NCBI GenBank assembly: GCA_008632985.1
Contig: QPGO01000041.1
Span: 310,001 to 374,000, forward strand
From: Psammoneis japonica
Taxonomy: Eukaryota
DNA: 64,000 nucleotides
Direction: 5' to 3'
The translations under genes and the position numbers were made by a program. Position 1 is the stretch's first letter. The number at the start of each line of letters is the position of its first letter. Below are positions 1 through 64,000 of the stretch, in pieces. The notes under the pieces were generated by a model, which was not told where the DNA came from, did not search any database, and saw only the letters and a list, made by a program, of their open reading frames with translations.

Positions 1-341
1 CAATGACATCTCGATCATCATGTGGCCCGCACATGTTCTGGCATGTTTTGTGCAGGAAACTCTGTGGTGTGCGTGTTGAGCCAAATCCGCAAGAGCACCG
101 GAACACATTTTTCGCCACCGTCTGTCTGAATTCAGCCGGCGGTGCGGTCGACGCACAGACACTCACGATGGAGAGTTCGCTTGCTCGCTCGCCATCGCGC
201 GCTCTTGCAAGGCCTTCACGTCCGTCCGCCTCCCGTCATATCCTGTTTTGCTCGTTCTTTTTGAGAAAGTTTGAGCGAGACGCGAGACGCCATGACGGCG
301 ACTCGTAGGGCCCAGCGTATGTTGTTGAGCAAGCTGGCAGC

Positions 342-1013
342 ATGACTGTGTCTTTTCTAGGTGTATACCTTACTGTGGTTCTGATTTTTATCCATCAGGT
401 GAACTGCAACGTTCACTCCGCTCCCGTGAAGGTGCCATACCGGCTAGGAAACTTCTCATCTTCTGGATTACCGTGCGAGACATCAGCACCTCCACCTCGA
501 CATGTAGTACCAATCAGGGAGCGGCTATCACGATTCTGGAACAGATACGCTCGTCTCTTTCGACTCGGGATCTTTTTGTACTTTTCAAGCGGTGCAATCG
601 TTTCCATCTATTCCAATTCTTGGGAGGCTGTACGAGATCCCGATCTTGTGTTTCGTAAACGCATCCGACTCGAGGGGGAACGAGCCATTGTCAAGCAGCG
701 CGTAACTCGTGACGAACTGCGTAGGAAACTTGTTGGTATAGGTTACACACCACGCTTGGTTTGGCTCTTGGGTGGCATCCTGCGAGGTTTCATCATGTGC
801 ACTTCGTTGCCACTCATCTTTGATCCACCAATTGGCTTTGGTGCTGGCGCCGTCACTGCTGCACGGTTCGTACACCGAGAGTGGCTCCCCTGTTTCATGC
901 TGGGTTGGTATGGAAGTGAGATTTACTGGAGAGTAATTTTCGGCCTTGATGGACCACCTGCGGATGAAAGATTTAATGGGGTTCCTATCACGATTTCGAA
1001 AATACGGTTTTGA
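342..1013 (+). CDS. Hypothetical membrane protein (223 aa)
   Basis: ATG-initiated ORF with a hydrophobic N-terminus and several hydrophobic segments; normal Tyr and TpA content. Confidence 0.6.
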   Translation: MTVSFLGVYLTVVLIFIHQVNCNVHSAPVKVPYRLGNFSSSGLPCETSAPPPRHVVPIRERLSRFWNRYARLFRLGIFLYFSSGAIVSIYSNSWEAVRDPDLVFRKRIRLEGERAIVKQRVTRDELRRKLVGIGYTPRLVWLLGGILRGFIMCTSLPLIFDPPIGFGAGAVTAARFVHREWLPCFMLGWYGSEIYWRVIFGLDGPPADERFNGVPITISKIRF

Positions 1014-1461
1014 GAATCGTAATTTTTTCCAGAACATCTGATCTGATGAAACCAAAAGTTACATGATAGCCCTAGAGATTAGCCGCAAGACATTGGCAGG
1101 TGTGAAGCAGCTTCTCTGTAACCGACCGGGACAAACAATGCCGGCACCAACAACGCTTTGCACGCCTTTTTTCCAAGAGTAACTGCACCTTCGTGTGGTT
1201 CAAAAGCAGCAAATTTCACCAAGACCACGCGATTCGCATTGTTTCAGTTTTCACGAATGGCCAAAAGGAGGCGGGGCGAGACGAGCAATATCAATACCAT
1301 TAAAAGGGTGTGACGTTGGGATTGCCGGGTTTTCCTTGCGTAGCTCGAGGCGTGTGGACCGGGTTCCGACGAACAATTCCTCTGACTAGGAAATCTTTTT
1401 CACCGGTGAGTGTTTTCAGGAGTTGTCAACATTTGGATTCTGAAAGCCTCTGTCATGGTAG

Positions 1462-2463
1462 ATGCTGCGTGTTTCTCGTGGCCATTGCGGCACGGCTCAT
1501 AGCATGGTTTCTGTGAGCTTTCGAGATATACTACATAGGCCACAAAAGAAGCCTTACACTCGGGACTGGATGACGGCATTAGGCAAATTCAGTGGAGACT
1601 TTAAAAAGGAATCATTGACTCCAGGATCAAGATTATTCTGGATGGCTTGTTCAAGAGGAAAAGCGCCTTCCCGCTCCACGCATGGGAGACGCTTCTCCTC
1701 ATATCAAACCGGGAAAGAGGTGTAAAGTTTATGTACGAGGAGGTTCATGAATGTGAGCACCTGCTTCGAAAGGTGCCGAACTTTCTCATGCTTAACGCCA
1801 CTCGATATCAACTTTTTCCTCTGAATCGAGGTAAGCTCGAAAGCAGTTCCGAAGGTATGGTAATAACTATCAACCAGAAGTGGAAACCGCTTACAAAGGA
1901 AATGGAAGTCATATTTTCTGAGCTATGGGATGCAGAATTCGACTTGCGTAAGGAGATGGGCACTCCCCTGAGACGGTTTTATACTGTACGGCATGCACAT
2001 GGCCAAGTTGCTGAACCTACCGTACGACATGAGGACATGGGGGAATCGTCGGATGTTTTGAAACAGGCGAATAAGGCCTTTTGCTGGTGTGCTACGCCGC
2101 ATACTAGGTGCACTCATTACTGTAAGTCCACCTTCCAGAACTGGGCCAAATCCAAATAAAATGGCTTTGCCTTTCAGGCAGACTTTATCTTCCTGACGCC
2201 TGAGCAGGGCGCGGCGTTGCAACACCTCGCTTAACAGAATGATGTATTGGATGACGAACATGAAATTCCCTTGTCGAGGATACCACTTCAAGTTTGGGAG
2301 TAGCATCCACTCTGGCGCATCATTTCGTTGGCATTTTTTTCGAGAGCAAAGGACTACCACACGTGGTGAATCGGGTGAAGGACCAAAACTGAGCGTCTTA
2401 AGGGTGAAACCGTACATCTATCAAAATAAGGCACGAAAAGACTATGGTAATCTTCCGTTATAG
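1462..2463 (+). other. Possible interrupted coding region of unknown function
   Basis: Staggered ORFs 1462-1725, 1647-2159 and 2239-2463 with protein-like composition; no recognisable motif. Confidence 0.25.
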
Positions 2464-2871
2464 TCGATTTGTTTGAGCTGTTAAAAGATTTGTCGACATC
2501 TGCTGGGTGAACTGTCCCTCCCATTGGCATTTATCAAACTGTCGATATATTATTTGTCAGGCCTCCCTGCACTGCCCATTTTAGATGAACCCTTGCGTTT
2601 TCCTACTGAAACAAGAAATAGGCTTCTAGCTTCAGTATACTGGCGGCTGGTTGGCATAGACTTGGGTACCGCACGCCGCGTTGGCTAACAACAAGTTCGA
2701 TTGAGTTCTTTTATGCCGCCATTCATTACTACGTTATCATGGGGAAAAAACGAAGCCACTGGAATTCTATAGTTGCACCTTTCCTCTTTTGTCTTAGATA
2801 AATTTTCCATAATGCTGCTCTTTCTACTCCAAAGTTGTATTCCAGCATCGTAATCATGGATTTAAATGCCC

Positions 2872-3435
2872 TCAAGTTCTTGAGTTGCTATTGTTGTGTT
2901 GTGACATTTGTTTTGAAATCCATGCAGCACCCTTCTTGACGCCCTTGGACGACTTTTCTGTCACGTGATGCTTTTCATTGATTTTCTGTAGCCTCTTCCC
3001 CGTCCATGACGCTCCCTTTTTCACATTTCGAGAAGTCTTTTCCACGACGTGATGCTTTTCGTCCATCTTTTTAAACTTGTTCCCAGTCCATGTGGCGCCC
3101 TTAGCCACCGATTCACCGGTACCGCGAGCTACTTGTCCAGCCTTGCCGTTCGTGGTGGCAACCACGGCCGCACCGGCGGCGGCTGCTAATCCAACCACGG
3201 GACCCATCAAGACCAAACCGGCAAGACCTCCTGCCGCCGCGGCACCACCCAATTGTCGTCCGGTCGCTCCAGCCAACTCGTCGTCGTCATGGTTGACGCC
3301 ACTCTCATCCAGGTCATACTCTTCTGAATAGCCAAAGCTGTTTGATGGTGGAGCACTTGAGAAGGAACTAGTCGCTGTCATGTTGCTGCTGATACTTTCG
3401 CTGATCTTTTGATGAAGTGTTGGGTGTGCTTTCAT
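2872..3435 (-). CDS. Hypothetical protein with Gly/Ala-zipper hydrophobic segment and repeated KxxEKHHV-EK-S motif
   Basis: ORF of 187 aa containing GGAAAAGGLAGLVLMGPVVGLAAAAGAAVVAT and two to three imperfect C-terminal repeats. Confidence 0.65.
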   Translation of the reverse strand: MKAHPTLHQKISESISSNMTATSSFSSAPPSNSFGYSEEYDLDESGVNHDDDELAGATGRQLGGAAAAGGLAGLVLMGPVVGLAAAAGAAVVATTNGKAGQVARGTGESVAKGATWTGNKFKKMDEKHHVVEKTSRNVKKGASWTGKRLQKINEKHHVTEKSSKGVKKGAAWISKQMSQHNNSNSRT

Positions 3436-3699
3436 CGTGCCGTTTCCAGCGTTTTGTGGCGGCGATATTCAACGCACGCGGTGGCACGATACTGTATGAT
3501 TGAGTCGTGAGACAGACACACGAATGAAACCTGGGTCACGATCACCCACTCTAACTACAAACGGACAAACTCACAAACTCCAAGTTGCTGACATGCAGAC
3601 GTCACGACAACGACAGAGTGTCTGCTCTCTACTCTAGCTCTAGAGAGAGTAGAACAGCATTGAGTCCAAGAAACGCTTCACTACTTTTATGCTAGTGCC

Positions 3700-6600
3700 A
3701 TGGTGATGCACCTTCTGGTGCATGGATTCAACTGGATCCAATCATGAAAAGAACATCGAAAACTTGACAACTCATTTTTGCTTGCGTCAAGTCAATGACC
3801 TCCGCTTGCTTTGGTTTCTTGGCAACCTGCCCTGCTTGGACATCAATGCTCACAGGATCTGGTGCCTTCTTGTGCTTGTTTCTCACCTGGGCACCAATCT
3901 CCTTTGGAAAAAGCTCCATGAGTTCCTTGAACGAGTGCTCTCGTCGTCTTTGTGTGCTCTTTCAATTGCTGCAGCCTCGTTCTTGCTGGTGGCACAACAA
4001 TTGTCACTCAAGCTCAATGAACTGCCAAACCCACCACACTCGGATCAACCACACCTGCCTCCTGTGCTGCAGTTGCATGAAAGGGAAGAGAGCGATGAAA
4101 CATTTTGCTTGAGCTTCGTGATTGTTTTGTGGCGCCAGTTTCCTCTGCCGCCCGGCTGGCAGCCACTCCCAGCGATGTTGCCGGACACAATGAGAGGATG
4201 CAATTGCACATCAAGGTTCAACCAATCCTTCTTGGGGACTTTGTTGTCAAAAGTGCTCATGCACAGGCTCTTTCACAAGAACGCAGCAGAGTTGAAATCT
4301 CAGAAGATTTCTTGATGTCCTCCATTGCTTCGTCTTGACTCTTTCTCAGTTTGGCATCTGACACAGCCAAAATTTCCTGAGGTTCATCAACTTTTGTGTC
4401 TGTTGATGCTGTGTCTGAAGAAGAAGATGATGATGAAGAAGATGCAACCTTGGTGTCCTTGGCATCCCCACATCGGAGCCGTTCTTGAGTGATGCTGGTT
4501 CTTTCTCAGTCTCGCTTCCTGCATTTGACACATCCTTGCCTGTGGGACAAATCATGGTGCTGTCTTGGAGAGGCAAAATCTGATCTTTCCTCTCCACATT
4601 CACCACTCAAATGTTTTTTATTTGCTGTTTGCATCCTCTCAATTGTCAGTTGATCATGTGTGCAAAATTCTGTGTGGTGTTTTTAAAAAAGCTCATCCAG
4701 TCACAAAGGGCTTGTGACATTTCAGTTTTTTTGTTTGGCACTGTGAACTCTCAGGAGCACAGAATGTAAACACATGACTCTCATCATTGTGCTCCATTGT
4801 TCCTTGCTTTCCATCTTTTCACTTTGCTTTTGAGAAAAAGTCACAACCTCTGCTGCATCTTGGCAAATCTCAAAAATGCCTTTTTGCTCAACCCTGCCTT
4901 CTCAATCCAACCCCCCCCCCCAATCACCGAAAACAAGTCAAAAAATTTCCACACAACACAAAAAATTTGACCAAGATTGGCCATCTGCCAGCTTTGATTG
5001 TGTGTCCATGCATGAGAGGAGCCAAGGTTTTGACATGTTGTTTTGCTGAGTTTCTCTCAAATGTTCTTTTCCACAGAACTCAACTCACAAAAATGCTGCA
5101 CCCCCTCAACTGTCACAACTTGTTCCCCCCAATCATGACTTGAAGCTGCCACACTGTGTTGATTGTCAACCACACTTCCTTTGCAGTGTCCCCACTTGCT
5201 GCAGCATGCTTCAAGTGGAATGACACTCCAAAATGAAAGAGCCCGGGTCTTTCAGACAAAACAAAAACAGAAGAAAATGGCTGGGCAGCGCAGGAGATGC
5301 TGAAACAAAAAAGCCAGTTTCAAGTGCTGCTGCGCCTTTGCCCAGCAACACCAGTGCCAGCTGACCCTCACTTCTGGCACACCCCACCAGGGGTGCGGCA
5401 GAAGAAAATCTCTCACACAATCAGCCAGTGGTCAGTGCGCCACTTTGTGGCGATGCACGCTGGACACCAGGGACAACTTTTGTTGAAACAAATTTGTGCA
5501 CAAGAGCAAGGAGGTCATTGCTTTCTTTTAGAGAGGACACAAAGCACCCAAGCCACCACAGCAAAGAATGATCACATTGACCCCACTCCCAGCGCGAACC
5601 ATGCAGTGGTTCACCGCGCGAAATCACGAATGCGCGCGATTCCTGCCCCGAACCATCAAGTGGTTCGCGGCAAGCCAAAAACGAACCGACAGACGATGGG
5701 CAAAAGTGCAAAAGATGATGAGACATCTACAATGACATCACATCAGATGATGCAGCAACATCTGTTTGACAACATGTGTGCTTTGTTTCAGTGGTTTACT
5801 GTGTTCTTAAACTCATCCGCACTGCTGCCGTCTTGTTCATCGTGAGCCTCATTTTTCTGGTTCAATTTTGCATTCGACCCTCTGGCACAAATTGCCACGC
5901 ACATTTCTACGCTCGTCCTCCCGAACCACCTCATGGTTCACCAATTCTGCGGGGCTCCCGGTGCTTGTCTACGCAGCAAACCGCTCAATGGTTCGACATT
6001 TTTTTCTGGTGCTGCCCCACAGCTGTTTCTACGGGGTGAGAAAATCACCGACAACGACCATGACGGTGATTTGACGGCGACCGAGCTCCACACACGAGTG
6101 GCCGCTGACAACACAATGCATTGACAACAATGGCTTTTTGCCTCTGTTAAAAGGTTGCATCTGTGTGGGTGCTGCTTCATTGTGTCAGTTGCGAGTTTTA
6201 CGCTGCGCAAGTTGCAAACCACTGAGTGGTTCGATTTTTTGCCCGAGTGGGGTTAAGAAAATGATTCAAAATTGGCACAAACTCTGGGAGAAAACCTTGC
6301 TTCCAAGGATGGGCCTTGTCTTCAACAAAGGCGCTGACTGAGCCTCGCATTTGCGCGCACCAGAACAAAAGCAAACAGCTCAGAGCAGTGAGGTTTTGGC
6401 AGGTTGGCAAGCAGAAGAAGGGATGTTCAGGACTTGCAGGTGCAAAACAGGGAGCCTTGGCAATGTGACCAGAAGGACATTGGAAGAAACATTGTTCTCA
6501 CATGGAATTGAAGTGGGGCAGGGGGGTGGGGTGGTGTCTTGAAAACAGCTGAGAGCTCTCAAGTGATCAATGGCAAAGGGGATGAGGCAGATGCCGGTGT

Positions 6601-9600
6601 CATTCAGGGCGGATGTGAGGGTTGCTTCATGCTGGGTTTCTCGTGTGCTCCGCCCCCCCCTGCCGCAGTGTTGGAAGACTGTTGACATCATCAACACAAC
6701 ACGTTGCCCGGCACGGCAACGCCACAGCATTTTGGTGCACGATGCCGCACACTGGGCTCAGGCCCAATGCGCAGTGTGCAAATTGGGGTTTTTCTGTGAG
6801 CAGAATGCGCGGTGCATTGCGCAGAGTGTGCACTGCGTAGAATGCATGTGGTGCAGTGCCAGGATCAGTGCCAAGGTGTTTCATTGCTTGTCTGGCCGGT
6901 GACAACACGCAATTTGCTGCTTCTCGATTGCATTTTACATCGCTGCTGCTGCATCACATTGCTGGCACATCACATTGCTGCTGCATCGCATTGATCACAT
7001 TGCTGCCACACTGCATTGCCACCAAATCACACCGCCCTTTTGCCAAGGAGAAAAAATGAAACAACAAAATTGCACCACGCAAGCACACTTGAGCTGAGAA
7101 AGAGCCATCTTGACTCCAGGCTTCTCTTGTGGCACCACTGATTGTCTTGATTGACATCACATCCCTTGTGCAAACGAGAAAAGAGACGCAACAAAATGGC
7201 ATCATGCAATGTGTTTTGCTGAACTGTCTCAACAACGCACTTGAGCTGAGAAAAAACTCGCTCGACGGAAGCACTGGAAAGTTGCGCGAGGACCACAAGA
7301 CGCGCCGCTTCAGACATGGCTAAATGCGTCTCGTGGTGAACACGCCACCATCCCCAAACCCTCCTTGCAACCTCTGCATCATCTTCTTTCCAAGCCAGTC
7401 GGTCCATGTGTCCGTCAAGGTTGCTTCTGTCATGCTCCTCTCCAGCTTCTTCCTGCTTTTTCAATGCAAGCGTGGTGTCACACTCATCCGATCCTTCAAG
7501 AGTGGTCCAATGCTCATCTTCCATTTCATCAATCTTCTCCTTGTACACCTTCAGCTCCTCTTTGAAATTCGTGATGAATGCAGGGCGGTTGAACTCTGGG
7601 AATTCGAAATGCGCCAACTTGTCAACCAACATCTCCATGTGAGGCATCGACTTGCCCTTCATCTTTAAAGGATTGAGGACGGATGCACCATGGCATGCTT
7701 GACAAATGTTGCAGTGTGGGCCTGAAGGAGAAAGGAACTTGTCTCGGCAATGCTCAAAGCCTGGAGCGACACACTGTTTCCCGTGATTTTCAAAGTCATC
7801 GCAGTCAACAGTTTCCTCTCCTTCCAATCAGAAAAAGACTTCTCTGCAACCTTGAGAGCTTCCTCGGCTTCCTTTACAGTTGCCTTGGCTTGTTGCTGTG
7901 CATCCCGTGCCGCTTGCAGCTCGGGGGGAAACCCGGTTGTTTGCGAGTTCATTGCAATTCCGACCGATGCGCTGACGCTTTGAGGCCCGTTCACCAACAT
8001 TTTCTCTGATGGGCACCGCCTCTTCAACCAGTAAATCGGCCTCTGACAATGCATCAGTTGCATCAACAAGTTTGGTTCTTGCTTGCTCTGCATCTGCAAG
8101 GAAGGGTTGCTGCAACGCACTCATGGCCTCGACGGCCTCAGGCACGGCGGCATTAAGGTTTTGCCAAGTCATTTCTCCAACAATGTTCTCGCCAACACCA
8201 ATCTTGTTGCCAAGTCTTGTAACAACAGTGTGCCCAACAAACACAAGGGGGGCATCACCCTCCGACACATGACAAGCGCGACAAAGGGGGTCGCCACCAT
8301 CAATGACTGCACCAAGTTCAACTGTCGCTCTGGCAAACTGGACCGGATCATTTGACATTTCACTCACCTTCTCTGAACTCTTCTCGGAATGCTTCTTTTC
8401 CTGCAGATGGTGACACAACCTTTAAGGCGACTGAGGCCAATGCCAATGCACTGTGCCGCTTGCTCGAAAAATGGACACCACCGGGCCCCTCCACTCTTGA
8501 TTGCTCGCTGGCCAAACATTTCACTAAAAACCGATCACGCTTTGCACAAGCTGCACTTCACCACACCCGCAAAAGCACCAAGCAACGCTTTTCCCGTGGG
8601 GCATTCAAACTTGCCGCTGGCGTCATTTGTTCCATGGGCGGTGCAAGGCACCTCAACCGGCGTGCCTTTTGTTTCATCCTTGACAATGGCGATTGCTTTG
8701 CCATTGGCACCAGCATGATCCATCATGGAAGCACGCCAATCGATCGCATCCAAGCTGCACTGTTTCAACACTTTCACAATTTCTCCAGCTGGCTGGTCTG
8801 CATTCAATGAGGTGTCACACAGCTTGCACTCAAGCAGCAACTCCCGAATGTTCCAATCCTTGTCAATGAATTGAACCTTTATGACGAGCACTTCTGCAAA
8901 GAATGGGGATCCATCAACGGTTGCGGAGAACTGAGGGTGGGCTTCTTTGATCTGCTTTTGGATCCAAGCTTGGCACGTCTTGAGCACAGGGGGCATCAAA
9001 TCTGTAAGACCCCTGACGCCGCCGATGCTAAGTCCCTCACCGGCAATTCCCTCCAAGACATCTTGGATTTCATTCAGTGCATTGAATGCCATGTTGCCTT
9101 TGCAGAACATGTCCAAAATCCTGATTCTGAATTTTGTCAGCCTTTCGTCTGGCTCCCGCAAATCGTTCTCCTTCTGACAGAGTCGCACTTGCTCGCACCT
9201 CTTGTTTTCATGCTCTTCATCTGCCAGTTTCTTCTTTTTCTTGTCGCTGTGAGACTTTGAAGCAATGTGACGGCACAAATTCCTCCATGCAACCTGCTCA
9301 TTGTTGCAACACTCACAGAAAACAAGCCCTTCATGCCACGTGATTGGTTCGCTGGTGCTGCTTGGAGAGGGACATTTGACACTGCCCTCAGTAAAACCTG
9401 CACTCACAAACTTCTTGCAGCTGTCCAATGTTCTAGTCTCCTTCTTGCAGTCCGCATCTCCCTTGGCCTTGCTCTTGGATGAATTTGAGGCTTTGCGAAT
9501 CTTTCTCTCACGCATGCTTTTGTGCTCTGGAGCCTCTTGAAAGTCGCCATCCTCAGACAAACGGGCGTCTTGCTCCTTTTCTTCACTGGAGGAGGGGTCG

Positions 9601-10270
9601 TCGACGTTGATGAACTCGGGTGCGGGTGCCACACTGCTTGCTGCACCCTTTTTCCTTGCTGCTTCGGATCCATCGATCGCCTTCACTTCAGACACCACTG
9701 GTTCGGCCAACTTCATCAAACGAAGATGCTTGCATGCGAGCTCGTGGTTTCCCACGTTCTTTTCGCGCTCGCTCCTTCCCTTGGTAGACGCGTGCACATG
9801 GCGCGCCGATTTCACCAGTTTCATCACATCTTGGCGCTTTGCTTCGGTTTCTTCCTTGCTCTCCTGCAACACCTTCACAACAGCTGCGTCATGCGCATCT
9901 GGATCACAATCAGAACAAAATTTGTCGATCTCTTGATTTATCCCATTCCGCTTCCGCTCGAGATCGCACCAGTTCTCAAGCTTTCCAACAGATTTGAGCA
10001 GGTTTTCGAAGCGCTCACAATCCTCGCCAAAGTTCTTCTCAGACGTCTTGAACAAAGAAGCAATTGACTTCATGGCTGTCGGTTTCTTGGCTGGTGGTTG
10101 CATGGCCGCTCCTTTCTTCACCGCACATTTCTTTTTTGTAGCTTCTTTGGCAGTGGTTTTCTCAGCGGCTTTCTTTGAAGTCGCCAACGCTTTTTTTGGC
10201 TTTTCTGCCTCTGATTTCTTCTTCTTCTTCCCACTGAACATGACGACTGCTGCGACAATGAGCAAGCATC
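3700..10270. other. TpA-depleted hypermutated repeat domain 1
   Basis: Very few TA dinucleotides and excess TG/CA; translations are rich in Cys/His and nearly Tyr-free; TA returns at about 10277 and left of about 3695. Confidence 0.9.
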
Positions 10271-10508
10271 TCTTGTGTAAACAGATGGCACCGTACAGGA
10301 ACGGCAACAGCGCTTCAGATGTCGACTCGCTGTGCTGTTTGATGCCTCCTTTGTATGTCATGGTCTAGTGCGCAGAGTCGTCAATTGGATTGTCGTGCGT
10401 CTTGCCGTCGTCCAGTACCAGGCACACGTAGAATTGTACGCACTGCGCAAACTGCCAAAAAAAGGTGCACATTTTGGGGTTTGGGAGTGCGCATTGGGCC
10501 AGGGCCTA
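6753..10508 (-). mobile_element. Full-length hAT-superfamily DNA transposon, decayed
   Basis: Perfect 8-bp TSD CCGCACAC (6745-6752 and 10509-10516); 21-bp TIRs TGGGCTCAGGCCCAATGCGCA (6753-6773) vs revcomp of 10488-10508 TAGGCCCTGGCCCAATGCGCA (18/21); internal hAT transposase. Confidence 0.9.
7100..10240 (-). pseudogene. hAT transposase pseudogene
   Basis: Zn finger CECC...RHIASKSH; first catalytic region FSATVDGS; MMDHAGAN...PCTAH (D...CxxH); C-terminal dimerisation motif LSSASVERVFS; broken by a TGA stop and frameshifts. Confidence 0.85.
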
Positions 10509-10700
10509 CCGCACACGCACCCGCGCATTGAGCATCAACGCCACAACAACAACGCACAACAGCAACAAGAACGGTCGCGGACGGCGACATTTGTGTGTTG
10601 TTGACATTGGTTCAAACGGCGCATCTTGAATCAAAAGGCCCGTGTAACATTCTCTTGCATAGTTTGTTGTTGGCGAAAACATACAGATAACAGCAGCAGC

Positions 10701-11615
10701 ATGACGGTTCTTTCGAAGAACAGAAACACCTTGTGCGCTGCTGCTGCAGCGCCGCCACCACTCTCGGTGGACTTGTATTCGTCTTCGATGCTCTTGGCAA
10801 CATCGTCTTCACGACAAAAGACGCAAGTCGCACGTATTTTGGAAAATGACGATCGCCCTCTGTTGAGCGATCGTCAAAAGCCTCTGTCACACTTTTATCC
10901 CAGGGCTCTTGTGGTAAGCACGGTGCGAGTCGTGATGAAGCAGGTTGCCGAGTCGTTGGCACACTTTTTATCCGATAAGTTGGAAAAGGAAACCAATGTA
11001 GATAAGCTAGTCGATAAAGGCGAATTGACTGTTGACCAAGCCGACAAGCAGGTGGCCGATTGGGAAGACGAGCAATGGGAAATCCGCACCAAGGCGTTCC
11101 CGAGCAAGGCGTGGACAGCCCTGTGGAAATACCATGTCGTGACAATCTTGTGTCGTGTCTACGAGGGCATGACGGATGTGTGGCTTAAAGACGATGTAGC
11201 GTTGGACAAGCTGACACAGGACGTGTTCAAGAGCGGCATTCGCACCTCGAAGCAAAAAGAGGAACAGCCGCGAGTTGTGATGCGAGAAATGTTTGTAACC
11301 TGTCTCTGGGCCAATGCGTTTTTGTATTTGGCGGACTTTTCGCTTCACGAAATTATCATTAGTGTTTCGTGGTATCGTATTCAAAAACGTCGTCGTTTGA
11401 CCAAGGACAAAAAGTTGGAGGATATCGATGAGGACGAGGCGAACAAAGAAAAGGGACTGGCATTCAAGTCTGCTTCGCTGGCTGTATCTCGGTTTGTTGG
11501 ATGGGTGGCGGCCTCAGCCGGTGGAGCTGTCGGAACGATTGTTTATCCTGGATGGGGAACTCTGGTGGGTGTCAACATGGGCGACAGCATGGTCGCGTCT
11601 CTCTTTGAAATGTAA
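10701..11615 (+). CDS. Hypothetical membrane protein with C-terminal glycine zipper
   Basis: Long ORF, first ATG at 10701, ending ...ASAGGAVGTIVYPGWGTLVGVNMGD; start codon uncertain. Confidence 0.75.
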   Translation: MTVLSKNRNTLCAAAAAPPPLSVDLYSSSMLLATSSSRQKTQVARILENDDRPLLSDRQKPLSHFYPRALVVSTVRVVMKQVAESLAHFLSDKLEKETNVDKLVDKGELTVDQADKQVADWEDEQWEIRTKAFPSKAWTALWKYHVVTILCRVYEGMTDVWLKDDVALDKLTQDVFKSGIRTSKQKEEQPRVVMREMFVTCLWANAFLYLADFSLHEIIISVSWYRIQKRRRLTKDKKLEDIDEDEANKEKGLAFKSASLAVSRFVGWVAASAGGAVGTIVYPGWGTLVGVNMGDSMVASLFEM

Positions 11616-12085
11616 AAAAGGGCGCATTGGCGTTTACTAAGGAATAAATTTTAACTTCTGTGAAACGCTGGATAAGAAGTACCGAAACTAAGTAGTGGTG
11701 GCCATAAACAGCTGCCATATAAGTTAGGGCTAGTCGATTTTCTCTAGCGTCCATATGCTACATAGGGAGGCCTTCCGCTCTTTACTAGTAGCTTAGAGTT
11801 TGAAGTAGACTCTACTAACTCTATCTCTACTCTAGCTACTAGAGTACAGTAGAGAGTGTTTGCATGCCAAGAGAGAGGAGCGAGCTCAGTACCGGTACGT
11901 CATCGACTGCTTTTGTCTATTCTACGTATATCCACGTATCTGTCTAGTATGCAAAGATCCAGATTTTGATTTTCATCGTTGTTCTTCGAAGCCACCGCAC
12001 CTCTGTTGTCTGTTGCTCTTGCTGGTGAAAAAGCTCCAGCTGTTGCTATCATACTGAATGCAGTACCATTTATCAACAACAAACA

Positions 12086-12763
12086 ATGGCACCCTCCATC
12101 AAACTCACGTACTTTGACCTTGAAGGCCGAGCCGAGCCGGTTCGTCTCGCTCTGGCGTTGAGCGGAACCGACTATGAGGATGATCGAATCAAGTTTCCCG
12201 AGTGGGCGACGGTCAAACCCACCACGCCGTATGGCAAGGTGCCCGTCATGAGCATTGATGGCGGTCCAGTCAAGTCACAGAGCGGAGCCATGTTGCGTTG
12301 GGTGGGATCCAACTTTAGCGAGACGCTCTATCCCAAGTCTTGTATTTTTGAGATTGAAGAAGCCATTGGATTGGTTCAAGATATGCAGGATTCGTGGGGT
12401 CCCAATCTGTACATTGGGATGCGTCCTCAAAGTTATGGATATCCCGAGGGATACAGCAAGACCGACGAGGGTAAGGCTCTTGTCAAGAAGATGCGAGAAA
12501 CGTGGGTTCAGGAGGAACTTCCAAAGTGGATGGGGTATCTCGAGCAAATGTTGGAAAAGAATGGTGGAGTGTGGTTGGCCAGCAAGGATGCACCCACCAT
12601 TGCCGACTGTGTGGCGGTGCCTACCCTACGTAACTTTACTCGTGGTTTCATGGATCACGTTCCCGCTGACTCGCTCGACAAGTACCCCAAGATTGTGGAT
12701 TACATCAAGCGCTTTGTTGCCTTGGAACCAATCAAGGGCAGGTACAGTGATGGAATTCATTAG
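12086..12763 (+). CDS. Glutathione S-transferase (sigma-like)
   Basis: IKLTYFDLEGRAEPVRLAL, TPYGKVPV, SQSGAMLR and PTIAD motifs. Confidence 0.92.
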   Translation: MAPSIKLTYFDLEGRAEPVRLALALSGTDYEDDRIKFPEWATVKPTTPYGKVPVMSIDGGPVKSQSGAMLRWVGSNFSETLYPKSCIFEIEEAIGLVQDMQDSWGPNLYIGMRPQSYGYPEGYSKTDEGKALVKKMRETWVQEELPKWMGYLEQMLEKNGGVWLASKDAPTIADCVAVPTLRNFTRGFMDHVPADSLDKYPKIVDYIKRFVALEPIKGRYSDGIH

Positions 12764-13037
12764 AGACTGTCTGTAGTTTAGAGGGAGTAAGGTACTGTAA
12801 AGTGCTAGTTAGTAACTGAAGGGCATGCAGCGTTTATCACGTTTAGGACTCGAATGTTCAACCGTGATACTTGTAACCTTGTCATCTTGAGAATCTCTCT
12901 CTATGACATGTATTGCTTGAGCTTGGAGCCGATCAAAAGCGTTACAGGCGACTGTGCTTTCGAATTTTTTGATTCTCGATCGAGCGATTTCCAGATGATT
13001 CTTGCTTTTTCACTCTTTATTGTTGCTACTTTACCTC

Positions 13038-13063
13038 CTGCTGCTGCTGCTGCTGCTGCTGCT
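13038..13063 (+). repeat. (GCT)n microsatellite upstream of the CS-domain gene
   Basis: About 8 tandem CTG/GCT units. Confidence 0.85.
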
Positions 13064-13104
13064 GTTGACTTGTGCAATAAAAGCACCAACAGATACATAC
13101 AATA

Positions 13105-13848
13105 ATGTCAAAAGGAATAGATTACTCCAAATGGGATCATCTTGATGTGAGCGATGACGACGAAGAGGAAGAACAAGCCACACCGCGTGTCACTGCTTTT
13201 GACGGCCCAACCCGCGTCACGAGACAAGTCGACGGTACCTTGATTGTGGAGGAATCCAAGGTGACGAACGAAAGAAAAGTGAAAAAGAAATCGTCTAAAG
13301 AAAAGAACGACAAAATAAAGAAGGATCCAAAGTTGTTGGAGTGGTCGAAAAAGGGAGACGTTCTTTTAGATGGCAAATTGTACTGGTCCCAAGATCGCTA
13401 TCATGTAATCATGCGGTATCGTTTAGAAGCGGGGTTGACAGGCAAAGATGTGCAGGTTGACATCCAGGGCGTATTACCGTATTCGGAACGAACCATGGCG
13501 GTTGGATCGACAGACTTGCCACACCTAGCAATTCTGGTTCAGGGAAAACCTGTGTTGGAGGGAACGTTGCCGCAACACGTGCATTTTGCACAAGACGAAG
13601 AAGAACAAATAGATTGGTTGGTTGAATCCGTCCATGATGAAAAGTATATTGTCATCACATTACCAAAGGCAACACCCATGGAGGGCATAACCTTGTGGTG
13701 GAAACAACCCTTGCAGCATCTACCAGAGCGATCTCATGATGAGGACGAGGCATTGCAAGCATCGGAGAAGCAAGAGCAATTCCAAATGGCATGGGAAGAG
13801 GCGCACAAGCAGTTTCGTGCCAAAATAAAAAGCAAACAATCGTCTTAG
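13105..13848 (+). CDS. CS (p23/NudC-like) domain co-chaperone-like protein
   Basis: N-terminal IDYSKWDHLDVSDDD; YWSQDRYHV...LEGTL...IDWLVE...IVITLPK...WW pattern typical of CS domains. Confidence 0.75.
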   Translation: MSKGIDYSKWDHLDVSDDDEEEEQATPRVTAFDGPTRVTRQVDGTLIVEESKVTNERKVKKKSSKEKNDKIKKDPKLLEWSKKGDVLLDGKLYWSQDRYHVIMRYRLEAGLTGKDVQVDIQGVLPYSERTMAVGSTDLPHLAILVQGKPVLEGTLPQHVHFAQDEEEQIDWLVESVHDEKYIVITLPKATPMEGITLWWKQPLQHLPERSHDEDEALQASEKQEQFQMAWEEAHKQFRAKIKSKQSS

Positions 13849-14255
13849 AGCTGGGACATGTATTCGTTAAATCAAACCGATGAATTACTCTAAAGGTACG
13901 CCATTAGCTGTTGAACAGCGTACATCATTGTTCTTCAACGTAGTCCGGCATAGTACACACCGTACCAGCAAAACCGTATCGACACCAGCATGCATCGTTC
14001 ATAACCCAAGGTATCCGACAAATGCGCTAACGATCTAGACAGATCGGTGACCGCATCTCCACTGAGATCTTTATCTCACTCTTTGACACCTTTACTTTCT
14101 AGTCGAAAGCACTGTTGATATCACACTCGTCTCAGGTAGACACGAGACAAGACGATAACAAGAGACCTGCGTCTCGTGATCTATGATGGATACACCCAGA
14201 TAACAATAAGGCGAGAGAGGAATTCAATTTTCATTATTATTTATGCTGAAGTCTA

Positions 14256-15646
14256 CTAGGGAGAACGTTTCTCATCGGTGAATCGTCCAGGACAGCGCGT
14301 CACCAACGCTTTGTCTACGTTTACGATACAATCAAGATCCATCATTACCTGGCAGTAGGAGCCCTTTCGTTCGCTGGTAGTCTGTAGTCCATATTGATTG
14401 CACGCGTTCTGAAATAGTGTCGCCCGATATCCCACTGGGCCCTTGAGACAGAAAAAACTACCCGACCAGTCGCCACCACAATACTCGGCGCCATCAACCC
14501 CCACGTATTTGCGACTCATGCTGCATTCGGCCTCAATATCATTTGCAAAGCATTGGTCATCATATCCATCGTAGGAATAGCTTTCGTAGTCTTGGGATGA
14601 GGCACCTTGGATCGGACACTCATCCGGCCCAACAAGTGTCCAATGGCGCAGTACATCTTTCTCTCCCCAGATACCGCAAAAACTAAGCTCATCCTTTTCA
14701 AAACTTTCGCACGTTGTGTAGTAGCAACAGCGATTGTTCCACTGCTGAATTTGTTCTCTTTTACACGTTCCGGCACACCAAGATTCGACATTTCCGGCAA
14801 AGGTGACTAGTTCACTCAGCCGGGCTTCCTTACCATCCAGTGGATTCACAATCTGTCCAAACACGGTTTCGTAGAAGTTCCAAACAAATTCATTGCCCAA
14901 TTCTGTGCCCGCAAATGCCAAACCAACCAAAGTGCTGTGCTGTTCCAAGATACTTTCCGCCGTTGGATTCTTTAGCCAAGCGATTTCAAAAAAATCCGTG
15001 TAGCATAGTTCTCCGCAGTCTTCATAGCATAGATCGATCGCATAATTTGGATATACCATGCTCTTTTCCAAGTTGTTCTGTCAGCCAGTACTTCCGAAAG
15101 GACGTCGGAGATATCTTTGCCAACACCTTTTCCGAAATGAAAAGCAACGCCATGACCAATCAACTCGTAATCTTCTCGGGCTTTATTCTCGTCTTCAATG
15201 CTCTCCGCCTGTTCGCAAGCCGCCACGGCCAAATCAGCCGCTTGGTCAATCAAATCATGGGCATCCGCGATTTTCTTCTTGATGGCACCATTGACGCGAT
15301 TGGCGGCAATCTCTGTAGCAGTGTAGAGCGCAACGTGTTGCCACCTCCCATCTCCAATCTTGACGAGAGCACCATCCTTGATGAGATTCTTAGCCCCAGC
15401 TCTGTAAAATGAAAGCGCATTCCCCACTTCAATCATGATTTTGAAATAGGAATTGCTTTTGATGAGGTCGAGACGCATTTGGTCGCATCGAGCGTTGCGG
15501 CCGTTGGCGTTAGTGGCAGCGGCGGCTGTCTTCCTTTCCAAATTCCGCAGCAACTGTTCCACACTTTCTTCTTTGTAGTCTTGGGCCAAGCTCAAACCCA
15601 TAGACACCAACAGAAGCACCAATGCAAGTGTGACTTTCGTTATCAT
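14256..15646 (-). CDS. Secreted protein with Cys-rich C-terminal half; frame break near 15075
   Basis: Signal-peptide ORF 14972-15646 overlaps Cys-rich ORF 14256-15071; joining them needs one indel or an intron. Confidence 0.6.
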
Positions 15647-15949
15647 AATGCCTTAACACCGATACCTCTTGCTAACGTCGTTCGAAAAAATATGAGCCAC
15701 TTTGGAGCCGCAGAGCGCAGAGCCCCCCGACAAGTTCCAAAGTCGGGTCCCACGACTGGAATTGGCGGATACTCTCATCGTACAAAAAGTACTGAAAACT
15801 CTGTAGGGCAGCTCGCGTGAATGAAACATGCGCCACGTCAGATCAACTGTCTGTCTGGCGTCGTGCGCGAGTGCTTCTCACAGTTGCTTCGAGGATCTCA
15901 TACATGTGGTCCTGCAGTGTGTCTTATAATAAATGCTGGACTTCAGTTT

Positions 15950-16520
15950 AGCAGCACACTCTCAAGAGTCCTCAGTGCATGGAGCAAGAGATGAGGATGG
16001 TGCGAGAAAAAAGCTCTCCAAGAGCCTCGGAGGTGATGACCCCGGCTCTTGTTGCTTTGTTGCTCTTTTGCCTCCTTCGCCCTTGCCCACTGGGTGGGCA
16101 GCAGGAGTGGGACAAGCAGAATTTTGCAGGCAGATAGTGAAGATGTGCTTGTGAGTGTTTGGGGCAGGGTGCTGAGGGGCACTTTAAAAATGGACAGCGT
16201 GCTTGCTTGAAGAGCGCAAAATGTCAAGGTCAAGAGCTGTCAAAAAAAAATGCTTCAGATCACGAACACATCCTCAACCACTGGGACCTTGCCTTTTTTC
16301 TTCAAGGCCTTGATCTGCTCCCTTGCATTGCTGGCCTTCGTCAACTCATGATGAAGTCTTCTGTCATCTCGTGTCTCTCATTCCCTCTGGCCGCTGGTGG
16401 ACCGACGAGCCGACCCCCGCCGCGGCGCCGCGCCCGCGACGCGCGCAAAAAATTGCGCACCTGACGTCAGCGTCGCGCGTGAGACAAGAGGAACATTCGA
16501 ATTGGACAAATGGTCGAAAT
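15950..16520. other. Small TpA-depleted relic island between two genes
   Basis: Almost no TA across about 570 bp; TG/CA-rich left part and CG-rich right end. Confidence 0.65.
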
Positions 16521-16622
16521 GGCGGCCGTTAGTAGTTGTCTGGTAGAGCCGTAGAGACGGATGATACTTTGACAGTGCAGATAAGAAAGCAAGAGAAAGC
16601 AAAAGTCTCCTACTTCGTTTCG

Positions 16623-19600
16623 ATGGAACCCGGTCCCAAAATGGCCCGCCGTATTTCGGCTCAACTCGATTACCGCCGAGAAGGAAAACTCTACAGCAGA
16701 AGGTCGCAAGAGCAAGTTCTTCTGCAAGCATTTCGTTCTGTAAGGGAAGATCCGGTTTCCGCTGATCGGCTAGTGCTCATCTCTGGACCAGCAGGAATTG
16801 GTAAAACTGCGCTTGGTAGCTCCATTCGTGGCGAGGTTGAACGCTGTGGCGGTCTACTCGTCCAGGGCAAGTATGGTCAGGTGCACGGGTCGAATCTTCG
16901 AGAGGCTGTTCAGTCAGCTTTTGCTGGTAAGAGCTCTGACAGAAATTTTACTAGTCGAAACAATTTTAAATCTGACTATTCTTTGTAAAAAACAGACTTT
17001 GCCATTCAAATGGCCAGTCAAGACAAGTCGGTTGTCCAAAGGGTTCGCAACAGAATTCTCAAGACCCTGAAAAAGGAAGCAGCAATACTTGTCGACGTTG
17101 TTCCAGAGATGGAAAAGATCCTTGGTCCGCAGCAGCATGTGAGCATGGAAGTTGGGCAGGGTGCCCAAGCACAAACTAGTGTGAATTATGTATACCGATT
17201 GCTTATCAAAGCCATCGCATCGCGGGAGCACCCACTGATCATGTTGCTGGATGATTTGCAATGGGCTGACCAGCTGTCCCTCCAGCTCTTTGAACATCTC
17301 TTGACCGATTCGACAAGTGAAGGGGTCCTTTTTATTGGAACTCTGCGGATTCTCCGCAGATGCCACATCTTTTGATTTTATGGAGAAGCTTGACTCCTTG
17401 GGTTTGCGAAAACAGCACATTGAGTTACAGGGGCTCAATAGAGATCATGTTGTCTCTCTCATATCCGATGCACTTCAGATGGAGAAACAACAAATAGCCA
17501 CCTTTGCCGACTTTGTATACACACGAACTGGAGGTAACTTTTACTTTTTGTCCGAGCTCCTTCGGTTGATTCAAGATGAAGATTTACTCCGTTTCGACGA
17601 GGACACTTCTCAGTGGACCTATGATGAGCATTTGATGCGAGTTTCTGTTGAAATGAATAGTATTCGCGATCTCTTTCGAGCAAAGATCTTGGATCAGTCA
17701 CCACAAACACAAGAAATCCTTAAGGTTGCAGCCTGCCTTGGATTTACTTTTGATGTGCCTCTGCTTGAAGCAATCTTCCGAGACACAGATGTTTCGTCGT
17801 GCTTGAATGCGTTAGCTATCCAAGGATTGCTTGTCATTGATTCCGCTCAACTTTCCTGCGGTTTTTGCCATGATAGCGTCCAGGAAGCGGCCTACAATCT
17901 TATTCGAGAGGAGGATAGGGAAGTTTTTCACTTGAACATTGGTCTGAACCTATTGAAACTGCTTTCTGCAGAGAAAGTTGACATTTACATTTATGTCATA
18001 CTTGATCAGATCATCCGAGGGGAGACACTGCTAACCAACAAGCAAAAGCGCTTTTCTGTCGCCGCTCTTTGCTTGAAAGGAGGTGAAAAGGCGTTTGCTT
18101 CTTCTAACTTTCCCTTGGCGGCCACTTACTTGAAACAAGGCATATCATTCTGTCAGAACACTCCCTCGCCTTCAGAGCCGGTCAAGGGCAGCAGTTGCTG
18201 GCGAGATGAGTATACTCTATGCCTCCGTCTGTATGAAGGTGCTGCGGAAGCAGCCTACTGTAATGGGCAATCGGAGGAGGTTGACGCGTTTACCAAGGAA
18301 GTAATTGAAAATGCGAGATCTTTTGACGACACTATTCGAGCCAGAGGTATGCAGGTGTATGCTCTTGGTAGCGTCGGCAGGATGGAAGAGGCAATTGACC
18401 AGGCACTGTCCATTCTGGAAAGACTTGGTGAAAAGCTTCCCGCACGTCCAACTCCGTTTGCCGTGGCAACATCCTCAGTGAGAACACGCCGGTTGCTTCG
18501 GGGGAAATCGGACGAGCTCCTCCTTCGCATTCCTCTCATGACGGATGAACATAAGATCGCAGCCATGCAGATATTGAACTTGATATTTGTCTACGCTTTC
18601 TACGTACGCCCCAATCTCGCATGTATAATCGCCCATCGCATGGTTCAGTTGACTGTGAAAGACGGTATGACAGGCATGTCGGGTGTTGGTTTTGGTTTCT
18701 ATTCCATGATACTTTGTGGTTCAGGTACCAACATTGAGGAGGGTTATCGCTACGGTAAATTGGCATTGCGAATGAATGAATCGCTCAACACCAAACAAGC
18801 TTGGCTTTGTCGCCTATCTGCTGTCGTGTACGGACTAACCTTGACGTGGAAAGACTCTCTTGAGAGCTTAGAAGGACCCTTGCAGTATGCCTACCAAGTT
18901 GGACTGAGCACGGGCGACACGGAGTTTGCTTTCGTGAGTCCTCAGTCTCGTTATGGAAGGAAACCGTGGTTCAATCAATAGCTAACGTGATCTCTTCTTC
19001 ATTCTAATGTGTAGCTTAACGCATGTCTCATTATTTGGGATAATCAGTTTCGATTTAAGCTGCCTCGGTTGGAAAATGATCTCCGATCTCTTGTCGAGCG
19101 CTTGGATTTCTACGGACAAGTTTTTTATGCCCAGCTAATCAAACCAGTGTTCCAGTCCGTGCTGAATTTTATGGGGCAATCAAATGATCCGACCGTTCTT
19201 TGTGGTGAAGTTATGGATCAGGAAGTCGTTCTTGCTTCCGCTGATCCTAGTAGTCCGGTCGTGCCTTGGATGCGCTTCCAAAGCGCAGTTCTCGCGTATC
19301 ATTTTGACGATTTTGAAACCGCCGCATTTAGATCTGCTGGCTTGAATGCTTTATACGACAATGCCTATGGAGCAACAGATTCTTCCGATGTTTTGTTTTA
19401 TGAGACACTGGCGCTGTTGAGGGCAAAAGGAAGTGGTCGTTCCAAAACGAGAGGTGTGCTCAAGGCCGCACGCTCTCGGCTGAAACGCCTGCAAAAATGG
19501 GCAAGGCACTCTCCAGAGAATCTACTTACCAAGCAGTTTTTGATTGAAGCAGAGCTCGCTCTCTTCACTGGAGACGATCTTGCAGCCTCATCCAAGTACC

Positions 19601-19818
19601 TTTCTGCAATGCTTCACGCACGTCATGGCGGGTTCATGCTGCATGAAGCGTACGCCAATGAACGGATGGGTGATTTCATGCTTGCGCGTGGACGAGCTGA
19701 GCAGGGGCAGCAGCGCATGCAGGAAGCCCGGAGACTGTATTCGGATTGGGGCTCGTCAGCAAAAGTGCGACACCTGGAGGCCAAGCACAGTTTTCTCCAA
19801 GCACCAGGCTCTTCATAA
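16623..19818 (+). CDS. STAND/AAA_16-type ATPase with helical-repeat C-terminus (intron-containing; apparent frameshift near 17350)
   Basis: Walker A ISGPAGIGKT; Walker B LLDDLQWAD; TRTGGNFYF; FCHDSVQEAAY; C-terminal YSDWGSSAKV; GT-AG introns at about 16927-16995 and 18934-19014. Confidence 0.85.
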
Positions 19819-20099
19819 TGCCCTCAAAGCTTGCAGCATTTTGTCTTACCATGATGCTAAGTTGCAAACGAACGGAAGAATGAATTATCTGCTGGAATGT
19901 TCGAGATACATTGAAGTGCAGGTGGCATCTCTGGAGCACCGGGCTGCTGTTCCAAGCCACATCTACCGGCCGTGTAGTCAAAACTCCTGGAGCACCGGAC
20001 TCCTGTTCCAAGCTGCTTCTATTGGCCATGTGGCCAACATGTGAAGACTGGCAGAAATGATAGCCCTACAAGTCACCTGGCTTCTTTAAAAGTTAAGGC

Positions 20100-20451
20100 T
20101 GTCAAACCTAAAAATGATGCCGTGCAGCAGTATCCCTTGGCCTGCATTGATGCAACGACAATGGATACCGCCGACTTGCGAACATTTCAGATTCACTATA
20201 CAGATCGCACTGGAGAAAACTACTTTTGCTGTCCGACAAAACATGCATGGTACTATTTTCCACAAACGACGCACGACGAAGCTCTACTTTTGACACAATG
20301 GGATTCGCTTGGAGACGTTGCGAATGGCAAGAACGTGGACACGACATTGAGCACAATGACTGTCCATTCGGCCTTGATGGATTCAACGTCACCACCAAAT
20401 GCACCAGCGCGACAGAGTATTGAAGTTCGCTGTGTCGTCACATGGGACTAA
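20100..20451 (+). pseudogene. 5'-truncated CmcJ/NvfI/AsaB-like oxidoreductase fragment
   Basis: YPLACIDA, HAWYYFPQ, EALLL.QWDS, VHSA and RQSIEVR motifs; no N-terminal half or obvious upstream exon. Confidence 0.65.
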
Positions 20452-20593
20452 GAGTTGTTGTAAAGTACGATAGCCGGTTTGTAGCGTAGCTATCAATCGC
20501 TCGTTGTGTGTACTGTGCTTCATCGGAGGCTCTCCATAACACAAACTCCTTTTCTAAAGGTCCACATCATGATAATGGGAGACCCCCGCCTTA

Positions 20594-21694
20594 CTAGAGT
20601 GAATGCCCGAGTTCCTGTGCGACTGCAGATTCAAAAAAGCGCTTCACGAACTCGTCACAGTCGGACTCGACAAGAAGCTGGTGCCACTTTTTGTTTGCCT
20701 GACAATCATTCCATAATGGTCGTAGTGCTACATGTTTGCGTTTTCCAATACGCGCACTTGTAACTCGTGAAAGGCCACCACAATCAGGATACCGAGTTGC
20801 AGAAAAGTTGTTTCGGAGACAATCTTGAATGCGCTTGTTGACCAAGACACGAGTGCATCCCTTTGGCACCATGTTTGGAATACCACAAAAGGGTGCCACT
20901 TGAAGCGAGGTACCAAACACAAGCACCAAGTCAAATCCATGCGTGTCGTTGAGAGGGAAATCGTGGTTGCAACAATCGTACACGCGACGGGGGATATCGT
21001 CCCCGTACAGGACGAGATTTCCGGTTCGCATGGATCCATGACATTCCACAACGAGGTCTCGTGGAATATTCAAACTCGGATGCAAGTGAAGACCGTCCAC
21101 ATTTTGTGTATAGAGTCGCTTGAGCCAACCTCTTTCGTGCAACCAAGCGCAAAAGCGATGCGTGAGCGTTGGCTCCAAATTTGCAAAATCAGCTTGAACA
21201 CGAGGAAGCATAATTTCGTTCCATACGTCTGGATGTTGCACAGCAAAGTTCCTTGATAGAATCCATTCTGGATTATCCATTACTTGCGGAAATTGACGAC
21301 CAAAGTCTCGTCGCAACGCTTCAAAGAGTCCGCCCTGGGAACGAAAATCAGGCACGCCTGCTGCAACACTGACACCAGCACCAGTACACACTAAAATGTT
21401 TTGGAATTTGCCATTGGCCATTTTTTCAAATAGTTCCAAAAGTTCTTCACTGGCTAGTTCTGAATCGTTGTTTTCATTCGAAGAATCCAGTTGAATGTAT
21501 GTAGCGTGTTTTCTTCCCGTGGTCGAGACTGATGGCGTTTGAGCACCGCTTGAATCTGTTGGTATATTCAATTGAAACGCACGGTTTCGGTGTTTCCGGC
21601 CAGTCTTGTGTTCTGTAAGTGCCTTTGAACTCTGTAGATCCAAGCAGCAAACGTCACACCAAAAGGGAGGCGTTGCTGTCGTCGTTGTTGTCAT
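20594..21694 (-). CDS. Sirtuin (Sir2 family) with N-terminal C2H2 (matrin/U1-type) zinc finger
   Basis: WCDVCC...EHKTGRKH finger; TGAGVSVAAGVPDFRS, YTQNVDGLH, ECHGS and GTSLQVAPF motifs. Confidence 0.9.
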   Translation of the reverse strand: MTTTTTATPPFWCDVCCLDLQSSKALTEHKTGRKHRNRAFQLNIPTDSSGAQTPSVSTTGRKHATYIQLDSSNENNDSELASEELLELFEKMANGKFQNILVCTGAGVSVAAGVPDFRSQGGLFEALRRDFGRQFPQVMDNPEWILSRNFAVQHPDVWNEIMLPRVQADFANLEPTLTHRFCAWLHERGWLKRLYTQNVDGLHLHPSLNIPRDLVVECHGSMRTGNLVLYGDDIPRRVYDCCNHDFPLNDTHGFDLVLVFGTSLQVAPFCGIPNMVPKGCTRVLVNKRIQDCLRNNFSATRYPDCGGLSRVTSARIGKRKHVALRPLWNDCQANKKWHQLLVESDCDEFVKRFFESAVAQELGHSL

Positions 21695-22260
21695 TGGAAG
21701 GAGTTTCGGTTCGTTCGAACTTTCTAATCAGAGTGAATTATGAAAAGTTGGTGTATGAAAACCGAAACAGGGGTGCCGCAAAAGAAAACACAATGAACAT
21801 TCATTCAGCTCTAACCTTACGGTACGCTACGTTCCTAGTCGTGTGGTGAGGAGTTCAAGTGAGTTGGCGTTTTCAGATTTCAGACGTGCATAAGCGTCCG
21901 ACCGTCGACGGTAGATTCTTCACTGTACCCTACGACACGCGGTACAATGCTGCACCTCTGTTCCATGCAGACCTAGCTAGGACCTCGGTCTATTCCCATG
22001 GGTGTGTCCCTTGACTCTAAATCAACGAACAATGAAAGTAACGGCTCGTATTTTACAGTAGGCATGATTGATTTATCACAGGCACTGGGGCGGGCATTTC
22101 ATCGGATGGGAATGACCCTCTCACCGACAACAGGACGAATTGTGTGCTCGAGCATCTGGCTCAATTTCCACACTCGATTTGGCCTTTTCCCTTTCAATGT
22201 CTTTCTATTTGTTGGTCGCAAATCATGAACTTCTCAGGTGCAACCAACTTGCCGGCTTAA

Positions 22261-22658
22261 GGGGGGTCATTTGCTGCTTTTTTTAGCTCGAATTCAACCG
22301 AGTGGCTCATGATCATTTGTGTGATTTTTCTTGAATTTCACCGTGCTTCACCGTGGTGAAAACATCAAGCCACAAGTCAGTGACGGAGGTGGTCCATCTG
22401 CCAACTCTCATTTGTTTTATGTTTGTTGTGTGTCAAAGGTCACATGTGCATCAAATGTTTGTGGATGGACCACTGCGTTTTGGAGCTGTGTGCCGACATT
22501 GCCGTCATCATCGTGCTTCGATCACGGTGCCTGATGTTCTCGTTTTCGTGCGCAATCGGGTGTGAATTTAAATGAATTTTGCATTCAAAAACAAACACTG
22601 CAAACATCCTTGTTCAAATGCCATGGCAATTCCAGGACAAATGCAGGGATGACCCCCC
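22261..22658. mobile_element. Non-autonomous MITE with TTAA TSD and GG termini (Kolobok-like)
   Basis: TTAA|GGGGGGTCAT ... ATGACCCCCC|TTGA; it interrupts the left TIR of the Zator-like element exactly at TTAA. Confidence 0.7.
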
Positions 22659-24069
22659 TTGAAATTGATGCTGGGTTTCGCGTGACAGTCTGGCAGGGTT
22701 CGGACGGCCGTGGCAAACAGCAGAATGCGTAGAATGTGCACCAGATCCTGCATGCACAAGCAAACATGCACTGAGACATTGTGCAACAACACACAGAAGA
22801 TGCACTAAAACCCATGCAGCTTCAGCATCTTGACAGAAAAGGGCGATGTCTTTGACATTTTCTCTCCTTTTTCCCAACACTCAATGCACAATTTGATGCT
22901 CGAGATGATGTTGTTGCGTTTCATTTTTTGTTGTTTGCGTTGATCTGAATGACAGCAGCAACATGGTGACAGGCTTGGATGGCTCCATGATGCAAGCATT
23001 TGTGTGGGTGAGACGCAGCAAACCACACTTGTCAACGGGACATCACCGCCATTTCAAAACTTCTTGTTGCTGGAAGTTTGGAGATTTGATCCACAGAGCA
23101 CTGTCGTCTCACAGTGACACAGGCACCTTGACGAGAGATGCGCTCACTGCATTGTTGTGTGGACCACACACAATGTGGTGTTGCAAATCTTCAGAAGAAA
23201 AAGTGAACAAGAAGATCAGCATTTGTTCCAAGGGCTCCTGTGCAGCAATGCTCGCTTCCAATTTCCTGCATTTGTCAGCGGCATTTGACAGCACAGAGCA
23301 GCCTGCGGTGGTCTCAAGTGACACAGCAATGTCAAGATTTATGCAGGCACAAAGGGGCCTGTGAATGCCAGAGAAGTGTTCCATGAAAGAAAGTGAGAAA
23401 AGCAGCTGCCCTTTGACCATGCTCTTTTTAACTTTTTGGTTGGAGACCATGAAAGGAGCAATCTCGGGGTTTCTGTGGGTAGTCTGGTCAAGCTGATGGA
23501 CCTCTCCAAGGTTGTCAGGGAGGTGTTGCAGAATCCACACAAGAAAATTGGGAGGGGCCAACTGCCCGGATGGTTCCGCCACTCATTGGAGCGGCATGAC
23601 AAGCACGACGGCACTCGAGCTGACCAGAAGAGCCTCGAAAACCTTGCACTGAAACTGTCTTCAGCTGTTGCTGGCTCCACATTTCCAGCCACAGACCAAT
23701 GGAAGGAATGTTGCAAGGATGTTGACATGCTGGCATTGTTGTTGAACAATGACCGTGTTGAAGCAATGAAGCAAGATGCAGGAAGGGCTCAAGAGAATCA
23801 AACGAGATGCAGCAACAATGCATTCAATTGACTGGCTGACAAACAAACACACAAAGCAGCCTCAGAATCCACCGCCCCAATGTGCTGCAGTTCTCTTCTT
23901 GCCCAGCTGCATGACAAGGATTGCTGCAAACATGTGACAATCACATCTGAGGACACTGACCTGTGGAGCCCACCTTGGTCATCTCCTGAATCGGACGAAG
24001 CAGGTCACAAACGTTGAGAGTGCTTTTGGAACAACTTGGCCCTTCCCATTCCCACAAGGCCTTTTCAAC

Positions 24070-26390
24070 ATGCAGTTGGCGGCAGGGAATCAAGCCTCCT
24101 TGTTGTTTGGAAAATGCCACCACTGCAAGAAACCCGAGACCCAACCAAAGAGCTGCGTTGCAAGACAAGGATCGTGGAGGAGGAGCTCCCCAAGTGCACC
24201 AGTGGAAGCAAAGCAATGGACCTTGATCAAGGACAGGTTCAGTTTTGTCCTTGGTGGCAGCATGCCATCTGGGCTGCTCAGTGCCATGTGGCGTGTGATG
24301 GTCGGGGACAGCAGCAAGGCTCAGCACCCCAAGCAAGAAGAACAGTGCACACTTTGGCATTGCATTGCCAATGGTGACACAGAACTGTGGCCAGATCTGT
24401 GCACTGCAATCAATGCAGCTCCTCCAAAGCATGAAAAGCATTGCAAAGTGGCAAAACAAGTGATTGAAGACATGAGTGGTGCCGTTCCTTTTTGTCATGG
24501 CACACAAAGAGCACTCACAGCAACCAATGCAGACTTGGTGTCCATGCCGTCTCTCCACCAAAAGACAGTCCAGAGCATGAAGGCCAGCAATGATGAGTTG
24601 ATCAAATCAGCACCAATCCCAAGCCCACAGTTGCTTGTCATTTCTCTGTGCCCGCAGCACACCTCCAGAGAAATTGCCAAGCATTGCACATGCCGGTTTG
24701 AGTTGCGATGTGGCATCCAGAGTGCAACAATGTGCAAAGACAACCCCGATGTGCACCGCAGTCACAAATTGAACCAGTGCACCAACAGTTTCATCATTGA
24801 GACAAACAACATGGTTCACGATGAAGTTCCTGGATTGATCCCTGTCAGCAACAACTGTCTTGCCTTTTCAAAGGGGTGCACGAAGGTGAGCATTGACAAC
24901 AAGGCTGCTGTGCCAATTGGTGAACCAGGCAGGCCTGTGAGAACTGGAGTGTGCACGATGTCCGCTTCCATTGTGCCCACATCCACTGCCACCCAAGCAA
25001 ACTCCCCATGCCATGATTTCCACAGGGCAAACCTGAGGCCTTCCTGCTCACTTGTGGTGTCTGCTCCAGAGAAGGCGGACAATTCTTGGTGCTGTGGTGT
25101 TGTTGCGGTGTCCCTCAAGGATGGGGCCACTCAGGTGTCATCTCCCATGCAACACACAGTTGAATTTATTTTGCAAATGCAGAGCCTCATGGAGAAGGAT
25201 GATGAAATCCATTCTTTGTCTGGGAACAAAGGACACGCCGAGCTGTTGTCTCTTCCACATGCATTTGTCCTCCGCTCAGATGGAGGCAGTGACAGAAATC
25301 CCAAGAATGCATCTGTGCAAATGGCGATGGTGCACACATTTCCACATCTCAATCTTGACATCCTCATCTGCCTGATTGCTGCTGCCAATGTTTCCCATGC
25401 AAACGAGGTTGAGGGTGTGATGCCAGTGGCAAATCTCGCTTTGCAAAATCAAGCATTTGCCAGCACTCCGATGACAGACGACATGGAAAAGTTGTTCAAA
25501 GATGCAAATTCAGGGAAGGCCGTGCGTGATTGCATCGCTGGCTTGTCAACAGAATGCAAGCGGCAAGAGGCTGTGGAGGCATGGAGGAGCACTGTTGAAG
25601 ATGCAAGAAACATGGTTGGCATGAGGTTGTCAAACATTGGTCACAATGACAAGCAAGTGTCCATGTTTGAACCTGGAACAGACACGTTGATTGACAATGC
25701 TTGCACTCACCTTAAAGAAAAGATTGATCTGACTGTGATCCAGAAAAGACTGCTTGGGCTGAAGTTAAGAAGAACAACAAGGACATGATGAAGTTCCTCA
25801 AGACGCACGTGACTCAAGAACCACACCATCTTGAGATCAAGAAGTGCGGCAAACCTTCATGCACAGCTTGTCAGGTCGCACGCATGTCACCATCAGTGTG
25901 GACTGCGTTGTCGAGTTGCCCCTGCCTCATTCCACTGCCGACGCCCAAACAAGATAGCAGAAAAGGTGAAGTCCGCTGCAGGGACTGTGACAAAGCAAAG
26001 AACAAGCAGACAGATGAGTCACACCAGCCAAGCTTCAAGCCACCATCAAATGAACAACTGCTGCAGATGGCAAAGGAACATGACAAAAGTGTGAGTGAGA
26101 AAACTGAAAAGTCAGCCAATGACAAAACTCTTTGGAGCAAAGATTGTGCAAGACCATTTGTCACTTGCCAAAACTGCAGCATGCTGTGGGCAGTTTTTGC
26201 TCGACCATCAATGGGTGGCAACTGGTGCAAGGCACTTGAAGCTTTGAAAGGCATGTTGTCTGAACTGTCGCACAAGTGCAATTGCAGTGACAGGCTCTTT
26301 GGGTTGGAAGAAGACCCAGTGCCACATCCACGTCTTTTGCAGGAGGCTGTGATGAGAGGTGATGGCAGAAAGACACGGCCCATGTGCTGA
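24070..26390 (+). pseudogene. Zator-like transposase pseudogene
   Basis: SIDNKAAVPIGEPG (DDKAxVPIG-type), HDF...LRPS, SDGGSDRNP (DGGPD-type), NEVE..MP..NLALQ motifs and C-terminal Cys cluster KKCGKPSCTAC. Confidence 0.75.
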
Positions 26391-28359
26391 GCATGTTTGA
26401 GCAACGGCAAACAAGCCATGTTGTGTGGATGTCACAACAAATCCGGCAGCGCTGGGGAATGTAAACGTGGTGGTGTGCATGCTGCTGATCCGCGCCAAGG
26501 CAAAAAACTCAAAATCCATTTTACCGCTGCCTCGCTGCCGCCCACACCAACACCGACCACAGTGGACCCACGTTCCCCAGCACCCACAAAGGGTGGCAGG
26601 GACAATTCAAACACTGTCAAACGTTGTCAGAAAGACAATGCCATCAACACATTGTCCGAAGGCAATGCTGTTGGCACATCATCAGAAAGAGGCTGTTTGT
26701 TTTAAGTCAGAATGGCAACCGACCTGATGCTTGTTGCATGGCAACCACAGTTGCTGTGCCTCAAAGAATGGACAAACCCAGCCACACCACTTGGGAGACA
26801 CCAAAACAAACACTGCAGAAAAACCAAACACGTGTCCATCTCCGAAGATGACATGCTTGAAGAGATGTGAGAGAGATTCCTGGGATGAAAAACACCCAAG
26901 AAAGTCCAACACGGACCCCAACGAAGGAAAAGGAAATGATGATCGGAATTGTCAGATGAAATTTCCGTCATGCGTAGAATTGCACAGAAATTGTGTGCTG
27001 AAGTTGCAACATCGAAGAGCATGAAGAAGCAACACCGAGACTTGGAACTGCGAACCACTTGGAAGACTTGTGACAACCCACTTTGGAACACTGTAGAACA
27101 TCCATCATGAATTGCAGTGTGTTGGAAAGAAAACTCAAAGGAAGTACGTTGGTGAGAAGAACAAGAGGATAAACCTCACACGGTCGTCGACTCGAAATTC
27201 TGGCCAAACGCGTAGAATTGCACATGAAATTTGCACTGAAGTGGCTGACTTGAAAATTGCTGAATCATGTAGAATTTAACGTAGAAAACACACTGACATC
27301 GGGAAAGAAATGCAAAGAGATGAGACACCATGGCGGCACCGCTCCCCCGGACGTAGACACAACAGAGCATCCCCTCCGATGCCTTTTGGTTTCTCTGTCA
27401 TTGGCGCAACTGCCTGATGTCCCAAAGTGCCAAGGAGGTTGGCATGCCACCACACTCTCACACAGGACAATCCTGCGGGTGCTTGCGCAGAATTGTGCTG
27501 ATCCGTGCCGAGGCAGAGGAGCAATCCAAGACATCAGCAGAGAATCGCGACAATGCTGCCAACAACAAAGGCAACCAGAACAACAAGCTCTGGGGGAGGG
27601 AGTTGCGGCACCAAAATTGTGGCTCTTTTCATGTGGTGACTTGTGAAGTTTGCCTTTTCTGCCAAACAACGCATCATTGTTTGGCAACCATTGGACTTAA
27701 AGAGGAAGGGCACATGGATGTCAACAGAAATGGGGAACAAACATGCGGGGCCGCAATCTATGCCATGTGTGCAACCGCCATTGGGGGAGTTGAAGGTGGT
27801 TCCACAAGGTGCCGTAAACACCTGTCCTTGTGGCAGTGGACTGCTCCATTGAACAAGAGCTGTCTCCTGCAGTTCTCAGTTGGTTGTGCAACAGAAAAAC
27901 ATTGGTGATGTGTGTCATTGCCAGTGTGCACATTCGCAGACCAAGGACAGAAGGGGCCATTCTCACCTTGTCAAGCCGCTGTCTCAACCACCATCCCAAT
28001 GCCAGCCAGAGTGCTGGCAGTTGTCCCATCAAAGTGCCACCAACGGCCGTTGACACACATCAAAAACCCATGGCAGAGTTGCAGAACACAGAACAGCGTC
28101 AGCAGAAATGAGCGGATTGTTGCCCATGTTGTCTTGCCCTTGTCCTTGCACACTGTGTCCTGCAAGAGGGTGTGTGGACCTAAATTTCAGCGCCAGGTGC
28201 TGCGTGTCCTTCAAATCCCCTGCGCAGACTCTGGCGTCAATTCTGCATGTCTCCCAATGTGTGGCAGGCAGGCAGTGTTTCATTCCACCATGTCGCGCAA
28301 AACCCCGCATCAACTTTAGGCCGGTTGGCTGCTGGCGGTTGTCTGCACAAGAAGCAGCG

Positions 28360-28662
28360 TGATGTCATGTGATGTTCCTGGCCAGGGCAATCCTGGTGCT
28401 GATTCTGCAAGACATCACATTAAATGTCATGTTTTTGGGAGAAAAATGGCGTGCCGGCAATTGATTCGTGGCCCCTGACTGTGACGAACTCATTTCTCAC
28501 GTGTGCAGAAGCCTTCAAATGCTTCCTCTGATTGCTTTTCCCTTGTGTCAACCACGGCCCCCCATGCCCTGCAGTGTTTGATGCTTTGCTGTCAACGGCA
28601 AAACAATTGAGGATCATTGGAGAACAATGGTGGCATTTGGGATTGCAGTGTCACGTGGATGT
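28360..28662 (+). repeat. Truncated copy of the long TIR family; forms a large inverted repeat with 28695-29005
   Basis: Colinear with 31551-31898 and reverse-complementary to 28695-29005. Confidence 0.85.
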
Positions 28663-31600
28663 GGGGTCATCCACACAAGTGTCACATTTTGGCTCAGGCA
28701 AATGTGACATGCTGCAACCCCAAACACCACCATTGTTTTCCAATGATCCTCAGTTGTTTTGCTGTTGACAGCAAAGTGTTGAACACTGCAGGGCACAGGG
28801 GCACATGGTTGACACAAGGGAAAAGCAATCGGAAGAAGCATTGTTTGAAGGCTTCTGCATGCATGAGAAATGAGTTTGTCACAGTCAGGGGCCACAAATC
28901 AATTGCCTGCACACCATTTTTTGTGCAAAAACATGATGTCTCATGTGACATCTCGTAGAATCAGCACCAGGATTGCCACAGCCAGGAATGTCACATGTGA
29001 TGTCATGCTGCTTGCGCATGAAAAAAAAACTTTGCTTGCCTCTCCGGGACATTTCGGCATGGCATCAAGAAACACCACCCTTGCTTCAAGGCGGTTTGTG
29101 TCATCACACAGTGCGGTGCCAGCTGGAGTTTGGCTTGCCACTCTTCGCTGCTGCTGCCGCACCGGCAGAGGTGAAACAGTTTCAACAGTTTTTTTTTCAT
29201 TTTTGTTGAAAGTTTCAACAGATTTCTTGTTGAAACTTGAAGTTTCAACAGTTTTTTGACGTCTGTTGAGCTTTTTAATGTCAGATGCTCGTGTGCCCAA
29301 ACAGATGCTAAACATGGTGGGCAACAAGCAGTTTCTCAACGGATGTGCAACGGTCATTCTAAGTTTGAAAATGTCCATTGCACACAAAATTGCTGCGCAG
29401 GATCTGGCATCTCTTGCGCTTGCATGAGCGACTTCTTCCAATGCACTTTCAACAGACTTGAGGCAACTTCCAGCAGGCAAGAAGACAGACAACATGAGAG
29501 GAGTTTGCTCCGTTGTGCTCCCCGCAGGGCCCGCAATGCACAAAATGTGCGAGTTTGATGGCAGATGATTCTGCGTGGCATGATCACTGGAATGACAGTG
29601 CCCCCCTTGCCCCCAAAGCAGCCCACTCTCAATGCTTCATCATTCGTCATGCAGCACCACCAAGGAACAACAAGCATGCTGCTTCCAGTGCCAATGAGGA
29701 AAGAACAATGCTGCACAGCATCAGATGCCACTGGCGCTGACAGCTGCCACCTGCAGGGATGACAGACTGAATGCAGGAGAAAAATCAGAAGCAGAACCAT
29801 CAACAGGCATGCAGCCATTGGCAGCAGAATTGTCATCCAGCATGATGATGGAGCACAGCACCAAAGAGGAAGACGATGATGACGTGATGATGGAGCACTC
29901 AATCTCACATGAAGCACCGCCACTGCCCTCTCCTGCAAAAGTCAAAGCTGCCTTGATCTTGGGTAAATCATTTTTTGGACTTGGAAGTGTGATTGCAGCC
30001 TTGGGCTTGCTGGCTTGCAATCCGTTTGCCTTTGTGTTGTGTCAAGAAGTTGCAGCGCGTGTCTTGCTGCTTGCCACCGCTGTGGCAGCTGCAACTCTGA
30101 GAACGCATCGTCCATGTCAGCATCATCCTCTGATTCCAACACTGTTTCAAAATCCGTTGCATTTCTCATTGCTGGGTCTGGTCATTTTTGCCAATCAAGC
30201 TGGAGGTGCACGCATGCTTGCTGGTTCTGTGGTGTGTGATGCTGTTTCGCGGTCAGGAAACCATTCAAAAACACATTTCTTTTTGCTGTTGTTCCATCAA
30301 TGCAGGCATTGTTGGGATCAAATTAGCAGGACCAAGATTGCCACTGTGGTTTGGCAGCCCTCTCAACCCATCGTGACAGTTGCCACATGTTTGGCCTTGA
30401 AGAAGGAACCCTTTGTCTGGTTGCACTGCTCTCATCACAGGAGTGAGATGATGTGACAAGCAACAGCAACAATGACAGCAAAGCAACTGCAAACACTGGC
30501 TGTGTGGCCCATGCTGTGGGCAATCTCTTGTTTTTTGTCAACTGCTTGGGTGCATCTCTTTGCGTCATTCTCTCCAAGAAAGTTTTGCAGCTGCATCCAC
30601 CTCTTGCAGTGAAAGCATTGTTGCACAATGTGGCTGCTACATTCATGGCTCTTGCTGCATTCCTCTTCTCCACATTGGCACCTTTGATGGAATTTACATG
30701 TCTGGAATGCACTTCGACTTGGAACATTCCATCCAGAGTCTTCTTTGCTCTTGCACACTTCATTTTGCTTGGTTCGTGTGCTGCCTGTGTCATTGTGACT
30801 TGGGTCAATCAGCATGCCATGGGCACACTTGTTGTGGGATTCACGGTCCTCCAACCTGTCACGGTGGCTTTGTTCACTGCAACCATGCTGGCCATTGATC
30901 TTCACTCTGCTTGCAACAAGGGAGTGATGCCGTGTCTCGATCCTCCTGCTTTGAGCTCCGGCTTGGGCATGTTGGGTGTCTTTGCAGGACTTCATTTGGT
31001 CATTGTCACAGAGCCATCCAGTGAACAGGCTCATTGTCATGAAGCCACAACAGCAAAAACCAACAACAAAGAGGAGGTGGTGTTGAAGAATTTTGAAGAT
31101 GACGAGGACAACTTTGAGATTGAAGCTGTTGCAACAACTTGAGGCCGTCCCAAGCAAAACTGGAACAGGGTTCACAAGAGTCTTGCAGCCAAGCAGCTCT
31201 CCCTCCAATTGAGAGATTCACAAATGAATGCCCCTGATTGTCAAACAAAGCACAGCAACTGCAGAGTGGAAGCCTGCTCTTCATTCTTGCACTCAAGTGC
31301 CCTTCCACCTGAATCAGGAGAACCCACTGGCTGGCAGGTGACAAGGAGAACAAAGTCAAACCCCCAGAGAAGCTGCAATTTTTGAACCATGACACAGCTG
31401 CTCAGTGCCATGCCTTGGGGCATTTCTGAAAAAGCAGAAGGACCCCGCCGGCAGCCCAAGGTGGACAATGATTTTGTTGTTGGTTGGGGAAACCACCTCT
31501 CCACTGGAGCAGAGCTAGAGCAGAGCCAGGTGGTCATCTGTGCAAGTGGCGTGACATCATGTGTGACATTCCTGGCTGCAGCAATCCTGGTGCAGCACTG

Positions 31601-31938
31601 ACAGAAAAGGGGAGCTAATTTGATTTCATGAGATGTCATGTGAAACATGAAATGTCACATTTTGCACATGAAAAACACGTGTCGGCGGTTGGCGATTGAT
31701 TTGTGGCCCCCGCCTGTGACTGACATGTTTCTCATGCACTTGGAAGCCTTCAAATGCAGCCACAAATCTGTTTTCCCTCATGTTGTCCATGACCCCCTGT
31801 GCCCTGTGGTGTTTGAGGCTTTGCTGTCAATGGCAAAACAGTTGGGGAGCATTGGAAAAACAGTGGTGGCATTTGGGATTGGGGCATCACATGGATGTCA
31901 CATTTGCCCAAAATGTGATGCTTGTGTGGACAACCACT
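28663..31938. mobile_element. Non-autonomous element with about 340-390 bp TIRs carrying host gene cargo (Pack-type)
   Basis: 28663-29005 is the reverse complement of 31551-31938 (e.g. CCACACAAG / CTTGTGTGG at the outer ends); encloses an EamA pseudogene; no TSD recognised. Confidence 0.65.
29960..31142 (+). pseudogene. EamA/DMT (WAT1-like) transporter pseudogene
   Basis: VGIKLAGP...WQPSQPIVT; GNLLFFVNCLGASLCVILSKKVLQLHPP; ALAHFILLGSCAACVIVTW; TVLQPVT; Cys/His sit where Tyr is expected. Confidence 0.8.
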
Positions 31939-32040
31939 GGCTCTGTTGTGGTTGAGCTTCAATCTTTTCTCTTTCTTTCTTTCTTTCTCTCTGTCTTTCT
32001 TTCCCCTTCCACCTTCCACCCCTTTTTTATCATTTCACCG

Positions 32041-33273
32041 ATGGCGCCAAAAATTTGTGCTTTCTTTGGCATCCAGGCCACAGAGCTGCATTTTCACATT
32101 CCCACTTTTCAACATGGCTTCTTTGCTTCTTTGGCATCTGCAGAATTTTTGCCGCCATCACCCTCCAAGCAACCGTGGGTTGATCCTGGCATCTCCACAA
32201 ATCGTCTGTCAACTGAGGAGAGAGGCACAACAAAGAATCAACCTTGGATCAGTGCAAGCAATGAAGTGCATGAGACGTCCCTGTGGGGCACCACTGCAAA
32301 AGTGGAGTTGGAACGTCACGCGGTGACTGCAACAGTGGCAGGCAATGAAGGTGCCTGCCGGTTGGGCCCCATGAGCAAAAGGCAACTCCTCAAGGCAGCA
32401 AAGGAGTTTGTCAAATGCTGTGACAAAGCTGATGAGGCAAGTCTTCCATTCATTCTTATTTCACAGAACTGTCAAGATGTTCCCTCTCATGAATTCAAGC
32501 TTGATGCACTCCAGTTGAGCAACATGTCCAAGCTGTGGCATGCTTTGACCAAGCACAAAGATTTGTTGATCATCAAATTTGTGTCTGACATTGTCCATGG
32601 TGATGCTGTTGGGGAACTGGCAAGTTGTGTTGGCAACTTTGGCACACAGTTCAGGACCCGGGGTCATCATGCATTCAGTTGGGGCACAGATGGAAAAAGA
32701 GTGCTGCTCTCCAGAACAACGGTCACAGCAGATGCTGTTCTGCAGTGCACATTTCCAACACAAGGGAGGCCGGAGCAGCTGCAAGCATCATTCATTGCAG
32801 AGCTGGAACATGAAAACAGCAGACCAAAGGCACTTGTGTTGCAACTCAGTGAACACCTCTTACACCGAATCAAGGTTTGCAAAAGATCCGGTCCACCAGC
32901 TGTGACTGGAACTGTGAGACCCTTTTCAGCCATTTGCACTGTTTTGTGGCACCGCAGAGCTCTGTGCTGCCAGGCAGGAAACCAGGCAACATTTGTCAGA
33001 GCATTGTCATTTGGCACTTGTGCACTGTTGCATCAACCAATGGATGCTTTTTGCAAACAGTGGGGAAATCTCCAACAGATCCAACTGAATCAGATTGTCC
33101 ATCCTGTCAATCACACCATCGGAACAGACACAATCACTGTGCCAAAGGCACACCTGGTTCAAGGAGTTGTGGATTCAAATGGACAACAAGTCCCTGTTCT
33201 TCACACTGATCAAGATCTGATCATCAATTTGGTGGAAGTTTGGGGGTTCTTTGACAACAAGCTTCCACCTTAG
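32041..33273 (+). pseudogene. Decayed ORF, possibly a PD-(D/E)xK restriction-endonuclease-fold (Crinkler-like) protein
   Basis: TADAVL...FIAELEHENSRP resembles a D...ExExxN nuclease motif; Tyr-free. Confidence 0.35.
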
Positions 33274-33418
33274 AAAAGCAGCAGTCTGCCCACAACTTTG
33301 TGCGCAGTGTTTTGTGCAATTAGGATTGCCATTGCAGTTGAATTTTTGATGTGGCATCATGGCATTTGGCCTGGCATCGCACCAACTCCAACCACCTGAT
33401 GCTGTGCAGAGTGCACCC

Positions 33419-33860
33419 TGCACCAATGAATGGATGGGTGATGTCATTCTTGCATGTGAACGGGTTGCGCAGGGGCAGCAGCACATGCAGAAAGATGGGA
33501 GACTGCATTGCAGATTGGGGCTTGTCGGCAAAAGTGCAACACCTTGAAGCCAAGCACAGTTTTCTCCATGCACCAGGCTCTTTACAATGCACCTGTGGAA
33601 AGCTTGGAGCATGATTTTGCCTTGCCATGATGCCAACTTGTAAAAATGAGCTGAAGATCAAATTTGTTGCTGGAGTCCATGCAACAAATTGAGCTGCTGG
33701 TGGCATGCCTTGGGCACCAGGCTGCTGTTCCAAGCTGTGTTTGCCAGCCATGCAGAGCCAAGGTGCCTGGAGCACTGGGCTGTTGCTCAAAGCTGCACCT
33801 GTTGGCTCTGCAGTCAAAGCTCGCCAACTGGCAGAAATGGCCACCCAACAAGTCACCTTG
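33419..33860 (+). pseudogene. Hypermutated paralogous copy of the STAND ATPase 3' end and downstream sequence (19651-20080)
   Basis: Colinear alignment, e.g. GCCAAGCACAGTTTTCTCCA and GCTGCTGTTCCAAGC are shared. Confidence 0.9.
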
Positions 33861-34100
33861 TGTCTGCAAGTCGGGAGCCAGAACAACCCTTGGATGATGC
33901 ACGCTTTTCACTTTGAAGCAGAAACATGCACTGCGCTGCTGCAAGCCACCCAATCTCTGTGAGTTGGCACCACTGTTGCCAGGCATGGGCCACAATTCCC
34001 CAAAAAGATGGTGTTGTGATTTGGCACATTGTCTGTGCCAATGCGCTGGCTGGCGGGTCTCCGTGGCAAGAAAAGCAGGCCCTTTCTGAGGCAACTCAAA

Positions 34101-34200
34101 AGACCAGCTTGCCCAGCCTTGGAAACAACACTGTGCTTCATGCAAAGTTCAGACCAGCTTGCCCAGCCTTGGAAACAACACTGTGCTTCATGCAAAGTTC
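34101..34200 (+). repeat. Perfect 50-bp tandem duplication
   Basis: AGACCAGCTTGCCCAGCCTTGGAAACAACACTGTGCTTCATGCAAAGTTC twice. Confidence 0.95.
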
Positions 34201-34632
34201 AGCCCGCAGCTGCACAGCGCACATTGCGTTCAGCCACACAGGGTCAACCCACACCTGGGAGCAGCCATCAGCACCAGCAGCAAGCTGCGGAGCCACAGTG
34301 CAGCAAAAATGGCAAAAATGATGGAGGCCAGAGTGGAGGTGGCATGGCAAGAGCCACTGGCTGTGGCTGCCAGGGTGTGGTGGGGCATGACGATGCAAAA
34401 AAGCAGGAGTGAATGGCAGCACTGTCAGTCCTAAAAAAATTGTAATCACCACCATTTAGTGGATGTAAGTGTCATTGTGGGGCATTAATGACCGCAAAAA
34501 TGACCGTTGAGGGGTTCGGCGCGGCATCGTGATTTGCTGTGGTCCCGCTTCATTCGTCGCACCCAGTGGCCAAGAGCTCACAATGTCGAATCGCAAGTCG
34601 CAAGCGTTCAAGCTTTTCGCCAAATTCAGAAG

Positions 34633-36477
34633 ATGCTTTTCTACAGAATCACTTTCCACTTTGTTCTTGCTTCAGCTGTCACAATAGCGGCTAGAGCCGT
34701 TGAGATCGAAGAAGGCACGGGGAATATGGTCAAAATGTGTCTCTTCTACCCTTCAGAGTCGGGACATGCTAGAACTGATCCCATCCTCGATGAGACTGGT
34801 GCCTCAGACCACGTCCATACCGTAAGCTGGCATGTGGTATCGTACACCTATGTTTATCGTTACTTTTACCTAACCAGCTCACCGTTGTCATTTCCCAGTT
34901 TTACGGCCCGCAAAACTTTCATCCCGATACGACCTACGAACAAATTCGTGATACAAGTCCAGAATTCAGCACTGCGGAATTCATTGAGAATCAGTCACTT
35001 TATTGGGTACGTGCGAAATCGTGGCTTCTGGCTATCCTGCGCATTGTAGGCTGCTGCCATAACTAATTGACTTTGCTTTCGTTCTTTCCTCCGCAACTCA
35101 GCACCCGAGTATCTACATGGTGCCGCGAGACGAAAACAACGAAAAGCTGTACACGCGTGTCAACAATCTAGATTCAAGTCCGTACTATCGATGGGATAAC
35201 AGTGTTAAGCCCAAGACTGAAGCTTTTCCTCCAAAGTTTAGGATGATTGCGTTCTCGGATCAGAAAAGAGCTGGCACCGGAGGAGAGACAGGGGGGAATT
35301 TATTCATGGAATGCTGCCAGCTCGACGACGGAGAGGAGGACTGTACCAATTTTATCGGCAATGCTGATTTCCCGGAGAAGAACTGTGACTTTCTTGGGAT
35401 TGCTTTTGGTACGTCACCGATACTTGAGTTCTCATGCGCTTCTCACTCTTTTCTCACGCACATTTTCCTCCCTCTTCAGCCATGCCGACCTGTTGGAACG
35501 GCGATCTTGGGATCGAAAATGATCACATAAACCACATGGCGTATACTCTCGATGGAACGGTCGCTGGACAGTGTCCCCCTTCTCATCAGAGACGCCTTCC
35601 TCAGATTCAGCTTTTCATCCGGATTGCCAACTACCAAGGCAAGAAGTTCCGCTACGTTCTTTCCAACGACAGCAAGGTCTTTCATGTTGACTTTTTCAAT
35701 GGATGGCGGGAAGGCGTGCTGGACAAAATCATTCAGAACTGTCCCATTGAAGACAAGGGAACAAAGACCTACAACCCCCCTTGCAACTGCGAGCAGTTCC
35801 TTACTAAGAACAAGGTGGCTCCGGGACGAGTCTGTGACGATAATGTGAGAAGATATATTCTGGACGAACCTACAGACGTTGTCAAAATCCTTCCACGCGG
35901 TTTCAATCAGGACACTGCTCTCATTCCTAAGTCTTCTAAGTCTTGGGACGTTGATCCACCTTTCGACTGCTTCATAGAGCCTCCAGAGCGTTTCGATTCA
36001 GAAGAAGACTCCGAAGAAAGAACGGGTTCAGGCGAGGATTCTCGAGAAGAGTCCGACGAAGAATCTGGAGAAGAATCCGATGAAGAGTCTGGAGAAGAAT
36101 CCGACGAATCCGATGAAGAGACTGGAGAAGAGTCCGACGAAGAATCTGGAAAAGAATCCGATGAAGAGTCTGGAGAAGAGTCCACCGAAAACTCTCAAGA
36201 AGGGTCCGACGAAGACGTTCCAAGCTTCAGCCGTTGCGCCGCAATGGTCGTTGAGGAATGCGGCTTGGGAGCCGGAAAGCAAAGTTGTTGGAGAGACATG
36301 ATTCGCGACGATTGCAACGAACCCGACAGACAGTATCGGCGCAAGGTCCTCAATAATCTCAAGAAAAGAAATCGCCGCAACAGGCTGAAGAAACAACGTC
36401 TCAACAAGCTGAAGAAACAACGCCTCAACAAGCTGAAGAAACAGCGCGACCATAATTCTTGGAGAAGGTTAGATTAA
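34633..36477 (+). CDS. Secreted DUF1996-domain protein with acidic and basic repeat tail (3 introns)
   Basis: RTDPIL...HVHT|FYG, SLYW|HP, FPPKFRMIA, PTCWNG, HMAY, CPPSH and FHVDFFNGW motifs; introns 34822-34898, 35007-35101 and 35409-35479. Confidence 0.9.
36045..36445 (+). repeat. Coding tandem repeats EESDEESG (24 bp) and LKKQRLNK-type (21 bp)
   Basis: Visible in both DNA and translation. Confidence 0.85.
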
Positions 36478-37049
36478 ACAGAGCAAACGACTCCGCGTTG
36501 CATCATTCGGCCATTTGAAATAAACTAAGAAATCACATATGCTAATAGAGCTGGAATACTACCTAAACCGCCCCAAATGAGCTTGCCGCCATATCTGATG
36601 GGTGGGGAGGGTGTGTTTGCGGTCGAGATCGAGGTGGACGCAAGGAGGATGCCTGGCCTATTCGGTGGAGATCAAGACGCCGCCACTTTTTCGGAGTCGA
36701 TGCGTTTGCTTTTGTTTTGGGCTCTTGTACAAAGACCCGTTTGGGACTTCGAATGTTGACGGAAGTACGTCGATCCTATCTATGAAAGATTCCTTCACAA
36801 AATGATCAATGTAATTGAAGTTGCATAGTATGGCGCAAATCAGCACGCGATTGGACATGGATTCAAATGCAGCGGCAGCGCCTTGAGTACAAGTGGACTT
36901 ATGCCGAAGCGGCATCTGCAAAACATACGGTTGTGCTGATCACAATATACAAACTCGAGGAATGATCTCGCAACAAATATCGGTCCCATTTAGCTTCTTT
37001 GATTTGTTAATTAAGTCTGGAAACATACTACAAACTACTTCTAATTGTT

Positions 37050-38102
37050 TCACGTTGAAATGGTAACATCACACCGCCACAAATCGTCCAACCTCTTTGG
37101 ATTGGAATCGTCGCCAGTCAGTCCTCCAAATAGATAGAGGCTCGACTTGCCATCAGTGTCACTGGCTGACCATCCTCGAACAGTGGGCCACTCGTCACCA
37201 GATGCAGCAATGGTTTCCTTCAAGGCTCCCGTGGATGAGTCCAAAACGACAATGTCATTTTCAAAACCCCCAGCTCCCTCGTGACCAATGTGGGAGGGAT
37301 CCACTTCGCCGCCCACAATCAATGCGACGCCAAGAGAAGGAAAGGAACCCGACAAGCAAACACTCCGCGGTCGTAAGTCCGCCAAGCCCTCCATGAGAGA
37401 TTCTTTCCAAGCCTTTGCTCCCAAGTCGTAGATGTGTCCGTCGTTGGTTTCTTCACCGGCAAAGCCCGCAACAACCGCCAAAGAAGATGACGAATTCAAT
37501 GCAATCAAATTGGCACCGCCACGCCCACGCAATAACTTGGATTCACCCAAATCATACCATTTCTTCTCGGTAACGCTGAAACGATGCAAATCCGCCAAAC
37601 GACCGCCAGCTCCACATCCACCAAAGACAAACAAATCGTCACCAACGCAAATCATTTTATGAAAGGATCGTGGTTGGGGTGGCGGATTGCTACTCTCGGC
37701 ATCAGGTTCGACAAGTGTCCACGTTTCTGTTTGTATATCCAATTTCCACAAATCATTCAGGGGCTTTTCGGCCATGTCAATGCCTTGACGTCCACCAAAA
37801 ATGTACACATCTGTACTGCCATGCACAGCCTGAGCGTGTGCTACACGAGAGGGAGGCGAGGATGATGCGGTAGTAGGCAGTTTTCGCCACTGCCATTTTT
37901 TCTCCTCGTCCTGTTCGAGAATCCATCCGGCCTCGTTTTCAATGGGAGTGCGAGCCACGTGTTCTCCACCATACAAGACGATCTTTCCCTGAAGAAACGA
38001 CAAGCCGTGAGAGCTTCGTGCACAAGGCAATCCGCGCTTGGGATCAACCGATGGAAGCAGTCGGGTCCAAGCAACCTTTACTCTGTTGGAACATGCCGCC
38101 AT
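37050..38102 (-). CDS. Kelch-repeat protein (nitrile-specifier-protein-like)
   Basis: ARSSHG, LYGGE, RVAHA, YIFGG, PRSFH, FVFGG, RGW and YLFGG repeats. Confidence 0.9.
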   Translation of the reverse strand: MAACSNRVKVAWTRLLPSVDPKRGLPCARSSHGLSFLQGKIVLYGGEHVARTPIENEAGWILEQDEEKKWQWRKLPTTASSSPPSRVAHAQAVHGSTDVYIFGGRQGIDMAEKPLNDLWKLDIQTETWTLVEPDAESSNPPPQPRSFHKMICVGDDLFVFGGCGAGGRLADLHRFSVTEKKWYDLGESKLLRGRGGANLIALNSSSSLAVVAGFAGEETNDGHIYDLGAKAWKESLMEGLADLRPRSVCLSGSFPSLGVALIVGGEVDPSHIGHEGAGGFENDIVVLDSSTGALKETIAASGDEWPTVRGWSASDTDGKSSLYLFGGLTGDDSNPKRLDDLWRCDVTIST

Positions 38103-39393
38103 GGTGGATGATTCGATATATCTTTTTTTTCTGCAGGTCCACGTACGTACCGGTATTGAAAGGCACACTGCTGTCACCACTGACCAGGACTCAACTGACA
38201 GATTCATTAGAAATACAGGGCACTTGGGCCAGCTCGCCGCCTAGCCATTAGCAACTCACACTGATCAAGGGTGGCTGGTTGCCCGGCGTAATTTACCGAT
38301 GCGAACTGGATCTTTCACGACCAAAAAAAGATTCTCACAGAAAGGGGTGATATTTTCGTGCTCCCTCAATAAGGAGTATGAGTTAGCCGGGGTAGGGCTA
38401 ATTGGTCGCGCACGTTTGGGTTCGATGCAGCCGTGCAACTAGCCATACCATACCCTGCAGGAAGAGCTGTTGGTGGCGCGCGAGCAGAAGCAACAAAGCA
38501 AAGAACACGGCGTGGGTCAAAACGTTGTAAAATGACGCAACAACAAGCAGCGAGAAGAAACCCAACTTGACCCATGAATACAGCGCATACATATTGTCCA
38601 ACCACTTCAATAGTATCTCGTATTCCCAGCTTGTAGATGAGGGGACGGCGTTCGCGTTTCTCGCCATGGTGTTGTTGCGCGTTATCGTGTTGTTTGCGCG
38701 CGAAGAACACGGGATCTATTTATCCGATAATAACTCTGTTTTGCTAATAGTAGATGTTTTACTATATTCAATCTGTAGATATTTTGAGAAGCGCTTCGGG
38801 GAAACCCTGTTCGGGCCGTTAAATAGAAATTTTTTTTATCCAGATTCCAGAGTTCTTTGGGGTGTTCTGTCAGACTTTTGAATTGGTATATACATATATC
38901 AGAGGCCTTAGCAAAATCAATGATATGTAATAGCCTCAGAGACCAACATAAATTTATCTTCCCTGCAGAGCCTGTAGATTGTGTACCGGCGGAAAATCCA
39001 CCGCCTGTCAACTCATCAGTGGTAATTCTACGTATATTCTACTTACACCTCACAAACGTAGGGCTACACACACCTACACAGTCTAATAACCGCGCACACG
39101 TGCGCGAGAAAATACATCGTGTGTAGGTATTGAGAACAGTAGGGGGGGTTGGCATGTCGCGAGTTTTCCCCCGCCTCATCCTCAATGTCGGTGGAAAGTG
39201 GCAAGTAAATTTACCGGAAGTGGGCCATACATAGGCCTTCTAGCTTCTAGAGTAAGTAGAGAGAGAGTTAGTACCGTACCGGTAGAGGCAGAAATAATGC
39301 AGAAAGTGGCATTTTTTTTCATTCTCATCAGCAAGCCCAAACGCAACTTGAAACTACTGTCTTCTACTACTACAGTAGACCTATCTGTGAACC

Positions 39394-40235
39394 ATGGGGT
39401 TGAAATGCACTGAGCGAAAAAATGAAAGGTAATCCCCCATTGAAGCTTTTCTGAACTGTGAAATTTGCTTTGATAGATGCCATTAATGACACGTATCGTA
39501 CTGATTCTCTCCTCTCTCTGTTTTCGGCAAAATCATAATAGTTGCGTGAGCTGCTGCGTGCTCATTTTGGTGATTATTGGCCTCGTGCTCTCCCTTTTGG
39601 GTTCCACGTGGTGTCAATTTGTCTCCTTTACCATCACACCCTTTGATCGGACACTTGATTTTGGTGTATGGACTTATACAGATTACGGATACGTGCTAGT
39701 CTCGGGTGAGGGAGTTTATCGCGTCTATGGGTGCACCGGGTACCCGGGTGGCGTTGACAAGGATGGTTACTGGAAAGCGGCACAGGCCTTTGCAATTATT
39801 GCTCCCGTGTTTGGTATAATTGCAAGCTTGCTGACATGCTGCGGTATTTCTGGCATGACGGACAAGTGTGTGGGTGTCGTATTCATGTTTGTCGCTTTAT
39901 GTCAGGGACTGGTGCTGCTCTTTCTGTCGAGTGATGTGTGCGACGCAAGCAAAAATGGTATTATCCAAGAGTTTGATGAGCGTTTTCCAGAGTACGAAGG
40001 AGAGATTGGTACGACCAGTAACAAGTGCACCAAGGAAAGTGGTGTCTGGACCGTCGTGGCCGCCATTGTCTGTTGGGCTTTGGCGGGTATAGTCGTTTGT
40101 GCTGTTCCTAGGAGAAATGACTTTGAAGACGATGAGGAAGACTTTGCCGGAAAAGTTGAAGAGAATGATGGAGATGAAGCCTTTGGAGAAGATGGTGGAG
40201 AAGCAGTGGGAGCCTCAGGAATTGGTGGCGAATGA
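39394..40235 (+). CDS. Four-TM claudin-like membrane protein (1 intron)
   Basis: Intron 39429-39541 joins in frame; four hydrophobic helices, FGVW...C motif and acidic tail. Confidence 0.75.
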
Positions 40236-41244
40236 GTTTCTGAAGCCTAGCCATTGAAAACGTCGAGTGTACAGGTGTAGCTTCGACATCTATCATCTTG
40301 GAACCGAAAGCGTCGCTTGTTTAGTGATGTATTCCTGCAAAACAATCGTTAAAATGTGGCACGAGTTATTTCGAATCTGTTCTTTTCTTCGTACACCAAC
40401 TGCTTCAAACTTTACCCTCTTGGATACATATCGAGGCTCTCTCTCTCTCTCTCTCGAAACCTTGCCACTTTCAAACGGCCGTCACCAAAACAGGAGCGAA
40501 AGGGGACGGGTGCGCAAAGTCATTCATTCACAGAACTCTTGAATCAAGACCTTCGCTTCATTTGCTTCATAATCTTCTGAATGTGCGACACAAAGTACTC
40601 ACAACAGTAGATTACGACTCTAGAGACAATGCTTGTGGAGGTTACAGCCCTTCAATCGTCTACTGACAATAGCGCTGCGCAAAGCAACAACCATTGGCTC
40701 ATGCATCTTTTTTTTCTCCTCGGAAACAACTAGAGAACCCTCAGGCTACAAGTCTCGACTCGTTGTCAGTGGTCATGAGCCAATGAAACAAGCCTGCAAA
40801 ACTCTCCATCTGATCGATGCCATGGGAGCGCTGTTGTCTCCGAAAATGCTTGCTATAGCTAGAGCCGAGCTCTAGCTAGCTCTAGCAGTAGTGCTCTCTA
40901 GCTTAATGGGCCCTAGTAGTGCTTTAGAGGGAGGGTTAGACGGATTAAAAAACGCTTCTGGTGGATGCTGGAGCGCGTCGCATCTTCGAGTTGTTTCTCA
41001 TACCGGTATAGACATTGCTTGCTTCTTTGAGAAGTCGAAGTTGTGACCAAATTCGTAGTTCATAATCAAAGTTTATTTATTGCAGACGGCCATATCGTAC
41101 CGGTAGCAATCTGACGAGTCTGCAGAATTTATCAAAATTGTGTGAAAGGAACGCCCTCGCATCGAGCAGTCCTTGTTGGTGCGCGTGAAGGCGAATGTTA
41201 ACAAAATTAGAAGTATGGCATAGACCACACCAAATCAAAAATGG

Positions 41245-44200
41245 TTAGCTCAGTGTACAGGCGGTATCATTCGATACATCGGTTGACGTCAAAGAGAGTC
41301 CTTTCATAGCTTCTTGCGTGTTCGACCATGTTGTGTCTTCGACGTTGCCGGTTATCCATGGGTGTTGCAACGCAGCGCTTGCGTCAATTCGCTCTTGAGG
41401 GTCTTGTTCCAGCATTTTCTTTATCAAATCAATTGCATTAGAGGAGACTAGATAGAGGGAGTGTACATTATGTCAGTGGTGACAACGAATAATGCACAAT
41501 GGGCAATGTGACAAGAGGACAGCTGTCCTTACCTCTATCCCAGTCATCGTCAAAATCAACATCAGCTTGCCTATTCGCCGCAATGAGCTCCGCCTCAGAC
41601 TCTCCATAAAACGGTTCGTATCCGGAAAGCATAATGTAGAGTGTAACTCCGGCAGAGAAGACATCCACCTTGTTCCCGTATCCACCGTGAATCCCAGCGG
41701 TAAAGATCTCTGGAGCCACGTATCCAGGCGTGCCGCAGCGTCCACGTACCAAACCGTCAACTCCCACCAGTGTCGACATTCCGTAGTCGGCAAGCTTGAC
41801 GCTTGTACCGTTATTTTCTTTTTCGCACATGAGTAAATTGGCTGGTTTGATGTCTCTATGAGCAACTCCAATATGATGCATAGCATCGATGCTCGTCAGC
41901 AGGTCTCTGATAATGTGCGCTGCTTCCTTTTCGGAAGAACACCCTTGTCGGACATGTAGCGGAACAAGTCTATTCCCTCGACGAGCTCAAGCTCCATCAC
42001 TACATGCTCGCAAGTTTCGAAGAATCCGCGTGTTTGGAGAAAGTTCGGGAGACGACCGCACTCAACAGAGAGCGTAGATTGAACTACCGCTTCTCGCACA
42101 AGGGTATCTGCTCGTTCGCGTCCATTCTGTACTCGATGCCAAAACTCTTTCTTGTTGATAACTTTGAGAGCGCAGTCGTTGGTATCTTGATTGTTACCGT
42201 TGCGGCACTTTTTGCGAGCTGGAAAAACGCGTGCGTACTGTCCGTCTCCAAGTTTAGTGGTCTCATCAAACTCGTACAAATCCTCAATTTTCAACTGTGC
42301 CGCAGCAGCCAGACTGGATATCCACCAATCTCTTTCTTTCTCTGACTTAACTCTTATCATTATCTATAACAAGGCAAGCGGGAAGAAAGCAAACACTTAA
42401 GCAAGAAGAAAAGATGATAAAGACTGCTTGACGAGATTCGCTTACCGTGCGATGATCGGCTTTAGCACAGGGACTGCCGTAGAAATTCAATTCCAAAGTG
42501 TCGTGAAAGTTTTCATGAGCTCTGCATGTGGAGTATTCCAAATGGCAGAAACCGCGGGGCATCTCATGTATAAGATCTTCTCCTCGGTACTCAAAAAGGT
42601 AGTTCTGTCTCAGCACAAATGCACAAGTCGTCCAACCATAAGAAGCATCGCTCGGTCGCGACCTGCCTACGTAAATCACAGTGGCCGTTCCCAGTACCAA
42701 AGAGCCAAAAGCAGACGGGATAGCAGGAACTTCTTGAGGTGAGTCGCTCTCCAAAGACTCTACATATTTGCCAAAGTCATCCTCCTGACCCGCTAAAAGC
42801 ACTTTCATCACACGGTTAGGACACATGGCAATGGCAGCAGGAGCAATCAAGTATCGACGTCCAGCCGCCCATGTGTCTGTACCAAAAAGTGGGCTCAGTA
42901 CGCGAGAAGCCTTCATGGAAGAAACGACATGCTCCGTCACTGGTTCTAGAGCAAGGGAGGACGTACTATCGACACGGTGCCGGTGCGAAAATGACGTGTC
43001 GGAGCTTGAAAGTGCAAATACTAAGGAAATGGCAAGAGGGTGAGAGTGAGACCAGATCATCAAAGCCCAACCATCAATTGGAATGCGATCACTTACCGCT
43101 GTTGCGTTGACTGTAAATGCCAGCAAAATGATCGTTTCGGTGTTGGCTGGGTTCATCGCCAAGATAGGCCGAAGTCGAATCTTGGGCGAATTCAGAAGAA
43201 TTATGAAATTCTGTAAAGGCCACTTTCATCTCCTTACTTTTGCTTCTAAACGAGTCTGTGGCTTCTTGCATCTTTTGTGACAACAAACTTTGCTTCACAG
43301 GCTGTGGAGACCCTCGGGGCACGCCGCCACGAACCGACCCCTCCAAGTCATCCTGGCTCCTTTTCATCTTGACAAGCGGAGGAATCAATTCGGTTGGTGG
43401 AACTCCCTCTATGGAAATCATTTGCGTGTTTTTATATCGTGCACTGTCTGGAGAATATGCCTTTTCGAATCCCCTGTGAACGGCTGAATCTAAACTGTCA
43501 AAAGATGCGCTACCGGGAGAGTGGCCCTTGCCATGCCTGTTGCGATTATTTGCCGCGTCTAAATTGGTAGCAGAGTCGTTTGGAGAATATGCCTTGTCGT
43601 GTCCCTTGTGCACGGCTGAATCTAACGTATCCACCGATCTTATTCTTCGCCTTGGAGGAACCTGGCTCTTTCCTTTCCCTACAGACAATGAACTGTCTTC
43701 GTCGGTTGTTACTACCGATGAACTGGATCCTGATCGACCACGCTTATGAAACACGGATTGAAACAAGTGTCCACCCCGGACTGCTGTATCGCTATTGCTT
43801 TTGCTCGGCAAAAGGCCTGTGGACTTGGATCTCGATGAAGAAGCAGTATTAGCCGATTTGGAGGATAGATCGGGTAGCGGAGCCACATTTAACGATTGAG
43901 GCAGCGCCACCGTGTTTTTAAATGAGGAAGCCGGTGATTGCCGAAAGTGCTTGGGCGCTCGCTTCACAGAGCCTGCTGCTGCGTTGTGCTTTCTACCAAA
44001 CATCTTTCGAGAGGGAGCAGCGGATGGTCCTAACGATTCATTATCTCCGTCACTTGGATCGGGAGTTGACAGCTTTTTGCTGGACATTTTCTTTCCGCCT
44101 TTTAGAAATGATCTGTAATGACGTTCCCACGATTTCCTGGGTATTCCACTGGGAGTGGATGGACTGGGTGGAGGTAGGGCCATGCCTTCGTCGATCGGGG

Positions 44201-44370
44201 ACTTTTGCGAACCCATTGGTGATGTAGGGTGGCGGGGTGATTTTCGGTGGAGATGGACGAAGTGGGGAAGCGGGAGCCATGGCCGACGTGGATTTTGATC
44301 TTGCTATTCTCGCAGCCCACTTTTTGGGCGGGAGCTTCTTTGGTCCCGACGATTCGTTGTTGCTGCTCAT
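41245..44370 (-). CDS. Ser/Thr protein kinase (CAMK-like) with PH domain and long low-complexity N-terminus
   Basis: LGDGQYARV, ALKVI, HRDIKPANLL, LADYG, CGTPGYVAPE and DVFSAG motifs; PH-like GWTTCAFVLRQNYLFEY...ERDWWISSL; introns near 43021-43096, 42365-42444 and 41448-41532; apparent single-base frameshifts near 44225 and 41930. Confidence 0.88.
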
Positions 44371-45662
44371 CGTTCATGCACGATTGGTCGGATATGAATA
44401 TCCTCAGCCTCAATGTCTTCGATGTTATTGCTGTGTTGCCGTCATCAACACCAATGAGTTCGTGCGACTCAAATTGAAGCGCTAAGAGTCACAATCAGCG
44501 TTTCTAGATGACCTTAAAGTCGTTCTGGATAAACAAAAAATGACAGAAAACGACGAACATTATTAGTCTGTAGATCTTGAGAGAGCGAAACAGAATCCAC
44601 TTCTCTTCTGCAATCTCAGACTATAAAGTCTCTGAAGCATCCCTCTTCTTTAGAGAATGGAAAAGTTGAAGCCTTTAACATTTACTTACATGCCCTGGTT
44701 GATGAGAATTGAGTGGTGTGTGTTTCAACTAGCTGGTAGGAGTACTGTAGAGTTCACTGTTCGCGTATTGTCGCGTTGCTTTGGGCGGTGAAACTCAGCG
44801 GTGCGTTTGTTGATTTTGCTTCCGGCAACCGGCGAGAAGTATCGGAGTCAGCACGTCACGTATGACAGAAACCACGATGCATCGGTAGAAAATATTTATA
44901 TAATCTATTTATTGTACGCGGTTTCTTTAATTAAAAGTGACATTTCAAGCGTCGACGGGGGCAATTGTAATGATTTCTTCCAGCACGTGACGAGGAAGAA
45001 GGGCCAAAATCGTTGAGGGATGGGGGAGGTAGGAGGAGGTAGGTAGGGAGGGAGGGAGGGAGGGTGACGATTGAAACTTTGTTCGAGAAAATGTGAGGGT
45101 CAGCGGTGAGAACATGGAAGAAGTTGCTGACAGACAGAGGACATGGCGTACAGACCAACCGAAGAGCTTTCACTCGGTGCTTCTTTTCGACCCGCATTGG
45201 TCAACCTATTCTTCCCGCCAGAATTTCCTTCCGTCTTGAGTGCCTACTCAATTCAGCAGGAGACTGGGGAAGCATGCCGGATTCGTGAATAGAATTCAAA
45301 ACGTAACGAGCAAAGGTGGTCGAAAAGCCTGCAGCATTGAGCGACGCAGTAGGATGTCATCGCTCGTTGGTTGCTGGTGACGGGGTGTGCAACAGAGAGA
45401 GTCAATGCTGTTCCAAAGCCACGTCTCTGCAAACGAGGTCTCCGCTTCACCAAAACCCAGCTGAATAGTCAAGTTGATTTCTCAATGCAATGATCGGAAT
45501 TGAAGAGTACCAGATAAGGAGAGAAGATCTCCTCCTGATTCATCCTCCTGATTCCATCGTCTGCGGGCGACTCTTTCCAATGCTTCTGACTTGCTACAAC
45601 CAGCAACAAACCCAGATCAACCGACTCCGCAAGTCACCATCTCAAGTTCAAGATCATGACAG

Positions 45663-46208
45663 CTAGAAGTTCCTTTTCCCAGGAAATAATACATTGCATG
45701 CCAAAGGTGGAGCGAGCAATGCATACACCACGGGTAGCAACGCAGCCGCCACCACATGCATGATCCTGCGTGGTAGTCCTAATACCACACGCGCATTTGT
45801 TCTGTTGCAGGGCGCCGCATCACGCAACGCCGAAAATGCCAGAACAATGCCACAAATCAAGGAAATTGGAAATCCCATCAAACTGCTCAGTATACATTCG
45901 TGAGACTTTGACACACCCACACTGTCAAAGGCAAACAAGAGGGGATTGTAAAGCATGATTAAGAAAACTCCTCCGCCAATGACAATATAAGGTACGGCCA
46001 AGACTCCCATGAGAACCCTGATTTCTGTACTCAACACGGTGCTTTTTGGTGGAGCTTCAATGGCAAGTACTTCTGCAAAAGTTGCATCCTCTTTATTGTC
46101 GTCGTCAATGGCAGTAGCAACAGTCAGACAGGAAGTACTAGGCGTTTCAAGGTCTGGCAAAGGCACGGCCACATACTCCGCGTTCTTGAATTCTGGAGAT
46201 TTCGCCAT
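45663..46208 (-). CDS. Hypothetical three-TM membrane protein
   Basis: ATG ORF of 181 aa with hydrophobic helices. Confidence 0.55.
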   Translation of the reverse strand: MAKSPEFKNAEYVAVPLPDLETPSTSCLTVATAIDDDNKEDATFAEVLAIEAPPKSTVLSTEIRVLMGVLAVPYIVIGGGVFLIMLYNPLLFAFDSVGVSKSHECILSSLMGFPISLICGIVLAFSALRDAAPCNRTNARVVLGLPRRIMHVVAAALLPVVYALLAPPLACNVLFPGKRNF

Positions 46209-46842
46209 GGGTATATTAATATGCTTTTCTTGTTGTTGTTGTCAAGTGATGTTTTGAGCACATGATGGAAAGAAAGACTCGGCGCAAAACGCGACGTTGA
46301 ATATATCATCCCAAGATTGGCGTCCGCGATTCTCACACGCGTTTGCCAATCACCAACTCATTCGTCGATACCTGTCAGCCAGCTACTGCCAGATGGTTGA
46401 GGATCTCCGCCTCTCATTTGTATTGTCTATAGATAATATTGTTAGTTGCAAACAAGCACTCTACTCGACCTCGTACGGTATTAGTGTTCACCGCTCCGAC
46501 TAAGAGTCTATGTGAGAGGATCGGAAGGGAACTCGGAATTCCTTGTGTCTCCGTCGCGTCCGTCGTCTTCTCATTTATTCATGCTTTCCCCGTATGACAA
46601 AATATGAAAGTATTTGTACTCGCATATGTGTATCACGAAATTATTATTTATAGTGATTAATACATGTAATCCGATCTGCGACGCGAGGTCACAAAATGAA
46701 AGTGGTTCAGCGATCCCAAAAAACCGATCTTCGGTTCGCAACTAACTGGCAACGAGACGTCGGGACGTGGTGCATTCTATCGTTCATAGGTCGCTTCTAT
46801 ATTTATATAGCTCACAAAGTAAGTACTAGACACGAGACCACC

Positions 46843-47520
46843 ATGGTGTACATCCCCACAGCCGGGAGCAAAAAGAAGATTGACGAACCCGAAATAGAGG
46901 TGCCCGTGGCTTCCAAGAACACACGCTCTTCGGATCGTCTGAGATTCGTCTTGGAGTTAGTTGGGGCTGATGTGGAAACGAGTCTCCAAAAATCAAAGGA
47001 AATAGGCCTTACCGGTGATGATCTAGAATACATTGAGCAGCAGGACATTGATGTGATCCTGTCAACCAGTCTTCAGCGTCGTAAGCTCATGGCCGTGTGC
47101 AAATACATAAAGAGTGGTGGGAGTCTGCGGCATGACATGACCATGGCCGATGTGTACAATCATTGTCCAGCTTCCACCAGCATGTCCTCCAATAGTGCTC
47201 CTCGGAAACAGTCGAGCACTGTCAGCACCAACGACGACGATGCCAACAGTTCGACTCAGAAACAGTCGAGCACTGCCGCCACCACCCACGATTATGACAA
47301 TAGTGATACAAAGCCGGCCACCACTGTCAACGCTTCTTCAATAACTTCCATCAGTAGCCAGCAAGAAAACAACAGAAGTGATGGTAGTGAAGGAAAGGAC
47401 TGGCTGAGTGAAGCAAGCGCAGTCGTTAACAAACTATCGGGTCAGCTGCGACAGATGCAGAGACTCAAGACACAAATCCAGAGCATCGCAAAGCAGTTTG
47501 CTGCTTGTGGTAGCACTTGA
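46843..47520 (+). CDS. Hypothetical protein with SAM-like helical segment and Ser/Thr-rich tail
   Basis: ATG in ACCATGG context; GLTGDDLEYIEQQDI...LQRRKL pattern. Confidence 0.55.
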   Translation: MVYIPTAGSKKKIDEPEIEVPVASKNTRSSDRLRFVLELVGADVETSLQKSKEIGLTGDDLEYIEQQDIDVILSTSLQRRKLMAVCKYIKSGGSLRHDMTMADVYNHCPASTSMSSNSAPRKQSSTVSTNDDDANSSTQKQSSTAATTHDYDNSDTKPATTVNASSITSISSQQENNRSDGSEGKDWLSEASAVVNKLSGQLRQMQRLKTQIQSIAKQFAACGST

Positions 47521-48300
47521 AATGTTCCACTCTAAGATTTGGTTACCTCAACGTGTGATGATTGTCAAGGCTTGCGCGCATACACGAACGACCTGCAACA
47601 GCACTTAGCATGAGCACCTTGCTGAGACTAGCGCTTGAGGATTTCTAATTCAAAAAAATTGTGTTTTCAACGTATAGTTATTTCCGAGATTGCGAACATA
47701 CCTGCAAAAGCACATAGCTTGAGTTTCTTGCTACTACTGTAAGACTTTAACGAGATGCAATAATAATGCAGTAGACGTGCATAATGCACATTCTTTTTGC
47801 GATCTTTTCTCCGCGGTCTGCGATCGCTGGCTGGGGCCATGTATGGGTTTGAACAGCAGAGGGTCTGTCCTTCTGTATGTAATCAGATCCTTTCGACGTT
47901 CCAAAAAAATTCATCAAAAAAATCCAAAATGCCATCTTCAATCTGGCCATGAAGGAACTGGGCGTTCGCGCTCGCTTTATGTAGCTTTGTCGAACAGGGA
48001 CGATAACACTTGTGGCGATTTGTTATAGAAATAAAGGGCGATGCACTGCTGAGTCTACCGCTCTCATGTAGAAGCATTCACTCTCAAGCATGTTCGGGGT
48101 GCGTTCACCACGCAAGGTGCAATGATTGTTTGTACCTTCAACCTACCGCTAGTAGACTGTAGAGAGACGGCGTGAAGAGCGATATGCGAGAATTTATGAG
48201 GAATACACAAGTGACAGACTTATGTTTGAGCTTCTAGCTAGAGATGCGCCCCGCGATCGCGTCATGTTGCCCGGATACGGATCGAACAACCAATTGCTTA

Positions 48301-49365
48301 TCACTCGATGGGATCGCCCAGCTCATACTGGCCATCATCAATAGCCCAACGAATTGGAGATTTTTGTTTGAAACCATCTACCGAAATCCCGTATGTAGGC
48401 CTCTGACGCCCGCCAACATGGCGCGTGATTGTTTGCGTCTTGTTGTCATCGGGGTGAAACCATTGCATGACACGGTCCCCAGCTCCTCTGCCTGGAATGT
48501 GGACTCGAAGATCATTTTTGTTGCGCCTAAAGCGGAGAAAGGCATGTGAGGATCCAACGGACTCACAACGGCTATCATCAGTCAAACGGGTAGGCATGTT
48601 TGATCCTACGACGAGAGATTGATGGCCCAAAATTTTGCACAAGTGCTTGTTTCCTTCAATATAACTACCAAGAAAGAGCGAATATCCAGCGTACTGAGTC
48701 TGCTCAATTGACACACCATCTTCCTCTGTCCCTTCAATGAATGTATGGATGAAGGTGTTTCCGAGAAAGGAACGATCAGAGATGGGCAGCCGGCTGTTGG
48801 ATATAAGAATGCTCTCGAACTTTCCCGCGTTGCTATCCGGTCCTTGTAGATCAATGCACGTACCAACGTAAACGCATCGAAGCCCTTCCACACGACCAAT
48901 GTTTGCATTAATTCCAGTCGTCCCACTGGAAATAGCTTGGACACCGACAGCGAGCTTCGTCAAGACGGCGTCACGAATCGTAATGATTGCCGATTCAATG
49001 ACGAAACCTTTTGCAGTTGTGGGATCCGGTCGAAAGGAGCCTTGTTTCGGGCCTTCAATCTCGGCAGCCTCAACAATGGTCAGCTTGGAGCCTTTTACAA
49101 ATCGCATGGCAGTCACGTCTTCTGCTGGACGGAGGCGGGGAGCAATGAGGCGCACGGCGCGATCAATGACGATTCCCCTTGTCACCTCAATAGGTTCTTC
49201 GACGTGAGAAAGATCAATGGTACTTCGGGTGTCGGCAGGAGCGGCGTCAATGAGATTTTGAAGCTCTTCTTCCGTCATGGAGGTTGACTGCACGAGGACA
49301 GCAGAGGTGAAGGCAGGAAACGCCAACAAAGAAAAGAAAAGCATGAAGCCCCTGGCGATCTTCAT
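48301..49365 (-). CDS. Secreted right-handed beta-helix (pectin lyase-like) protein
   Basis: Signal peptide MKIARGFMLFFSLLAF; ELQNLIDAA...TIDL...IVIDRAVRLI cap motif; repetitive Ile/Gly/Asn strands; intronless. Confidence 0.65.
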   Translation of the reverse strand: MKIARGFMLFFSLLAFPAFTSAVLVQSTSMTEEELQNLIDAAPADTRSTIDLSHVEEPIEVTRGIVIDRAVRLIAPRLRPAEDVTAMRFVKGSKLTIVEAAEIEGPKQGSFRPDPTTAKGFVIESAIITIRDAVLTKLAVGVQAISSGTTGINANIGRVEGLRCVYVGTCIDLQGPDSNAGKFESILISNSRLPISDRSFLGNTFIHTFIEGTEEDGVSIEQTQYAGYSLFLGSYIEGNKHLCKILGHQSLVVGSNMPTRLTDDSRCESVGSSHAFLRFRRNKNDLRVHIPGRGAGDRVMQWFHPDDNKTQTITRHVGGRQRPTYGISVDGFKQKSPIRWAIDDGQYELGDPIE

Positions 49366-49993
49366 GTTTGATGTGGAAGTTGAGCTTCTTTCTAGCGAGT
49401 GATGTTGTTTTTGAGGGACAATGCAAGGTTCATACAATTGAGTTTTATGTGGCTAGAGTAGATTTTCCCGCCTTGAGGCAGTCGCATCCGCTTTTCTCAG
49501 TCATGTTTGGATTTGCCGTTACACCACCAACTCACGACTCAATTCATTCACGAGTGGCACGTCAGCAAACGATCAACTGCACAATAACGAACAGCACGGT
49601 ATCTCTAGCCTTAGTATGGTAGAGCTGAGAGAGTAGAGTAGAGTAGACTCTCTACTCTAGTATAGAGAGCCTACCGTATGGTGCATCGCTCAATACGAAT
49701 CTCAAACAAGGATGCTGTATGCTTACTATGAGATCTCGCCACACTAGCAAATGGAACGTTGTTTGGTCTTTTAAACGAGGCTGCAACCGGTGCGTCATTT
49801 CTCGTCCCATCTGTTTGTTGCACCTTTGCACTATGCTAGGGAGTAAATATTCAATGGACACGAGAGGATCTGCATGCCAGTGAACTGCTGTCGATGTGAT
49901 GCGTTGTTGCAAACCTCCTGTCAAACGAAGAACTAAGAGTTATTGATTCTCTAATGGCACCACAAGACATGTTCCGTGTCTTGTCCTGTTCGA

Positions 49994-51519
49994 TCAAGGT
50001 GAGTCAGGGCGACGATCGATGTAGGCCATGGGAACGTTTCCCTTCTTTTCAACTGAAAGGCTGGGGCGTACATCCTGCATTTGATTGCACTTCGTGCACG
50101 GAGCATCACATTTGTCTCCGCCCGCCTCCTTTTTGCAACGATGGCAGTCAACACAAGGATGCTGCTGTGGGCGCTGCGGGCGCTCGGGCTTCTCCGGCTC
50201 CGTTTCCTTAGAATCTCCATTGCACGAAAAGCAAGCTTTTTCGCAAGGACTGGTCGAAAGACCACTATGTTCGCATCGCTTGCAGTAAAAGCATGGTTCA
50301 GGAGGGGTGTCTTCCTTTTCGCACGATGAGCATGCCCCATCGCAGGTTTCAGGAGAGTACTCGCTACCACCGTTCTTGCACGCCATGCATATGTCACAAA
50401 TGTCGACAGGTTGGATGTTCGGGCACTGCGATGCTTGACAGATGCGTAGACACTCTTCCGTTCCGGCGCCGTATTCCTTCTGGCACATCCTGCACTTGAA
50501 GCAACGGTCCACAAACGGTTTCTCTCCTTTGTTTTCATGAGGGTACTCCGGCTTCTCCAGCTCTGGTTTCTTGGGATCTTCATTGCACGCAAAGCAAGCT
50601 CTTTCGCAAGGACTCGTCGAAAGACCACTATGTTCGCATCGCTTGCAGTAAAAGCATGGTTCCGGAGGGGTGTCTTCCTTTTCGCACGATGAGCATGCCC
50701 CATCGCAGGTTTCAGGAGAGTACTCGCTACCACCGTTCTTGCACGCCATGCATATGTCACAAATGTCGATGGGCTGGATGTTCGGGCACTGCGATGCTTG
50801 ACAGATGCGTAGACACTCTTCTGTTCCGGCGCCGTATTCCTTCTGGCACATCCTGCACTTGAAGCAACGGTCCACAAACGGCTTGTCTTCTTTGTTTTCT
50901 TCGTCAGGCGTTCCTTCATCTTCTTTTTCTTCTTTGGGCTCTGGCTTTTGTTGAACTTCCTTCTCTTTCGCCCGTTTAGTTTGAGCTGCACACGTGCGGC
51001 AAGCTCGCTTGCAAGCACGAGAAAGTGGTTCTTCGGTTTGACACTTCTTGGTGCAATATTCGCAGACGTCTCCCACCTCTTCTTCCTTTCGGGTCCCACC
51101 TCTCTCTTCCTTTCGGGCTTTTCGGGGCACTCAGACTGAAACTTGGCGCAGGACCATGTGTCACATCTAGGGACTTCCTTGCCTTCATAACAGCCTTTAG
51201 TGGTGCATCGCTTACACATTTTCTCCGCGCAGGATTTGTAACGAGCTCCTTCAATTCCGTCACAAGGAATGCGCCTGGCTCTTAGGGGTCTTTCGGGTCT
51301 TTCCGGCAGCTTCCTGAAATCGCTTCGGAAATTGGTATCATCAATTCCTATGAGATGAAATTTAAGGCGTTTATGTGAGACTCATCACAAATAGTAACGG
51401 ATGGCTTGATTGCCTAGAATGACTCATGGAAAGAAAGCCGCCTTACCTTCCTGGGCCGTCACCAAAGAAACGGTACCCAGAAGCAACGCCACAAGTTGCA
51501 AAGCCGTACGCAGTAACAT
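49994..51519 (-). CDS. Secreted Cys-rich protein with CxxC repeats and Glu/Lys/Pro spacers (intron and frame breaks)
   Basis: Signal peptide MLLRTALQLVALLLGTVSLVTAQ at 51519; Cys-rich ORFs 49994-51130 and upstream frames. Confidence 0.7.
50218..50881. repeat. Near-identical tandem duplication, period 363 bp (50218-50518 / 50581-50881)
   Basis: Direct comparison; encodes the duplicated PFVDRCFKCRMCQ...CFxCN module. Confidence 0.95.
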
Positions 51520-54500
51520 GGTGAAAAAAGTACCAAACGATAAAGGGTATCTTCTTCGACGAGGACTACCGCCAAACAAGAAATGTGAATGCTCGAGGCG
51601 TCGTTCTTTCCATCCGCAGTTTGCCTTTTTCACGTGTCACGTGTGTGAAACAGGTACAATCGATGATGATTCAGTGAAATTTGCCATGACTATGACCATT
51701 GAAGGCAATAATGTTTCGTCAATGGTCCATGGATGAATGACTGTCATTGCATAAGCCCAATAGGACATCACTTCTAATTTTTTTTTGTTCTTCGTATCGT
51801 GTGCTCATCATAAAAAATTAGTTCCCCTCATATTTTTCATGACTATTATGACCGGCTGTAGACCATTAAACGCAACAATTACACTGTCTTATTTTTCGTC
51901 GTTCCACGTAGGTACACAAACCCCACAGGACATCGTTTCTTGTGCTACACAGTGCTGTACGAGAAAAAGAAAGATGACCAAGGTGACGACTCAGTTTTCG
52001 ATTCATTCGACTTCGTGTTGAGAATGCTGCTCTCTTCGTTCGCATTGCCGGCAAACAACAATTGTGTTGTGCCATCAGCTTTGGCAGAGTGCAGCTGATG
52101 CAGTGGCTCAAGTGGCATTTTGGCACAGAACAGAAGCCATTTGGGTGCAAAAGTCTGAGCGCCTGATTGTTGAAACCAAACAACTCTGCACCACTCAGAA
52201 AAGAGCACGGGGCACTGAACCCTCTCTCTCTTGAAATGGCCACATTGGCGCCACACTTCTGGATTTTGTGCACTCATTCAAGTTTGTCTTTTGACAGGCC
52301 ACCCACTGTCACAGGTCTGTTTGTGCTGAAATTGGCTCATGATTTGTGCAGTTGAAGTTTTTGTCAGTGGGTTGAAAGGACAGTGCCAAGGTTGCACAAC
52401 ATCTGTCATCGGCTGCTTTGCATGCGTTTCCACTGCCTTGTGTTCTCTGCTGTGTAGAGTGATTTGCACACCACTTTTTGTGCTCCACAACACATGGGCC
52501 TCTGCCACCATGCACTTTGCTGGCTGCAGCCTGCTGCACTTTGCAAGCAATGCCACTCGTGCTTGGTGGTGACTTTCCTGTTTTTTGTCTTAGCAAGCAC
52601 TTGGAGCAGTGCACAAATCACAACACAAGCAACAAGAAAGAGCAAAATGTGTCACTTTGCTCAAACATTTCTGAGCACACTGCAAACAAATGTTGCAGCA
52701 ACCATGTCTTCTAAAAAATGGCGCCATCCTGGCTGAGAAATGCCAAGCACAGGCAGGACTCAGGGTGCGCGGGGCAGAGCAAGGGGGTGGTGTCTCTTTT
52801 CAAAATGCAGCAGAGCTGACTTGCCACCCCCCACCTTGCAAGTTAGACAAGCAAAGTTGCCCATTTGCAAGGGAGCCAATGACAAGCAATTGCCGCCAGC
52901 ACTTGTCACAAGCAGTGGCCACCAAAGTGATGGCTGTTGTTGTGAGATTGCTGTCATTGTTGAGGCACTTGGGAATTTGACACATTCCAGCTCTGGTGGG
53001 TGGGATCTCATGCTGCTGAACTGTGACATCAACAGTTTTTTGGATCGTGCCACATGTCACACATGCAGACACTGTGCCACTCTCAAGACATTGAAGAGTT
53101 GTGGTGAAAAAAGTTGAATGGATCAGCCAACCATTTTGCTGCAAAATGATGAAAAATTCTGCCAAAGTCACACAGAAATGTGCACGTGAGAAATGTGGCA
53201 CACACACAGCAAAAAGGGTCTCAATGTGCAGCTCAACAGCATGGCTGTTGTCCATCCTGGAGCTGCAGCATGTCTCTTTTCCAGCTCCATCTCACATGGA
53301 TTCTCACGTCCCACTGCTTTGTGGCTTCTTCCTCATCTCCTCCTGTGTGCTCTGAGAACAAATCATCAACCACAGTTGCCAAGAAAGCCTCTGATTGTTG
53401 GTGCAACAACTTGAGCTGTCCTTTCACAATGACACCATGTTGTTTCTTTCCAAGTGTGTTGGTCTCTCAGCTTTTCAATGAAAGAAAAAACTTGCCTGCT
53501 CCAGAGTGGCCACTTGCTGCCAAAACAAAAACTTGCTGTTGCCTCTGGATTTTGTTGTTGACCATGTGAAATTCTCAGCTCCCTTGCAAGGCAGTTTCTC
53601 TGGTGATTTTGTGTTTCCTTCTCAATGCCAAATGACGACAATGCTGTCACAAGTGCATCTCTGACAAAACTGAATGTGCACCTTGGATCTCCCACAGAGC
53701 TTGCTTGCAGGTCAAAGCTTGCTGACATCATTCGCCGTTCTTGTCACAAACAAGCAAGTTTTGCACATGTCCAAGATTTTTCAATTTTTTTTTTTTGATT
53801 TTTGTCAAGAGAAGAGTGTTGAAGAGCCCAGATTTTCTTGCAGCAGAGGCACCTCCAAACTCTGCTGAACTCCCATCTGGAAATTGAGCACACTCAATGG
53901 CCACCACAACTTTGCTGCAACAGCTGGGGAGGATCAGCAGCTTTTGCAAAGCAATTTGGGTTTTTTCCTTTTTTGGCTGACAAGCTTCATTGGCTGGCTC
54001 TCCAAAACCCTTGAGTGCACCAAAGCTTGTCAACAAATTTTGTTGCTTTTTGAAAATGCTGCTTGAACTGTGGAGCAGTCATTTTTTCAGCATGCTCTTT
54101 GCTGCTTGGCAGGAAGACCAAATTGTTTGAGCATGTCATCCTTGGTGGGCAGTTGCAGCTTGACGTGCTCCAGCTGCAGGTGAGCACATGCATTGAAAAA
54201 AGACATTTGCATCTTTTTCACATGGCCGCCAACTTGCAATCACTTCAACCTGGAAAACAATGTCTTCATGCAATTGTGAACATTTTGTTGGGCTGGGCCT
54301 GATGGGATTGTGCACTTTCAAAATCTGGTTCCCAGTGGAATTCTGTGTGTGCAAAAGAAGTGCCAACCCTGCAAGCCAAACACAACAACACTTCACTCTT
54401 CACCACAACAACAACATGGGAAGTCAATCATGCTGGCTCCACTGACATTGTGCGTGCAAATTCAATGGGACACAGGATCTTTGCAAGTCCAGGAAAGATT

Positions 54501-55430
54501 GCCCCTCTGTGCTTCACCGTGCCCAAAACCTGGTGACAATCCTCCACAACAACTGAAAATTCAACTGCTCATCAAAATCTCTTGTTGCATGCTCATTCAG
54601 CACTTCATCAATGCAATCAAATGAGAAAAACTCCAAACACACTCCACAAAAAGCAAAAATCATTGGCCCCACTGTGGCCAAAAGCTCTGTGTGTTTTCAG
54701 CAAAAAGTTGTGCATGTCAAAAATCAATCATCACCAATTGCTCAACCAGCTCCCAAAACAACTCAATCATTGCCATCCAAAATTTTTGCTGCATTTGTCA
54801 CCCTGTCAATTGTTGTCTTGGTGCACCAGAACCCCCCATTTGGCTGTTGTTGTCATGTGTGACCATTGCTGGTGTCGCAGCATTGTTGCCGTGATGTTTG
54901 TGTTTTGGAGTGAATTCAAATCAATCACTGCAATTTTTTCTACACATTCTGCATGCATCAACTTTGTGCAGATTAGCACGGGAACAGGATTTCTGGAAAG
55001 TGTGTTGCCCCATTGTGTCACAACACAAAGGGCCATTGATCTTGGGAGTGATTTTTTGTTTTTTTCTCATGAGTGCACAATTTGGTTGAATCTTCCACTT
55101 GCTTGTTTGCATGTTGGTTCATTGGGAACTCACACACAAACAAATCAGACAGTGCATTCTTTGTGTTGCATGAAGAAGAGTGCTTTTGAACCAGTGACAA
55201 AAGCTCTCATGCCATCAGATCTGTGCCAATGACTTCAAGATGCACTGACCCATGCATGGAATTCTTGGTGGATTGCCTCACAGTGGCAGTTGCACCACAG
55301 AGAAGCAGCAGCCAACGGGGTCCCAGACATGCAAGTCTGGAAGTCTGAAGCAATGCAGCCTGGGCCAGACAGCATCCGCACTGTGCAAAAGCAGCCCCAG
55401 GGTGGGCAAGTGGTGGAAAAAAATTGCAAT

Positions 55431-58400
55431 GAGACATGGCCGTGGCAGTGGACCAGCATGTTGCAACCCCATCACATGCTGACTGCCAAGGGAACAATGC
55501 ATGGATTGACCATGTCTGGGAATGTGTTCTGACTGTCTGTCCTTTGTCCTTTGTCAACCGTCTGCCCCTCTCTGGTCCACTCCAGTGACACCCCCCCCCC
55601 CCCCCCCCAGCTCATCCAGCAAGCAGCACCCTCTCATTTCTTGATCCACATTTTGACAATGTTGGTCAGGGGGTGTCAGCAACAGCTGCACCCAAGCCCC
55701 ACCTGCGGCCCATGGTTTGGATGCAAATGTCCCCTGAGCAAAATGTTTCTGTGCCGCTCAAACAATTCTTCTTTGGGTGGTCAGGGTTGGCAAGCTTTCA
55801 GGTTGAGTTTCTGCCACCTCATTGCCATGGCACACAGATTCCACCATCATTTTGGGAGAAGCAAGCTCACAATAGTCTGGCTCCTCCTTGAATGCCTTGA
55901 TGTCCTTGAAGACATCCTGGAGCACTGGACATGACTCCTTGTGCATTGGCAAGTTCTTGCAGACATCACAATGGACTTCACTGAACAGTGCACAAAAAGC
56001 AGCTGCTTTGAAAAGGTGGCACTTGACAGCATCCAACTTGATGCACTTGCAAAGCAGCATGCTCCCTGATGCCAAGTGAAGAGTGCAAATTGCCAGCATG
56101 TCATGGCAACATTGCAAGAGGCAGGAGTTTCTCTGCAGTCATCCCTGGGTCATCATTGCACCAACTCATGTCATGGGCAAACCAGAGGCAATGGATTCTG
56201 TGCAAACAAAGCACCCCAAATTCTTTGGGATTGCAGCTGGGGCCAGAGTTGGTCCTGAGAACGTTGCAGAGCAGAGGCCCTGCAGCAGCTCTGGACTGGG
56301 GAGGAAACAGCCCCAGTCCCTCATTGTCTGGACTGGGGAGGAAACAGTCTCAGTCCCTCATCGCAGGGCACCTTTGACACAGCTGGCAAAACAAAGAGAC
56401 AGAGGCAGTGCACAGTTGGTTTGGCATAAGATGGCATCAGCCAGCTCACTCAAGACTCTGCATTGTAAGGACTGTTGTGCCCCATGCCCAGTTCCCACAG
56501 CAGTTCACAGAAGAACACAATTGGAGGTTGCCTTGACCGCAATTTGGATGCCTTGTTGTCATGGGCAGCCAAATTGGTGTCATTGCATTCCAAGGATGTG
56601 ATTGGCTGAGACAGAATGCCATTTGGGAACAGCATCTCCACCTGCTCCCTTGTCAATGACCTCATCCATGCAGTGACACTGCAAACTGGAGGATGATGAT
56701 GAGGAATTCTAAGGCATTGACATGAACACATGTCCTTTTGTCCCCAGCCCAACATTCTTGATGCCATGGATGACACAGTGACTCCATCTGACATCAAACC
56801 AAAAATGCAATGTTGGGCAGAATCCACCACCCCCAAAGTTTTCACTGCTGGCATCTCCCCACAAACAGATGCTGGGGTCTCTGGGAAAAATGAACCCAAT
56901 GCATTCTGACCATGCATCAGGAGCATTGGCGAGACAGCGTAAAATGAGCTTGAGCAATGTCTTCAACTCACTGGTCATTGGAATCTTAGCCCATGTGTGC
57001 CACTTGGCAACAATTCAGCAACCCGCTTTTGTTGATTGTTTGGGAGCTGGTGCAGCATCTCTGCCACTTCTGCTGCCTCATTGTGTTGTTGGTGGATGAT
57101 GTGGTGATGCTTCCTGAACTCCAAATGAAGGATGTTTTGCAGGGTGAAGAAAAGCAGATGCACCCACCACACATGCATCTTGTGTGGTTCTTGAGCAAAC
57201 AATTTAATCTGGCTGCACCCAACAGACTGCAGACCCTTGCTTGTTCTGTCTTTTCTGTCAGGATCTCAATGTGCTGATCCTTCTTGCAGGGGAGCACACC
57301 CCCACTCAGGGCATGGGAGTTGAAAGCCCAGCCCATGACTTGATGCTTGTGTCCAAACAAAGCAATGAGTTTCTCCATGCTCAGATTGATGGCATCTTGT
57401 CTCATGGGAAACCCATCACATGAAACAGTGACAGAGTGCTTGCCATCAGTGTCCATGGCAAATGCTCCCACTCATTTGCATGCATGTTGTCATCTTCATG
57501 ATGCCTGCATGGTGGCACAATCCTTTGCTCATTCTCATTGTGCACCCCTTGTTGATTGAATCTGGAGTGAGAAATGCAAATCCAGCAACGTCTTCATTGG
57601 GGGGGGGGGGGGCATCAACATGAGGCATGAAAGGTTCTGCAATGTCAAGCAACAACCTCTGTCAAATGCCACAAAATCTGCGCAAGTTGCTGGCGGGCAA
57701 TTGCAATCACTTGTTCCAGTCTGGAGGATCCCACAACCTGCCTGGATGCTTGCATGCATTGCTCATTGTTGTGGAAAGCTCTGCCAACATCATTGTCACC
57801 AACCACAATTTCCTTGGTCGGGTGCAAAATGTGCAAATTGCACATCCATTTCATCAGGTCTGGTTCTGCACTCATCTGTCAGAGGAGGCTCTGCATCCTT
57901 GGTCACCCAATTGACAATGGCCATGCACCAACGCTTGGGTCAAAACAAGCTGCTGAAAATTGGTCTTGGCACATTTTGTTTTGTCCAGATCAACAATGCC
58001 CTGTGGCGTCACGTGGCAGTTTAACAAAAGAAATGGGATGAGATTCCTGTCAAAAGGGATGGCACATCCATGCTTGGAATTCTTTGCCACCACCACACCT
58101 TTTGCCTTTTCTCTGGATCAGATTGACACTCGAATGGTTGCCAAATCTTGCACATGACTGAAAATTGGCTGCCGTTGACACCGCATTGCAGTGTGATGGC
58201 AATCCATTCCAACACAGCTTGATGAGAGGCTCAATGCATTCTTGGTCAATGGCTTGGCTCAAAAACCTCTTGATCTGGACCAAACCTTGACCTCCCATCC
58301 AGAGATCCCAACACAAGGGAAACTGCTGGAGGTGTGTGATGCACAACACTGGACAATGAAAGACCCAAACAAACACAGAAGAGTCACAAAAGAGAGATTG

Positions 58401-59602
58401 GTTCATTGATGGATGCTGTTCAGCAGCAGAAAGAGACACACAGAAGAAACACTGCCTCCAACAATGTCACACCAGTGACCCATGTCACACAGCTCATGCC
58501 CCAACAGCAGCCTCACCAGCTGGGCTTGGCAGACCTCATGGTTTGTGCCAGGTCAAGTGGCAGACACCAAAAACCCTGAATTCTTTTCCAAGAACAGAAA
58601 AGCCATCATCTGCTGCTGCAGATCAGTGCATTGGACTGCAGCAGCAGGAGGACGAGAAAACATGTTCAATTGAAGTGACACCATGGGCTCAACACAAAGG
58701 GTGAATTCAGAAATTGTTGTGAGAAGCCACTTCTAAAGCCCCATGGCCAAAAAATGCAGGGAGTGGCGTGTTGACAACAATGAAAATTGCATCTAAAATG
58801 GAGATGGCACAGTGCAGCCATTGTGATGGATCAATCACATCACATTGCACGCACATCTGCGGTCACAAACCAAGTGAGCAGTGACAATGCAATGTGCTGC
58901 TCTGTGCATGCAGGTGCTGCATGCTCAAGGAAAAATGCAGAGAAACGGCATGAACTTAGTTGGCTCAACATGCTCCATGCCCTGCAACAAATGTTCTTGG
59001 CACATGTGCAGACATGGGACCAAAGCACTGAGCGTGATCATTTCTTTGTCCAATGTTTCATGTTTGTGCAACAAAGCAAGCATTTCTACACTCATCATGC
59101 AGCAGTTCAACAAGGGGGGAGACAAGCCATGGCCGACAGCACATGCAGCTGGCTCCTCTCCAGACAGGAGATCCAATCACCCAGAAGCACAAAAATGAGA
59201 GTTTGGCTTTGTGTTGCATGGAGAAGACATCCTCACACCAGAAAGGGGAGACAGCACCACACATGCACTGGAGCACATGGGGGCAAGGAAAAGGTGCAGC
59301 AGACTCTCCTTGCTCCCTCCCAAGTTGCTCAGATGTGGGCACAGTGTGCATTGTCCTCTGGGCCCTTGTGGCAACCAACAGGGCATGTTTGCACACTGAG
59401 ACATGGCAACAGCAGTGGACCATGTTGCAACCCCACCACATGCTGACCGCCAAGGGAGCAGTGCATTGACCAGTCATGTCCAGGAGTGTTTTGCATCCAT
59501 CTGTCCTCCATCTTTGGTCAACTGTCTGCCCCTCACCAGTCTGCTCCCACAATGACACCCCCCCCCCCCCCCAACTCAACCAGCCAGCAGCATCCTCTCA
59601 TT
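55431..59602 (-). mobile_element. DIRS/Ngaro-like tyrosine-recombinase retrotransposon relic bounded by about 200-bp direct repeats
   Basis: Direct repeats 55431-55638 and 59398-59602, each with a poly-C tract; RT motifs WMCNLHILHPTKEIVVGDNDVGRAF and HHEDDNMHA (about 57480-57510); RNase H PRDP...GDAS...GGG...FWF...EFLIIILQ; N-terminal YR-like LHLASGSMLLCKCIKLDAVKCHL. Confidence 0.75.
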
Positions 59603-60216
59603 GCCAGGCTTGGAGTCTAGAGGGCTGATGCACTCTCCAATGCAAGTCTGTGCATCAACCATTCTTTGTGTGTGCTTGCTTGGAAGCACCTGAAGGTCTC
59701 CTCATGGACTCTTGCTCAGAGAATTCGTGCAGACAACTAGCCAGGGTCACATGCAGGCAATGTGTTCCAGTGCTCTTTTGGATGGCTGGTGCACACAGGC
59801 ATCAGGAATTTTAAAAATGCACACAAGTTGCACAAAAGTCAAAAAACACAGCATGGGAGCAATGGACTCCACATGATTTCAAATCCACCTGCCAGCGTGG
59901 CAACAATCTACCTTCCAACCATGGGTGTGATGGCATTTGAAAACATCTCAAGAGCACACCATCTTTGCTTTTTGCACCACATTAAAAGCCATCTGCAATG
60001 AATGGCTGGATCACAGAGAGCTGCGCCAACAGAGGAGAGCTCTTGTTCCTTGATTTGAACTTGATGGTTGCACAAAACAATGTGAAGACAGATTCCAATG
60101 GATCTGTCACTCTGTCTTGGAAGCTTTCAGCCCTCAAAACATCAACCCAAAATCATTTTGTCCCTGTTTCATGTGATGAGAAATCCATTCAAGCCACCTG
60201 CAAAATGACTCAAACA

Positions 60217-60350
60217 ACCCACCAACAAGCTTGGAGGATGGACGAGATGACCTGCCAATGAGCTCAGAAAATCATGGACAAGATGACCCACCAACAAGCT
60301 TGGAGGATGGATGAGATGACCCACCAGCAAGCTTGGAGGATGGACAAGAG
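60217..60350 (+). repeat. Four copies of a 33-36 bp minisatellite
   Basis: Unit ACCCACCAACAAGCTTGGAGGATGGACGAGATG; copies differ as GACGAG/GACAAG/GATGAG. Confidence 0.85.
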
Positions 60351-61399
60351 AGTTTCAAGCAAGAGACTTGTTGCTCAATTGATGGGGATGCAGCGGATCT
60401 GCCAAGGGGGTGTCAATGGTGGAGGACATTCTTGGAGCAAAAGCTGGCAATTTGTTTTTACTTTGTGTTCTGCACAACAAAGAGAACAAAACCATCCACA
60501 AATCTTTCAAGCAAATGTGTGAGCTGAATGGGTGCATGCACTTGAGATTCACTGTTTGTGGTCATTGGAGGGGCTGCATCGGTGAAACCAATGGAGACTT
60601 TCTTCATGCCCATGGAAATTGTTTCAAATCCACGTGGACCCAAGCTGTTGTTCAACATGGTGTCAACATTCATTTCTTCCTTCTCAACTGCACAAAAGCA
60701 CGGGCAGCCATTGGCAGTGGTGACTTGATTTTCTTCAAAGACATTGTCAAGAACCTGTTTCACTTTCAACATTGTGTCAACACCAGCTGTGAATGCCCGC
60801 TTCCTGACTTCTCTCCTCTTTCAATGGGTCCAGCACCAAAGCTTCAATTGTCAACAACTGTGGTCTGCTGATGCAATTGCTTGTGGAAGCGTGCCTTGAC
60901 CCTCATTTGTTTCTTGCAACAGTGGACAATTTTCAAAGAGCGCTGGATTCATGGGCAAAGAAAGAGTTGCAGAGACAAATTGAATGGACTAAAAAATTTC
61001 ACAAGAAGGAAAAGACAATTGCTTGCATGCCCCTTGCTCCCATGGATGTGAACATTGTCATCACCCCAGCTGTTCATGAAGTTGCTCCAGTGAAGACAGT
61101 TTCAGCAGAACAAGCATCACAGCAAATCACTTCTGACCAAGACAGTGAGCTGCGGAGAGGAGGCCCTGTTTTCAAAATTGCACAAGACTTTGACCAACAA
61201 GCACACGCACTTTTCTTGCCTCCTTTGGCATGAAATGGACATCTCTGTCAGCTGCCAGAATGCCAGATGTTGAAAGCCTGATTTCATCCCTAAAAGAGAA
61301 GGGTCGGCACACATGGTCCATGGCATCCCCCGCCAAAGTGCCGTCATCACTTTCAAGAAAGAAAGAGTGGGCCATGTTGATGCACCTCTTCTCAAGTCT

Positions 61400-63360
61400 T
61401 TGTAAATAGAATCAACACAATCTCAGCAATGTCATTGTGCTCATTCTTTTGTTTGCAGAAATGACACTAAAAAATTCAATGACATCACAGGAATTGACAT
61501 CAACAATTTGCCTCATTGCAGATCACCAAAAGACAACAGCTTTCAAAAGGAAAAATGAAGACAAGAAGTGTTGTGAGAGTCCAGCAAGGCTTTTTGCAGT
61601 TGAGCCATTGTTTTCCCATCAATGCAGACAGCAACTCTCTGAACAGTGCATCATGCACAACAAATTTGCTGTTGCAACAAATGGGGTGGCGGTCTGCGAG
61701 CATGTCCAAATGTGGCCACCAGGGACAACAGTGAAACAACAAGTGGATGGAATGGAACACGAATTGTTGGCAGTCACTGACAAGGACAGATTGCACTGCT
61801 GGGCAAAGTGCAATTCTTGAGACAGTTGGATGCTGAAGCCAACATCTCTTCATCTTGTTGCCAAGTTTTGAACATGTGGCACAGTCAGCTGTCCTGGTCT
61901 GGCTCCGGCTCCACCAGTTGCTTGCTTTGATCAACTCATTCCACCGGCAATGGAGTGCCCATGCTTGGACAAACAGTGTCAGCAACTGATGGACAAGGCA
62001 CATTTCATGTGGCTTCTCTGCCACTTTTGGTGCTTTGAATGTCCCAGGAGGAGAGCATCCATTGCAAGGAGTGATCTCCTCAGTCAAAGTGGAGCTTCAT
62101 CACAAGCAAGAAGCAATTTACAAAAATGGGCTGGCATGGAAAGGGCCTGTCAAAAACACTGTTTCAAAATTTCAATTTGTGGAAATCATGCCCTGCAATG
62201 AAACTGCAGAGAGAGGATTGAGCAACACAATGTTCAGAATTTTGAAATCAATTGGAAGTTTGACAGGGGATGAAAATGGTCAAATTGTCACTCTGCAAGA
62301 ATTGCCAAAAACTGCCGCCTCATGGTGTGCAGCAACCAACTCACCATTGAGCATGTCTCCACTCTTGTTGACCCAACAAGCTCATGAAGTGGGCCATTGA
62401 AAGCAATGACCCCCCAGGTTGGCAAGTGCTTTTCTCAGAGCTGCAGAGTCCCTGTGTCCCGTTGTTGGTGATCTGCATGTGGAGATGCATGTTGTTGCTG
62501 GCATGTGCTCACTGTTTTATGGCAGATTCCTCTGACCAATCCAAGTGGCACTTGGTTGAATGTGCATCCAATGAAACACAATTCCCTGCCACAAAACATC
62601 TTCAAAAATGCTGGCCTTGGTTCACAACCAGCTCACCTGACTCATCTGTTGTAAATTGAGTGAAACTGTGACCAAAGAGAAAGGATGTTGTCAGTGGACA
62701 GTGGTTAGAAAGATGAAGAGAACACTGGCTCAATGAGACCCATGGCAAGACAAATCCTCATCAAAGACCTGTCTCCAACAAGCCAGCTCCTGTTGATGTG
62801 GCAATGCCACTGCCAGCCTGGAATCATTCACAGAAAAGAAGAGAAAGTCATGTGTCAGACAAGAAGCTGGACTTGCCATGAAATTTTTTGATTGGGGCAA
62901 AAGCCACAAGGAGCACAAATGGGCAATGGGAATTGGCAATCCTTGCCCATGCAAGATTCTCAGAAAGCACCTTCTTCCATTTTTTGCCAGTTTCAGCAAA
63001 CCAAACTACATTGATTTATTTGCTGCATCCATGGATGCCATCAGTCCAATTCAAGCTTGGTGGGGGGAAAGCACAAGAGGTCTGAACTGGTGTGCATCAT
63101 GCACAATGCACGCAATTCAGGGAGTGGGGTTAAACAGAAGAATTGCAGTGCACCTTTTGCATGACTGTTGCCAAATTGTGGATGAAAAGGGAAGGATGAC
63201 ATTGGAAGAAGACAATTTCCTCTGGAATGATGCACCTGTTGCCATTTTCAAGTTTGGCATGGAAGCAAAGAAGAGTCAAAATTCACAGAATTCCACCTCA
63301 GAGTCAAACGCAATCAGTCGTCTTTTTGGAGATCTGGCCAGGAAACTGGCAGCATGATCT
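61400..63360 (+). pseudogene. DUF6589-like (transposon-associated) protein relic
   Basis: CSNQLTIEHV at 62328 back-corrects to CGDQLTIERV; VVGDLHVEMH...LFYGRFL*PIQVALG* at 62461; LLPFFASFSKPNY near 62970; boundaries approximate. Confidence 0.6.
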
Positions 63361-64000
63361 CAAAAACATGTGCAACATGAAGAAAAGAAAACATGGTAAG
63401 ATTGAATTGGAGGGTGGTGTTGACAGTTCCAGAGAAGATGCCACAGATGATGATTGGGACCCAGCAGGTGCTGACAATCAAGACAGCATTGCAAAGATGT
63501 GCAAGTGCATTTGCATCCAGTGGTGAAGAAAGGAGAAAGTGTTGCTGCAAATGGACTCCACAAGCTCAAGACCTTGAAATTCAACAAAAACAAGCAAGTG
63601 CACAAGCACAAGAGATCATGTGAAAGGTTGGCAAAGACAGGAGAGCTGGGTGCTGGATGTAAAAAGCACACAGAGAGCCACTCAAGTGCCAAATCTTCCA
63701 CTGCCTTCTCAGCCCTTGAAATTGCTTGAAGACTGTTCAGGAAATGAGGAGAGTGAGGCCCTTGCATTTCAAACAATCCAGTTGCTGCTCCCAGATGGAA
63801 AGGAGCCACCAAGACATTTTCAAGTTGAGGGAACGGCCCGGCGGAGGGGCACATGTCCAAAGTGGGAACAGGTGTGGTGCTGCCAATGACATTCTCATTT
63901 TGCTGAAGTCATCATGACAGAAAAACAAGCCGGGGAAATCCATGGGAGGAACAAACAAGCAAGGAAGAAATCCAACAAGCAGAAAAAGGATGAAGCCAGC

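Follow-up and report, generated by a model that had tools for sequence, protein, structure and literature searches.

A CGTAGAA word in excess in TA-depleted transposon DNA of Psammoneis japonica

Closest described systems and the depleted domains

Repeat-induced point mutation (RIP) of ascomycete fungi is a repeat-directed, dinucleotide-specific transition mutagenesis with a context fingerprint. The process considered here is likewise dinucleotide-specific with such a fingerprint, and may be repeat-directed. Its direction is opposite: RIP converts C to T at CpA and makes TA, whereas here TA is destroyed. TpA-restricted hypermutation has been described for integrated viral DNA of Bigelowiella natans (Mettrop et al., bioRxiv 10.64898/2026.01.13.699255) and, as the preprint presents it, that process resembles ours in being local and domain-wise, in changing TA to TG or CA and in sparing neighbouring genes. 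Compared with that account, the present case concerns another organism and shows CpG decay on top of the TA loss. The main text of the preprint reports neither an analysis of flanking bases nor a surviving motif.

The window, by which we mean the whole 64-kb stretch analysed here, contains three TA-depleted domains (30.8 kb in all) that we compared with the 33.2 kb of normal DNA. Domain 1 (3800..10270; 5.9 TA and 37 CG per kb, as measured over 3800-10450) is bordered by a zone of near-normal TA content (10271-10520). Domain 2 (22300..34450) has 4.0 TA and 21 CG per kb and domain 3 (52000..64000), the most decayed, 3.2 and 7.3, respectively. The background process is local and domain-wise, replacing TA by TG or CA and leaving the neighbouring genes unaffected, with CpG decay superimposed in the depleted DNA.

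The subterminal repeats of hAT transposons are scattered within both ends, define the superfamily and are bound by the zinc finger of the transposase, as outlined in PMC4890040. Like those of Ac/Ds, Tol2 and Tgf2, to which the transposase binds by its N-terminal zinc finger, the candidate repeat described below is a short word lying within about 50-500 bases of the ends, in either orientation, with an 8-base target duplication and short terminal inverted repeats nearby. This likeness is one of description. In contrast to the hAT repeats, each end here carries a single intact copy plus look-alikes, and the word is also found in other multi-copy segments and by a gene that is not hAT-like.

CGTAGAA is in excess in TA-depleted DNA

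The window contains 15 copies of the heptamer CGTAGAA; 100 shuffles gave a mean of 1.90 (largest count 7). Nine copies lie in depleted DNA, where Markov models of order 1, 2 and 3 expected 0.08, 0.11 and 1.25, respectively. All CGTAGAA, CGTAGAC and decayed sites listed in the original prediction were present. Its strand was right for 6027, given as reverse; the sites at 5905 and 5968, left unmarked, are also on the minus strand. Its central claim, persistence of the heptamer in hypermutated DNA, is borne out by the di- and trinucleotide models (9 observed against 0.08-0.11). The k-mer comparison that it proposed ranked CGTAGAA first among 7-mers holding a residual TA (9 depleted, 6 normal; odds ratio 14, p = 1.8e-6). 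The six copies in the 33.2 kb of normal DNA (11920, 14870, 18598, 19108, 39026 and 42478) showed no excess over the 2.7-4.3 expected there, which lends no support to the proposed host transcription-factor site. Two of these six share the intergenic sequence ATATACGTAGAAT, too few to weigh.

Additive models of the flanking bases expected 0.35-2.0 CGTAGAA and 0.9-4.0 GTAGAA in depleted DNA, where 9 and 13 were observed; with a stricter domain boundary, 0.5-1.6 CGTAGAA were expected against 8. GTAGAA and CGTAGAA were the top outliers among the 115 and 169 words tested, GTAGAA being the single clear outlier of the word test. GTAGAA was found 13 times in depleted and 15 times in normal DNA, against 8 and 38 for TAGAA preceded by another base (p = 0.015). 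A larger number of starting copies in the transposon DNA is indicated by the family that includes decay products, G-(TA/CA/TG)-GAAT, which gave 27 depleted and 9 normal occurrences, against 34 and 47 with A, C or T in first position (p = 0.0012). The sites were also clustered, as the original prediction had it: seven of the 13 GTAGAA sites had another GTAGAA no more than 150 bases away, and the corresponding count for subsets drawn at random from the 125 residual TAs was 1.95 (P = 0.009). Thus neither the trinucleotide expectation (0.11 against 9) nor an unclustered distribution, which together had been named as counting against the motif, was found. These results, drawn from 8-13 sites at 5-6 loci of a single 64-kb window, confirm that CGTAGAA is far more frequent than expected in TA-poor transposon DNA.

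Duplicated blocks and young or weakly mutated segments could have raised the count, leaving few independent events for which the flank preference of the mutator would suffice. Indeed, one block, present in two copies, accounts for the sites at 26973 and 27211, and the zone around 10427 is barely depleted, with five other TAs within 100 bases, four of which have a TAY strand, normally erased. Given this near-normal TA density, the 10427 copy is not a survivor of deep depletion. Counted by locus, the excess gave p = 0.025 under the most generous model (5 loci against 1.62 expected). Nevertheless, p was 1e-4 to 3e-3 under three less generous models, and the surroundings of all sites except 10427 are deeply depleted, with 0-2 other TAY-strand TAs within 200 bases. 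In the cluster at 26975-27354, eight other TAs lie up to 400 bases from 27213, and five of these belong to GTAGA. We therefore consider an explanation by few events very improbable.

Flanking bases and the direction of decay

Survival of TA depended on the bases around it. Before AA, AAA or GAA it was 4-6 times the average, while ATA and TAT almost never survived. Residual TA followed by AA was counted 67 times in depleted and 183 times in normal DNA, with 30 and 56 for AAA and 21 and 53 for GAA; the survival of TA was 0.078 on average and about 0.41 before GAA. The best survivor was TTAA, and ATAT, GTAT and ATAC left 0-1 copies each. The effect included the base after TAA: TAAA survived better than TAAC, TAAG and TAAT together (odds ratio 3.2, p = 8e-8).

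On its own strand, the motif has its A within T[A]GAA, which belongs to the spared T[A]RAA contexts. On the opposite strand, the A lies in T[A]CG, of the TAY class that is normally erased: there were 17 surviving TACG, only six of them outside CGTAGA, against about 138 expected ancestors. The disfavoured context invoked in the original prediction therefore holds for one strand and fails for the other. CGTAGAA does not belong to the spared pyrimidine-TA-purine class, which has a purine after the A on both strands; it is a G-TA-G word with one TAY strand, yet the commonest surviving 7-mer, and is thus an exception to the flank rule. Since the A of the motif strand is spared, decay can proceed only through the A of the other strand, so that exposure is halved or more. 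Because the spared context covers the top strand only, additive flank models under-predict the survivors.

The products of decay are consistent with this asymmetry. The CA product CAGAA was in excess (118 depleted, 92 normal), whereas the TG product TGGAA was not (114 in each). Six of the seven recognisable decayed motif copies read CAGAA and one TGAAA, with alignment backing only three of the seven.

In its simplest form, the persistence could result from substrate specificity: GTAGAA as a whole would be a very poor substrate of a mutator that reads more than three bases per side, or both strands jointly, and the clustering would reflect mere ancestral placement of a word devoid of function. 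The strength of the flank rule, which reaches position +2 or +3, fits this explanation, as does the absence of CGTAGAA enrichment in normal DNA. Moreover, G was tolerated before TAAA (GTAAA 21 depleted and 46 normal, against 36 and 68 for C/T-TAAA); a harmless G at this position implies that one flank can shield both strands, a property that the additive model misses. On the other hand, CTAGAA (1 depleted, 13 normal) and ATAGAA (1 and 10) were lost and TTAGAA was kept moderately (6 and 15), so the GAA flank alone is insufficient. Without the leading G, the effect of the A at +3 was weak (8/38 against 8/96, p = 0.09). Specificity alone also does not predict the mirrored position of the word at the hAT ends nor its multi-copy setting, and it is at odds with the decay of homologous copies described below. 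Overall, we find it rather unlikely as the whole explanation.

These counts indicate that the flank preference of the mutator extends two bases or more past the A, and that one spared strand suffices for a word to be long-lived. Such a preference provides a sharper fingerprint for finding the mutator enzyme.

Settings of the motif in transposon DNA

The segment 6753..10508 (3756 bases, transposase frames on the minus strand) is a hAT superfamily element. It is flanked by identical 8-base target-site duplications CCGCACAC (6745..6752 and 10509..10516) and has terminal inverted repeats of 21 bases, 18 of them complementary, with TA facing TG at one mismatch. The frame at 7027-7827 (-) matches the hAT C-terminal dimerisation domain (Pfam PF05699, E = 1.3e-5, 25.3 bits for a cut-off of 21.4); elsewhere the gene carries too many mutations for Pfam to match. 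CGTAGAA is found within the element at 83 bases from its left end (6836..6842, +) and at 75 from its right end (10427..10433, +), mirrored distances with a chance of about 0.0045. Both copies read in the same direction, on the plus strand, and are not mirrored themselves. Each end carries one intact copy with one or two look-alikes (such as the decayed GCAGAAT near 6801 at the left end) and no dense array. Outside the element, CGTAGAA at 5905..5911 (-) opens a minus-strand cluster that continues with a decayed CGCAGAA (TA to CA, 5945..5951), a CGTAGAC variant (5967..5973) and a further CGTAGAA (6027..6033).

The sites from 22728 to 28954 all fall in bins with a summed contig depth of 221-3581, against 34-60 elsewhere. 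The multi-copy segment 21671..23004 (depth 691 and 3581, compared with 55-60 in neighbouring genes) contains CGTAGAA at 22728..22734 (+), immediately 3' of a decayed look-alike in a dimer, GCAGAATG-CGTAGAAT, at 22719-22734. The main cluster is in the segment 26340..27673 (depth 1693 and 1396), which contains GTAGA six times. It also has three blocks (near 26950, 27190 and 27465), each about 50 bases long and homologous to the others, with the motif as their core. Blocks 1 and 2, with CGTAGAA at 26973..26979 (+) and 27211..27217 (+), are 81% identical over the 36 bases of block 2. In block 3, the one of the three to have lost TA, the core reads CGCAGAA (27486..27492, +), with both CGs retained. 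The same segment has a CGTAGAA at 27280..27286 (+), a CGTAGAC variant at 27352..27358 (+) and two TGTAGAA (27092..27098 and 27268..27274, both +). The surroundings of the motif clusters showed no periodic repeat structure.

An element made of two long inverted arms lies at 28352..29013 (depth 221). The arms are 81% identical, rising to 93% when only the purine/pyrimidine class is considered, and the motif places lie 53 and 51 bases in from the ends. The right arm keeps CGTAGAA (28954..28960, +, 53 bases from the element end), and its partner in the left arm is a decayed TGCAGAA (28403..28409, -). A related arm copy at 31539..31935 has lost TA and CG at the corresponding place near 31597, which reads CATGAAA in motif orientation. 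The motif is thus kept in one of three homologous arm copies, and both dinucleotides are lost in the other two. A position near the ends, as originally predicted, is supported by this element and by the hAT element.

The gene at 23938-26390, to which the Zator label of the original prediction refers, encodes a protein without likeness to the hAT protein. Neither its frame nor six homologues matched Pfam, and its profile matched no solved structure. Atlas rows for ISAzo13 scored 0.75-0.77, below the reliable range, and the protein model had a mean pLDDT of 51; invariant D, D and E columns are nevertheless present in the alignment. The claim that the host elements are unrelated was partly checked: the hAT assignment holds, the second protein is indeed unlike that of the hAT, and Zator is a tentative label for it. 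The multi-copy segments may be separate small non-autonomous elements, with ends not assignable to this second element. The word occurs in at least four settings, two of which have unlike proteins, and the same word beside unlike proteins would be unexpected for the binding site of one transposase.

The reading that we favour, which we place midway between doubtful and probable, is that of a subterminal transposon repeat half-protected by mutator context. (C)GTAGAA(T) would be the core of short repeats in subterminal multi-copy parts of cut-and-paste transposons. As the counts show, its copies were denser at the outset in transposon DNA than in ordinary DNA, and T[A]GAA, like T[A]AAA, is rarely hit by the TpA-to-TpG/CpA mutator. 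The leftover excess of about three- to four-fold, a rough figure given that ancestral copies were estimated from word counts in composition-shifted DNA, may reflect constraint acting on the element as a whole. Copies keeping the motif would be those mobilised and multiplied, probably through a requirement for it by a transposase or another DNA-binding protein.

Alternatively, a sequence-specific host factor or transposase sitting on CGTAGAA(T) in chromatin could physically keep off the TA mutator as well as the methylation or deamination of CpG. Domains 1 and 2 have 11 GTAGAA sites, and nine of these retain TA and CG together; the clusters lie in CG-retaining pockets (28 CG in the 500-base bin 5501-6000 and 20 in that of 27001-27500, with mostly 5-15 in the other 500-base bins of domain 2), and the excess over the context models fits a shield as well as selection. 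Such a shield would have to leak, as judged by the loss of TA in two of three arm copies and one of three blocks, and CG retention in the pockets extends beyond the motif. The lack of enrichment in normal DNA also argues against it. We consider this footprint improbable, and hold the same view of its in vivo version, with CGTAGAA(T) bound at silenced transposon ends by a novel factor common to unrelated transposons, whose evolutionary footprint the hypermutated DNA would then carry. In a close variant, transposon lineages of this genome would have escaped the mutator by purging every dispensable TA and would keep TA only at places that transposition requires.

Residual words exceeding the flank rule can flag functional transposon sites without experiment, and the words in excess here, from one window and about a dozen sites, mark out a candidate cis-element in the subterminal parts of DNA transposons.

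Four sites keep TA and have lost CG, reading TGTAGAA (27092, where T replaces the C found at other sites, 27268, 54938 and 59084). Domain 3 has no CGTAGAA and two TGTAGAA, at 54938..54944 (-) and 59084..59090 (-). There, CG is gone while TA stays; protection of both dinucleotides as a unit, which a footprint would entail, is thus not seen. The site at 54938 lies immediately 3' of a decayed look-alike (TGCAGAATG-TGTAGAA), in the same dimer shape as at 22719-22734.

Flanking bases and the survival of TA in depleted DNA

Three domains of the window (about 3800-10450, 22300-34450 and 52000-64000, domains 1 to 3) show observed/expected TA of 0.02-0.12, with CG lowered and TG/CA almost twofold up; the 30.8 kb of depleted DNA retain 125 TAs. 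Intervening DNA is ordinary (observed/expected TA 0.41-0.85, CG 0.77-1.06). Self-comparison of the window, in four-letter and purine/pyrimidine coding, gave just four usable pairs of related sequences. The normal fragment 19651-20078 has a hypermutated copy at 33419-33858, with 75% identity, or 90% by purine/pyrimidine class. None of the 12 TAs of the normal copy was kept (four became TG, four CA and four other dinucleotides), and none of them stands in the motif context. A comparable TpA process is in print for the alga Bigelowiella natans, in a preprint which puts forward an ADAT2-like enzyme as mutator candidate and whose searched text holds no flanking-base analysis (bioRxiv 10.64898/2026.01.13.699255). 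A literature search on TpA depletion and transposable elements in diatoms found nothing relevant.

TA survival was estimated against normal DNA, with a mean of 0.078, and was strongly dependent on the neighbouring bases. By adjacent bases it fell from 0.39 for TTAA and 0.22 for CTAA/TTAG to 0.03 for GTAC, 0.005 for GTAT/ATAC and 0 for ATAT. Outer flanks also mattered: TA followed by AA, AAA or GAA was spared (0.34, 0.46 and 0.41, respectively), and GG, GC or GT gave poor survival (0.04, 0.07 and 0.08); TAAA exceeded TAA followed by C, G or T with an odds ratio of 3.2 (p = 8e-8). For TA+AA and TA+GAA the CA product was in excess and the TG product was not, as illustrated by TGGAA (114 in depleted versus 114 in normal DNA) and CAGAA (118 versus 92). 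Thus, the protected A is the one adjoining the purine-A-A flank. The T-A-pyrimidine preference of the mutator, the process changing TA to TG or CA, resembles the U33-A34 setting of tRNA adenosine deaminases.

Domains 1 and 3 differ in CG (37 versus 7.3 per kb) and in TA (5.9 versus 3.2 per kb). CpG loss and TA loss are uncoupled between them and look like separate processes or clocks.

Excess of CGTAGAA over its context

At every position for which the original prediction claimed CGTAGAA or a related word, we found the word claimed. The minus strand given for 6027 was correct; 5905 and 5968 are also on the minus strand and had been left unmarked. The window contains 15 copies of CGTAGAA, compared with a mean of 1.90 and a maximum of 7 in dinucleotide-preserving shuffles. 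Depleted domains hold nine copies where 0.08, 0.11 and 1.25 are expected (Markov orders 1, 2 and 3), and normal DNA holds six where orders 1-3 expect 2.7-4.3. The whole excess belongs to hypermutated DNA, and the suggestion of a host transcription-factor site draws no support from these normal-DNA counts. CGTAGAA is also the most enriched 7-mer at residual TAs (nine depleted versus six normal, odds ratio 14, p = 1.8e-6), and TA is kept with TG in front (TGTAGAA) at four further sites, 27092, 27268, 54938 and 59084. The site at 10427 should not be counted as a survivor, since the final ~230 bases of the hAT element, in which it lies, are near normal in TA density and retain TAY contexts (TA then pyrimidine). 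A stricter boundary leaving out the zone around it retains eight CGTAGAA and 12 GTAGAA. The sites are clustered: seven of 13 GTAGAA have a neighbour of the same kind within 150 bases, against 1.95 when residual TAs are drawn at random (P = 0.009). The word is thus neither at the frequency of a trinucleotide model nor unclustered.

The original prediction had also offered a disfavoured context as the shield. This holds for the motif strand, as T[A]GAA is spared; on the opposite strand T[A]CG is a TAY context, ordinarily erased, and the rule does not suffice for CGTAGAA. Outside the motif, TACG left six survivors from ~138 expected ancestors. TGCG numbers 142 in depleted DNA, ~60 above the yield of surviving ancestral TGCG, so that an adjacent CG has no protective effect; shielding by CG was rejected on this surplus together with the six TACG.

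We fitted logistic models with three flanking bases per strand and independent additive effects, with and without the motif sites. CGTAGAA was observed nine times against 0.35-2.0 expected and GTAGAA 13 times against 0.9-4.0; under the stricter boundary the values were 8 against 0.5-1.6 and 12 against 1.2-3.4. Word by word, the top outliers were GTAGAA (p = 2.7e-6, 115 words) and CGTAGAA (p = 3.3e-6, 169 words), followed by reverse-complement fragments of these words or words at the 0.05 floor of the expected count. These p-values assume independent sites; treated as five loci, p is 1e-4 to 0.025. That a handful of duplicated or young segments inflates the count appears very unlikely.

The G-(TA/CA/TG)-GAAT family occurs 27 times in depleted and nine times in normal DNA, against 34 and 47 with another first base (p = 0.0012). 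Being threefold commoner in depleted DNA, it indicates that transposon DNA started with more copies. The counts thus show two components of the excess, a larger initial number of copies in transposon DNA and a spared context on one of the two strands. When surplus decayed words are taken as former motifs, the 13 sites that kept TA derive from at most ~38 ancestors, a survival of 0.34. The context model predicts ~0.10 when fitted without the motif and ~0.28 when fitted with it. Pure higher-order substrate specificity of the mutator could also be proposed, a G in front being harmless when the flank is AA; we regard it as rather doubtful.

Normal DNA holds further copies of related words. A tandem duplication of ~362 bases (50178-50899, 94% identity) carries CGTAGAC in each copy. 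The 13-mer ATATACGTAGAAT is common to two intergenic sites, 11908-11926 and 39026-39044 (minus strand), too few to judge; one is located upstream of a glutathione S-transferase frame and the other separates a Kelch-repeat frame from its divergent neighbour.

Partial protection of the motif

Protection of the motif is partial. The three alignable arm copies read CGTAGAA (28954), TGCAGAA (28403) and CATGAAA (near 31597). Two of the three ~50-base repeat blocks in 26950-27520 kept TA and the third reads CGCAGAA. Three dimers of the type GCAGAATG-(C/T)GTAGAA or similar in shape (22719, 54938-54953 and about 6801) each have a decayed first unit. Six of seven recognisable decayed copies, only three of the seven backed by alignment, went to CA, which fits exposure of the TAY strand alone. 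The CG does not share the shielding of the TA: both GTAGAA sites of domain 3, whose CG has fallen to 7.3 per kb, read TGTAGAA. A candidate protein footprint over the motif, as originally suggested, would account for joint survival of CG and TA at other sites, and CG-rich pockets are in its favour; such a shield would have to be leaky, and we consider it unlikely.

Several sites carry CGTAGAAT plus TG-Y-R-CAC, and three share TGCGTAGAAT. A longer shared motif built on the former was rejected, as the degenerate pattern was unhelpful and its extra matches were within chance. Scanning metagenomes with a 21-base block pattern gave a single locus, AT-rich, with TA not depleted and no BLAST likeness to the window, and thus a chance match. 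In the one paper examined from a literature search for the heptamer with transposon and binding, it appears solely inside a primer sequence.

At 5595-6235, TA-depleted with normal CG density, at least four palindromes GAACCA-N5-TGGTTC are interspersed among the minus-strand CGTAGA sites clustered there.

Position of the motif in transposon DNA

The hAT insertion is complete with exact limits (6745-10516 including duplications). The element itself, of 3756 bases (6753-10508), encodes a hAT dimerisation domain and is bounded by 21-base inverted ends (6753-6773 and 10488-10508, 18 of 21 positions matching) and a perfect 8-base target duplication CCGCACAC (6745-6752 and 10509-10516). Its two plus-strand copies of CGTAGAAT are set in from the ends by 83 and 75 bases, and distances mirrored in this way have a chance probability of ~0.0045. 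The two-inverted-arm element (28352-29013) has the word 53 bases in from the end, and the predicted placement near element ends is borne out in both elements. hAT elements are known for subterminal repeats to which the transposase binds (PMC4890040).

Other features of the hAT ends were observed. GGGGTTT and GCGCAGAG boxes are common to both in the same (plus) orientation, and the terminal repeats read TAGGC at one end and TGGGC at the other, a TA-to-TG change. At 10271-10520, GTAC and GTAT, erased elsewhere, are kept; with its final ~230 bases near normal in TA, the edge of hypermutation lies inside the element and not at its end.

For copy depth, DNA contigs of one sample, likely the source, were aligned to 15001-35000 and depth was summed. 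Genes had a depth of 55-60 and most of domain 2 one of 34-37, with rises to 691/3581 at 21671-23004, 1693/1396 at 26340-27673 and 221 at 28341-29007. These high-depth bins exactly hold 22728, the 26973-27352 cluster and 28954; the word therefore lies in multi-copy parts. In segment 26340-27673 it forms the core of the three ~50-base blocks. A 119-base period (26973, 27092, 27211) was supported neither by autocorrelation (z about 2) nor by alignment. In the same run, the low depth extends over 22621-34130 against that of the flanking genes, and this block could be carried by one haplotype only.

The residual few-fold excess, the mirrored hAT positions and the multi-copy setting would fit a subterminal repeat under constraint. 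We give about even chances to the motif being such a repeat, a candidate hAT-type feature. Counted against this reading is that the word also adjoins a gene with no likeness to a hAT protein. This long open frame (23938-26390, plus strand) belongs to a family with 14 unannotated eukaryotic homologues (39-49% identity) that matches nothing in Pfam; its alignment has D, D and E columns that are invariant, and its product is possibly a DDE transposase. Neither Pfam, the Atlas and solved structures nor a structure model (mean pLDDT 51) assigned the 23938-25788 protein, and the original label, Zator-like, found no confirmation. No inverted repeats were found between 22150-22900 and 26300-27800, nor ends linking both multi-copy segments to the gene, and so the two segments may be independent small elements. 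Most likely, the motif is a further case of a known type of feature, exposed by an unusual mutational background.

Some 600 bases from the edge of domain 2, a minus-strand frame of the Sir2 family (20594-21727) includes a C2H2-type zinc finger.
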